64,000 nucleotides of DNA from Leucoraja erinacea (GCF_028641065.1 NC_073389.1:29822001-29886000); one strand, 5' to 3'; counted from the stretch's first letter, positions 1 through 64,000 are shown. The notes: a model not told the origin generated them from the sequence alone. A program made the numbers and translations.

Positions 1-274
1 GTCGCCGACCAGGTAGGTAGGGGACTAAGAATTAAAGTTTCCCCCTTCACCCCTACACCACCACCACCACATAAAATCCCTCCAAACTAACTGACTAACA
101 TTTATGCAATGATTCTCCCGGTCTCCGGGGAGGAGGCAGCTGCTCCAGACTTTTCAAGCCGCCCGCGCTACCTACCTAATCTACGCTAAAAATCTTCCAT
201 TCTGAAATCCGAAAATGTCCGAAATCCGACAAGTGTCTGGTCCCAAGGCTTTCGGATAAAAGGTTGTGCACCTG
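1..274. mobile_element. End of a pogo/Tigger-like (Tigger4/MER46-like) DNA transposon or MITE
   Basis: Ends ...TCGGATAAAAGGTTGTGCACCTG followed by TA (275-276). The reverse complement CAGGTGCACAACCTTTTATCCGAAAGCCTTGGGACCAGA...CGGATTTCGGA resembles the recalled Tigger4 end. The other end is outside the window. Confidence 0.6.
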
Positions 275-844
275 TACCAGTCACATTTGTGGGATGCAGT
301 CGGAAACCGAATCACCCAGAAGAAACAAATGCAAACACCACATAGATAGCACTAAAGTTAAGTAGCTTGAATTGTAAGGCAGTACGATCTTGGATTCTGG
401 TTCTGATTTGGGAAGTATTTACTTGTCTATGAGCAGTGGGTTCTGCATTTATAATTGAGACACAGGAGTCTGTAAATGCAGGAATGTGAAACAAAACTTA
501 AAATGTTTCTAAACTCATGGCATCAAGCAGCATCTTTGGAGGCAAAGGGATGGTCAACATTTTACCCGAGACCCTGGGTCAAGACAGAGTGTGCAGGGGC
601 GATAAACAGCATAAGGAAGAGGGTGGTGGGCAGATGGAGCCACGTGGGGGAGAGGAGAATGGGAAGGGTGAATCAAAGGAGAAGAAACCCAGTTAGGTAG
701 GTACATGGGCGATGGACGCATGGAACTAGTGAGGGACGATGATGGCAGAAAGGTTGGTGTTGGAACAGGAAGTGGAGTTGGAATGATATGCAACTCTCAA
801 GTCAAGATGGCCGTCGCAGAGAGTGTGGAAGTACTCTGCCAAAT

Positions 845-1625
845 GTGGTTGAAGGAACTGCAGATGCTAGTTTATACCGAAGATAGACAGAATATGCTGG
901 AGTAATTCAGTGGGACAGGCAGCATCTCTGGAGAGAAAGAAACATAGAGACATAGAAATTAGGTGCAGGAGTAGGCCATTCGGCCCTTCGAGCCTGCACC
1001 GCCATTCAATATGATCATGGCTGATCATCCAACTCGGTATCCCGTACCTGCCTTCTCTCCATACCCTCTGATCCCCTTAGCCACAAGGGCCACATCTAAC
1101 TCCCTCTTAAATATAGCCAATGAACTGGCCTCAACTACCCTCTGTGGCAGAGAGTTCCAGAGATTCACCACTCTCTGTGTGAAAAAAGTTCTTCTCATCT
1201 CGGTTTTAAAGGATTTCCCCTTTATCCTTAAGCTGTGACCCCTTGTCCTGGACTTCCCTAACATCGGGAACAATCTTCCTGCATCTAGCCTGTCCAACCC
1301 CTTAAGAATTTTGTAAGTTTCTATAAGATCCCCTCTCAATCTTCTAAATTCTAGAGAGTATAAACCAAGTCTATCCAGTCTTTCTTCATAAGACAGTCCT
1401 GACATCCCAGGAATCAGTCTGGTGAACCGTCTCTGCACTCCCTCTATGGCAATAATGTCCTTCCTCAGATTTGGAGACCAAAACTGTACGCAATACTCCA
1501 GGTGTGGTCTCACCAAGACCCTGTACAACTGCAGTAGAACCTCTCTGCTCCTATACTCAAATCCTTTTGCAATGAAAGCTATAAGAATGGGTGATGTTTC
1601 AGGTCGAGACCCTTTTCAGACTCTG
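845..1625 (-). mobile_element. Short Penelope-derived element split by a young CR1 insertion
   Basis: 845-940 (gaaggaactgcagatgct...gcagcatctctggagag) and 1583-1625 (aatgggtgatgtttcaggtcgagacccttttcagac) are the two halves of the repeat seen intact at 31240-31375. Confidence 0.75.
938..1581 (-). mobile_element. CR1-clade LINE (HER1-like), 5'-truncated, young
   Basis: ORF 1025..1528 ([15 protein letters not shown]...RTRGHSL...[14 protein letters not shown]) is the CR1 ORF2 C-terminus; 3' tail GGGCCGAATGGCCTACTCCTGCACC plus (TTCTATGT)n. Confidence 0.92.
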
Positions 1626-2814
1626 ACTCCAGAGTTTCAGGTCTTGACAGCTGAAGGCATGGCCATCTGTGGTGAAGAGATTAAAATTGGGAACTAAGGA
1701 GGACAGAATTGGAAACACTTGGAGAAATCCTTTGAAGGTTTTAGGGTTTGAAGAAATTAAAGCTGAGGAGTGAATAAGAAGAGCTTTTCTAATCAGTAAG
1801 CATGTGTAGTGATTTAGACCAAATTAGGATGGGTATACGAGTGTTGAATAGTTTCCAATTTATGTTATTCATTGATAACTACTTTCTCCATTTAATGTTA
1901 TAACTGTATAATATAAACTAATGATTGGGCCGGAAACCTCAAAGTCATCTGTGTGAAGCTTTGTCATAAACATTTTGGAAATTAGATTATACAGTCTCAT
2001 TATCCACCATTCGGGTTTGTTCCAAAAATTCTAATCACTGATGTGTGACAGTGCCACATTAAATTCTTGGCTATCTGATAAACCTGAACTTGAGCGAATG
2101 CTCATTTTGGCCATACAAAATTTTTGCAGGGACACAAGGAACTGCAAATGCTGGAATTTTTAACAAAACACAAAGTGCTGGAGTGACTCAGGAGGTCAGG
2201 CAGATTTGTGGAGGGTATGAACAGATGATTTTTCATGTCAGGATCCTTTCCCAGCCTTGGAAAGGTTTTGTATCCGGGAAATGAAATGGCATGACTTTTA
2301 AACAATGCAGTCACTTCTTTCTCCGGTGCCATAATTATAGATAGTTATCAGTAATGTGTATGTGTACCTTTCCATACTATTCCACTATTTTTATATTGAA
2401 CTGTCAGTTTGCATTGTGATGAGGGTTCAGATTTTAGAGTGGTGCCGTAAGGTTTTGTTTAACAATGCTTTGGCAGATTAGCACTTAAGAGGTTGTGCCT
2501 TTCTTAGGAGATTTCCTGATGCTTTTAAATCATTGATGTAGAGCTCCTTTCTAATCCGTCTGATCCCTTTAACCTACTGAAAAGGTAAACTCAAAAGTTT
2601 GCTCGATGTAGCATGGAGCAACTGAGATTATACTAAAATATTCATTTTACCAGCTCAAACAGTCATTTGCAGTATTCAGTTCAGAAAGGATTCCATCTTA
2701 GCTACGCAAGTATGCGTTTACACTTAGTTTTCAGTGTGTGGGCGTAATAAAGCAGTGAAATAACATTTTGGGAGCAGGCTATTCTGTGAAAACAACTAGT
2801 TTTCATTAGCAAAT

Positions 2815-3270
2815 TATGGATGCAGAAGACCCGGTGGGCTGCAGCCTGTAAGGGGAAGCCACCGAACCGGCCCCTGCTCATCCCCCGAACACCAGAGAGA
2901 AGGGTACCGGCGACGATGGATGCGAGGAGCAAGGCTGGTAGGTCTGGTCTTCTGTGCCCTCAAGGTCGGCTGCTGGAAGCACTCCCGGAACACAAAGGTG
3001 GATGGGTGAAGAAAGGGACATTGGTTCGCTGGTTGATTCAGACGTCTAGTAAAGCTGACGGCTCGTCTGGATCAGGCAGGTCTCTTAAGACCTAGAGCGC
3101 AGACTGGACTTTGAAAAACATGGCGCCTCTTGCATGTGGCCCCATTGGACTATTTCTGTACACTTTGCAAATCAAGGATTGTGCTTAGATATGGCAATAC
3201 TTTACTGAACTGTATGCAAGAAACAAATTTCACTGTGTTTGCACATGACAATAAAGCACCATTGAAACAA
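2815..3270 (+). mobile_element. GC-rich repeat remnant ending in a Rex1-like 3' tail
   Basis: CpG-rich body; tail tatgcaagaaacaaatttcactgtg...catgacaataaagcacc is similar to the Rex1 3' ends at 17095-17160. Confidence 0.4.
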
Positions 3271-3271
3271 A

Positions 3272-4355
3272 CTAAGATTGTTTGCTGCACGCGAGGATGC
3301 TAAAGAGGATAAGAGCCCATGGTATTAGAGGGAAGATATTCGCAGGGATAGAAGCTTGGCTGAATGGCAGAAGGCAAAGAGTGGGAATAAAGGGGGCTTT
3401 CTCTGGTTGGCTGCCATTGACCAGTGGTGTTCCACAGGGGTCAATGCTGGTGTCGCTACTCTTTATGTTGTATATCAACGATTTGAAGGTCAAGCTTGCG
3501 GATGATATGAAGATAGGTGAAGGGGCAGGTAGTGTAGATAAAGCAGGGACTCTGCAGAAAGATTTGGACAAGTTGGGAGAGTGGGCAAATAAGTGGAAGA
3601 TGGAATACAGTGTGGAGTCATGCATTTTGGTAATAGGAATAAAAGCATAGACTATTTTCTAAATGGGGAGAGCATTCAGAAATCGGAAGTGCTAAGTTGA
3701 CTTGGGTATGCTGGTGCAGGATTCCCAAAAGTTAATATACAAGTTGAATCAGTATTAAAGAAGGATGTAATGCTGAGGCTTTATAAGACACTGGTCAGTG
3801 CATTTTGAGGATTGTGAGTAGTTTTGTGCCTCATATGTTAGGAAGGATATGCTGGCATTGGAGAGGGTCCAGAGGAGGTTTTTGCAAATGATCCCAGGAA
3901 AGATTGGGTTAACGTATGATGAGCGCTTGATGGCACTGGGTCTGTTCTCACTGGAGTTTAGAAGGAAGAGGGGGAACCTCATTGAAACTTACGGATTAGT
4001 GAAAGGCCTGGATAGAGTGGATATGGAGATATTGTTTCCATTAGTGGGAGAGTCTAGGACCAGAGGGCATAGCCTCAGAATAAAAAGGACGTACCTTTAG
4101 TAAGATAAGGAGAAATGTCTTTAGTCAGAGGGTGGTGAATCTGTGGAGATTCATTACCACAGATGGCTGTGGAAGCTGTTATTGGGTGTTTTTAAGGTGG
4201 AGATTGACAGATTCTTGATTAGTAAGGGTGTCTGGGGTTATGGGGAGAGGGGCAGGAAAATGAGGCTAAGAGGGAAGGATAGATCAGCCGTGATTGAATG
4301 GCGGAATAGACTTGATAGGCCAAATGGCCTATTTCTGCTCCTATGACTTATACGT
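3272..4355 (+). mobile_element. CR1 LINE reverse-transcriptase fragment, degraded
   Basis: ORFs 3282..3650 (SGVPQGS, YIND, ADD) and 3849..4100; CR1 3' tail at about 4285-4350. Confidence 0.9.
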
Positions 4356-4828
4356 TCATTGCTATTGGTGAGATCAGGGAGGTACGGAAGCTTTTTTTGG
4401 GGGAAAGGGAATTAAATTATTCAGCCTGGTTTTGCTCACAGTATGTGGGATGATATGACTAGTTTGAATTAGATTTTGCTAAATTCTTCTGGCAACAAAT
4501 AAACAGTTCCAATGATCCAAGGTTGGCTGTGGGACTAAACAAAATAGATTTTTTTTTTAAATCTTACTGCTCTATGGCAATCTGTTAAACCATGCCAAAA
4601 GAACAAGAGGATTAATTGAAATTAAGGCTTGTCTGTGCAATCCTTAACCAAATATCCATTTTAGCTCAATTTAATTCAATTTATTCCATCTTAAAAAGTG
4701 CCAAGAGATGATGAGCTATTTTGTAAAACTTCAATAATACATATGCTGGGGGGCTATATGTCATAGGAAGGAGATTAAAGCAGATTTATAAGAACAGTTT
4801 GATGAAATACCAATATAATACAATATAT

Positions 4829-4910
4829 GTCTGAAGAACGGTCTCAACCCGAAACGTCGTCCATTCCTTCTCTCCGGAGATGCTGCCTGAGTTGCTCCAG
4901 CATTTTATGT
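4829..4910 (+). mobile_element. Short Penelope-derived insert with hammerhead-like motif and 12 bp TSD
   Basis: CTGAAGA...GAAACGTC at 4831-4858; ATACCAATATAA at 4807-4818 and 4911-4922. Confidence 0.75.
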
Positions 4911-4916
4911 ATACCA

Positions 4917-5936
4917 ATATAAAATGTATCTTCTTGCATGAAGCTACACAGATTATAATTTTGACCATGCAACAGCCTGAAATACCACAAATGAAGTCAC
5001 CTGTGAGTTTGAAAAATCTGTGTGATGCTCTTCCTCCCCAGCATATTTGCAACTTTTAACATGGTTGACTTCCACCATGTTCCTTTACAGGCATATCAAA
5101 TGCAACAACCACAATAAATATGCAATAAATGATCAGTTATTCTAGGTAGACCATGATAGTGCAAAGACCAAAGTACGTAGAACAACTTTGGTAATGCCAA
5201 GTCCATACTGGTCGCGTGCTGATTGAGTCAATCCGATAACTGAACTTGTCCTACACATGCCTTCCTCATCTAGATTCTGCCTTGCAGGAACAGGTGGACG
5301 ATACAGAATGTAATTTGGTCTCACCTCTCTTAAACCCATCTATTACTACTGTAGTGTAAAGCTGCATATTCAGTATTAAATCTTATATGAGCTGCAGTTG
5401 TTTCAAATAATCACTGGGAAAGGCAAAGCTATTTTTTTCCAACCGTATCACAGATTCCATCCCTTTCTTGAACATTGCCTCGCTTTGAGCCAGATTTCTC
5501 AATTTCATTGATCCTCAGCTGATCTTGTGGCTCAATATTCTGCTTATGACAAAGTATGTATTTCCACAAGCAAGGCCAAGCCCATCATCACTCTCTCCTT
5601 TGCTTAGACTTTCATTCATGCCTCTGAAAACTGTTCCAGTGGGTAGAATTATACACAATCTTACAGAACTGTAAACAGTAGCTGTTCTAAAGCAGTGACG
5701 CTCATATTTGATTCCCCATCAAGGTCCCCTGACTTCCCAGTCTTTGCAATCATTGTTCGTTTCCAGTTTTCTTGCCTCTAACATAGAATTCTTGTCCAGG
5801 TAGTTAGAAGCTGATATAAATTGTAGCTTCTTGCATGAAGCTACACAGATTATAATTTTGACCATGCAACAGCCTGAAATATCACAAATGAAGTCACCTG
5901 TGAGTTTGAAAAGTCTGTGTGATGCTCTTCCTCCCC
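4917..5936 (+). repeat. 123 bp near-identical direct repeat (4917-5039 and 5814-5936)
   Basis: Both copies read cttcttgcatgaagctacacagattataattttgaccatgcaacagcctgaaata...gatgctcttcctcccc, with about 4 differences. Confidence 0.9.
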
Positions 5937-8309
5937 TCTAGGGCAGAGGGGAAAAAATTACCGAAAGGCCTGTTTCCGCGCTGTATCTGCAAACTAAACT
6001 AGTGTGTGAATGTGGGATCGCTGGTCGGCACGGAATCAATGGGCCGAAGGGCCTGTTTCCACGCTTAATTTCTAAAGTCTCATGTTTTACACACCTCTGC
6101 TAGGATATTTTTACCGTGTACCCTATTACTGCTATCATAATTTTGCACGCATTAATTTGGTCTCTCTTCAGCCCCAGGGAAAACCAGTCCAGCCTTTCCA
6201 GTCTGTCCTCATAACTGAAACACTTGTCCCTGGCAACTGGTGGATTCCCTGATGAATCTCCTCTGTACCCTCTCCAGGGAAGTCACATCTTTCTGTAGTG
6301 TGGTCACCAGAATGCATACAATACTGCAGCTGTCCTTACCTTTCACCCTTTAGAGAAAGAACAGAATGGCTCTGAACTCTTGCTATTTCACATTTAGCTC
6401 ACTCCCACTTGCTGCAGGTAGACTTACCTAGTAAAGTAACTGTTTGAGAACACCACCTCATAATCTACTTCGGCAACCTACAGCCCAATATGAACACTGA
6501 ATTCTCCAATTTTAAGTTATGCCTCCCTACCCCACCTCTCGATCGTCTTTCCTCCTAGCCCTCCCGGCCCACCTCGACCCAGCATGCACACATTTCTCTG
6601 ACTACTACCACCCCACTCTCTCTGCTCCTTTCCACTCCTCCAGTGTTCATCTCCCACCCCTCTCATCTCCGACTTCATTTCCCATTATATCTCCTTTCCT
6701 CATCCACCCATATCCGTCTCTACAATGTTATATTCCACTCTTTCCTTGCCTGACACCCTTTTATCTCCTTTCCATCTCTAGCTTTTGCTAGTTATTGCAC
6801 CCATCTACCAATCAAACCGCCTCGCCTGCAGCCACCCTATGTCAAACCTTTATGTCTGGCTTTGTCAACTTGCCAAGCTTTTTTCCAGCTTCCCCTCTTC
6901 CAGTCAGCCAGATGAAGGATACTGCCCTGAAATGTCGTGTTTGTGTTTTTATCTCCATATATAAGAAATTTGTTTCCAGGCTTCTAGGGTTTTTCTTGCT
7001 GTTTCTACCTTCTATATTCTGGAGACTTACTGCATTCAGTGTCTCTTGTGTCTTCATTGTTAAAGCTTTAGGATTTCAACCACAAGTGAAACACTGTCAT
7101 CCTTAGACATCGGCAATTGATTTACATCATGTGTGTATTGCTGGAATGGCCGGCTTTTATTGCTCATGTGTGTGCTCTTGAGAAAGTGGAGGTAAGCTAT
7201 CTTCCTACTCCACTGCAATGGTGAAGGCACTGCTCTGTAACAGTATAATGATTTAAACCCAGCAGTAAGTCAGGATATGTGACCTGGGAGGGGAACTTGC
7301 AGAGGCTGTCTCCTTCCTTTCAGCTGATGCACTAATATTAGGCACCACTTTGCTGAACATTTTAAAGTAAGTTAGATATTTTGGTTTAATGCGAAATAAA
7401 AAGAGGATTCTAATTAAAATCCAATTTAATTTATGTTTTTTTCCACCCTTAATTGTAGGCAATTGATTGCCTCTAATAACTAGAGGGACTAACAAGGAAA
7501 TTAACATGAATTCTGTGGAGCTAGCTCTAATTGTTTAAAAAGATTACTTCACACTTTTCCAAGTCTCCCACACAATGCATGTGTACAGTTACAGTAAAAA
7601 ATCCATCCGCAATGCTTCCAGATTATTTCCCATTTATCAGACTGCAGGAAACTGGCTGCCTCACAGTATGTCGCATGTCCACTAAAGGTTCTGTTTAAAT
7701 CAGGATGTGCCATGCCAGAGGCAAACTATTGTGTCTGTCTACTTTGAAGTTTTCATGAAAACAGGACTGTGCGGCTTTTTGATTATTATGGTGGCAGAAT
7801 TTTAAATGTCAAAAATTGCAGTTAGTTTTGGAGGAATAATATGTATCTTGTAACAGTACCAAAAGCAAAATGATGTGTGAAACAGAGAATTAATGTATGG
7901 ATGAGTTTTCATCAGCACTAGAGAATGTTAGCAACCAAACATGCTTTAGGTTGCAAGTAAGGGCTTATAGAGGAAGCTGGGAGAAGAAAACGAAGGTAAT
8001 GTCTGTGATGAGGTGGAGACTAAGCAACAGAATGTCGCATGTGGTGGTAGTGGTGCGGTGGAGAGAAGATGGTGCTATGAGTTGGGGTTGATCTGTCTGG
8101 AGCATACGTAAGTAGGAATTCAATGAAAACAGCAGAAATAAAACTGCTGTAACAGTTGTTGCTGGAACTGAAATAAGAGAATACTGGAAATCAGCATGTT
8201 AGGAAACATTTGTGGAGAGTAGTGATGCAGATATTACAGACTAATGACCTTCCATCACGACCAACCAGTTCTGAAACAAGCTGTAAAGACCAAATGATCT
8301 GGACTGTTG

Positions 8310-8440
8310 TGTTTAAGAAGGAACTGCGGATGCTGCAAAATCGAAGGTACACAAAAATGCTGGAGAAACTCAGTGGGTGCAGCAGCATCTATGGAGTGAA
8401 GGAAATAGGCAATGTTTCGGGCCGAAACCCTTCTTCAGAC
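8310..8440 (-). mobile_element. Short Penelope-derived insert with hammerhead-like motif and 23 bp flanking direct repeat
   Basis: Reverse complement GTCTGAAGAAGGGTTTCGGCCCGAAACATTG; AGACCAAATGATCTGGACTGTTG at 8287-8309 and 8437-8459. Confidence 0.85.
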
Positions 8441-9468
8441 CAAATGATCTGGACTGTTGAATAGAATCAGGAATTGGAAAATATGGAATTGGGTCCTTTG
8501 GCCCACCATCAAGTACCTATGTTTACTGCAAGTTGAAATTCTCCGGTCCAGCATTGTGTCATACAATTCTAGTGGTCCAGCACATTTGAATCTGTATTTC
8601 AGATCTATACTGAATAACTATTTCTTATCAAAACATGCCAAGATCTAAAATTAACTAAGAGGCATTTTCATGTGAGCAGATATCACAGAGCTGGAGAATG
8701 TAATAGGAGTTTTTACAGGAACTAGGGTGATGGATAGATTGAGGAACTGGTCACCTGAAATGGATATTGATTACTAACGTATCCCTGAGATAGAAAGAAG
8801 ATAGTCAAGAAAAGGAAAGCAAGAGTGAAAGATGGGCCAGGTGAAAGTGAGACTGAGCTAGAAATTGGAAGCAAACGGGATGAAGGCTTTCAGGTCTGTA
8901 TGAGACCAAGAGATTCACCTATATTTGGACAAGGTGAGGGAGGAAACTTTAGTAGAACTAAATCCCACAGAGACATGCAAAACTGGACGTGCAGGAAATG
9001 AATAGAATTAACAGGAAGTTCATTGTGAGAAGGAGTTCAATCAGCCAAAAGAGGGTGTTGATGATGAAGTCTGGTGTAGTTAGAGAAGGATTAGACATCC
9101 GTAAATGAAAATAAGTTAACTAGATCTTGCAAAGTGGCAGAGGGTGTGAGCGGAGTTATGGGTGTAAGTTTGAAGAAACCAGTTACAGGAAGATAGAATA
9201 GTCAAGCTAATTATAAAGAAATTTTGTGTTGCAAGAAATGATGGGCCTTCCAGGATAGCCCTATTTGTGGTTAGCAAGAATATGTAGGTTGTCCCTGTTG
9301 AGGGACTATGAGGCTGAAGGTTGTTCAGATTAAATTAGATCAATGACTGTCTTGGAGGTGATAGAATGGTGTGCGCTGTTGGTGTATTGACGGACTTTGG
9401 ATACATCATGGCAAAATAATAGACAACACTAACTTTGTTCTAAATGGTGCATTTTGTTTCCTTGGCAG

Positions 9469-9613
9469 ATCTGTCGAAGAATAGACTGAATGAAGTTCCG
9501 CTGGAAGTATGCCACTTTATCTCCCTGGAGACATTGAACCTGTATCACAACTGCATCAAAGTCATTCCTGATACAGTCATCAATCTGCAGGCATTGATGA
9601 ATTTAAACTTGAG
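9469..9613 (+). CDS. LRCH1: LRCH1 exon (probably exon 2), LRR: (D)[47 protein letters not shown](S)
   Basis: ttggcag|AT CTG TCG...TTG AG|gtgagc; 145 bp, phase 1 to 2; LxxLxLxxN repeats. Confidence 0.95.
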
Positions 9614-12600
9614 GTGAGCCTAATGATCAGACTGTATTTGAACAATCTGTGGTGTGAGCACACATTCACATTCAGAATCACAATCATACAGTATTCCGCC
9701 TGTTGTACCTGTTAATCCTATTTACCCGCATTAAGTCTATACCTTGGGATTCAAGTATTTGTCCAGTTGCTTCTTAAATGCCACAAGACTATCAGCCTCC
9801 ACCACCACTTCAGACAGCACATTCCATATTGCAAACACTCCTTCCCCCTCCGAATCCTAAATCTCCTACCTCTCTCTTTGAACCTATGCCTTCTTATCTT
9901 ATATGAATTAAGTTGGGGATTATTAGGATGGATAGTAAAAATCCATTTCCCATGGTGAGAAAAAGGTTATTTCTATCTACACTACCTACTCCTATTGTAA
10001 TATTCTATACTTTCAACGTCCTGTGTCTGGGGGAAAAAAAAGACCAGTTTGATCAGTCTCTCTTTATTATCGTAATGCTTTCAATTCAGGCAACATCCTG
10101 GTGAATCTCCTTAACACCTTGTCATAGAGTTGTGCAACACAGAAGCAAACTCTTTGACCCAACCGCTCGATGCCAACCAAGATTACCGGAGCTAATCCCA
10201 TTTGCCTGCGTTTGGATAATATCCCTCTTTCCAATCCATGTAACTGAGCGTCTTTTAAACATTGTAATCGTTCCTGCCTCTGAGTTCCTTTGGTAGTTCA
10301 TTCCATATACCGACCGCCCTCTGTGTGAAAAGGTTACCTCGGATCCCATTTAAATATTTTTCTCATCCTAAACCTCTGCCCTCTAGTTTTAGACACTCTT
10401 ACCCTGGGGGACAGAACCATCCACCATTATCTATGCCCCTTGTGATTTTATAAAACAATGCCATTTCGGCCTTCCTATGGTGTCGCAATTAGAACAGCGC
10501 ATAGTTCTCCTGTTCTAACCAGTGTTTTATAAACCTGCAACATACCATGACACAATACTAGTCATTCACTGTTGGAGCTGATGTAATCAATTTTTACTTA
10601 AAAATTAGTTCTCATTTCCATGGGAGTTGATGAGGTCAGGAGGGGACATGGTTGAGGTAGATACAATTATGAGGTATATATGCCATGGAATATATAAATT
10701 AAACTGCAGAAAATCTTTTCCCTTATGAGAGGTGAATAAATGAGGGAACATAGATTTAGGGCAAAGGGTAAACGATTTAGAGAGGATCTCGGGGGGGGGC
10801 GGGGTTTATTAAGTTAGGATTAATATAGGTGGGTGCCTTTTGACGGCGTGAGGTGGGTGGCCAAATGGCTTGTTTCCTTTGATGAATTGCTATATATTTT
10901 ATTACTAGAACCATTCTGTACCAATCCCCTTTTACTCCCAATATTATTATCTTCAGTTAAGTTGATTGGAGAAAATTAGTTGGTGACAGACCTGTTTCAT
11001 TGTGATGAATATGGCTTTATAACCACAAAATGCCTTGTGTAAAAACTGAAAATAAAAAAAGTTATTGACTTTCTGCAAATAAAATGTAAAATTCTCGTGG
11101 CTTCAGTTATGGAATTGTTCTAACCAGTTATCTTTCCAAATTGTTGGGTGAAATTGACGGTAATGCTGAGTGAATCATTGTGTCCCTAAAGTCACCTCTG
11201 TGTGAATCAAGTATGTGGAATTTCACATAAAAGCATTCCCACTTCCAAGCTGGTCCATTCTGGAAATTTGAGTTATGTCAGCTGAATGGCCTATTTCTTG
11301 AGCAACAATACAGAGATTTCTCGGAAGGACTGGAACTTTACTAAAGCTCATTCAGGAAAACTTTGAGACATGCGAATGCAGATACTGGAATCTGGAGCAA
11401 CAGACAATCTGCTGGGAGAACTCAGTTGGTTGAGCAGCATCTGTTGGGGGAGGGTGGGGAGAAAGGGATTGTCAACATTTTAAGTCACAACCCTTAATCA
11501 GGACTCCTTCAGCAGATTGTTTGTTGGTTCAGGAAAAATTTGAATAGCTCAATAACCCCGTACAAAGGACCAAATATTTGTTACAATGTGACTGCTTGAA
11601 TGGCTTCAACAACATCTTTGCAGCTAAATGTTTTCTACTCCTTCCTGTTATGGTGTATTTAACTTGATAATTTGATGGCAAAAAACGGGGAGCATTCAGG
11701 CTTTAAATTTAATGGCCTAAATGCAATCCACGGGGAAGAGAATTGATTATGGTGCACTAGCACTTAATGATGGCACAAGCTGTGAGTGCCCATGTTGAGT
11801 AGGCTCCCTGCTGCACGTGTACAATGACTGCCGGAGGTTTTATTAAAGCTATTTGTGAACCAGTTTGTTAACTAAGGGGCACAGGAACATTATGGCTAGG
11901 TTACTGGGCCAGTATCCAGGAGTCTGGAGGAGGCCTATTTCCACCATAGACATTATGGGAATTCAAATTCCAGTTACTAAATTAATCTCATATGAAACAC
12001 TTGTATCGGTTCTGATGACCATAGAATGGCTGGATCGTCATGAATATTCATCGCTTCTGGGCAGTCCTCAGGGTAGAGGTTGACTTGCTTTCACTCCAGT
12101 TTGTGTATTTTAATGAGGCTTATATGGGAATGCCAGACTCTTCCATCGTGATCGGAAACTTGTTAGTTAGGGGGACAGACAGGAGATTTGGTGACAGCAA
12201 CAAGACTTCAGGATGATGTGTGCCGAACTGGTGTCAGGGTCAAGGATGTCTACGAGCGGTTGCAGAACATTCTCAAGGGGGAGGGCGAGCAGCCAGAAGT
12301 TGTGCAGATTGGCATAATAACATGGGTAGGAAAAGGGATGAGGTCCTGCAAATTGAATATAAAGTGTTAGGCAGAAGATTAATAAGAAGGACCCTGGGGG
12401 TAGTCAAGTCCCAATTATTCCCAGTGTCACATGCTAGTGAAGGTAGGAATAGGAAAATAGGACAGATGAATGTGTGGCTCAAGGATTGGTGCAGGGAGCA
12501 GGGTTTGAGATTTTTACACCGTTGGGTCACTTCTGGGCCAGCGATGACGTACTGGAGGAACAGGTTGCATCTGATCTGGAGGGGGATCAATATGCTTCCA

Positions 12601-15600
12601 GGGAGGTTCACTCGTGCTGCTCAGGAGGATTTAAACTAGAGAGGTGAGGGGTGCTTCAGAGAAGTAGATCAAAAACAAGGAGGAGTGATGGGAAGGTAGA
12701 GGTTAGGATAGTAAGTCTCAAAGGAAGGACAGGCAGGGAAAGTTGAAGTTACGTGATTATGTTGATGAGCTAAAGAGCATTTATTTTGATGCAAGAAGTA
12801 TTGTGGAGAAAGCATGAATGAATGAATAAGTTTATTGACCAAGTATTCACATACAATGAATTTGCCTTGGTGCTCTGCCCGCAAATGACAACGACATACA
12901 GTGACAGTTAGGAATGACACATAAAACATTAAACATTAATAATAAAACATTATTGATTAAACATGTGAATCAAATAAAATACCAGAGCAAAAGGAGACTA
13001 CAGATTTTTGGTTATTGAGTAGAGCTACTACTCGTTGAAAAAGCTGTTTTTATGTCTGGCTGTGGCAGCTTTGACAGTCCGGAGTCGCCTTCCAGAGGGA
13101 AATGATTCAAAGAGTTTGTGGCCAGGGTGAGAGGGGTCAGAGATGATCTTACCCGCTCGCTTCCTGGCCCTTGCAGTGTATAGTTCCTCAATGGAGGGAA
13201 GGTTGCAGTCAATAACCATCTCAGCTGATCTGACGATTTGCTGCAGCCTCCAGGTGTCGTGCTTGGTGGCTGAGCCAAACCAGACCACGATGGAGAAGGT
13301 GAGGATAGACTCTACGATGACCGTATAGAATTTGACCATCATTGCCTGTGGCAGATTGTGCGTCCTCAGCTGCCGCAGGAAGTACATCCTCTGTTGTGCC
13401 TTTTTGACTGTGGAATCGATGGTAGTCCCCCATTTAAGGTCCTTGGAGATGATGGTGGTTCCCAGGAACTTAAAAGATTCCACAGATGTGTGTTGTTGAT
13501 GGTGAGTGGGGTGAGGAGAGGGGGAGCTCGCCTCAAGTCTACTATCAATTCCACTGTCATAAGAGCATTGAGCTCCAGGCCGCCAGCTGTGTCACTTAGA
13601 GCCTGGATCAGTGCTTGGGACTATGATGTTGTAGCCATTGCAGAAATGTGGTTGCAAGAGGAACACGATTGGCAGCTCAATATTCTGGGGTTTCGATGTT
13701 TCAAATATGATCAAGAGGGCAGCATAAGAGGTAGAGGAGTTGTGATACCAATTGGGGAGATTGTCACTGAGGTACCCAGAGAGAAGATACTGTAGGATGC
13801 GTCCGCTGAGGTGATTTGCATAGAGCTTAAAAGTAAGAAAGGTGCATTGAGACATCCACAAACAGCTATTTTGCCGCAAATCACTGTGCAGTTTAATTGC
13901 ATGTGATGGCTGCCAACTGTCTCTTTCCTTCTGTGCTATGTCCATGAGAATTAGTTGCAGGTTAGAACTGGATATGAGTTAAAACATTCATTTTTTCAGT
14001 TGTATGAGAGTAAAGGCAAAGTGTGCTACAGATTCAAGTTACATGAGACATGTAAAAGTTCCATCCTGGGCAGTGAAATGGATTCCTCAAATAAAACTCA
14101 AATTGTTTCATCTTTAAATAGTTCTATATTGTGCATTGTGTTTAAGCCTTTGGCTGCAACTTAAGACGGTTCTAATCTGACGTGAAATGATGGCCTACGA
14201 ATAAAAGAGAAAAGGCAAGATATTTAACACGTGGATTTATTTTTGGAACTGGTTGTACAGTTTTAACAGAAGGCGATAATTCCATTGAAAGCATATCTAT
14301 TAAACGACTGAGGCTAAATTAAGATTTGTAATAAGATTGTTTGCAATAAGATTGTTTGCAATGTGATTATTTATTTGTTTATTTATTTATTAATAATTAT
14401 TAAGGTGGTTATTAAAACAATAATTGCATTTCAAGTAAAAGCTATTCTGAAATGTAGTCACTGTATTGATTCAAATGATATGCCCTATCTCTTCCAGTCG
14501 AAATCAACTTTCTACATTGCCATTGTGCATCTGTGCCCTTCCTCTTAAAGTGTTGGTAGTCAGTAACAATAAGCTGGTGTCGCTTCCAGAAGATATTGGA
14601 CAGTTGAAGTGTTTAATGGAACTGGTATGTATTACTTTATTGTAAAGTGCATTTAATAAATTTAGTCCATCTAACTATATTCTTTTGAGCTTCCCAGCAT
14701 CCGTTCTTATATTTGGTGTCAATTTTAATCATGTAAGCCAAAATGCAATAATTAGCACACTGGAGGTAAATTTCTTATGAGAATAAAATGTCATTGTCAA
14801 CATTCTTAGTAATAGATCCACATTGATTATAAACGTGAACAGACTGATTTAAAGTGTTTCAAATATTTCAAGCACTTGGTACCCCCAGGACAACATTTCC
14901 ATTTGGATAAATGCAGGTATTTTTCTTGAAAGTTTGGCAAATAGTATTGTGTTACATTTTTCCCTTTCGCTGATTGAGAATCCAAAAGATTATACTGAAA
15001 AACACGTATTAAGGGGAGAGTGCAAATAAGATGAAAGATGCTCCATAAATTTGAGTTCCTAAGAAAGACATGGAGGAAACTGGAATGGATCTTGATTTCA
15101 ATGCACAATGTAAGTTGGAGAGAATTATCAGTAAAAGATCATCAGCCTGTCCCTCTGAGTTACTCCAGCTTTTTGTGTCTATCTTCAGTTTAAACCAGCA
15201 TATGCAGTTCCATCTTACATATTTTAGGTAGGTCTTCATTCCCATTCTAAGCAGTTAGCAGTTTTCAACTTGGACATACCTGAACTTCATGGAAAGAGGA
15301 ATAAAAATTACTTATAGTTAAAAGGGGAGCTGGGGTCCTTGGAGGTAGCTTCAGCAATTAATTATATAAAATATAGTGTTTGTTGCATTTTCCACAATCT
15401 CAATGTAGTGTAACGTGCAGTTAATAAATACCTTTTGAACGCAGACATTGCCACAATGAAGAAGATTACAAATGTATATTTTTGCTCAGCAAAGCCCCAT
15501 GAAGAGCTAAGAAATACAGATTTGGTTAACCTATTTAAGGAATCAGCATGGACAGATCCCCTCTACTGTGCTGAGATGTCAGCTTTGATTTTGAGCTAAG

Positions 15601-18600
15601 GTCTCTGATGTAGGACTTGAACCCAGAATCTGAGAACTTGAATGATTGACCCAAGCCTGTATGATGAGTTTAAAGTAGGAGAAAACAATGAAACAGAAAT
15701 GTAGGAACTTTTGTGTAGATTTTACCAAAATGTTGTACTTGCATACAGGTCAACTCATCATCTTTCATGTTTGTGTATTATGATAACCACAATATATTGT
15801 GAATCAAGTTTGTGGTCCAAGCAAACCAATGTTTCGTGACAGTCACATTCCATCCCAATGATCTGAATTTCAAAACTTTGCTAGGAGTTGAAATGGAATG
15901 CTAAATACCATGTCATTCAAAGAAAGAATGTGATATGTGATTTGGTATGTCAGTATTCATTTCAGCAGAAGAGATATCTGTACACATTTTCTTGCCACCA
16001 CTGTGCTGATCGCAAATTGTGCTGCTCTTGTTTCTTGGGGTAAGATGGAAGCTGAAAAATGAAGAGAAAAAAATCAACAATGTGTAGGTTTAGGTTTGCA
16101 ATCTCAACACCACATCCATGTTTGCCCTCCATTTTCAGTTCAAGGCAAAGGCTAGATTTTGTTTAAGGAAAAGGGTGGAGCAAGAGTGATATACGGGGAG
16201 GACATTTGGGATGTAGTGAGTCATGGGAAACTTGAATAGGATATGGTGCAGTCTAGTTACACAACTAGAGAATATATACAGTAATTCCCGGCAATGAAGA
16301 CGCACCCCCATTATGAGTTGCTAACTTTTGGAAAAAGGCTGGCGGGACAGAATCGGTGGGGGGTGGAGGATGACGGCAATTGGAGAGATGGTGGGGAAAA
16401 ACGGGAGCACACCAGGAGAAGTTGAATCAGTTGTGATCTTATTGAATGACAATACTAGTTCAAGGGATCAATTGAGGTTACTCGCGCTGACACAGGAGTA
16501 AGCTCCACCGCCCCCTGTCCTGTTATCCATCGCCCGCTGACCCGCTCCGCTCCGCTCTATGAACTTTGCTCTTGAGCTGGTCCCCTCACTGTCCGGTCTC
16601 CGAGCCAGGTCAAAAATAGGGATAACGAGAATTTCGAAACTAATCGCTATTGTTTTTGTGCGCGTCTGTTGTCAAGGCAGCAGCATTCTTATTCTCTCTG
16701 TTATTCTCACTTGACCAACAACCGCCACACACCTCCAAAGCGTGTCCCCATGCAAATTTCCATTGAAACACATGGACCGGGCATTGAATGCCATGCAGTG
16801 TCACCCAGCGCAGCAAGTGAGGCCATGTCCTGCTCCCGGCGGTAGTCGGAATTTAAGGATTTGCGGTGAGCGGCTGACATGAGTGAGGCCAGCGAGCGGC
16901 AGGAGAGAGGTGTTCAGACGGAGAGCACTGCCAGAGGTGAGCGGGGAACTGAGGCCAGTTGGCCGTGATGTCCGGATCCCAATGCACAGCGCTTTGTGTT
17001 TCGGAGATGGGTAATGTTATTGATTTGTAATTAGTTGACAGAGACTTAATTTATTAATTCGGAATATCCAGTGGAATGGGATAAATGTAATATTAAAATG
17101 ACATGCAAGGTGTTTATTGTCATGTGTCCCAGATAGGACAATGAATTTTTTGCTTGCTGCAGCACAACAGAATATTACAGAACATAAATACAGAACTGAT
17201 CAGTGTGCCCATGTAGCATTGACCATATATATACACACATAAATAAACAGATAAAGTGCAATAGGCTGTTATAGTTCAGAGTTTGTTTGATGGTGAGTTT
17301 AATAGCCTGGTGGCTGTGGGGAAGAAGCTGTTCCTGAACCTGGATGTACCAGATTTCAGGCTCCTGTACCTTCTACCTGATGGCAGCGGAGAGATGAGTG
17401 TGTGGCCAGGATGCTGGCAGCCTTTTTGAGGCAGCAACTACAATAGATCCCTTCGATAGTGGGGAGGTCAGAGCCGATGTTGGACTGGGCAGTGGTCACA
17501 ACTTTCTGCATTATTTTCGCTCCTGGACACTCAAGTTGCCGAACCAAGCCACGATGCAACCAGTTGCATGCTCTCTACTGTGCACCTGTAGAAGTTTGAG
17601 AGAGTCCTCTTTGACATACCGACTCTACGTAATCTTCTCAGGAAGTAGAGGCACTGATGAGCTTTCTTAATAATTGCATCAGTGTGCTGGGACCACGAAA
17701 GATCTTCGGAAATATGCATGCCCAGGAATTTGAAGTTGTTGACTCTTTCCACCATCATCCCGTTGATATAAACGGGATTGTGGGTCCCTATCCTACCCCT
17801 TTCAAAATCCACAGTCAGTTCCTTGGTTTTGCTGGTGTTGAGAGCCAGGTTATTGTGCTGGTACCATTTGGTCAATCGGTTGATCTCACTTCTGTACTCT
17901 GACTCGTCACCATCAGTGATTCATCCCACAACAGTGGGGTCGTCGGCGAACTTGATGATGGAGTTCGCACTATGTCCGGCTACGCAGTCATGAGTATAGA
18001 GTGAGTAAAGCAGGGGGCTGAGCACGCAGCCTTGAGGTGCTCCCATGCTAATTGTTATCGAGGATAACACATTTCCACCAATAGGGAGAGATTGTGAATG
18101 AGGAAGTCGAGGATCCAATTTCAGAGGGATGCGCAGAGACCCAGATCTGAGAGCTTGGTAACCAGCTTGGAGGGGATGATGGTATTAAATGCCGAGCTGT
18201 GGTCAATGAATAACAGCCTGACATATAAGTTTTTGTTGTCCAAGTGGTCCAGAGCGGAGTGTAGAGCTAGTGAGATCGCATCCACCGTTGATCTGTTGTC
18301 GCCTATCCCGGAATTGGCTGTAGCGCCCAGGTCGCCTGTGAGCCTCAGTTCTGCTCTTCGGTCCCGGGGGCCTCTCGCAGCCACTCGAGCTACTGAGTGA
18401 TCCCCGCCCCCCTCCTTCTCAATGCTCCTGCCCGCCCCGCAACTTTACCCCTCGTGGCCCAGCCATGCTGACCCGGGCCAGACTCCCCACGCGCTGTGGA
18501 AGGAACTCTTTCCCCCCCCCCCCCCCCCCCAGCGGTGCTGTCCTTTTACAGCCGCTGTACTTGGGGATAGCCAAGTCTATCTTTCTTGGCTAACAATCTA

Positions 18601-21600
18601 ACCTTCGACCTCCAGGACGCAGGTAAATTTTCGGGCCTTATTTTAGGGTAAAAAATAGCGTCTTCATTGCCGGGAAATACGGAATGGTTGCCCTCCAGTT
18701 TCAGTTCAAGGCAAAGGCTAGATTTTGTTTAAGGAAACAGGGTAGAGCAAGAGTGTGGTATTAGGGGAGGAAATTTGGGATGCAGTGAGTGATGGGAAAC
18801 TTGAATAGGATACCGTGCAGTCAAAATTACATAACTAGAAAATATATATGATTTCAAAGGAGATGACAAGGAACAGGAAAACAATCAGAGGATAAGATAG
18901 ATAAATGGGTCCAGGAGGCACAGTGTCGACAATTCCAAATGACACAAAAAAAAACACTTTTGAATGTGAGAATATAAGATTTAAAATAGGTCATTAGACC
19001 CCCTGGAACTCTCTGCCACAGAGGGTAGTTGAGGCCAGTTCATTGGCTATATTTAAGAGGGAATTAGATGTGGCCCTTGTGGCTAAGGGGATCAGGGGGT
19101 ATGGAGAGAAGGCAGGTACGGGATACTGAGTTGGATGATCAGCCATGATCATATTGAATGGCGGTGCAGGCTCGAAGGGCCGAATGGCCTACTCCTGCAC
19201 CTAATTTCTATGTTTCTATGTTCTATGTTTGTGCCTGCTCCATCATAAAATAAGGTAATGGATGAAATAAGCAAGGGAACATTATTTTTTTGGGGGGGGG
19301 GAAGACAAGTATTAAACTGGAATTGCTAGGATTTAGGAGACTCAGAAATATAAAGAGAAAGTACAAGTTAATCCAACTGCAAGGAAGACATTGAGATTTA
19401 GTATTCAATAAATGGAATACAAATTCCTCAAAAGTTGTGCTAATCCTGTTCTTATTATTTGCTTGAACCACAGTTAAATTATATTCCGGTTGAGAGCCCA
19501 ATTTTGCAAGGAGAATGATACACTAAACATTTTTAAAGAACTTTGATAATGCCATGATACTGGAAGGAGAAGAGCGTTTTTGATATTTGAATGGTTTTAA
19601 GACATCTAGGAATTGAGTTGGTAACAAGAAGACATCAATTCAAAAATCCACAGAAATATGAAGGAAACATTTTTTTACTCAAGTGGTTGGGAGGCGGAAT
19701 AGCTTTTAAGGGTCAAACGTATAAATAATTAGATAGAAACCTTTCAAAGATAAGTGGAAGGGGCAGAAAGTCCACAGTTTATCAGAGCCGACACAGGTAT
19801 GAAAAGCTGATTGACCTTGTTTGTGCTGTACAGTCATATATTTCCATAACTCTACTGGTGGGTCACTCTGAAACTTTTCAGGACAGTAATATTCTGTTTT
19901 TAATTTGCATTCTCTTATCTTTCTGGTCTCAAACTTAAGACAGAATGATGCATTATGTTTGGCATTCATTACATTCTGAGCATCAGTAAAACCACTAACT
20001 CCTCCAACTATTTTGGAGATGTGGATCATTTAATGTTTGCCCATGGTAGATATTTTATGCTTGCTGCTCTTCTCTGTGTCACTTCCCATTTTGATGCATT
20101 ATGACAGGCACATTATTTTGTACACCTCTTACCAAGTCTCAAGTGAGAGTTGACCATTGCTTTGCTTGATAAAGACTCGGCACAACTTCTGTAAATGTGT
20201 ATTCCACTTTCCAACTCGGTAGCAATCCTTGCCCTGTCTTCTGCTTACTTCTCTCTTACTGTCAGCTCAATCAGCTCAATTGGTCAGGCACAGCACTATG
20301 GGTATACACTCACCTTTGAGTCAAAACATTGGGATTGAGTGGGAAGAAAGCGGTTCATGGAAATCAGCGTCCTGTTCCAGAGTCAAGCACAACATTTTCC
20401 ATCACGTAAGATTTTAATTGTTATGCGGCAACCAATCCCTGCCAACATTATACTCCATTTAAGTCACCTAATTTTCTTCACGTGATGACCCTTCATTGGT
20501 ACTCTGTATGATATTGGATGAAACCAAAACCCTATCTGCTCCTTAAGATGGCTAAAGGATTTTGTGTTTCAAGGAATGACAAGGATGTCCTGATCAACAT
20601 TGATGCCTCAATCAACACAGGGAGACGATTCATTTAGACAATAAACAATAGATGCAGGAGTAGGCCATTCGGCCGTTCGAGCCAGCACCTCGATTCACTG
20701 TGATCATGGCTGATCATCCACAATCAGTACCCCGTTCCTGCCTTCTCCCCATATTTCTTAACCCCGCTACCTTTAAGAGCCCTATCTAACTCTCTCTGGA
20801 AAGCATCCAGAGAATTGGTCTCCACTGCCTTCTGAGGCAGAGAATTCCGCAGATTCACAACTCTCTGGGTGAAAAAGTTTTTCCTCATCTCCATTTTAAA
20901 TGGCTTACCCCTTAGTCTTAAACTGTGGCCCCCTGTTGTACCTGCATGCTCACTTTCAGTGACTGATGAACAAGGACACCCAGATCTCATTGTAACGCCC
21001 CTTTTCCTAACGACACCATTCAGATAATAATCTGCCTTCCTGGTCCTATTATCAATATCACTAATATATTGTATGATCGTGCTTTCAAAAATGGTGGCTC
21101 CATTTTCTGCATTGAAACAGAAACTTTATTTTAGAAATATGTCATTATCCATAAGGAAGCTTGGTAAAAATCTTGAGTCTGGGAAAAGCATTAGATAAAT
21201 GTGGGCTTTATCTATGTTTTATTAGCAGGTGCTTCCAGCATGCGTTCTCGCTTGTCAGCACATTCTCACGGATATCCCTCTGTTGCCACCATGTGCCATT
21301 TCACCATGATGATGTAATGGGGATGATTATTGAGCTCTCTCAGTGCTTTTAAGCATAGTTCCCAATAGGCTCAGTATCCCAAATCACGGAAGCAGACCTG
21401 TCAGCCCAGCAGAAAGCACCTATCTAAAACAAATTCCATTTAAAAGCACTTGGTCCAGTGGCGTGGCGATTCCAATGCCGTGGTCCAATGCCGTGGCGAT
21501 TCGTGCTCATCTGGATGCACAAATATGGAGTGAAAATCTGCTTCCCTCGCCTTCTCAAACAAAAGTTTCTAGATTTCAACCACCCTGTGGGTGAAAATGA

Positions 21601-24600
21601 TTCCTCCTCCGATCCAATCTAATTCCTCTCATTATTTCGTACAACTTTTGCCAAGTCTCCTCTTTTTCTCTTTTGCTCCAAGCAAACCAAATTCAGCCGA
21701 TTGAATCTCTTCATAGTTGAAATGTTCCATCCCAAACAACTTCCTGGTGAATCTCATCTGCACCTTCTCACTTCCTTCCTAATAATGCGGTGATCTGAAC
21801 CACACGCTGGACTCCAGCTGTGGTCTAACCAATGTTCTATAAAGTTTTACCAAGTTCTCCATGCTCTTACGTTCTGTGCCACCATCAGGAATCTTTGGAC
21901 ATAGACCAAGGTTCCTTTGCACCATTGTTAGGGCGCAACCATTTTTGGTATATGTGATGCTCTTTTTTTAACACCCCTTCCCCAAAAAAACCCAAAATGC
22001 AACACCTCACTCTTACATGAATTGGCCATTGCTTGGCCCAATTTACCAGCTCATCAGTGTTGTTCTGTAGCCTAAGACTACCCTCCTCACAATCAATTAC
22101 AGCAGTTGGCTGCGCAATGCGCAGTTGATAGAGCCACGGCCTCACAATGGCAGAGACCCAGGTTCAGTCCTGACCTCGGGATGCTATCTGTGTGGAATTT
22201 GCATGTTCTCCTTATAACTGTGTGGGTGTCCTCTGGGTGCTCTGGTTTCCGCTCACATCCGACTCATGGGTTTATAGGTTATTTGGCCTCTGTAAAAAGT
22301 GCCCCATGTGCATAAAGAGTGGATGTGACAAAGTGGGATAACATGGAACTAGTGTGATAAGGTGATTGATTGTCGGCATGGACCCAGTGGGCCGAAGGGC
22401 CTATTTTCATGCTTTATCTCTAAACTAAACTGATGAAACCTCACTGATTTTCATATCATCTGCAAATGTAATATAACATGTCTTGTGATTTTTCTCAATC
22501 CTATCTGCCAGTTTTTTTTTGTGAATGCACTTTGCCCTCATAATTTCTTTTTTAAGCATCCCTCCCTCCTCCGGTACCCGATACTCACTGTACCATCCGG
22601 TGCAGTGGCACAAAGCTCTGTATACATTCGTATAGGTAGTTCGAAAGAAAACCTCATAATAACTTTGTTTTTGCTTTTTACCATTCAGGACGTGAGTTGT
22701 AATGAAATTACAACTTTGCCACAACAAATGGGACAACTTCAGTCGCTCAGAGAGTTGAACGTCAGACGAAATTATCTGCAGATTTTGCCAGAGGGTGAAG
22801 CTGTTTTTGAATTTCTTGATATCTTGCTATTTCCTCACGAGCCAGTGAAATAGTTCATGTAAATACTGAAGCACTTCATTTTTTCTCCTGCAGAGCTGGC
22901 AGACCTCCCTCTTGTGAAATTAGACTTTTCCTGTAATAAGATTGTATCGATACCAATCTGCTACAGAAACATGAAGCATCTACAGAATATACAAATGGAT
23001 AACAATCCACTGCAGTCTCCGCCAGCACAGGTCAGTCATTTACTAAAAGATATCCAATGCCATTTTAAAAATGCCCTTTCTGGTGCTTTGAAGATAGATT
23101 CAATGTAAACTACTGCTGAAACTGCTCTTTGCTCATATGGAATAAAAACATAGCACATCGGCAATATATGTGGAGAAACTGGTAAGTGAACTTTATAAGG
23201 TGAATGAGTTTTCATCAGACTAGAGAAAACTTAGACATCAAACATGATTTTTGCAATGAAGAAGGGTGTAAAAAAAGAGTGGCACAGCAGTGGAGTTGCT
23301 GCCTTACAGTGCCAGGGCCCCAGGCTCGATCCTGACCTCTGGTGCTGTCTGTGCGGAGTTAGCATGTTCTCGCAGTGACTGCATGGGTTTTCTCTGGGTG
23401 TTCCTGTTTCCTCCCACATCCTAAAGATGTGTGGATTTGTAGGTTAATTAGCTTCTGTAATAAATGATCCCTACTGTGTAGTGTATATTGGTAATCGCTG
23501 CTCGGCGTGTACTCGACGTTTGAAGGGCTTGTTTCCATGCTGTATGTCAAAAAAACACAATGGTGGTGGAGCTGATTGAGAAAGGCCACTGATGTCTCTG
23601 TGCGATTGTACAGGGCTTCCTGGGATCCCATCCAGAGCACATTTCTTGCCTCCTTAGCTGAGGAAGATGTTAGAATCTTTCCAACACTGACCTTTCCATC
23701 CTGGGCCTCCTCCATTACCAGAATGAGGCCACACGCAGACTGGTGGAACAACACCTCATATTCCGCTTGCGTAGCTTACAACCCAGCGGTATGAACGTCA
23801 AATCTTAGCTAACCTCTAATTTCCCCCCCTTTTCTCTTCGCCACCCCCTCTAATTGACCTCCAAACCTTTGGCATGTGGGAGGAAACCGGACCACCTGGA
23901 GAACCTACGAAGAACCTACGAACTCCGTACAGACAGCACCCATAGTCAGGATCGAACATGTGTCTCTGGCGTTGTAATGTAGGAATTCTACCGCTGCGCC
24001 ACTCTGCGGCCTAAATTTCTAGGCCTCATCTTTACCATAGATGCTCGGTCCCTTTACAGTTCCATTCCCCACCAGGAAGGTCTCAAGGCCTTCCGTTTCG
24101 TCCCCAAACAGAAATCCAATAATTTTCCCCTCATGAACTTGTCCTCAGCCTAAACAATTTCTCTTTTGACTCCTTTCACTTTCTTCAGGTTGTAGCCATG
24201 GGTGCTTGCATGGGCTCCAGCTATGCCAGCTTTTTGTTGGTTATGTCGAATAGTCCTTGTTCCAAACGTACACTGGAACTATTCCTCAGCTCTTCCACCA
24301 CAAAATCGACAACTGCATCGGGGCTGCCTCCTGCAGCTGTGCAGAACTCATTGATTTCTTTAACTCTACCTCTAGCTGTCACCCTGCCCTCAAATTCACT
24401 TGGAATATCTCCAACATCTCTACAACATATAATCCTCCGAAATTTCCGCCATGCAACACGTAATCCGAAGTTTCTGCCACCTCCAACGGTATTCCACCAC
24501 TAGCCACATTTTCCCATCTTCACCCCTTTTCGCCTTCCTCAGACTGTTCCCTCCGCAACTCCCTGATTAACTCATTCCTTCCCACCCAAACCACCCTGTC

Positions 24601-27600
24601 CCCAGATACCTTCCCCTGCAACTGCAGAAGATGCAACACCTGTCGCTATACCTCCTCCCTCAAGTCTGTCCAGGGACCCTGACAGTCCTTTCAGGTTATG
24701 CAGAGGTTCACTTGCATCTCCTACCTCATCCGTTGTTCAAGATGTGAATTCTTTACATCGGTGAGTCCAAACGCAGACTGGGCGATCATTTCGCGGAACA
24801 CCTTTGCTCAGCCCTCGTGAACCAAGCTGATCTCCCGGTTGCTGGACACTTTAATTCTCCTTCCCATTCCCACACAGACCATTCCGTCCTCAGTCTCCTC
24901 CATTGTCAGAGTGAGGCTAAACGTAAATTGAAGGAATAGCATCTCATATTTCGCTTGGGCAGCTTACAGCCCAGTGGTATGAATATTGATTTTTCTCACC
25001 AGGTTAGCCCAGCATTCCCTCTCTCGTAATCCCTCCCCCACCCAAGTCGCACTAGCTTCTCATTTTCACCCTACAAACAGCTTACAATGTTCTGTTTCCT
25101 TTATCATCAGTACTTTGTTGCATATCTTTCATTCATTGTTCTTTATCTCTCCATATCGTCGTCTATATCGCTCGTTTCCTTTATTCCTAACCAGCCTAAG
25201 GAAGAGTCTCGAACCGAAACATCACCCATTCCTTCTCCCCAGAGAGGCAGACTACATCTACAACAAACCTACCTACTCCCACAGTTCTCTGGATTACACG
25301 GCACCCCACACTGCCACTTGCAAAGATGTTATCACCTCCTCTCAATTTCTCCATTTCCGTTGCACCTGTTCCCAAGATGAGGCTTTCCATTCAGGGATAT
25401 CCAAGATGCCCTCTTTCTTTAATAAAGTTCCCCCCCCCCCCCCCCCCCCCCCTTCTGTCATAGATGGATCACTTACCCATGTCTCCTCTGTGTCCGTTAG
25501 TTTTTGCTCGCACTCCTCCTCCTCCCACTTGGAACAAGAACACAATCAATCTGAAGAAAGGTCCTGATCTAAAACATTACCTATCCATGTTTTCCAGAGA
25601 TGCTGTCTGACCTGCTAAGTTACTGTAGCACTTTTTTGGGGAAATCTGCATAAGTAGTTCCTAGTTTCTAAGTTAAACTGCTGTAGGAACTCATCAGTTC
25701 TGACAGCAACAGAGGAGGGAATGTGCAGATGGCATTTTGTGTCAGGACTCTTCCTCGGAACCTCTATTTCCTCCACAGATGCTGCCTGACCCACGGAGGT
25801 CCTTTCGCAAATTGTTTTTTGTTCAACATTTCAGCATCTGCAGTCTCTTGTGCCCCCGTGTATCTTTACTTCTTTCCTTTCACCATTCAGGGACCCAGTC
25901 TTTCCTTCCATATGAAGCTCTGATTCCTTTACTCTTATGATTTACCATCTACATTTGCTGCTAACAATATTGTTTTCTCCACATTGGACTCTGCTCAGAA
26001 CAACTCCATTCAGTCAGCCAGGGTAATCCTGTGTTTCCAGCTGCCGTCACTTCTCCAATTTCAAATAACCAGCTTTTACAAATTGATCAGAAATGTCCAG
26101 ATCTAATAAAGCGTCACAAATCTGACATTTTAACTCTGCCTCTCTCTCCATAAATGCCTAACCTGCTGAGATTTTCTGTTTTTATTTCCAATAACTACAG
26201 AATTTTACTTCTCTACCCAGTGTCGGCAGCTCCAACAGTTTTTAGAAAAAATTAATTTCATTTCCTGTCTTGATTTATCTCCTCCTGTTAACATTTCTTC
26301 CAGGCAGATTATCTATATTTAACAAGCCTTCACTGCCCCTCTCAATATGCATCAATAACCCATGTATCATTCAGTCTCTTGGTCTCCACCTTATCCGTTA
26401 GATTTTTCCTCACCTTTCTCCACCTTTCCTCTCCATCTTGAAACATGTTTCTCGACCTTTTCAGTTCAGATGAAAGGTCATCGAGCTGAAAAGTTCAACG
26501 TTATCCTGCCTGACTTGATTAATATTCCCGTCATTGTTTTTTTTAGATTGCCAATATTTTAGTTTTTGATTCCAGTGCTAATATGGAGCCAGTCATTGGA
26601 GGTGGCTTGTTGTGATTTCTTGTAGCTGTATAAAATTTTGGTTAGTATTGTTTGCAGTTCTGGTCACCCTAATACAAGAAAGATGTGGAGGATTTGGAGA
26701 TGATGCAGAAGAGGTTTTCTCAGCCTGATTTGGAAAACCTCAGAGGGTATTGGCTATAAAGAGAGTTTGGATGAAGTTACATTGGAGCATCAGAGACTGA
26801 GGGGAAACCTAATAAAAGTACATCAAATTATGAGAGGGCTAGATAGAAACATAGAAAATAGATGCAGGAGTAGACCATTTGGCCCTTCGAGCCTGCCATT
26901 CAATATGATCATGGCTGACCATCCAAAATCAGTACCCTGTCCTGCTTTCTCCCCATATTCCTTGATTCCATTAGCTCTAAGAGCTAAATCTAACCCTCTT
27001 GAAAACATCCAGTAAATTGGCTTCCACTACCTTCTATGGCAGAGAATTACACAGATTCACAACTCTATGGGTTAACAAAGTTTTTCCTCATCTCAGTCCT
27101 AAATGGCCTACCCCTTATTCGTAATAGGGTAGACTGTCAGAAGCTTTTTCCCAGGATAGAAATGTCAAATATTAGAGAGCATAGCTTTAAGTTGAGCATA
27201 GTTTAAAGGAGATGCGCTGGGCTAGTTATTTTTATACATAGAGTGGTGGGTGTCTGGAACATGCTGCCAGAAGTATTCGGTGGGCCGAGGGACTTATTTT
27301 CCATGCCAAAAGTGAACCATTTTGGTAGGAAGAAAAAGGAGAGGCAACGTTATTCAAAGGACACTGCTGTAAAAGGGGAATTGAAGGAGAGGAACTGGAG
27401 AGGTGAATGGCTACACGTCATGAAAGCAGCAGGGCGGGTTTAACAAGATGTATCTGGGCTTTATCAATAGCTTATAAATTCTGGGAAGTGACGCTCAACC
27501 ATAATCGACACGTGCCCTTCGTCAGCTGGACTATTGTGTTTATTTTGGGAAGGAAGTGGAGAGCCTAAAGGAGATTTATCAGAATAGTTCCTGGGAGGAG

Positions 27601-30600
27601 GGGGATGGAGAGAGTTGGATGTTATTTTTTAAAGAGAAGGTGGAGGGGAAATCTGACAGACTTGAATAAAATGAGGTCTAGACAGAGTGGATAGTGGGAG
27701 TCTATTCCCCTTGGTGAAGGGTTGAATGAGAGGTACAAAAGAAAGGGGAAGAGAATTAAGAGCAGCGAGAGGAAAAATGTTTTACACACAGGGTGTGCTT
27801 GGAATCTAGAATGCACTGCCTAATATGTGGGTAAACGCAGGTTCCAATAAGGAATTGGGTAAATTTTACAAGGTTGCAGAGAAATAAACAGGGAGTGGAA
27901 GTTGTAAGTTGCTCTTTTGAGAGCCACCGTGGATGTTATCTGCTGTAACAATTCTCTGATTCTAACCGAGCTGCAGATGAAGAAGTTAATCAGCAGGTGA
28001 GAATAACTGCCGTTGATGTGGATAGGAATCTTGAGGAAATATTTGGAAAAGAGAAACTTTCCTATACATGTATTTTTCTATTGATAACCACAGCCCCAGC
28101 ACATCATAGAAAGCATATTGATGTTTAATAAAGTATCTTGGTACAGATCCAACACCGATTTGTGCGGCAATTGTTGGTCCAGTGCCCCCTTTATTCCAGT
28201 CATAATCTAGAGAGTACACCTGAAATGTGTGGAATTTGCTCCTTGCGGATTCCGGCCTGGCTTGAGCTGGCAGATCCGTTTCCATGACCGACTTTGCCGG
28301 TATCTCGGTCCCTCGGAGGCCAAGGCGAACCGTTCATGAACCGTTGGACGCCTCTCGGATGCCATAACCTCTGTTGGCTTGACAAAATAAATAATCCAGA
28401 ATGGCTCTGGACCCAAGAGTGCCAGAAAATCGGGGTGGGCCTATAGAAGTGTTAATAGAAGTGATTGTCAATTTCCAGAGTATACATCCGTGTGCAAATT
28501 AATTGAATACACTAGGATATAGGTGTCAACTGCTCTACATCGGTGAGACCAAGCGCAGGCTTGGCGATCGCTTCGCCCAACACCTCCGCACAGTTCGCAT
28601 TGACCAACCCGATCTCCCGGTGGCTCAGCACTTCAACTCCCCCTCTCATTCCGAATCCGACCTTTCTGTCCAGGGCCTCCTCCATGGCCAGAATGAGTCC
28701 CACTGCAAATTGGAGGAGCTGCACCTCATATTTCACTTGGGTAGTTTACTCCCCAGCGGTATGAACATTGACTTCTCCAATTTCAGGTGGTCCTTGCTTT
28801 CTCTCTCCTTCCCCTCCTCTTCCCAGTTCTCCCACAGCCCACTATCTCGGTCTCTTCCTTTCTTCTTCCCGCCCCCCGCACCTCCACATCAGTCTGAAGA
28901 AGGGACTCAACCAGAAACGTCACCTATTCCATCGCTCCATAAATGCTGCCTCACCCGCTCAGTTTCTCCAGCATTTTTGTCTACCTTCGATTTTTCCAGC
29001 ATCTGCAGTTCTTTCTTAAACTAGGATATAACAAGTCAATATACATGTCGCAGGGCTACCTTTTATTCATTATCGTTGCGCCATTATGTCTTTAGTACAT
29101 GTGTGTCCACCACGGTTCTTTATCGTCTTTGACAGGATTTGGCATGGAGTCGATCAGATTCTGAGTCTCCAAGAATTTTTTAATCTCGATTCCACAGCTG
29201 AATTATGGCCTCTGTGAGCTCTGTGTCATTGTACAGTTCTTTCCTTTCAGTCTCTCCTTGATAATTGACCACAAATTCGCAATCGGATTCAGGTCAGGCG
29301 AGTTACCAGGCCAGTCATCATTCTGTCAACTGGGTGCAGTGGACCAATACCGTAGTAGCTGAAAGAACCTCAGAACAGCATTTCAGGATGTTTGACAAAC
29401 TCGTCAATGTGATATATTCTCACTGGCTCCGAGAATGATCTCCAAACTTGTTGACTATGATGGATTTTGTGAATTGCTTACGAGTTCTTCTCAAAAGACG
29501 ATAAAACATGGGTGGATGATGCAATCACTGATGCAATGCAGGTTCAAAGTTGTTACTTTGTTTTTAATTTATTTTGAATGTTATCAGTTTTAAAGATCAA
29601 ATGCTGGACATAGAAAGTCATCATATGAGAAAATAAAATCAGCCCATGATTCAATTAATATTGCACAGGGATGTATCTCTTAAGTGATCTCCTGTTATGA
29701 AGTGATTGCTTCCAATCTTTACAGACAATGGAACCTGAGGGTTCACCTTTTTCCACAAAGGGTGGTGGGTGTATTGAACAAGCTGCCAGATGAGATAGTT
29801 GAGGCAGGTACTATTGCAATGTTTAAAATGCATTTTGACAGCTACATAGAATAGCTTTGGTAAGATGTGGGCCAAATGCAGGCAGGTGGGACGATTATGG
29901 ATGTGGGAATGTTGGTTGGTGTGGGGAATTGAACCAAAAAGACAAAACCAGACTTAGGCAATGCAAGATAATGTAAACTTTGGGCAGGTCCCATCGACGT
30001 TAATTAGAAATACATAACTAACATGATCAGGTTTTTTGAAGAGGTGACATTCGTGATCGATGCGGATAGGGCAGTGGTAGGATGTTGTCTATGTGGATTT
30101 TAGTAAGGCATTTAATGAAATCTCCCATGGTATGCTGATACAGAAGATTAAGATGCATGAAAAGGAGATATGCGGAGAAACTTCTTTACAAAGAAGGTGA
30201 TGAGTGCCTGGTATGCACCGCGGTTGAGACTGATACAATAATGGCATTTGAGACATTTTTGGATAGGCATGTGAATATGCATGGAATGGAGGGATATAGA
30301 TTATGTGCAGATAGGTAAGAGATGGTCTTGGCATCATGTTTGACACAGACATTGTGGGCTGAAGTGCTTGTTCATATGCTGTACTATTGTATGTTCTACA
30401 TATGATGAGATCACCAATGTTCTGCAGCATGAAGTAGACTCAAATTGTAATGGTAAATCTTTTAAATATCTATGATTTACCTTCAAACATTCTTAAGATC
30501 TTGTGAATAACAAGTACTGTGGTTCTGTCTTTACAAGTGAAGTAAATAAGATATTCCATTTGATGCAGCTGGTATGTATACCAAGGATCAATAGCAAAGA

Positions 30601-33600
30601 GTTGTCAATTATGAATATCATATCTCTTTCCCATGACTTCCAATTATTGGGGTTTACCAAGGCAAAACAACTACCTGGGTTACCTGTCTTTGAAGAAAGG
30701 CCTGCAGCATACTAAGGTTGCGGTTGATCATGTTTCAATTTCCCTTTTTAGTATTTCATGGAAAGCTATATGCTGGAATTTAGAAGGAATAAATAATAAA
30801 AGTGTAGGCTATTTTCTAAATGGGGAGAGGATTCCGAAATCAGAGGTGCAAAGGAACTTGCGAGTGTTGGTGAAGGACTCCCAAAAGGTTAATTTGCAGG
30901 TTGAGTCAGTAGTAAGGAAGGCAAATACAATGGTAGCATTCATTTGGAGAGGTCAAGAAAAGAAAAGCAAGGATATAATGCTGAGGCTTTATAAGGCACT
31001 GCAGGCCACATTTGGAACATTGTGAACGATTTTAGTCCCCAATCTGAGGAAGGATGTGCTGGTGTTAGAGATGGTCCAGAGAACCATCTTTACGAGAATG
31101 ATCCCGGGGATGATTGGGTTAACAAATGAGGAGCATTTGATATTTCTGCGCCTGTACTCACTGGAATTTAGAAGGATTAGGGGGAATCTCAGTGATAACT
31201 ACTGAATAATGAAAGGCTTAGATAACATGGGCGTGAAGAGTCTGAAGAAGGGTCTCGACCTGAAACATCACCCATTCCTTCTCACCAGGGATACTGCCTG
31301 TCCCGCTGAATTACTCCAACTTTTTGTGTCTCGTATCTTCGGTTTTAACCAGCATCTGCAGTTCCTTCTTACACAGGATGCTTCCAGTAGTGGGAGTCTA
31401 GAACCAGTGGGCATAGGCTCAGACTAAATGGACGTACCTTTAGAATGGAGATGAAGAGGAATTTTAGCCGAAGGGTGGTGAGTCTGTGGAATTCATTGTC
31501 ACTGACAGCTGTGGAGGGCAAATCTCTGGGTGTTTTTAAAGCAGAGATTGATAGGTTCTGAATTAGTAAGGTTGTCAAAGGTTAAGGGGTGAAATGGGGT
31601 TGAGAGGGAAAAATGGAACAACCATGATCGAATGGCAGAGCCGATGACTCGATGGGCCAAACAGCCTAATTCTGTTCGAATGTTTTATAGTCTCATGGAA
31701 TTATGCTCTCTGAGAAATATTTTCACAGTAGAGAATTTGAAAGGCAAATCACTTTAACTCTGTGTAACGACTGACCCTGACTTGCTCATTCCTACAATAA
31801 ATTAAAATTCTAGAATTATTTGCCCCTCTCAGACTTGCCGTCCTTTGAAATGTTAAATGTTGTCAGAATTTTATTGCTTTCACACTAATGAAAAAAATGC
31901 AGGACATTCACCTAGAAATGAATTTTGTACAAGCTATGTCAGTGACTTATGAACATTTAAACCTCCTTTTACTTGGTTTACATTTTGATCCTTTGGTTAC
32001 ATCCTTCCTTGAGTATTGTGCTCAGAATAGCCACACAGTTCTCTAGCTGTGGCTGAATTGTGATTTATTGCTCCTCTATTACATTTAGACACAAGCCATA
32101 TGTGACTTTGTATTCATACTAATCTACATCATAATTCATTTGCCAATTTCATGCTGATTTAACATTGTTAATAGACTCTCTTGCTTTGCAGCAATTGTCC
32201 TCTGCATTAATTGCTCATGATTTATTGCTGTCTGCAAATTTTTAAGATAATGAAAACATTTAATAGGGTAAACAGAAATAAACGTTTCTGCCTGTGGGGA
32301 GTCTGAAACTAGAGATCGAAAATATGAAGGAGAAGTCTGAAGAAGGGTTTCGGTCCGAAACGTTGCCTATTTCCTTCGCTCCATAGATGCTGCTGCACCC
32401 GCTGAGTTTCTCCAGCTTTTTTGTGTACGATCGGAAATATGGGCTGGTCACCAATAAAATGGATAATAAAATAGAAACTCTTTGGCCTGAAGGATTAGAA
32501 TGGAAAGTGGTATCAAAATTAGGCAAATAGCATGCATTTAAGAAGGAGATAGATGGAAGGGTAAAGAAAATAAAGATAATTAAAAAATGCTTATGCTGAT
32601 AGAATTAGATTAAGTAGGGTAGGAGGATGCTCCCGTGAAACAAGGCATACATGGGTTGGTCAAAGTTAAATGATTTAATACTTTGCACAGAACTCTAGGA
32701 ATCTATTTGCATAAATCCAAGGACATCTTGAGTTTCTGGTTGCATGTCATTTCAAAACTCCTTTCCCATACCTGTTCCCACATTGACCAGAATATCATTG
32801 GCCTTCTCCGTAGCCACGGTGAGACCGAACCCAAAGTAGAACAGAACCTACTTTCCTGTCTGAGTAATCTACATCCCAATTATATGAACATTGAATTTTT
32901 CATTTTCAGGTCATGTGTTCTTTCTCCACTTCCACCGGTCTACCCAGGGTCTTTCTCTCATTGTTCACGCTTCCTTCCCTCCTTCCCTGTTATCCAGACT
33001 CATCATCCTCTCCGACCAAGTTCCATCTACCCGTCACCTAGTTTCCTGTTTCTTTTTTCTTGGATCACCTTTCCACTCCTCTCTCCCCCCTGTCACCATC
33101 TGTCCATCATGCACACCAAAGCTGGTTCTACTTATCGCCTACCAACACCTCACCCTGGCCCTTCACCTCTTTATACTGACTGTTTCCACTCTACACACTC
33201 AGTCCTGATGTAGGGTCTTGACTCTGAAATGTCAACCATCCATTTGACTCCAAAGATGCTGAATTACACTGAATTTTTCCAACAGTTTATTTTTTGCTCC
33301 AGATTCCAGATCTGCAGTCTCTATTGTCTTGAGATCTGTGAATTAAAGTATTTCATTAGTCCGTACTTAAGGATGTCTTTAAAAACAGAACCTGTTCATT
33401 ACCCAAGGACAACCTGAAAATGATTCCAAAAGCATTGCATTGATAGTTTGACAACTCGCTGAAAAGCTCTTTAACTGTATGGTCTATTTATTTATTTATA
33501 GTGTTAAGCAAATGAGGAATGGTTAGCTTACTTTGTAAATGTCCTTCTTTATGGAATATGGGTCAATCATCTTTTACATAATTCCATTTATTCTTCCTTT

Positions 33601-36600
33601 GAATAATCCAACAGTGATTCTGCTGCTTATATTCTTACTATATTTTAACTTCACTTCATCAACTATGTCTTGTCAGTGCCAGTTCTTTTTCATGGAGCCG
33701 AGGTACTAGACCAGCAATGTGGTTGGGAACATTAGAAAAACTTCTTATGTCACCAATCGTGCGATAAAGTTGTTTCCAAGAATAACACTGTGCTTGTTAT
33801 CTCCCTTTCACACAACCCTCTGCTACCACCCAAAAAAATATAAACCTGGCTTCACGAAGTGGTACAAAGGTATGTATGCATGCACAAGCTGCCTTCTGCT
33901 GACTTACCAAGTCAACACTTGGAAAAAACCCCCAATCTGTATTGACAAGTAAAGGTTGGAGATGCACTTGTAAACAAAACACTGAATGCATTTGCTATAG
34001 ATGCAAAATACAAGGCCTTAATAAAATTGTATTGATAATTCTTACTAGATAACAAAAGATATATTTCCTGGTGATCCAGTTTTGTTGAAGTAAGTTAACT
34101 TGTTTGTTATTTTGTATGCTGAGTGTTATCCTTACAAAATTGATTATTGTTGCAACTACCTGTGATTTTCTGGGACAGAGTGATGTTGCGTTACAGGGGT
34201 AAAACTCTGTACAAAGCAAACCTGAAGATCTTACTCCGTCATGTACTTGCTACATTTATGACTAGAGCCAGGATTATGCCATAAATGCATTTTCATGCCT
34301 TTTTCATGATCGAGTGCCTAAATCAGCCTTTTTTTTTTGGCCGTTTTGCTTAAAGGTCGCGCTATTATCTCTAGTTGTACCATGATTACAATGACGTTTT
34401 CTATGTTAACATGTTAATATTAATGTTATTATTAACGTGTTAACTGTATAACTTTCAAGAAAACTTCCACCACTGGGATGAAACCGGGGGCGCCACCGTC
34501 GGTCATTTATTCGTTCGTGCCGCTGCTCTCCGGTTCAGGCTTCTCTAAGATCTATTTAAGAAAGAACGGCAAATGCTGGAAAACTCAGCGGGAGGCAGCA
34601 TCTATGGAGACAATGCATAGGCGACATTTTGGGTCGAGACCCTTCTTCAGACTGATGTTGGGGGGGGGGGGCGCTAATAAGAAAGGAAGAGGCAGAGACA
34701 GTAGGACTAGAAGGGGAGCTGGAAAGGGGGAGGATGGAGAAGACAAGGGTTATCAAAAATTAGAGAAGTCAATGTTGATACGCTGGAGTGTAAACTACCC
34801 AAGCTTGTCTCCTCATTATATTTACTGCTGGCTCCAGTCGCAAATCTGAGTTTCGATTGATCTGTGCAAAGCATTCATTGATGCTGGAATTCCACTGTAG
34901 AAATTGGAAAACAAACCTCTCAGAGGTTTTTTAGAGAAATACACGGAGGAACATATACCAAGCGAGTCTTCATTATGGAAAAATTATGTTGATAGCAACT
35001 TCAACATTGTTATGCGGAAAATTAGAGATGAAGTTGCATGCAACAAAATATGGATCTCAATAGACGAGACAGCCGATGCTGTGGGGAGATATGTTGCCAA
35101 TGTGGTCATCGGTACACTGGAGGCAGGTCAACCATCAAAGGAGTATTTGTTGACATCGGAAGTATTGGAGAAGTCAAACAGCTCAACGTTTGCTCAGTTG
35201 TTTACATCTTCACTTGCTGTACTGTGGCCAGAAGGTATAAAACACGAGAATGTTCTTCTGTTTGTGACTCAAAGTTTTATTCCCCAAAATGTTGCATTTG
35301 ACATGATAAGTTCAAGGACTTCATACAATTGCCAAGCACATACGTAGCTTGATTCCAAATGTCGATCGCCTAGTTTCCAATGTCAAGAAAATCTTCCTCA
35401 AAACACCATCACAGGTGCAGTTGTTCAAGGAAATGGCACCCGGGATTCCGCTCCCTCCTCAGCCCATTTTGACTAGGTGGGGTACATGGCTCTCTGCTGT
35501 ACTCTACTATTCTGCAATTTTTAAAAAGATAAAAGAAATCGTCAACTGTTTTGAAGAAGAAGAATCTGCTGCAGTCAGGATCGTCTGTGAAATCATGCAG
35601 ATAAAGTCCCTCCACCGTAATCTTGTGTTTATTGCTTCCAATTTTGCAAACTTCCCACAAGCTATCACTTCCCTTGAGAAATGTGGCGAAACATTAGTCA
35701 ATAACTTGCAGGTTTTCAACAAAGTAACTGACGATATTCGTAAAGTTCCTGGCGATGTAGGTAAAGGCATACAAGGAAAATGTGAGAGAGTGATTTTAAG
35801 CTAACAAAGATCTTGAAGAAATAGAAAACATAGCTAAAGTACTCAAAGGTAGTGGTAATGAACAAGATATCAACATGAATATACAGTCTGTAGCTTGTTT
35901 CGGGTATGCAACAGTGACCTCAGCTGAAGTAGAAAGAAGTTTTTAATAACTGAAGCATATTCTGTCTGACAGATGGCATAGTTTACCACCAGATAATTTG
36001 AACAAAATGTTAGTAATTATGTGCAACCAGGCAACTTTGGTCATTTAATGTAGTATATCTTTATAAATTTTAGCTATATTTTGCTGTGGAAATAAATGCC
36101 TTTTTTGTCAATAAATGCCATATTCGCGCCTTTTTGTAATTTTATTATTCCTTTTTGCCTGCCTATTTCAGGGTTTTTTAGTGCCTAAACATCTTGGCTA
36201 TTTATGACCATCAGATGCTTATTTTTCAATTCCAATTCAAGTTACTTTTCTGGCACCATTTTTCCCTTCAACTTTTTGTGGGGTTGCTCTTGTGAGTAAC
36301 ATAATGGGCTTGTTGAAAGTACATCAAACATTCAAGTATGAAAGTCAGAGGTGGTCATTTAAAACAACAGTTGGTGTTTGCTTGCTGATGGCTGTTACGC
36401 ATAATAGTTTATTGAGATTGATTAAGAGAATTAGTTAGTTGTTAGTCTGAAATGAAAGATTATCAAATTATATATTCTAGGAATATTATATTTAGATTTA
36501 AATTATTACAAGTTTGCTGTTTTATCATATGCCTTAAAAAACACTGTTGATTTATTTAAGCAAATGCTGTAATTTTTGAAAATGCATTCTAAAGAAAATA

Positions 36601-39600
36601 ATTACTCTTTGTTAGATCTGCATAAAGGGCAAAGTGCACATATTCAAGTACCTGAACATAGAGGCGTGTAGAATTGATAAGACTGCAGAATGCCTTTATC
36701 AACCGTCAATGGAAAAGGCCCCTGTTCCACAACGTGTTTGTGGGAGGTACGTTTCAAAACCATTCTTTGTTTTCTTGAGACCTGTGCTATAATGTGAAGT
36801 TTATGTTTCCTTCTTTACATGATCTTAACAATGTAAAATCTTACGGCAAGAATAATTAGATGCTGAAAAAAGGATAATTAATTTATATGTGTGGAGTGAG
36901 ATGATACACTGATGAATTAAGCAAGTAGTTTAACTGTAATCCAGTGTTTTTAAATCAGGATGTTGGGAGGCCTGGTTCACAAAGGGAATGGAGGCTCCGT
37001 GATCAGCAGGAAGACCTAGCTGCCAAATTTCACAACACCCATTTCCCTTCACAAAAGAAACACAGTTTTTCTCCCCATAGCACACCTCTTCCGTTGAAAT
37101 GTCCAAATAACTATTCTTTTTCATTTACGTCCATCTTTTTCATTTTCATGATCAAAGTTTATTGCTGGAAGGGCACAAAATGCACATATTTGCTGACTTT
37201 TAAACATTCTTTCGCACAAATGTAGAGAGGTCACATCAATTGAACTATTTGGCCAAGTGACCTCTGCAGGATTTTACCTCCATATAATACTTCACGACTA
37301 TCTAATATAATCATGAACACTCATTGTTTGTGCATCAGCTACAAATCCTGGAAGTGAATTTTACAGCACTGCAATCTCTAATGAGATTTATCTTCCTCGC
37401 TAGGTGCCTGCACTGTCTCATACTCCTTGATCCTGCTCGTCCTCTTGCTCATCTCCCCCCACCCCTGGCTCCTTCCTTCCATTCCCTCTCCTCCCTCTCC
37501 CTCTCCCTCTCCCTCTCAAGTCAAGTCAAGCTTATTTGTCACATACACATACGAGATGTGCAGTGAAATGCAAGTGGCAATGCTCGCGGACCTTTGTGCG
37601 AAAGACAAACAACCAAACAACCAAACAAACAAACTATAAACACAATCATAACACACATATTCTTTTACATAATAAATAATGGAAGGAAAAACGTTCAGTA
37701 GAGTTAGTCCCTGGTGAGATAGGCGTTTAGAGTCCGAATGGCCTCTGGGAAGAAACTCCTTCTCAACCTCTCCGTTCTCACCGCATGGCAACGGAGGCGT
37801 TTGTCTGACCGTAGCAGCTGGAACAGTCCGTTGCAGGGGTGGAAGGGGTCTCTCATGATATTGTTGGCTCTGGAGTTGCACTATAGTTCCTGCAGGGGGC
37901 CAAGTGAAGTTCCCATAGTGCGTTCGGCCGAACGCACTACTCTCTGCAGAGCCTTCTTGTCCTTGGCAGAGCAATTCCCAAACCAGATGGTAATGTTCCC
38001 GGACAAGATGCTTTCCACCGCCGCTGCGTAGAAGCACTGGAGGATCCTCGGAGACACTCTGAATTTCCTCAATTGCCTGAGGTGGTAAAGGCGCTGCCTT
38101 GCCTTACTCACGAGTGCTGAGGCGTGTGATGCCCATGTCATATCCTCGGAGATGTGGACTCCCAGATATTTAAAACAGTTCACCCTATCCCCAGGATCCC
38201 CATTTATCCTCAATGGAGTGTACGTCCTCGGATGATGTGCCCTCCTAAAGTCCATGATCAGCTCCTTCGTTTTTTTGATGTTCAAGAGGAGGCTGATATC
38301 CTGGCACCAGAGTGCTAGATCAGCCACCTCCTCCCGGTAGGCCTTCTCGTCGTTGTCTGAGATCAGGCCCACCACCACAGTGTAATCAGCAAACTTAATT
38401 AATGAGTTGGAGCTGAACCTAGCCACACAGTCATGTGTGTACAGGGAGTACAATAGGGGGCTGAGGACGCAACCCTGGGGCGATCCTGTGCTCAGGGTGA
38501 GGGACTTCGATGTATTCCCTCCCATCTTGACTACCTGGGGCCTGGCGGTGAGAAAGTCCAGGACCCAGGCACACAGGGAGGTGTTGAGCCCCAATTCCAT
38601 TAGCTTCCCGGCCAGTCTGGTGGGGACTATCGTGTTGAAGGCTGAACTGTAGTCTATGAACAGCATCCTCACGTAGCCCCCCTTCTGGCTGTCCAGATGG
38701 GAGAGAGCGGTGTGCGAGACCTGGGAGACCGCATCGTCTGTGGATCTGTTCGGACGGTATGCGAACTGCAATGGGTCCATGTTCCGAGGGAGGAAGGCGC
38801 AGATGTGTTTCTTCACCAGCCTCTCAAAGCATTTCATGACTACCGAGGTAAGGGCCACCGGACGGTAGTCATTCAGACAGGCTGGGGAGGCATTTTTTGG
38901 TACCGGTACAATGATGGATTTTTTGAAGCAGGCNNNNNNNNNNNNNNNNNNNNNNNNNNNNNNNNNNNNNNNNNNNNNNNNNNNNNNNNNNNNNNNNNNN
39001 NNNNNNNNNNNNNNNNNNNNNNNNNNNNNNNNNNNNNNNNNNNNNNNNNNNNNNNNNNNNNNNNNNNNNNNNNNNNNNNNNNNNNNNNNNNNNNNNNNNN
39101 NNNNNNNNNNNNNNNNNNNNNNNNNNNNNNNNNNNNNNNNNNNNNNNNNNNNNNNNNNNNNNNNNNNNNNNNNNNNNNNNNNNNNNNNNNNNNNNNNNNN
39201 NNNNNNNNNNNNNNNNNNNNNNNNNNNNNNNNNNNNNNNNNNNNNNNNNNNNNNNNNNNNNNNNNNNNNNNNNNNNNNNNNNNNNNNNNNNNNNNNNNNN
39301 NNNNNNNNNNNNNNNNNNNNNNNNNNNNNNNNNNNNNNNNNNNNNNNNNNNNNNNNNNNNNNNNNNNNNNNNNNNNNNNNNNNNNNNNNNNNNNNNNNNN
39401 NNNNNNNNNNNNNNNNNNNNNNNNNNNNNNNNNNNNNNNNNNNNNNNNNNNNNNCTCCCTTCCTTCAATCTCTCCCTTCCTCTCCAATCTGTCTCTCTCC
39501 GCTCTCGCTCTCTCTCTCTCTCTTGCTCTCTTTTTTGAGGCTTGCAGGCAATAGTTAGAACGAACTATGGGGCAGAAATCCAGTCTAAAATGATGGTGCC

Positions 39601-42600
39601 TCCTGGTGGGCAATGTCACTGAAAACTTTATTTGAAGCTCTTAGGTTTCCTTGTATTGAGTGCAGCAGCCTGACATGTATGATTTGCTTGCATGAGCAAA
39701 TATGCAAGGAGGTTGTTTTTGTATTTGATAGTTTCAGCTGTATTCACTGCTGACTTTTGAAACGTCTTGACTCTTGAAGTTGGAATAAGAGAGAATCATT
39801 TGTGGCGTTCTGTTCTCAACATACATGCAGAAGCTTCTGTTTCTCTAACACCAGAGAAAATTCACAAATTCTCTATATATAAAAAAAACCTTCTCTGATT
39901 CTTCATGCAGATCAGAGGCCTTGGGAAGAACATCTTTCTCTCATTTGTTAAGTTTTCATGTATTTTGATAGTTATTTTATGCTGACATTGAGATGACAAT
40001 GCATGGTTGTTTATACCTGGTTTGAAAGTAGCACAAACAGTAGCCATTTTGATTATTATTTGATGCCTGTTTTGTTCCTTGTAGGAATTTCTACGGTTCC
40101 CTTTTCTTGACTATGTCTGTTTGTATAGTATGGGGTAGCAAAACTATCTTAGCAATTTGATGATACTGTGTTGATTTGATCCACTACCTGTTATAAATCA
40201 ATCACATATGTTTTGTAAAATCCATGAGAGAAATGTATTACTTAAAATAAGCAAAGGGCATGGAAATTGCAGCTTTAAAAAAATTAAGCCAAGTTGTATA
40301 ACAGTAGCAGTGGAAGTACAACATGTGTAGTTGGAGGGGTTGATCTCTCACTGTGTTCTCCCAGATTCTGTCTGTAACTTCAGAGCCAGATGGAAACGAC
40401 CATTTACACATTCCTTCATGGATTCCCCAGAAATGTTAATGTGAAATTGGGGTACTTCCACCACCTAATACAATGTTCCACATTGTTGAATTATTCAGAG
40501 CTGCTGCATGATATTACAAGATTCATCCTAGTGTGATAGGGTGGGATGGGAGCACGCAGGATTTGCCTTATGAAGAGAGAATACGCAGATTGTGTTTGTG
40601 CTCTCTTGAGTTTGGAAAAACGAGAGACAATTGTATTATAATATTAAAAATTCTAAGAATCATCATAGGTTAGATATAGGGAACATGTTTCTCGTGGGTG
40701 GGGTATCTAGAACCAGGTGTCACTGTCACTCAATAAGGGGTCTGCTTAGGGAGCAAACTGAGATGAGGTTTCTTCACTTAGCGGGTGACGAATTCTTGGA
40801 ATCTTTGGCTCGGGTATTGGGGACATTGAAGACAGACCTGCAGATAGGAAGAAGGGTTTCGGCCCGAAACATTGCCTATTTCCTTCGCTTCATAGATGCT
40901 GCCGCATCCGCTAAGTTTCTCCAGCATTTTTGTCTACCTATGATTTTCCAGCATTTGCAGTTCCTTCTTGAACAGACCTGCAGATTGTTGGGTGTTAAGG
41001 AAATTAAGGGATACGTGGTTGTTGCAGGAAAGTGATGCTGAAATTAAAAATCAACCGTAATCTTTGGGAATGCAGGAGCTGGAGCAGGTGTTTGGTGCCT
41101 TTCTCTAACGTTCTGTATTGTTAAGATCAGCAATGTTGTTGGAAAGTGTAATTGGATCAGGCAGCAGCTTTGACTCTGGGTCCACTGTCGTTTGTGCAGC
41201 AGGTGTGAACCGAGAGGATATCTTTTTAACTTTTACTAACCTCTGGCACTGGACTGTTTCATTCCAAGTAGTTTGATAAGGATCTCAATTCTGCCCACAT
41301 GCAATGACCTTATTGGGCTGGAACTTAAGAATCCATTTTCAGATTTGAACAGAATGGCTGTTAGCTGTGAGATGCCTTGCTGGGATGCACATAAACTGGG
41401 TGACCATAGTACAGACAAGTTTCTTCATGCCTACAGCCTTACGTAAGATCTGCATATATGGAGTCTAAAATAGAATTGACTACTTGCCAGGACTTTTACT
41501 CTTTTGTAAATAAAAATCAAAAACTTAATATGCTGGAAATCTGAAATGAATGTAAAAATGGCTAGAACCACTGAGCAGGTCAGACAGCAGCTTTGGAAAC
41601 AGAATGGAGTCAACGTGCCTCACCCACTGAATTACTCTAGCACTTTGTCTTTTTTTAAACCAGCATCTGCAGTTCCTTGGTTCTACATTTTATGTCAGTC
41701 TCTTTGAACTGGAAAAGAGAGTCAAGTTAATTTTTGTTACAGCAAAGATGTGGGAGGGATGGATAAAACAAAGGGTTAATCTCTGGTTAATGGAGCAAAG
41801 ATTAACACAAAATGCTGGAGTAACTCTGGGTCAGGCAACATCTCTTGATAATAGGATAGCCGACATTTCGGGTCAGGACCCTTCTTAAAACTGATTGAAG
41901 GGAGATGGGGGGTGGGGTAGCGGGGGGGGGGGGGGGGGGGGGACGAGGACTGGAAGCAAGAAAAAAAGGACAAATCGGGGGCGGTAACAGATGACCTCGG
42001 GCAAGAGGGTTCCTTGACTCTTGGCTAGAGAACCGGGTAATGGACTTTTAGTGCAGGAAATTAGGGGGGTTGAAGGGAGGTGGGGGCAAGGGAGGGGAGT
42101 GTTTGTAAAAGCTTCCTAAAATTGGAAAATTCAATGTTCATTAGCGTTGGGTTGTAAGCAATCTAAGCGGTGTTTGAGGTGCTGTTCCTCCAGTTTGCAT
42201 GTAGCCTTGCTCTGGCAATGGAGGAAACCGAGGACAGAAAGGTCAATATGGGAAAAGGGGAGTTAAAGTGGTTAGCAACCAGGAGAACCAGTAGGCCTTA
42301 GAGAACTGAGTTTAAATATTCAGTGAAACGGTTGTTGAGTCCACACTTTGTGTCGGGTAATGCAGCAGTTCGAGAGAGCACAAGTGGATGTGATTTGAGG
42401 GCAGTTAGTGTGTGAGAATTAAGGCAATTAAACATGAAACGGTGCAAAATGCAGTGCTGTGTGACATCAGGCTATACTAATGAGGAAAAAAACTCAACCG
42501 TTGGATGGATGGCCTACATAGAAAGGGCCAATATGGTACAGACAGTGAGCATGAGTTATCATAAGTTGTAGAATCCAATCTGCAGGGCAGCAACATGCCC

Positions 42601-45600
42601 AGACAGCTTATGCAAAGTGAGCTAGGTTCACAGCCGACAACTTTCCCCTTCACTTTCCATTGTCGCCACCTTGAACTGGATCCAAATTGTATGGCATTAC
42701 TCTTCACCTTGACCCAGAATTTGCATGATCAGATAAAAGTAATTAGGTGATGGAGGCAGAAGCAGAACAGTTACTTAAATGGTAAATTGATCATCTGCTA
42801 TTCCCTCTGTGTATTCATGAAATGAGTGATGGGTTCTGAATCTGTGTCACATAGACTATTTTAGGGTAATGATGTTCATGGGGAATTGCTAACCTTGTGC
42901 ACGCATTATACCGCTGGCTTCAGAGAGAAAGGATTTATTCCTTTTCTGCAGGAGTATTCGTGTCGACAGTAAAATGTGATGTTAGCAGCAGCTTTGGTTA
43001 TTACATTTTTGATTTTCTTTCCCTTTTTAAAGCATTGAAGACATTTATCCAGACAAAAAACAAGATTTTGACTCTGGGATTGGAAGTGATAATGGGGATA
43101 AACGCCTCTCTGCAACTGAAGTGAGTATTTTCAATATACCAACATTTTTATCTGCAGACAAAACTTCTAAAGTAAGGAAAATTCTTGGCAGTATAATCGG
43201 TGGCTTAAATGAGTGGACAAAGCAACAAACAGTGGATCTCTTATCTAACTGGAAAAAAATGCTCTTGTGCTATATGCTGCGAGCTGCATTTCACTATGAA
43301 ATGCAAATTTTGAAACCACTGTGGTTTTTTTTGTAGCAGAATATCTTTTCACTTCCAGCTGGACTGAAAGAGAGAATAGCAATCCTGATTCTGTAACAGC
43401 GTTAAATCTTTTGGTAGCCAATTTGTGCTGTCTTTCTGTAAAAAAAAAAAGCCTGAAGGAGTGGTGCTGAAGGAGTACTTTCCTCTGTATTCACAATGGA
43501 GACGGATGTGGAGGATAGTGAGATCGGTATGGAGAATACTAATATGCGAGGGCAGTTTAAGGTTAAGAAGGAGGTGGGGATGGGGGTCTTGAAGAGTGTT
43601 AGGTGGCTAGATCTCCAGGACCTGATGGGATCTATCCCAGGTTATTGAGAGAGGCAAGAATGGGAATTCAGGGGACTTGACAAGGACCTTTGCATTTTCT
43701 CTAGCCACAGACATGAACTGGAGACTATCCATTGTTCCTTTGTTTAAGAAGGGAAGTAGAGATAATCCGAGCAAGTGTGAGGTTGCACTTTGGGAGGTTG
43801 AATGTAAGGGGAAAGTTAATGGTAAGATGCTTATTGGCATCTTGGGGTTCAAGTACAAAGCTTCCTGAAAGTGCAACACAAGTAGAGAGAGTGGTATAGA
43901 AGGCATATGGTATGGTTGCCTTCACTGCTGTGAGCATTGAGTATACGAATCAGGAAATTACGTTGCAGCTTGATAGGACATAGGTTAGGTTGCATTTGAA
44001 GTATTGCATGTTCTGGTTGCCCCTTTACAAGAAAGGTGAAGTAACTGGAGAGATTGCAGAAGCATTTTATCAGAATTCTGTTTGGATAAGCTCTAACGAG
44101 AGGTTGGACAAACTTGGATATTTTTCTCTGGAACACCGAAGGTTGAGGGGAAACCTGACGGAAGTATATATATTTTTATGAGGGGCATAAATGGAATAGA
44201 CAGTCAGAATCTTTTTCCAGGGTTAAAATGTCTGAGACTAGAGGGCATAGCTTTAAGGTGAGAGAGGAAAAGTTTAATGTTTAAAGGAGATGCGCTGGGC
44301 AAGTTTTTTTTTACCCAGAGAGTGTGGGTGCCTGGAATGCGTTGCCAAGGGTGGCTGTAGATATGACAGTGATGTTTACGAGGCTTTTAGAAGGGTACAT
44401 GGGTATGCAGGGAATGGCGAAATGGATCATCTGCAGACAGAGGAGATGAGTTTATCATGGCATCATGTTTGACATAAACATTGTGGGCTGGAGGGCATGT
44501 TCCTGTGTAATACTTTTCTATGTGTTACATTCAGTGGGCGACAGAGTGAATTCTGACAGATTAATGACACTGTCATTCTTCCCTTTATGGATTCCTGGGA
44601 CACTCAGCAGTTCTGCTCTTGAGATGTTTGATAAGCAAATGAAAGACTGAATATTTGGCTGGCTTGCCACACCTTTCATCAATTGGGTTTTAGGTCATTT
44701 CTCATAAATATATGCCAGGAGCATTAGATCAGCTGCTTTAAGTTAAACTAAAAATATGCACCTGGATTTGAGAGGTGATCAAGTTACTAGTAACTGACTG
44801 AGTGGTTGATTGAAATTAATTGCACTACAGTAGATATTCTTGAAGGTAGTCTCAGGAAGATCTCTGCTTATCTGGAATGATGAAGACTCAGGGACTTTCT
44901 TATAACCTTGTTCAAGCCAGTGATTATTTCTAGGAAAACATTTTCTGAGCCATTAATTGCTGATTTATCTTCTGTTATCACGTGCTTGAATTTAGAATAC
45001 ACCAGCTGAGGCATCACAGGAAATCAACACAAATCTAATTGAGCATGCAACAGTTGCTAGCCTTTATCAGTCTATTTACTTGGAATGTCCTTTATTTATG
45101 CGCCAATAAGCTGTGCGCAGCAGCAACAGAAGAGACTTGTCTGAAATATTTCATCCCAAAACCTAACTATTTTTAGCCTGAAATTAGTTCATAGAGTTGC
45201 ACAACACAGAAACAGACTCTTTGGCCTAGACAACCACAGCAGTCATCTTCACTGATCCCATTGATGCCGATTCGGCCTGTAGCCTTCTATCCTTTAACGA
45301 TTCAAGCATGTCTAAGTTCTTCTGAAATGTTGTGAGAGTATTTGCCTGAATCAGCACCTCAGGCAGTACAATCTAGATTTCAACCACTCTGTGTAGAAAA
45401 TGGTGCCCCTCAAATCTCTAAATCCCCTCCCTCTCACCTTAAACGTATGGTATCGTAGGCATCCCCACCATGAAATAAGATTTGTTGTAAAGAAGAAAAG
45501 GATGAAAATAAATTGTGTGGTTGCCCACTGTTTCAAAAATCATGCAAAATGAATGTAAAATGTTATAAAAATAATTCAAATATATCTCCTTTAAGTAACG

Positions 45601-48600
45601 ATAGCTCCTGCATGCATACGTAATCAGGTCAAGAGAATGTCTCAAAAGAACGTTAGGAGCTGGGAGTCAGGAATGAAACTTGCCATCTTCTTATCTCATT
45701 CTTTATAATTTGTCCATTAATGAAATAGTCCATACCTGAACGCAGCATAACGGGGACAACGTGCAGGCTTGTTTCAGTAAGTGGCAACAATAATTTGTGC
45801 CACTCAATTCCCAGGCAGTGACCATCCCAACAACTGAGAGCTTCAGTTTAAGCTGACCTTTTGATATTTAATGGGATCAAGATCACCACTCACCTAGAAA
45901 CTTGTGGATCAACCATGTAAATACAGTGGGAACAAAAGCAGGTGGGAAAGAGGGTATCTTTTGAATCAGTGATTACCCAAAGCCTTCAGATTAGGAATAT
46001 GCTAGAATACTTTCCATTTGCTTGGATGAATGCTGCTGTTACATCAATCAAAGCACAATACCATCCAGGATAAAAGAGCCCATTTGATAGTTATCCTATC
46101 CACCACCATGGGTACTCCCTCTATCAGTCACCCACTTTAGGTGCAGTGTGCATTATCTGCAAGATGTGCTGCAGGAAGTCAGAGTTTTTTCAGCAACAGC
46201 ATTCATCTGTGACCTTCAACCAAGAAGGACGTAAGCCAAAGGTACATACAAACACCATATGTTTCCTTCCAGTCGTACTTTATATTAACTAGTTCTCCTT
46301 ACAATGAGTCATAACTTTATTAAATTCTGGAATTTTTCCAATCCTCAGTCATTGCCATTTTTTGTGACATTAGAAGCCTTTGATCCAATACTACCTTTGT
46401 TAAGCATTGTTAGAGCACTTTTCCTGTTGGATTTTTATGCCCAAATAAATGTTGTACCTAATGTACCTATTCATGGAATCATATAGCACAAGAAAACAGG
46501 CCTTTTGGCGCACCAAGTCCATACCAACCATCGGCCACCCATTTACACTTATCATGCATTCATCTTGTTTTATTTTTCCCACATTCCCAACAACCCCCCT
46601 GAGTTTCTACCACTTGCCTACACACTCGAGGGAATGTACAACATCCAATGAATCTACCAACCTACACATCTTTGGAATGTAGGACAAAACTGCAGCACCC
46701 TTAAGAAATCCATGCGGTCATAGTGCAAACTTCACACCGACAGCATCGGAAGTTAAAATGGCATTCAGTAGTTGCAATTGTGAGGCAGCAGCTCCACTTG
46801 GTGTATCGCTGTACCTTTAACCAGCACCATTGCTTGTTTACCATTATACCTCTGATTGTACTGCCACAAAATTATATGTTTGCATTTGTTCATTGGACTT
46901 TATGTGAAATTTCCACCTTCAGCCTTCAGATGAAGACACAGCTAGTCTGACCTTTCAAATGGCGCATATCTCAGAGGAAGAGCACTTGAATAAACAGGAG
47001 GAATATTTAAATGTTGGAACAATGAAAGGTAAATTGTTTATGACTGGTGACATACCTGCATACTGAGTAGGTCTCAGATCTGTAAATCTAATTATTTCTA
47101 AGCAGTTAATTCATCAAAAGTAAATGTTAAATGGCACGTTTTGGGAGAGATAACTAGAATTGTAAATTTACCCTTTGTAATAACATTTTTAGTAGCGCGG
47201 GAACTAAGCGAGTGGAATACAAATGTTTAGAAACTAACCGATGAATGGTATTTTAATTTTGCAAGGCAATGGTATTTTACTACCCATGTAGAAAAGGGAG
47301 ATGATGATGGTAATTGTATGGCCAAAACATTATCCAGCAGCCATTTTTGAAATAGGAGGTTGAAGTACAAAGAAGTTACATTGTGTGTTCTATTGAGATA
47401 TTAAAAAAATGATGAATAACATTATAAAAAAGGACTTGAAAATTATAAAGGTATTCTAGGGAGCAGAATAATTAATAGAAAATTGAAAGTTTTCAAAATT
47501 ATGTAAATGGTTGAGAAATGAATAGGTGTCATGTGCTCTCCAAGAACAATGAATCTCAAAGATGCCGACACAAGTTCATGATTTCCCATGCAATTAATTT
47601 AGGTACAAATAGATTTCTTCTGTGAGAGTTCTTCAGGATTGAAGATAACATGCTGCCACTCTCATTTTGTGAGCCATGAGGCCAGATTGGGACTGGCAAA
47701 GTCGGCTAAGTCTGGAGCAGGGGTTGGCTGATAGAATGATGAGTGGGTAGTTTGGAGAAGTAGACTTATAGAAACATAGAAACATAGAAATTAGGTGCAG
47801 GAGTAGGCCATTCGTCCCTTCGAGCCTGCACCGCCATTCAATATGATCATGGCTGATCATCCAACTCAGTATCCCGTACCTGCCTTCTCTCCATACCCCC
47901 TGATCCCCTTAGCCACAAGGGCCACATCTAACTCCCTCTTAAATATGGCCAATGAACTGGCCTCAAGTACCCGCTTTGGCAGAGAGTTCCAGAGATTCAC
48001 CACTCTCTGTTTGAAAAAAGCTCTTCCCATCTCGGTTTTAAAGGATTCCCCCTTATCCTTAAGCTGTGACCCCTTGTCCTGGACTTCCCTAACATCGGGA
48101 ACAATCTTCCTGCATCTAGCCTGTGCCTGTCCAACCCCCTTAAGAATTTTGTAAGTTTCTATAAGATCCCCTCTCAATCTCCTAAATTCTAGAGAGTATA
48201 AACCAAGTCTATCCAGTCTTTCTTCATAAGACAGTCCTGACATCCCAGGAATCAGTCTGGTGAACCGTCTCTGCACTCCCTCTATGGCAATAATGTCCTT
48301 CCTCAGATTTGGAGACCAAAACTGTACACAATACTCCAGGTGTGGTCTCACCAAGACCCTGTACAACTGCAGTAGAACCTCCCTGCTCCTATACTCAAAT
48401 CCTTTTGCAATGAAAGCTAACATACCATTCGCTTTCTTTACTGCCTGCTGCACCTGCTGCACCTGCATGCCTACCTTCAATGACTGGTGTACCATGACAC
48501 CCAGGTCTCGCTGCATCTCCCCCTTTCCCAATCGGCCACCATTTAGATAATAGTCTGCTTTCCCGTTTATTCCCGTTTATTCTCCCCATTCACACTGAGC

Positions 48601-51600
48601 TTCTGTGTGACCCCAATGAATGGACCCGAAGTTCTCAAAGTTGACGGACTGTTTGAGGGTGTCCTTGAATCTTTGCCGCTGCCGTCTGGTTACCTCTCTC
48701 CATGAACAAATATCGTACCAGTGTGTCTGTTTCAGATGCCTGGCATCAGGTATGCAAACGATGTGGCATGCCTAGCACAGCCTACTGATAGCAATAAGAA
48801 TTGAATGCTGAGGATTTGGTTTGACAATAGACAATAGGTGCAGGAGTAGGCCATTTGGCCCTTTGACATTCATTGTGATCATGGTTGATCATCCTCAATC
48901 AGTAACCCGTTCCTGCTTTCTCCCCATATCACCTGACTCTGCTATCTTTAAGAGCCCTATCTAGCTCTCTCTTGAATGTATCCAGAGAACCGGCCTCCAC
49001 CGCCCTCTGAGGCAGAGAATTCCACAGACTCACAACTCTCTGTGAGAAAAAGTGTTTCCTCGTCTCCATTCTAAATAGTTTATCCCTTATTCTTAAACTG
49101 TGTCCCCTGGTTCTGGTCTCCCCCAACACCGGGAACATGTTTCCTGCCTCTAGCGTGTCTAAACCCTTAATAATTTTATATGTTTCAATAAGATTTCCTC
49201 TCATTCTTCTAAAGTCTAGAGTATACAAGCCCAGCCGCTCCATTCTCTCAGCATATGACAGTCCCACCATGCCGGGAATTAACCCTGTAAACCTACGCTG
49301 CACTCCATCAATAGCAAGAATGTTCTTCCTCAAATAAGGGGACCAAAACTGCACACAATACTCCAGGTGTGGTCTCACTAGGGCCCTATACAACTGCAGA
49401 AGGACCTCTCTGCTCCTATACTCAACTCCTCTTGTTATAAAGACCAACATGCCATTTGCTTTCTTCACTGCCTGCTGTACGTGCATGCTTACGTTCATTG
49501 ACTGATGAACAAGGACCCCCGATCCCATTGTACTTCCCCTTTTCCCAACTTGACACCATTTAGATAGTAATCTGCCTTCCAGTTTTTGCTACTAAAGTTG
49601 ATAACCTCACATTTATCCACATTAAACTGCATCTGCCATGCATCTGCCCACTTCCCCAACCTGTCCAAATCACCCTACATTCTCATAGCATCCTCCTCAC
49701 AGTTCACACTACCACCCAGCTTTGTGTCATCTGTAAATTTGCTAATGTTACTTTGAATGTATATTGTGAATGGCTGCGGTCCCAGCACCGAGCGTTGCGG
49801 TACCCCACTAGTCACTGCCTGCCATTCTGAAAGGGACCCGTTAATCCCTACACTTTGTTTCCTGTCTGCCAACTCATTTTCTATCCATGTCAGCACTCTA
49901 CCCCCAATACCATGTGCCCTAATTTTGCCCACTAATCTCTTATGTGGGACCTTATTAAATGCTTTCTGAAAGTCCAGGCACACTACATCCACTGGCTCTC
50001 CCTTGTCCATTTTCCTAGTTACATCTTCAAAAAATTCCAGAAGATTAGTCAAGCATGATTTCCCCTTCGTAAATCCATGCTGACTCAGACCGATCCTGTT
50101 ACTGCTATCCAAATGTGCCGCTATTTCATCTTTTATAATTGACTCCAGCATCTTCCCCACAAACAATGTCACGCTAACTGGTCTATAATTCCCTGTTTTC
50201 TCTCTCCCGCCTTTCTTAAAAAGTGGGATAACATTAGCTACCCTCCAATCCACAGGAATTTTTCCTGAGTCTATAGAACATTGGAAAATTATCACCAATG
50301 TATCCACGATTTCTAGAGCCACTTCCTTACCCTGGGATGCAGACCATCAGGCCCTGGGGATTTGTCAGCCTTCAGTCCCATCAGTCTACCCAACACTATT
50401 TCCTGCCTAATGTGGATTTCCTTCAGTTCCTCCATCACCCCAGATCCTCTGGCCACTAGTATATCAGGAAGATTGTTTGTGTCCTCCTTAGTGAAGATGG
50501 ATCGAAAGTACCTGTTCAACTCATCTGCCATTTCCTTGTTCCCCATAATAAATTCACCTTTTTTAGTCTTCAAGGGTCCAACTTTGGTCTAACTTCGTAC
50601 CTCATCTTTTCTTCCCGTATTGTCTTTTTGGTTATCTTCTGTTGCTCTTTATACATTACCCAATTATCTTGCTTCCCGCTCATCTTTGCTACTTCTCTTT
50701 TATTTTTATACTGTCCCTGACGTCCCTTGTCCCCCACGGTCACCCCTTACTCCCCTTGGAATCTTTCTTCCTCTTTAGAATGAACTGATCCTGCACCTTC
50801 TGTATTACTCCCAGAAATACCTGCCATTGTTGTTCCACTGTCATCCCTGCTAGGGTATCTTTCCAGTCAACTTTTGCCAGCTACTCCCTCATGGCCCCTT
50901 TATTCAACTGTGACACTGGCACCTTTGATTTACCCTTCTCCCTCTCCAATTGTAGATTAAATTTGACCATATTATCGTCACTACCTAATGGCTCCTTAAC
51001 CTCAAGTTCCTTTATAAATCCAGTTCATTACATAACACAAATTCCAGAGTTGCCTTCACCCTGGTAGGCTCCAATACAAGCTGCTCTAAGAATCCATCAC
51101 ACTCCACAAACTCCCTTTCCAGTATCAACGTGATTTTCCCAGTCTACCTGCATGTTGAAATCTCCTATAACAACAGTAGCATTAACTTCACTACATGCCA
51201 ATTTTAACTCCTGATTCAACTTGCACTCTATATCCAGAATACTGTTTGGGAGCTTGTAGATAAGTCCCATTAGGGTCTTTTTACCCGTACAATTCCTTAG
51301 TTCTATCCATACTGACTCCACATCTCCTGTTTCAATGTCCCCCCTTGCAAGGAACTGAATTTAATTCCTCACCATCAGAGCTATCCCACTCCCTCTGCCC
51401 ACCTGTCTGTCTTTTCGATAGGAGGTATACCCTTGAATATTCAGTTCCCAGCCCTGGCCCTCTTGCAGCCATGTCTCCGTAATTCCCACAACATCAACTT
51501 GCTAATTTCTAACTGAGCCTCAAGCTCGTCCACTTTATTTCTTATATGTTGCGCATTCATATACAACACTTTGACCTCGGTATTCACCTCCCCTCTCGCA

Positions 51601-54600
51601 CCGCTCGCAATTGGCCCTGACCTTACTCTCTTATCCCTTCTCGAACTTTCCTTGCCATTAATTCGAGAGTCTTTTGTAACTTTTCCTGTACTCACTTCCC
51701 CTTCAACTCCATCTTTATAGTCCCAATTTGTCAGTCCCTCTCCCCCCCCCACTATTTAGTTTAAACCCGCACATGCAGCCCTCGCAAACCTGCCTGCCAG
51801 AACGTCGGTCCCCCTCCAGTTAAAGTTTGGGAGTGGAGGCTAATGTTCGTTTTGATGTCCTACGATATCCTGTGGAGACAACATTGTAATGTCCATTAGG
51901 AGCTTTGAGTTCCCTACTGTAGGTAGTCGGAAGTTTCAGGAGGGAGGGATCAATGCTGCTAATTACTTTCCCTGAAGTTACCACTATCGGACTACTCTCT
52001 TTATGAAGATGGTCACGAGTACAAAATCTCTGAGGTCCTGTAACATATCTTTTTTTTTAATTCAGGATACCAATGGTTATTGGAAAATAGATTGCCATGC
52101 TATGTGTGCAGGAAAAAAATGCAGATGCTGGTTTAAACCGAAGATAGACACAAAAACTGGAGTAATAACAGTACAGGCAGCATCTCTGGAGAAAAGGAAT
52201 AGTTGACACTTTGGGTAGAGACCCTTCTCAGTCTGAGAGTATCTAGAGACCGAGAGATATAGAACCATGAATGATTGCAAAAAGTAATGGATCAAAGCAA
52301 GGGAACCCACAATGTTGGCTGTATGAATATTGTTTCCTACAGACAGTGAAATTAGTACGAAGACAAAGGGAGGGTCTTGCAAGGGTTACCTCTAGAGTAA
52401 TCAAAATTCGTATTGCATGTATGCCCCCAGCGAATTATAGTCACCGTACTAGTTCGCTGTTGTGTAACACGCAATCCTCTGATTTTTGACATACTGGATC
52501 CCATACGTCACATCCACAGGTGAGGAAGATTAAATAGGGTACCAAACCATGGTACCCTCCTTGGACAGGAGAAGACGACTTGATAAAAAGACAACAGGTG
52601 TGACAGATAGGGATTTTCCTCTAAGAAGTAACCCTTGATACAAAGAGCCACTGAGGAAGGATAGATACGTGAATACAGGTGAGGAAGATTTTGGGAGATG
52701 GTTGGAGAGAGGGAAGACAAAAGGTGGCGATACGTACAAAGAGCCAGTTAGGTATACAGGTGGAACAGAGGGAGAGAGGGAGGATGGGTAGGGACAAAGG
52801 TGGATGGGTAGGGAAAGGTGGTGGGAGTTTTTGGTTGGTGAGTTTACCTAAAATTGGAAGAATTCAACATTCATACTTGTTAAAGACTAGGTTCTGAGAG
52901 CTCTCTTATACCTGCATTAAGGAGGCAATTAAACTCACCTGAGCAATTGCAAACACCCATGAAGCCATGTGTCCTAAACATTATGGTGCCCTGAAATGGG
53001 GGGACTATGCATGAACACAGATGTAATTTCTACATGGTGAAACCAAAATGTATAAAAATGGCCAGTATTAAAATCTGGCAATGTGCACTTTAAGCACATG
53101 GGATTTTTTTAAATTACAAATCTCAAATTGTGGAGTACAGAGGTAAATAAATAAATGATGGATCTTTGTCCCGAACATTATGGAGGGCACTGTATATTTG
53201 GAGCAAGGAGTCTCACAGCTAGCTAACATCTATGTGAGCTAAAGTGACCACCTTCACACTCCCCACTCAACCACCAGAAAGTCTTCAATAGATCTGATAT
53301 ATTAGAATTGTAATGCGAAACAGTAATTATTTTGTCATCATCTTTTCTTGTTACAGTTCAAATTCTCAATGACCCGTGCCTTGGGTAGTTTGTTGGTTGG
53401 TCTGATTCCTTGAAATGAATGATTAATTGGAGGCTGACAGCTTCAGCTTTAGTTACTTATTTTAGCACATGATGGTTACCTCATATTATCAAAATTAACA
53501 ACAAAAACTGGCTAACAATAGTAGATTTTCATTTCCAAGGGCTTTATAAAACAGCAACATTTTAAATATATATTTTCACCTCTTTTTAAAAAAAACACTT
53601 TTTTTCCTTTTAGTGCAATCTGATCAGGAGCCGAAGGATGTGCTGCGGCATAATGTCGTGGGTGATGGCTTGAGTTCTGACTTTAGGACATACATGAAGG
53701 CAAGTGCCAAGCTCGATGCTTCATGAGAGTTATGTATACAAACCTGCTTGTGTTGGCAGCAGTGTTTGCCAATACCCTTTTCCTTCAATGGGTGCAGTTT
53801 CATTTCTTCACGGTGCATATTTATTCCACCAAAAGAAAGCGGGGTGCATCAATGCTCCATCTTCTGGGGAATTTGGGATTGTAACTATGGCTGAGTAACT
53901 GAGAACTTGTCTTTGTAGAGGACCCTAGTTTATATTGCTCGACTAAGAATTCTTTTCACATTTGAGTTTCTTTGAATTGTCTCGTTGGATCACTGACACA
54001 TCCTACACCAACTGATGATTAAGGGTCCATTTCTTCATGTAATAGTTATGAAGGTCCACCTTCATACACCTTAGGACTTCAGCACGTCCTCAACTGTAAT
54101 ACAGGCTAACCTCAAAACCCCTCTATTAACTGTCCCAAGTTGCCAATCTTTATGTCTTTCTCCACGGTAAAACAGGAGAAATACTCATTGAGGACCTTGC
54201 ACATCTCCTGGGGCTCCACACAGAGATGGCTGCTTTGGTTTCTGAAGGGCCCTATTCCCTCTCTAGTCTCCCTCATTCCCTTAATGTACATAAAATCTCT
54301 TTGGATTCTCCTGAATATTATCTGCCACATCTATCACTTGCCTCCTGAATATTATCTGCCACATCTATCACTTGCCTCCTGATATCCTGACGTATGCTCA
54401 ACCGTTCCTGAAATTTCTCCAGGGATACACTTGATTCCAGCTGCCGATATCTGTCCCATGTATCTTTTTTCTCTCATAGCGCCGCAGCTTCGCCAACAGT
54501 CCGTGTGATGATGCTAATCCTAAAGTTGATGTTTTGCAGTTAATGATATTTATATCAAAAGTGACAGGAGTAGAATTAGGTGATTTGGCCCATCAAGTCT

Positions 54601-57600
54601 GCCCCGCCATTCAATCATGGCTGATCTATCTCGCCCTCCTAACCCCATTCTCTTGCCTTCTTCCCATAACCTCTGACACCTGTACTAAACAAGAATCTAT
54701 CTATCTCTGCCTTAACTATATCCTTTGACTTTGCCTCCACAGCCTTCTGTTGCAAAGAATTCCACAGATTGAACTGAATGAAACAATCACTCGTTGAAAT
54801 ATTTGCATGTAAATGGTTTGGGTAATAATTTATTCCACCTAAACCTGCTCCAAAAATTGCTGCTTGGAATTAATTTGGAGGAGATTTTACTCCCAGTCAT
54901 CAGATATTTTAATGAACTTACCCAAGTTTAAAGGGGGATTACGTGCAATTTAAATGAGGACATGTAACTGCATATGATTATCAATCATTGTAATCGTGTC
55001 CTTGGGACAAGGGCTAACTCTTGTTGCTTTTACACAGGGACGGGAGCCTGAGGAACCGCTGAGAATTGAGGAGGATTCAAGTTGGACAATAGAACAAATG
55101 TTTGTGATTTTTATATAATAATTCTTGTTCAGAAATGTTCAGTTAATATTTCTGCCCTTACTGTAAAATAATACTAGAATTTAATGCCATGTGCATTACC
55201 TTCCATCCAAAACTCACCTTAGTCGATCTTCATCTGTGCAAACAGCCGGTGAGCTATTTCACATTGGAGGTTGTAACTCGGTGCTAACTCTGCATCGGTC
55301 AGGAACATTACCAAGAAATAAGCGATTTATTAGATAATGCCATGGAATGCTCACTGGCTTATAGTCCTGTATGCAGAGACTTGGTCACTGTTTCCTGTGC
55401 CAGCACTGGGATTCTTGGCGAAGCACAGTGGTGCAGCTAGTAATGCCACTAGCTCACAGGGCTGGAAGAGTTGCGACAATCTTAACTTCAGATGCTGTCC
55501 GTGTGAAGTTTACATGTTATCCCTGTGATCACGTGGGTTTCCTCCCTTGCCCCAAAAACATGCAGGCTAATTGGCCACTGTAAATTTGCCTGAGTTTGTG
55601 AGTGAGTGAATAGAATCTGTGGGGAGTTGATGAGAATGTGGGGAGAGTTGACTGTGATAAGTGAAAATAGGTGCTTGAAGTTCATTGAAGTTCACTGTTG
55701 ACTTAGTCAGCAGAGTTTTCAGAGAAAGGAATGATGCTAACTTGGCCTAGGACTGCCACAGTATGGGCTGTTAACTACTAATTGGAGAGGAAATGTTCCC
55801 TATTGTAAACGCTGCCGTGACGTAAGAAAATAAATTTTGAGTTGGTCTTCATTTTAATAGAAAAGCAAAATACTTTTGTGAAGAGTATCAGTTTAAAAAA
55901 AAGCTTTAATGCCACTAATTAGAAAGTCAATTTCCCACTGAATAATATGTTTCTGTTGCAGGCCAAACACAGATCATCATCTGGACACTGAAGCAGAGGT
56001 AGCAGAACATACGAGTTCTCCCGAAGGCATTGTCCAGGAACAGCAGAGGTAATTCTTCAGAAAAGTTGAAGCATTTCACCTTTATTTAATTTCTGCTCTG
56101 ATAATCCTTTCCTCCCCATGCCTTCATGTTTCTGTTTATTTGGAGTCACTTCTGCCTCCATTTATTCATTCAAATAACTTCATAGAATTTAGTTAACTTT
56201 TTATTTGATCCTGTGGTTTAAATAAAGGCCAGCAGTAAGATGTTTACTTGCAAACAGTTTATTTATCAATAAGAGCAGTTTTCTACTGCAGAAAATGCTT
56301 AAAATATTGAATAGATGTGCCAACATCCGTGAAGTTTTTTATCTGTGACACATTTCCAGTATTTTTATAATGTTAGGATTCCTGTAACTTCAGTGTTTTG
56401 CGTTCAGATTTTCATTTTTCATCCCACAAATCTGGTTGAGATTTCTGTGCCTACGAATTATTGGCAGCAATCAAGTTGTGGCAACTTCTATAACTTTAAA
56501 TATGCCTTTGAAAAGCTTTGTTCAAATCTTGTTGAATTGATTGATATGGAATTGTATGGCACAGATACGAACCCTTTTGGGACCCTTCGCATGATGTCTG
56601 TCTATGCAAATCGCATTTTACTCATTAGGCCTGTATCTCTCTACACATTTCCTTTCCAAGTACTTGTAAAAATGCTTTTTAAACTTTGTGATTGTATCTA
56701 CCCGTACTACCTCCTCTAGCAGCTCGTTCCAAATACCCATCTTCTGTGTGGAAAACCTGCCTCTCAAATCTCCTTTCACCTTAAATATGTTCCCTCTTGC
56801 TCTAGTTTTCCTTCCCTGGAGACAAAGATTCTAATGACCTATCCTACCTGTACGCATTGTAACCTCTACGAGGTCACTCCTTTGCACCTGACATTGCAAT
56901 GATAATAAGCTCGGCCTATCCAACCTCTCTTTATAACTACAGACCTCCATTCCAAGCAACTTCCTGATGAATTTCTTCTGCATTCTTTATTGCTACCACA
57001 AATTTCCTGCAGTGTGGCAATGAGACCCATAAACAATGCACTATCCTGCTGTATTTTTAGATAACCTTCTTTGCTGTCATGACCACCAATTTTTATGTTG
57101 CCTGAAATCTTTCTGTTCAGACCATTTACATTCTCATTCAAGCACTTTATATTTATTTATATATATATGTGTCTATGTATATAAATATTATAACCAACGA
57201 AGATCTCCACAAACAAACATCACGTTATATATTTCCAGTCAAAAACACTTGTCTGTTCTTACCCTATACCTATTCTGGACCAGTGTACCATTTAAGACCT
57301 TGTCAAATGCTTTACAGAAGTCCATGTAAACCATGTCTACTGCTCTGCACTTTTTTTTGTAGGTATCTCCTCAAAATCCTCAATCAGAATTGCAAAACAT
57401 AATCTTCCTTGTTTAAGGTTTCGATTTATTATTATCACGTGTACTGAGGTTCAGTGAAAAGCTTTGTTCTATATTCTATCCAAACAAATTAGATATACAG
57501 TACATAAATGCAATCAAGTCTTGGGATCATCCCTCACCCGTGAAATGTCTTGGGTAATTCCCGTCATCTTAAGGTACAACACTATATATTTTGACTGAAA

Positions 57601-60600
57601 ATTGTACAGTAAAGCAGGAGAATCGGGGTGAATTACAGGTACTTCTGTTACAATACATCAAATCAATAAATGTTTCCCAAGTATCTTTCAAAGTGGCTGA
57701 TGCTTGAACATGGTTCTTGACTTAACACAATTATAGAATCAAAATAGCATGGATGCTAGTTATGAAGTGATTGATTTCACACTAGCGGCTAGAGAACAAT
57801 TCCGAGTCAAAAGCTTTCTGATTCGAGAGCCGTCTGTTAAAAGGTTGACACCCAGATGTTATTCTTGCCTCTTTTCACAGACTTGCGATGGACGTTCCAA
57901 TTCACCTTCTCCCACTCTTTGGTTTGGGTCTTTGAGCTGTGTCTCAACAGCATATTCCAAGGCACTGAAAACATTTAAAAATATGCTACAAATACATGGG
58001 TTGTCAAGACCATTGCAACAATGTTTTGAAAACAAACTGAGGGTATACTCGGAATGAACTGCATGCTGTAATTATCTAGTTGTCATCACTGGCAGTTCAA
58101 CATTAATTTGACAGCAAATTAGCCTTACCTTTGACAGAAGACAAAAATTGAGCCAACAATAATTGATGTATCAACATTTCCAAAGAGCAAAATGCAATTT
58201 TTTCACATGCTTTAGCAGTCAAATTGTTTCCAGCATGAACAAAGTATTCAGACATGAGAAATAGTGGCAGGTCGTGTGGCCCTTTATACCTGCTCCACCA
58301 TTCAATAAGATCATGTTTGATCTTTTACCAAGAGCTTTATTCGTGTATTAATCAAGAACCAGAGGACATAAGTTCAAGGTGAGGAGAGAAAGATTTAATA
58401 GGAACCTGAGGAGCAACTTTTTTACATAAAGGGTGGTAACTATATGGAACGTGCTGCCAGAGGAGGTAGTTGAGGCAGGCACTGTCACAACGGTTAAGAA
58501 ACATTTGAACAGTTACATGGATAGGAAAGGTTTGAAGGGATATGGGCCAAAGGCAGGCAGGTGGGACTAGTGTAGATGGGGCAAGTTGGTTGGCATGGGC
58601 AAGTTGGGCCGAAGGGACTGTTTCCATGTTGTATGAATCTATAACTCTGTGGCATTATCATCGAACAAATTATTCTGTTCCCTCATTGAAGACAGTGGGA
58701 GCTTTCTGTGGCAAATTGATTACTTTGCTACTTTACAAAACTGACTACATTTTGCAATGCACTTTATTGATTGGAGAGTGCAGTAGATCATTAGAAGGTA
58801 GTGAAAGATGCTGTTTGAACGCTAGATGTCCAGGTGGTTTATTGTTACTTTTCATTTATTTGTAATTTCTTAAATTTCTCTCTCCTTGCTCCAGGTTGAA
58901 TCTGAATTTTCAGGATATTAGTGGAGTGGATCTTTATCCTTTGCAAATGGATAAAACAGCCTGTTTGAAACTTCAGACGTCACCAATAAAGTATGTTTTC
59001 TTTTAATTAATTCAATTTTTATTGCACCTGTAAAGGACAAAAGCTTTTGTGTATAAAATGTTCTACATGTTTCTTGGTTATATTTTAATCTGTGTTATGA
59101 AGAGAAAACCCTGTACAATCAGCATCTCTATAGCTCCTGTTTTACTAAAGAGTTTCTTTCAAAGTTGGAAGGCGCTGAGCTGAGTAGAAACTGATCCTGC
59201 CATATCTAGATGAGGGTCTGCACTGCAGGGAGGATTTCTGTTTGGGGAAAGCAACATGGTTTGTCCACACATACCGCAGGTTAATTATGAGCTAAATTCA
59301 GCCCGGTTCAGTAAATGCTGGAATGTAAGCTGTAACCTTCCTGGTGTGCGCAACTTGTCACTCGGTGGTACATAATTCAGAATATGTTGAAATACAGCCT
59401 TCCATGGCAATGTATAAAGAAGTCGCATTGTATGCTGCAAATGTAAACAGAAACTCGTTAAATGGTAAGGACAGTGCACATCTTGGTCTCTCCAGCCTGG
59501 CCCATGTAGTTGTGATACCTTATGCATCACCAAGCACACCCTACCTGCATGGAGCAGTGGAATGTTCTGAGCAAGGCGAAGAAGCAGGCAAAATAACATC
59601 CAGGGAAGTTTTTCAAAGTTGGAAAATTCCTCTCTGATCATCTGAATGAGTGAAAGTCACTCAGGTGATTGCGATGGTCATAGAAATTTATAATTTTTAT
59701 CCTGGGGTTGGAGAATGGAGAACTAGAGGGCATCTGCTTGAGGTGAGAGGGAAAAGATTTAATAGGAACCTGAGGGTAACATTTTCACACAGAAGGTAGA
59801 ACGAGCTACCAGGTGAAGTGGTTGAGGCAGTACAGTAACAACATTTTAAAACACATTTTGACAAATACATTCAGAGGAATACGGGTCAAACTTGGGCAAA
59901 TGAGAGTTGCATAGATGGGCATCTTGGGCGGCATGAATGAGTTTGGCCGAAGGGCCCGTTTCCATGATCTGTGACTCTTAAGTCAGGAGGCAGCCAGGGT
60001 GGCCATGCCAGGTCACAGCTCTGGATACTCATCCTCGGGTAATGAGTTCCAACTCCCCCATGCCCATTGGGCGAAATAGCTTTTTTGTCATCCTCCCCCA
60101 ATCATTCCACTGCTTAATTTCAATCTCTCCCTCTGTAGTTACTGTTCACCATAGTTTGAGCTCTCATGATTTGAGTGATCGGCCCCTGCCTGCCAAAGCT
60201 GTAGAAACATCTTTATTCATCACTGCACCCTCTGCAACAGTCACATACCTCCTGTCGTGCAGTGATCTGATTTGTTTTTAAGATCTCATCACTATTGATC
60301 TGGGTGGCCCACTGTGTATATATCACCTGTGGCATTTAAGACATTGCAGATCATTAAATTCCTCAGCTGATCTGGAGGAAGGATTTGAATTTGGGTCTCT
60401 GCATTATTAGTCTGTGCCTTTGGAGTACTAGTTCAGTCATTTGACTGCTGTGCCACCCAAGTACAAAGCACTGTGACAATTAGTAAATTAGGCTTTGACA
60501 TAACAATTGTAGAATGACCTTGCCTCAGTCAAATAGAGCAAGTAACCCCTGTGCCTTGTGTAATAAACTAATTAGGCTTATACATAACCCTTCAGCCTGT

Positions 60601-62961
60601 TAGCTTCTTATCTCACACTATTGCAGGGTATAAGACTCATTTAAAAAAAAACAGAGTCAGACCCTCCAGCCCACCATGTCCATGCGGACCATTAAGTACC
60701 AATCTGTGTTAATCCTATTTATCAGCATTTAGTCCACAGCCTACTATGCCTGGGTGATTCAAGTACAGGTTAAATACTGTGAGAATACCTGCCATGACCA
60801 TGTTCTCAGGCAGTACATTCCGGGTTGCAACTGGGTGAAAAAATTAATCCACAGATCCATTCCAGCCTTTTATTCTTTACATTTAACGTACGTTCTCCCC
60901 CAATTTAAATTAATTTACTCTGGAAGGGAAAGAGCTTTTATTTGTTGTATAAATGCATTTATTAATGTCAGTGTATTTTGTGATTAAAAGCCATGCCATT
61001 CAACTGGTTTTTAATATTTTCTTACAGAGTAGTGTCTTTTTTTGTTCCACTGTATATTATGTCTTGAGGGCCCAGGTTTTAAAAGCCATACCTATCATTA
61101 TCTAAAATATGCTTCTTTGTTTATTCCAGTGGTGAGACACCAAAAATCAACCCTTCAGCAAAGTTCTCCAGTTACCAGGTGAGCAAGAAGAATGTGAATG
61201 GTGGAATAAAATTCAAAATGAATGAGCATTTGGACTATTACTGCATAAACAATCTGTGAATGAGTGGATACTCAAAATCAGTGTGCACGTCCTTTTGCCA
61301 GTCATAAACTTATCTGTACCTGTATGTACCTGTACAGTGATTGGAGTGCTACAGCTGTTTCCATTAGTTGACCCAGGTTAAAGAATGAAGTTTACCCAGA
61401 GTATGTGCTGCTACTTACTGTCAGGCATTGCACCTAGAAAAAAATAAATGTGGTGTAGTTGAAATGCTTACACAGGCAGCACAGTGGCGCAGCTGGTAGT
61501 TACATCCTGACCTTGGATGCCATCTGTGAAATTTGCATGTTCTTCGTGTGACTGTGTGGGTTTCCTCCTGCTGCGCCATTTTCCTCCCACATCCCAAAGA
61601 TGTACAGGTTAATTGCCCTCTGTACATTGCTCCAATTGTGTCGTGAATGGTAGAGAAAGTAAGATAATATAGAATTAGTGTGAATGGGGATTGATGATCG
61701 GCGTAGACTCAGTGAGCCAAATGTCCTGTGTCCATGCTGTAAAAAATACAGGGTCATCAATTGAAAAATTAACCCAATTTAGGGTGGCCACAGACCCAGG
61801 TTTAGTCATGACTTTGGTGCTGTCTGTGCAGAGTTTGCATGTTCTCACTGTGACCATGTGGGTTTCCTCCCACATCTCAAAGATGTGTGGGTTTGTACGT
61901 TAATTGGCCTCTGCAAAATGTCCCTCGTGTGAATGGGTGATCAAAGGTTGGCATGGAATCAGTGAGCTTAAGGGCCTGTTTCTATGCTGTATCTTTCAAT
62001 TAATCAATTGAATTGCCTGTTCAAGTCATTTTGATCACTGGTTTTAAAGTGGCTTAGACCAGCGGTCAGCAATCTGCGGCCCATGGGCCGAACGCGGCCC
62101 ATAACCTAAAATCATCCGGCCCGCAGGCGTATTCTTTTTCCCGTAATCATCCGGCCCACAGACTTCCATCATCTTCGATACCTGGAAGATGATTTTCAGA
62201 CCGAGGAAACATGCTGCCCATCGTCCTGCGTGAGGCCGGGCTCCTCCTCTCAGTCGGCCCGAGGCCGCGGAGCCCAGGCACGGTGACACAAGGAGACCTG
62301 TGCAGGCGGCCACAATGGCAGAGCCACTGAGCGCGGCTGAGCGCCGATGAACGCCGAGCTCTGACTGTATCGCATCCTGTGCAAAGCCGCCGGCACGACC
62401 ACGCACCTTCTGTGTGGGCATCACTGTCGGGATCGGGAGTGAGTATGAACCACCGCCTTCAGGACAGAGCCAAGGCAATGGTCTGTAGGTGCGCCATGTT
62501 CGTGAGCGCCCGTAACTAGGGACCAGTGCTCCGGGTGGCGTCCTCAAAGGGGCGGGATCTATGTGAACACATGATAGATGTGGCCCGCCATCCGCTCACA
62601 GACATGCGTCCTAGCCCCTATGCAGAACAAGGTTGCCGACCCCTGGCTTAGAGGATTAGATTTTGACGCTTGCTTGCACAGATACTTGGGAATAGAAGAT
62701 ATTGGGAGTTTTAATTGCTGGTTTAGTAAAGATGTAGCACATGATGAAAGTGACAATGTGTTCAAACAATACTTTATATTTCACTTCTTGTCATTAACAT
62801 TTTAATCTAAATACTGTCGGCTATGTAATGTGAGGGAGTTATCTCCAGCGTCAGTAAAAACAATGTAATTCTCATTTATTTCTCATGCTTAAGCACCTTT
62901 CTTCTGTTCTTATTTTTAGGATCTTGCCTCGTTTTGTGTAGATGAGGATTCTCCATCTGAG
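9469..62961 (+). CDS. LRCH1: LRCH-family gene, most likely LRCH1; partial (13 internal exons; first exon and CH-domain exons outside the window)
   Basis: Exons with AG acceptors and GT donors (one GC donor) join in a consistent reading frame. The peptide has LRR repeats, [40 protein letters not shown] and LRIEED, matching recalled vertebrate LRCH1. Residues CHF, RNQLS, RRNYL and KTA-x-x-LY favour LRCH1 over LRCH2/3/4. Confidence 0.8.
12145..13855 (+). mobile_element. CR1 LINE ORF1 (SGNH-esterase type) plus start of ORF2 endonuclease, interrupted by Rex1
   Basis: ORF 12220..12639 ([13 protein letters not shown]...LHLIWRG...GRF...LN*) is typical CR1 ORF1. The APE segment [20 protein letters not shown] resumes at about 13593, after the Rex1 insert. 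Confidence 0.75.
12815..13592 (-). mobile_element. Rex1/Babar-clade non-LTR retrotransposon, 3' part
   Basis: ORF 13028..13483 (FKFLG...[13 protein letters not shown]...ESILT...[10 protein letters not shown]); 3' end AATAAACTT(ATTC)n. Confidence 0.85.
14498..14624 (+). CDS. LRCH1: LRCH1 LRR exon: [42 protein letters not shown]
   Basis: cttccag|T CGA AAT...GAA CTG|gtatgt; 127 bp, phase 2 to 0. Confidence 0.95.
16279..18682. mobile_element. Tc2/pogo-like non-autonomous DNA transposon with 25 bp TIRs and a nested Rex1
   Basis: Left end TA-CAGTAATTCCCGGCAATGAAGACGC (16279-16303); right end 18658-18682, reverse complement CCGTATTTCCCGGCAATGAAGACGC (23/25 match); CpG-rich interior. Confidence 0.85.
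17095..18298 (-). mobile_element. Rex1/Babar-clade retrotransposon RT fragment, frameshifted
   Basis: ORFs 18121..18384, 17921..18118 ([25 protein letters not shown]) and 17531..17875. Confidence 0.88.
19002..19228 (+). mobile_element. CR1 LINE 3' end, same young family as 938-1581
   Basis: Near-identical to the reverse complement of about 940-1160; (TTCTATGT)n tail. Confidence 0.9.
20265..21210 (+). mobile_element. Old SINE (DeuSINE/SacSINE1-like) interrupted by a CR1
   Basis: gtcctgatcaacattgatgcctcaatcaacac before the CR1 and a degenerate tail after it resemble recalled SacSINE1; a similar tail lies at about 58695-58830. Confidence 0.4.
20635..21040 (-). mobile_element. CR1 LINE 3' fragment with internal deletion
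   Basis: ORF 20724..20990 (GHSLRLRG...FFTQRVVNL); (ACAATAG)n tail on the + strand. Confidence 0.85.
22105..22430 (+). mobile_element. tRNA-derived V-SINE (HE1-like)
   Basis: Head ggctgcgcaatgcgcag...ccaggttcagtcct, core gtgtggaatttgcatgttctcc...gtgtgggt...ggtttcc, CR1-like tail gggccgaagggcct...ctaaactaaac. Confidence 0.8.
22689..22794 (+). CDS. LRCH1: LRCH1 LRR exon: [35 protein letters not shown](E)
   Basis: attcag|GAC GTG...GAG G|gtgaag; 106 bp, phase 0 to 1; visible inside ORF 22485..22853. Confidence 0.95.
22894..23030 (+). CDS. LRCH1: LRCH1 LRR exon: [45 protein letters not shown]
   Basis: ctcctgcag|AG CTG...GCA CAG|gtcagt; 137 bp, phase 1 to 0; follows a 99 bp intron. Confidence 0.95.
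23278..23550 (+). mobile_element. V-SINE (HE1-like)
   Basis: gtggcacagcagtggagttgctgccttacagtgcc...gttcctgtttcctcccacatcc; a reverse-strand partial copy lies at about 23850-24010. Confidence 0.8.
24030..25240 (+). mobile_element. Penelope-like retroelement: RT fragment, Cys-rich linker, GIY-YIG endonuclease and 3' end; degraded
   Basis: [52 protein letters not shown]; hammerhead-like remnant at about 25195-25230. Confidence 0.85.
25245..25670 (+). mobile_element. Second Penelope-like fragment (RT C-terminal part) plus a hammerhead-bearing 3' end
   Basis: [17 protein letters not shown]...CKD.I..SQFL in ORF 24986..25567; ctgaagaaaggtcctgatctaaaacattacc at about 25551. Confidence 0.7.
26845..27120 (-). 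mobile_element. CR1 3' fragment nested in an older + strand CR1 (about 26620-27310)
   Basis: tagaaacatagaaaatagatgcaggagtag tail; flanking sequence encodes CR1-like [15 protein letters not shown] and continues after 27125. Confidence 0.75.
28485..29673 (-). mobile_element. Tc1-family DNA transposon, internally deleted, with TA TSD
   Basis: TIRs TA-CATCCGTGTGCAAATTAATTGAAT and ATTCAATTAATATTGCACAGGGATG-TA; minus-strand remnant [21 protein letters not shown] (about 29260-29322) and ...IDSMP...KNRGGHT. Confidence 0.88.
28522..29019 (+). mobile_element. Penelope-like element 3' part (GIY-YIG plus hammerhead motif) inserted in the Tc1, 11 bp TSD
   Basis: ORF 28503..29024 [19 protein letters not shown]...VAQHFN; CTGAAGA...GAAACGTC at 28894-28921; ACTAGGATATA at 28511-28521 and 29020-29030. 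Confidence 0.9.
30785..31700 (+). mobile_element. Degraded CR1 LINE 3' region with nested short Penelope-derived insert (31240-31375)
   Basis: [17 protein letters not shown] in ORF 30633..31025; CR1 tail at about 31620-31695; insert begins gtctgaagaagggtctcgacctgaaacatcacc. Confidence 0.8.
32335..32428 (+). mobile_element. Short Penelope-derived insert with a well-preserved hammerhead-like motif and 13 bp TSD
   Basis: GTCTGAAGAAGGGTTTCGGTCCGAAACGTTG; GATCGAAAATATG at 32314-32326 and GATCGGAAATATG at 32429-32441. Confidence 0.8.
34555..34803 (-). mobile_element. Penelope-derived 3' fragment inserted in the hAT element
   Basis: gcgacattttgggtcgagacccttcttcagactgatg (reverse hammerhead motif) and agaagtcaatgttgatacgctggagtgtaaactacccaag. 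Confidence 0.8.
34810..36048 (+). pseudogene. Disrupted hAT transposase
   Basis: ORFs 34904..35347 and 35349..35804, plus flanking frames [27 protein letters not shown] and [13 protein letters not shown]. Confidence 0.85.
36616..36746 (+). CDS. LRCH1: LRCH1 exon: [43 protein letters not shown](S)
   Basis: tttgttag|ATC TGC...GGG AG|gtacgt; 131 bp, phase 0 to 2; [10 protein letters not shown] is an LRCH signature. Confidence 0.93.
37517..38933 (-). mobile_element. Young Rex1/Babar retrotransposon running into an assembly gap
   Basis: 325 aa ORF 37881..38858 with RT motifs ([35 protein letters not shown]); 3' tail AATAAGCTT(GACTT)n. Confidence 0.92.
38934..39454. other. Assembly gap (N run)
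   Basis: Continuous N bases. Confidence 1.
40846..40971 (+). mobile_element. Short Penelope-derived insert with 14 bp TSD inside an old CR1
   Basis: gaagaagggtttcggcccgaaacattg...gcagttccttcttga; ACAGACCTGCAGAT at 40832-40845 and 40972-40985. Confidence 0.85.
41800..42355 (-). mobile_element. Penelope-like 3' fragment, degraded
   Basis: aaaatgctggagtaactc...cgacatttcgggtcaggacccttc and ttggaaaattcaatgttcat...ggcaatggagg mirror 28522-29019. Confidence 0.7.
43033..43120 (+). CDS. LRCH1: LRCH1 exon: [29 protein letters not shown]
   Basis: ttttaaag|C ATT...ACT GAA|gtgagt; 88 bp, phase 2 to 0; DSG-x-GSDNG-x-KRLS motif. Confidence 0.92.
43465..44530 (+). mobile_element. Degraded, internally deleted CR1 LINE
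   Basis: [39 protein letters not shown] remnants. Confidence 0.75.
46475..46815 (-). mobile_element. V-SINE (HE1-like), degraded
   Basis: acatctttggaatgtaggacaaaactgcagcacc...tgtgaggcagcagctccac is the reverse complement of the SINE core and head. Confidence 0.65.
46923..47028 (+). CDS. LRCH1: LRCH1 exon: [35 protein letters not shown]
   Basis: ccttcag|CCT TCA GAT GAA GAC...AAA G|gtaaat; 106 bp, phase 0 to 1; PSDEDT-x-SL motif. Confidence 0.9.
47768..48565 (-). mobile_element. Young CR1 LINE 3' part, same family as 938-1581
   Basis: ORF 47866..48531 is nearly identical to 1025..1528 over the shared region; tagaaacatagaaacatagaaa tail. Confidence 0.92.
48590..52000 (-). mobile_element. Old RTE-clade LINE remnant split by the 3 kb CR1 (pieces at about 48590-48822 and 51826-52000)
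   Basis: Minus strand reads like RL.WAGHIV.(M)PD.R..KQ......G.R..G.QR.RFKD.LK, an RTE RT C-terminal pattern; GTTTG flanks the CR1 on both sides. Confidence 0.5.
48823..51825 (-). mobile_element. About 3 kb CR1 LINE: end of ORF1, APE endonuclease, RT and 3' tail; deleted and frameshifted
   Basis: ORF1 end [22 protein letters not shown] (about 51757-51825); [15 protein letters not shown]; VIGDFN; SPGPDG; NYRPVS; [14 protein letters not shown]; LDFQKAF; SGVPQ; [12 protein letters not shown]. Confidence 0.93.
52080..52400 (-). mobile_element. Penelope-derived 3' fragment
   Basis: gcagatgctggtttaaaccgaagatagacacaaaaactggagtaa...gagacccttctcag. Confidence 0.7.
52895..53192. mobile_element. Solo end of an IR/DR-type Tc1 transposon
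   Basis: Ends TGTCCCGAACATTATGGAGGGCACTG followed by TA; an inner repeat TGTCCTAAACATTATGGTGCCCTG lies about 200 bp inside (about 52970). Confidence 0.7.
53614..53699 (+). CDS. LRCH1: LRCH1 exon with GC donor: (V)[28 protein letters not shown]
   Basis: Strong pyrimidine tract ttttttccttttag|TG CAA...ATG AAG|gcaagt; 86 bp, phase 1 to 0; DGLSSDF..YMK resembles recalled LRCH1 DGLHSEFMNYK. Confidence 0.8.
54308..54382. repeat. 34 bp perfect tandem duplication inside a CR1 remnant (about 54090-54480, minus strand)
   Basis: ctcctgaatattatctgccacatctatcacttgc occurs twice, followed by ctcctga. Confidence 0.9.
55038..55099 (+). CDS. LRCH1: LRCH1 exon: [20 protein letters not shown](M)
   Basis: tttacacag|GGA CGG...CAA AT|gtttgt; 62 bp, phase 0 to 2; LRIEED..W motif; the donor is weak, so the 3' boundary is less certain. 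Confidence 0.82.
55420..55690 (+). mobile_element. V-SINE (HE1-like), degraded
   Basis: gcacagtggtgcagctagtaatgccactagctcacag...gtgaagtttacatgttatccc...gtgggtttcctcc. Confidence 0.7.
55962..56048 (+). CDS. LRCH1: LRCH1 exon: [28 protein letters not shown](R)
   Basis: ctgttgcag|G CCA...CAG AG|gtaatt; 87 bp, phase 2 to 2; open and in frame, but low protein similarity. Confidence 0.7.
58352..58650 (+). mobile_element. CR1 3' end (second subfamily; other copies at about 10120-10450 minus, 29730-29930 and 59690-59980)
   Basis: agaaccagaggacataagttcaaggtgagg...gggccgaagggactgtttccatgttgtatga. Confidence 0.8.
58895..58990 (+). CDS. LRCH1: LRCH1 exon: [31 protein letters not shown](N)
   Basis: ctctccttgctccag|G TTG...ATA AA|gtatgt; 96 bp, phase 2 to 2; resembles recalled LRCH1 LNLYPM...LELQDSALN. 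Confidence 0.82.
61130..61178 (+). CDS. LRCH1: LRCH1 exon: [16 protein letters not shown]
   Basis: ttattccag|T GGT GAG...TAC CAG|gtgagc; 49 bp, phase 2 to 0; strong splice sites. Confidence 0.72.
61475..62010 (+). mobile_element. Two tandem V-SINE (HE1-like) copies (about 61475-61745 and 61780-62010)
   Basis: ggcagcacagtggcgcagctggtag head; gcatgttctc..gtgac..tgtgggtttcctcc core occurs twice; agggcctgtttctatgctgtatc tail. Confidence 0.75.
62060..62645. mobile_element. hAT (Charlie/Buster-type) non-autonomous element
   Basis: TIRs CAGCGGTCAGCAA and TTGCCGACCCCTG (reverse complement CAGGGGTCGGCAA); TSD GCTTAGAC (62052-62059) / GCTTAGAG (62646-62653), of NNNTANNN type; GCGGCCC subterminal repeats. 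Confidence 0.85.
62920..62961 (+). CDS. LRCH1: LRCH1 exon: [14 protein letters not shown]
   Basis: cttatttttag|GAT CTT...TCT GAG|gtcatt; 42 bp, phase 0 to 0; ends SPSE, like recalled LRCH1 SPNE. Confidence 0.65.
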
Positions 62962-64000
62962 GTCATTCATTCTATTTCATCTTACATAACCTCTAACTCA
63001 ACCATGTATCCATCTGCTTGTCTATATCATTGACTCTTACTGAAGGAAAATATTTGGAAGTAGTTAGTTGTGCGAAATTTTCTGAATTGTATCATTTGCA
63101 AGTCAAAAGTCTACAAAGTAAAACAATGTTCATCACTAATGAAAACTGCGTTCAACACAGTTTAATGAGATTACAAATTCAGTGGAAACATTTGCAGCAT
63201 TAAAGGAACCATTTACATGCAAATGAAAAAGACAGCATAATGTTTACCTTTTCTTTAAGACAATTGTAGACACCATTTTTTGGTAAAGAACAGGGCGACG
63301 CAGTTTAAGCTTAGTCTATAATTGATCTTTAGAGAAAAGGCTCTTTTGAAAAATAGTGTTGTGCAAAGGGGAATGGGGTTAAAGTTTGTGTTGATAAAGC
63401 TACCATCACACACACAACAGCTTCATGACCTATTTCTGTGCTGTGACACTATTATGATTCTGAACCTAAAAGCCCTTCAGACATCACGGACTGACATTGA
63501 ATTGAGAATGCCTTAGCATTCAATATATTTGACTTAGTTTTAAAAGGCAAACAAATCTTTGGGGCATTTATATTATATATATCAAAAATAATTTTATGGC
63601 TCTGTAAAATATAAACTATAGTCTGTTACCACTACATGTTTTAAAAGGGAGCACTTAAAGTCGAGGAGTGGGTTAGCCGCTGTGAAACATGACACAGCAA
63701 TGAACTGATTTGTCAGTAAATTATTGTGTTTGGTTCAAAGCACTTAGTTGAAATCTGTGAAACAATAGAATCATATGGTTCTGAAAGAAAAAGGACTGGC
63801 ACTGCCACCAGTCCATAATATTTTTTAATTTAGTATTATCATACCAACCTTGTCAACATTCTGCCTAGAGTGAGGTCAGATCAGGCCAACAAGTTTACAT
63901 CCACGATTTATATTTGAAATAGACAATATAATCACATGACACGGCAGGGAATGGTTATGTAGATCATGTGTAGCCAAATGTGTAGTTTAGATTGCCATCA

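What the first reader, a model, noticed from the sequence alone, without database searches (positions are those of the whole stretch)
555..52235. Dispersed family of minimal hammerhead-ribozyme motifs on Penelope-derived inserts
Seen: the motif CTGAAGA-[hairpin]-GAAACGTH recurs on both strands. Clear copies are at 4831, 8410-8440(-), 28894, 31242, 32337, 34620-34652(-) and 40848 (5'-clipped); degenerate copies are near 555-580(-), 1590-1620(-), 2230-2250(-), 6908, 11470-11500(-), 25195, 25551, 26467, 33205, 41860(-) and 52200(-). The hairpin is GGGTC-TC-GACCC or GGGT-TTCG-GCCC: two subfamilies with different sequence but the same stem. Established: CUGANGA...GAAA...NUH is the hammerhead core, and Penelope-like elements are known to carry minimal type I hammerheads. 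Inference: stem III is reduced to the palindrome ACGU, so cleavage would need a dimer. Stem I looks very short (about 2 bp). Many copies have ACGT changed to ACAT, consistent with CpG decay. Several copies are sense to the LRCH1 pre-mRNA, so two copies in one transcript could in principle pair.
Basis: partly seen in the sequence, partly recalled or inferred. Interest (0 to 1): 0.7.

Follow-up and report, generated by a model that had tools for sequence, protein, structure and literature searches.

The report
Skate Penelope stubs with shrunken hammerheads

Summary
The motif is real (24-25 profile hits in the window, 0 in the reversed control; 10,833 exact 31-mers genome-wide). It lies in the pLTR of a roughly 4-kb Neptune/Nematis-type Penelope-like element (RT + GIY-YIG), about 105 nt after the stop codon. 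It fits the published minimal type I hammerhead consensus of PLEs, so it is a new member of a known kind; the scan has noted it before (119 notes in this genome). Corrections: stem II is 4 bp plus a tetraloop; the two named subfamilies differ by a one-sided change only; of seven 'clear' copies only 32337 keeps core, stem II and the ACGU palindrome. Inserted copies decay neutrally. Two-sided covariation appears only against older families, which have a 4-bp stem I; young families keep 2 bp, and their active dimer is computed as unfavourable (about +3 kcal/mol). Inserts end at about +93 or +130 and mostly start at the ribozyme's first bases, not at the cut site, so they were likely copied from uncut RNA. 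Cleavage of LRCH1 pre-mRNA is unlikely. No cleavage assay was possible.

The parts
32337..32364 (+). Only complete hammerhead motif among the copies checked base by base (young family B; stem II G-C, G-C, G.U, U.G; ACGU intact; predicted cut after 32364); tail runs to about 32428
   Evidence: tail end
28524..28787 (+). C-terminal GIY-YIG endonuclease fragment of the PLE ORF (LLYIGETKR...[10 protein letters not shown])
28788..28893 (+). Pyrimidine-rich pLTR segment between ORF end and hammerhead
   Evidence: 106 nt; 85-120 nt in 24 of 30 loci
28894..29021 (+). Hammerhead (core and ACGU intact, stem II broken at 2 of 4 pairs) plus long tail
4831..4915 (+). Stub starting at the ribozyme; G10.1-C11.1 pair lost
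8309..8440 (-). Family B stub, ACGT>ACAT, long tail, about 20-nt target-site duplication
31240..31375 (+). Family A stub inserted into a LINE fragment; ACAT
34559..34781 (-). PLE 3' end with endonuclease C-terminus, pLTR and hammerhead (core at 34650; G12>A, palindrome lost)
40848..40974 (+). Family B stub clipped inside the core; ACAT
24010..25250 (+). Long decayed PLE copy: RT motifs, Cys-rich linker, GIY-YIG, pLTR and degenerate hammerhead at 25196
25548..25820 (.). Cluster of degenerate stubs (25551+, 25759-, 25763+)
33199..33300 (+). Old family G copy (CAGTC before the core), downstream of a degenerate endonuclease C-terminus
26455..26543 (+). Old family H copy (CAGTT before the core, AGGTC stem II)
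41796..42255 (-). Decayed PLE 3' end with hammerhead near 41890
52138..52234 (-). Degenerate hammerhead and tail
497..578 (-). Degenerate family G-like copy
1582..1622 (-). Hammerhead half of a stub; a tail half lies at 871-941(-), likely the same copy split by a LINE insertion
2164..2257 (-). Degenerate older copy
11397..11501 (-). Degenerate family G-like copy
6906..6940 (+). Weak remnant (E=0.0065)
9465..9611 (+). LRCH1 exon; the whole window lies inside this host gene, which spans about -49,000 to 116,000 in window coordinates

Best explanation
The motifs are minimal type I hammerhead sequences in the pseudo-LTR of a roughly 4-kb endonuclease-bearing Penelope-like retrotransposon, and the dispersed copies are dead 95-135-nt stubs that were likely reverse-transcribed from RNA that the hammerhead had not cut. 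Shown: element architecture (tandem pLTR-ORF-pLTR, RT + Cys linker + GIY-YIG), two 3' end clusters near +93 and +130, a 5' end hot spot at the first bases of the ribozyme, target-site duplications, neutral decay. Inferred: the element's protein nicks DNA, starts cDNA at one of two internal sites downstream of the ribozyme (as shown in vitro for the Anolis element) and usually stops at the TCAGTCTGA palindrome, where head-to-head pairs are also joined. Inferred: the ribozyme acted in the element's own RNA as a dimer through ACGU. It was well formed in old families (4-bp stem I) and in young families (2-bp stem I) would cut only with protein help, or hardly at all. The intronic copies have no likely effect on LRCH1.
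For: Hammerhead found 85-120 nt after the GIY-YIG ORF end in 24 of 30 loci. Tandem units of 3975 and 4018 nt in L159 and L158, and an 1127-aa open frame in L151 with DKG, RT, CxxxxCxxC and GIY-YIG motifs. 41 of 49 young family-B copies end at +91-97 or +123-135, matching the two RT starts and 30-40-nt tail in PMC11167929. 94 of 264 5' ends lie at -6..+2 versus 5 at the cut site +28..30, which is background level. 19 of 30 copies bearing the 5' UTR run through the 5' hammerhead. Of the first 100 of 1,205 inverted junctions, 2 lie at the cut site, 3 at a control site with the same 2-nt microhomology and 30 at a longer one (counted by hand). TSDs of 8-23 nt in 17 of 97 free stubs, 0 in three shuffles. 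Two-sided changes between old families at pairs 2.1-1.1 (C-G versus U-A) and 10.1-11.1 (G-C versus A-U), with the 3' partners not fixed by the search pattern. Active dimer versus two hairpins: +3.1 and +3.5 kcal/mol for young copies, -6.1 and -0.5 for old-family consensuses.
Against: No cleavage assay. All young families keep the catalytic core and ACGU invariant in their consensus, which suggests selection for activity during their spread. 2-bp helix I is also listed for several Drosophila, Culex and Oikopleura PLE hammerheads, and the Anolis one cuts only with protein, so nearest-neighbour energies may understate activity. Cut RNA might simply never be inserted, so a missing DNA footprint does not prove no cutting. 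One copy (L191) starts exactly at +29. The covariation rests on two events between families. Old-family consensuses come from copies over 20% diverged, with CpG restored by script. The cause of the 5' hot spot is not resolved.
Confidence: 0.75

Rival explanations
1. The young-family hammerhead is fully active in vivo, cutting tandem PLE transcripts to unit length or circles; cut RNA is a different pool from the template of most stubs.
For: Core invariant across all family consensuses; tandem units put two hammerheads in one RNA; L191 starts at +29; 103 copies have an apparent boundary at +29 versus 62 at +28; model proposed in PMC4209133.
Against: The largest class among the listed +29 matches is an inverted junction with 2-nt microhomology, not enriched over a control site; 19 of 30 long copies read through; active fold is computed as unfavourable and the core as mostly paired elsewhere.
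Confidence: 0.2
2. The stubs are an independent non-autonomous family (SINE- or retrozyme-like) that copies itself.
For: Very high copy number, shared start point, own TSDs; PLE-derived retrozymes exist (bioRxiv 2026.07.22.740005).
Against: Stub sequence matches the pLTR and tail of long elements; the same two 3' ends occur on long copies; copies are dispersed monomers or inverted pairs, and only occasional tandem arrays were seen (L120, L012).
Confidence: 0.1
3. Sense copies in LRCH1 introns pair in cis and cut the pre-mRNA, regulating the gene.
For: All 4 strict-core copies in the gene are sense; in a double hammerhead 32337 could supply the enzyme strand and 28894 the substrate strand.
Against: Only one copy is complete; the interface is 4 + 2 bp with no computed stability over 3.4 kb; no strand bias (25 versus 27); decay is neutral; copy density in the window is close to the genome-wide sample.
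Confidence: 0.03
4. The 5' hot spot is the transcription start (initiator-like TCAGT), so stubs are run-off copies of the first 95-135 nt of the element's RNA. This is compatible with the best explanation and differs only in why copying stops there.
For: YCAGTY is kept in all families; in old families stem I pairing ends exactly at that A; starts cluster at -2 and -1.
Against: No excess of cap-derived G (5 of 19 and 8 of 21; p=0.52 and 0.20); TSD-anchored starts spread from -6 to +3; none of 30 long copies starts at -2.
Confidence: 0.4

Closest known systems
[quoted passage not shown]
   Same: CUGANGA + extra H, G-C at 10.1-11.1, GAAA, palindromic CG, UH; located in pLTRs; mostly solitary copies of truncated elements; predicted dimers.
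   Different: No chondrichthyan in their Table S1 or Fig. S3 text; stem II only 4 bp with a Y-N-C-G tetraloop; stem I 2 bp (their low end); about 96,000 intact motifs by extrapolation (35 in 800 kb) versus about 4,000 in coelacanth and 9,000 in Xenopus.
Poseidon element of Anolis carolinensis, PAc (Frangieh et al. 2024, PMC11167929; read: parts 1-2 of 4)
   Same: Tandem pLTR structure, two internal RT starts defining a 30-40-nt tail, uncut RNA as main template, no RNA-seq ends at the cut site.
   Different: PAc ORF starts in stem II and its RT starts lie inside the ORF; here the first ATG is about 165 nt after the core and both end clusters lie in the 5' UTR. The skate protein has the Cys linker that Poseidon lacks.
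Neptune/Nematis EN+ PLE clades (Craig et al. 2021, PMC8557442; passages read)
   Same: C-terminal GIY-YIG with CCHH, CX2-5CxxC linker, DKG motif, partial tandems, inverted 5'-truncated copies, tail.
   Different: Clade not fixed by a tree here; long low-complexity Pro-rich N-terminal region; clear 8-23-nt TSDs in a part of the stubs.
Non-LTR retrozymes (bioRxiv 10.64898/2026.07.22.740005; read: parts 1-2 of 5 and passages)
   Same: PLE-derived, type I hammerhead; reported in one chondrichthyan genome.
   Different: Retrozymes are tandem arrays with a hammerhead in every unit; these are dispersed monomers or inverted pairs.
Lunse, Weinberg and Breaker 2017, RNA Biol 14:1499 (small PLE hammerheads cleave as dimers)
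   Same: By its title, the same class of motif and dimer mechanism.
   Different: Text not held; only the reference line was seen, so overlap with these skate families is unknown.

Membership tests
PLE minimal type I hammerhead | Core CUGANGA ... GAAA ... UH | tested here: met
   All young family consensuses and family H; family G mostly reads CUGAUG-C-A
PLE minimal type I hammerhead | Stem II with G10.1-C11.1 and one unpaired base after A9 | tested here: met
   4 bp, G-C first pair, extra A; A-U first pair in family H
PLE minimal type I hammerhead | Palindromic 15.2-16.2 replacing stem III | tested here: met
   CG in young consensuses; CpG-decayed CG in G and H
PLE minimal type I hammerhead | Helix I closing the core (usually 3-5 bp, 2 bp in some) | tested here: met
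   2 bp in young families, 4 bp in G and H; 2-bp examples in PMC4209133 Fig. S3
PLE minimal type I hammerhead | Structural covariation | tested here: inconclusive
   Two two-sided changes between families, none between the young subfamilies; R-scape not available
PLE minimal type I hammerhead | Self-cleavage as dimer | not testable with these tools
   Computed as unfavourable for young copies; no DNA footprint
Rfam hammerhead families | Covariance-model match | tested here: not met
   No hammerhead hit at E<=10 in the window; Rfam models expect full stems (own knowledge)
EN+ Penelope-like element | Single ORF with RT and C-terminal GIY-YIG | tested here: met
   L151, L155: RVT_1 and GIY-YIG hits, both below the curated cut-offs, plus motifs read directly; 1,700 homologues
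EN+ Penelope-like element | Partial tandem pLTRs, inverted 5' copies, tail | tested here: met
Neptune clade | CX2-5CxxC linker plus CCHH | tested here: met
   C-x4-C-xx-C linker and C-xx-C...H...H in L151-L156; shared with Nematis
Neptune clade | RT phylogeny | not tested
   No labelled reference sequences were at hand
Non-LTR retrozyme | Tandem units each with a complete hammerhead | tested here: not met
   Window copies are dispersed; in the 43-nt triplet of L120 two of three cores are mutated

The most novel reading that the evidence does not exclude
A natural series of ribozyme decay: older elasmobranch PLE families had a 4-bp stem I, while the skate families that spread most cut it to 2 bp, kept the catalytic core and left no cleavage footprint. 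The hammerhead would then have become protein-dependent or a recognition and stop signal for reverse transcription, and the stubs would be strong-stop-like cDNAs marking the RNA's 5' end. Matched old and young constructs would directly test what PLE hammerheads are for.
Probability: 0.35. Interest if true: 0.5.

Novelty: new member of a known kind. Interest (0 to 1): 0.25.

Why it matters
The class is known, and these intronic copies are almost certainly inert. Their value is as data on an open question, the role of hammerheads in PLE replication. Hundreds of thousands of dated insertions show copying from uncut RNA, two fixed 3' ends and a 5' hot spot at the ribozyme's first bases. Near-intact young elements and older families with longer stem I give ready-made pairs for cleavage assays. 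The intact-motif count (about 96,000 by extrapolation) is about ten times the vertebrate counts in PMC4209133.

Tried and rejected
Rfam scan: no hammerhead hit. Cleavage footprint in DNA: looked for in 30 long copies (1 of 11 downstream starts at +29), 100 of 1,101 truncated copies read by eye (no peak), exact-boundary counts (103 versus 62, confounded by microhomology and indels), inverted junctions and 264 sampled copies; not supported. Splice acceptor at CAG|T with host exons copied upstream: rejected, because upstream flanks are target DNA with TSDs, and no intron-like joint was among the joints shown in the RNA reads (15 of 108 and 15 of 268 shown). Cap-derived G: not significant. RNA: no RNA holder listed. 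Three raw RNA runs added by species label showed no pile-up of ends at the cut sites; these are oligo-dT or cDNA libraries with reads from many copies and almost no depth on unique LRCH1 intron, so this is no test of cleavage. A search for an endonuclease end upstream of 30 family G loci found none clearly; the link rests on the window copy at 33205 and on the shared tail. Literature: searches listed no paper on skate or shark PLE hammerheads by title or abstract start; Lunse 2017 was not held, supplement 1 of PMC4209133 was not searchable, and bioRxiv supplements are closed, so prior description of these families cannot be excluded. The sequence look-up in earlier findings was blank.

Full report
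Observation. A strict core scan gives five matches; a profile from six window copies gives 25 hits and none in the reversed window. One 31-nt motif has 10,833 exact copies in G000 against 0 for the reversed control. In 80 arbitrary 10-kb stretches there were 339 hits, 227 spanning the core and 35 with intact core plus 4-bp stem II, which extrapolates to roughly 0.9 million, 0.6 million and 96,000. Stem II is best read as 4 bp with a CUCG, UUCG or CCCG loop. Rfam has no match.

Host. The exon at 9465-9611 matches two skate LRCH1 records at 100% (P0121, P0123). The gene spans about -49,000 to 116,000 in window coordinates on the + strand, so the whole window is inside it. The repeat hits in the gene split 25 sense to 27 antisense (counted).

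What carries the motif. Upstream of 28894 lies the C-terminus of a GIY-YIG endonuclease. Among the 30 best genomic matches to it, 26 had a recognisable hammerhead downstream, 24 of them at 85-120 nt. Searching with an RT fragment found long open frames; 20 were fetched. L151 has 1127 codons with DKG, RT motifs, a C-x4-C-xx-C linker, CCHH and GIY-YIG (the Pfam hits are below curated cut-offs). L159 and L158 are partial tandems with hammerheads 3975 and 4018 nt apart; the first ATG lies about 165 nt after the core. By the features in PMC8557442 (passages) this is a Neptune- or Nematis-type element; no tree was built. The best homologue is from a shark at 68% identity.

Families and covariation. 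262 sampled copies fell into eight clusters of 8-26% divergence. The four youngest share CUGAAGA-A, a GGGU stem and a 2-bp stem I (U-A or U.G, then G-C). Within them the core changes no less than the tail (226 of 2164 versus 767 of 9562 non-CpG sites; the core figure is inflated by 5' truncation), and the CG palindrome decays as a CpG: inserted copies are neutral. Two old families were pulled out with patterns covering only the 5' half (128 and 99 matches; 30 and 40 examined). Family G has 5' AGUC with 3' GACU (position 1.1: G 13, A 13, gap 4 of 30, as expected for a decayed CpG; the fourth pair is weak, U 10 of 30). Family H has 5' AGUU with 3' AACU (A 29 of 40) and an A-U first pair in stem II (U 26 of 40). 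These are two two-sided changes and support the hammerhead fold for the lineage, though they are only two events.

Could it cut? In a nearest-neighbour model the double hammerhead costs +3.1 to +3.5 kcal/mol relative to two hairpins for young copies and lies 16-22 kcal/mol above the best dimer fold; old-family consensuses gain 6.1 and 0.5 kcal/mol. In the 140-nt context stem II is almost never formed in the three young copies tested. PMC4209133 reports no monomer activity and low dimer activity for a Schistosoma min-HHR; PMC11167929 reports protein-dependent cleavage that is not needed for insertion. So weak or protein-assisted activity is expected, and was not tested here.

What the insertions record. 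3' ends are bimodal: 41 of 49 family-B copies end at +91-97 or +123-135, as for the two RT starts of the Anolis element. Every such copy spans the predicted cut at +28/+29, so its template was uncut there (inference). 5' ends pile up at -6..+2 (94 of 264, 10 per nt) while the cut site has 5 (1.7 per nt, background 1-3). 30 of 116 young copies have an inverted partner within 130 nt upstream. 19 of 30 copies with the 5' UTR read through the 5' hammerhead; one starts at +29. A recurring inverted junction at the cut site is not enriched over control microhomologies. TSDs were found in 17 of 97 free stubs, which also rules out spliced host exons as the upstream flank. The hot spot could be a transcription start at the initiator-like TCAGT (motif recalled) or a stop at the TCAGTCTGA palindrome; a cap-G test was not significant. 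Penelope of D. virilis has an internal promoter upstream of an intron (PMC2377424, passages) that ends at helix I; no such intron was seen here.

LRCH1. One complete sense copy, a 6-bp interface to its nearest possible substrate, no strand bias and neutral decay make regulation by cis pairing unlikely.

Comparison and verdict. The motif meets the sequence and structure features of the published PLE min-HHR; activity is untested. It works like the Anolis system as far as DNA can show. No description for skates was listed in five literature searches, but Lunse 2017 could not be read. Earlier notes of this scan reach the same filing (AI notes, not evidence). One of them claims a cut-site footprint in a shark genome; I did not test that, but with the absence here it sharpens the stem-I decay idea. 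New member of a known kind; interest 0.25.

Noticed in passing
L120:5015-5135: Three hammerhead units in tandem 43 nt apart (retrozyme-like array); the first two carry G12>A and a decayed palindrome.
   Followed up: no
window 24010-25510 (+): Rearranged PLE copy: the RT thumb segment is missing from its place and sits after the hammerhead at about 25250-25500.
   Followed up: partly
family G, (e.g. L322, L342): Most matches read CTGATGCAGGG, a C at or before the normally invariant A9.
   Followed up: no
window 941-1615(-), 19003-19222(-), 47773-48576(-), 48836-49588(-), 20641-21125(-): Young LINE 3' ends (CR1-like by recalled protein motifs) with GAAACATA repeat tails, up to 98-99% identical; one likely splits a hammerhead stub.
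   Followed up: no
window 34901-35801 (+): Decayed DNA-transposon ORF pieces with a weak DUF659 match.
   Followed up: no
window 13031-13591(-), 17534-17920(-), 37519-38823(-): Fragments of another LINE family; the first matches Pfam ALKBH8_N.
   Followed up: no
L063:210-2699: 830-codon open RT frame of an L1/Tx1-like LINE (label recalled).
   Followed up: no
L064:3870-8600: Long minisatellite open in all three minus-strand frames, interrupting a PLE copy.
   Followed up: no
L158:6950, 2932 and 8010: All three hammerheads of one young tandem insertion share the core change CTGGGGA, suggesting the mutant core was copied during that insertion.
   Followed up: no
L159 and L019, core to +45: In young families the purine-rich core can pair with the pyrimidine tract after the cut site, a computed alternative inactive fold.
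   Followed up: partly
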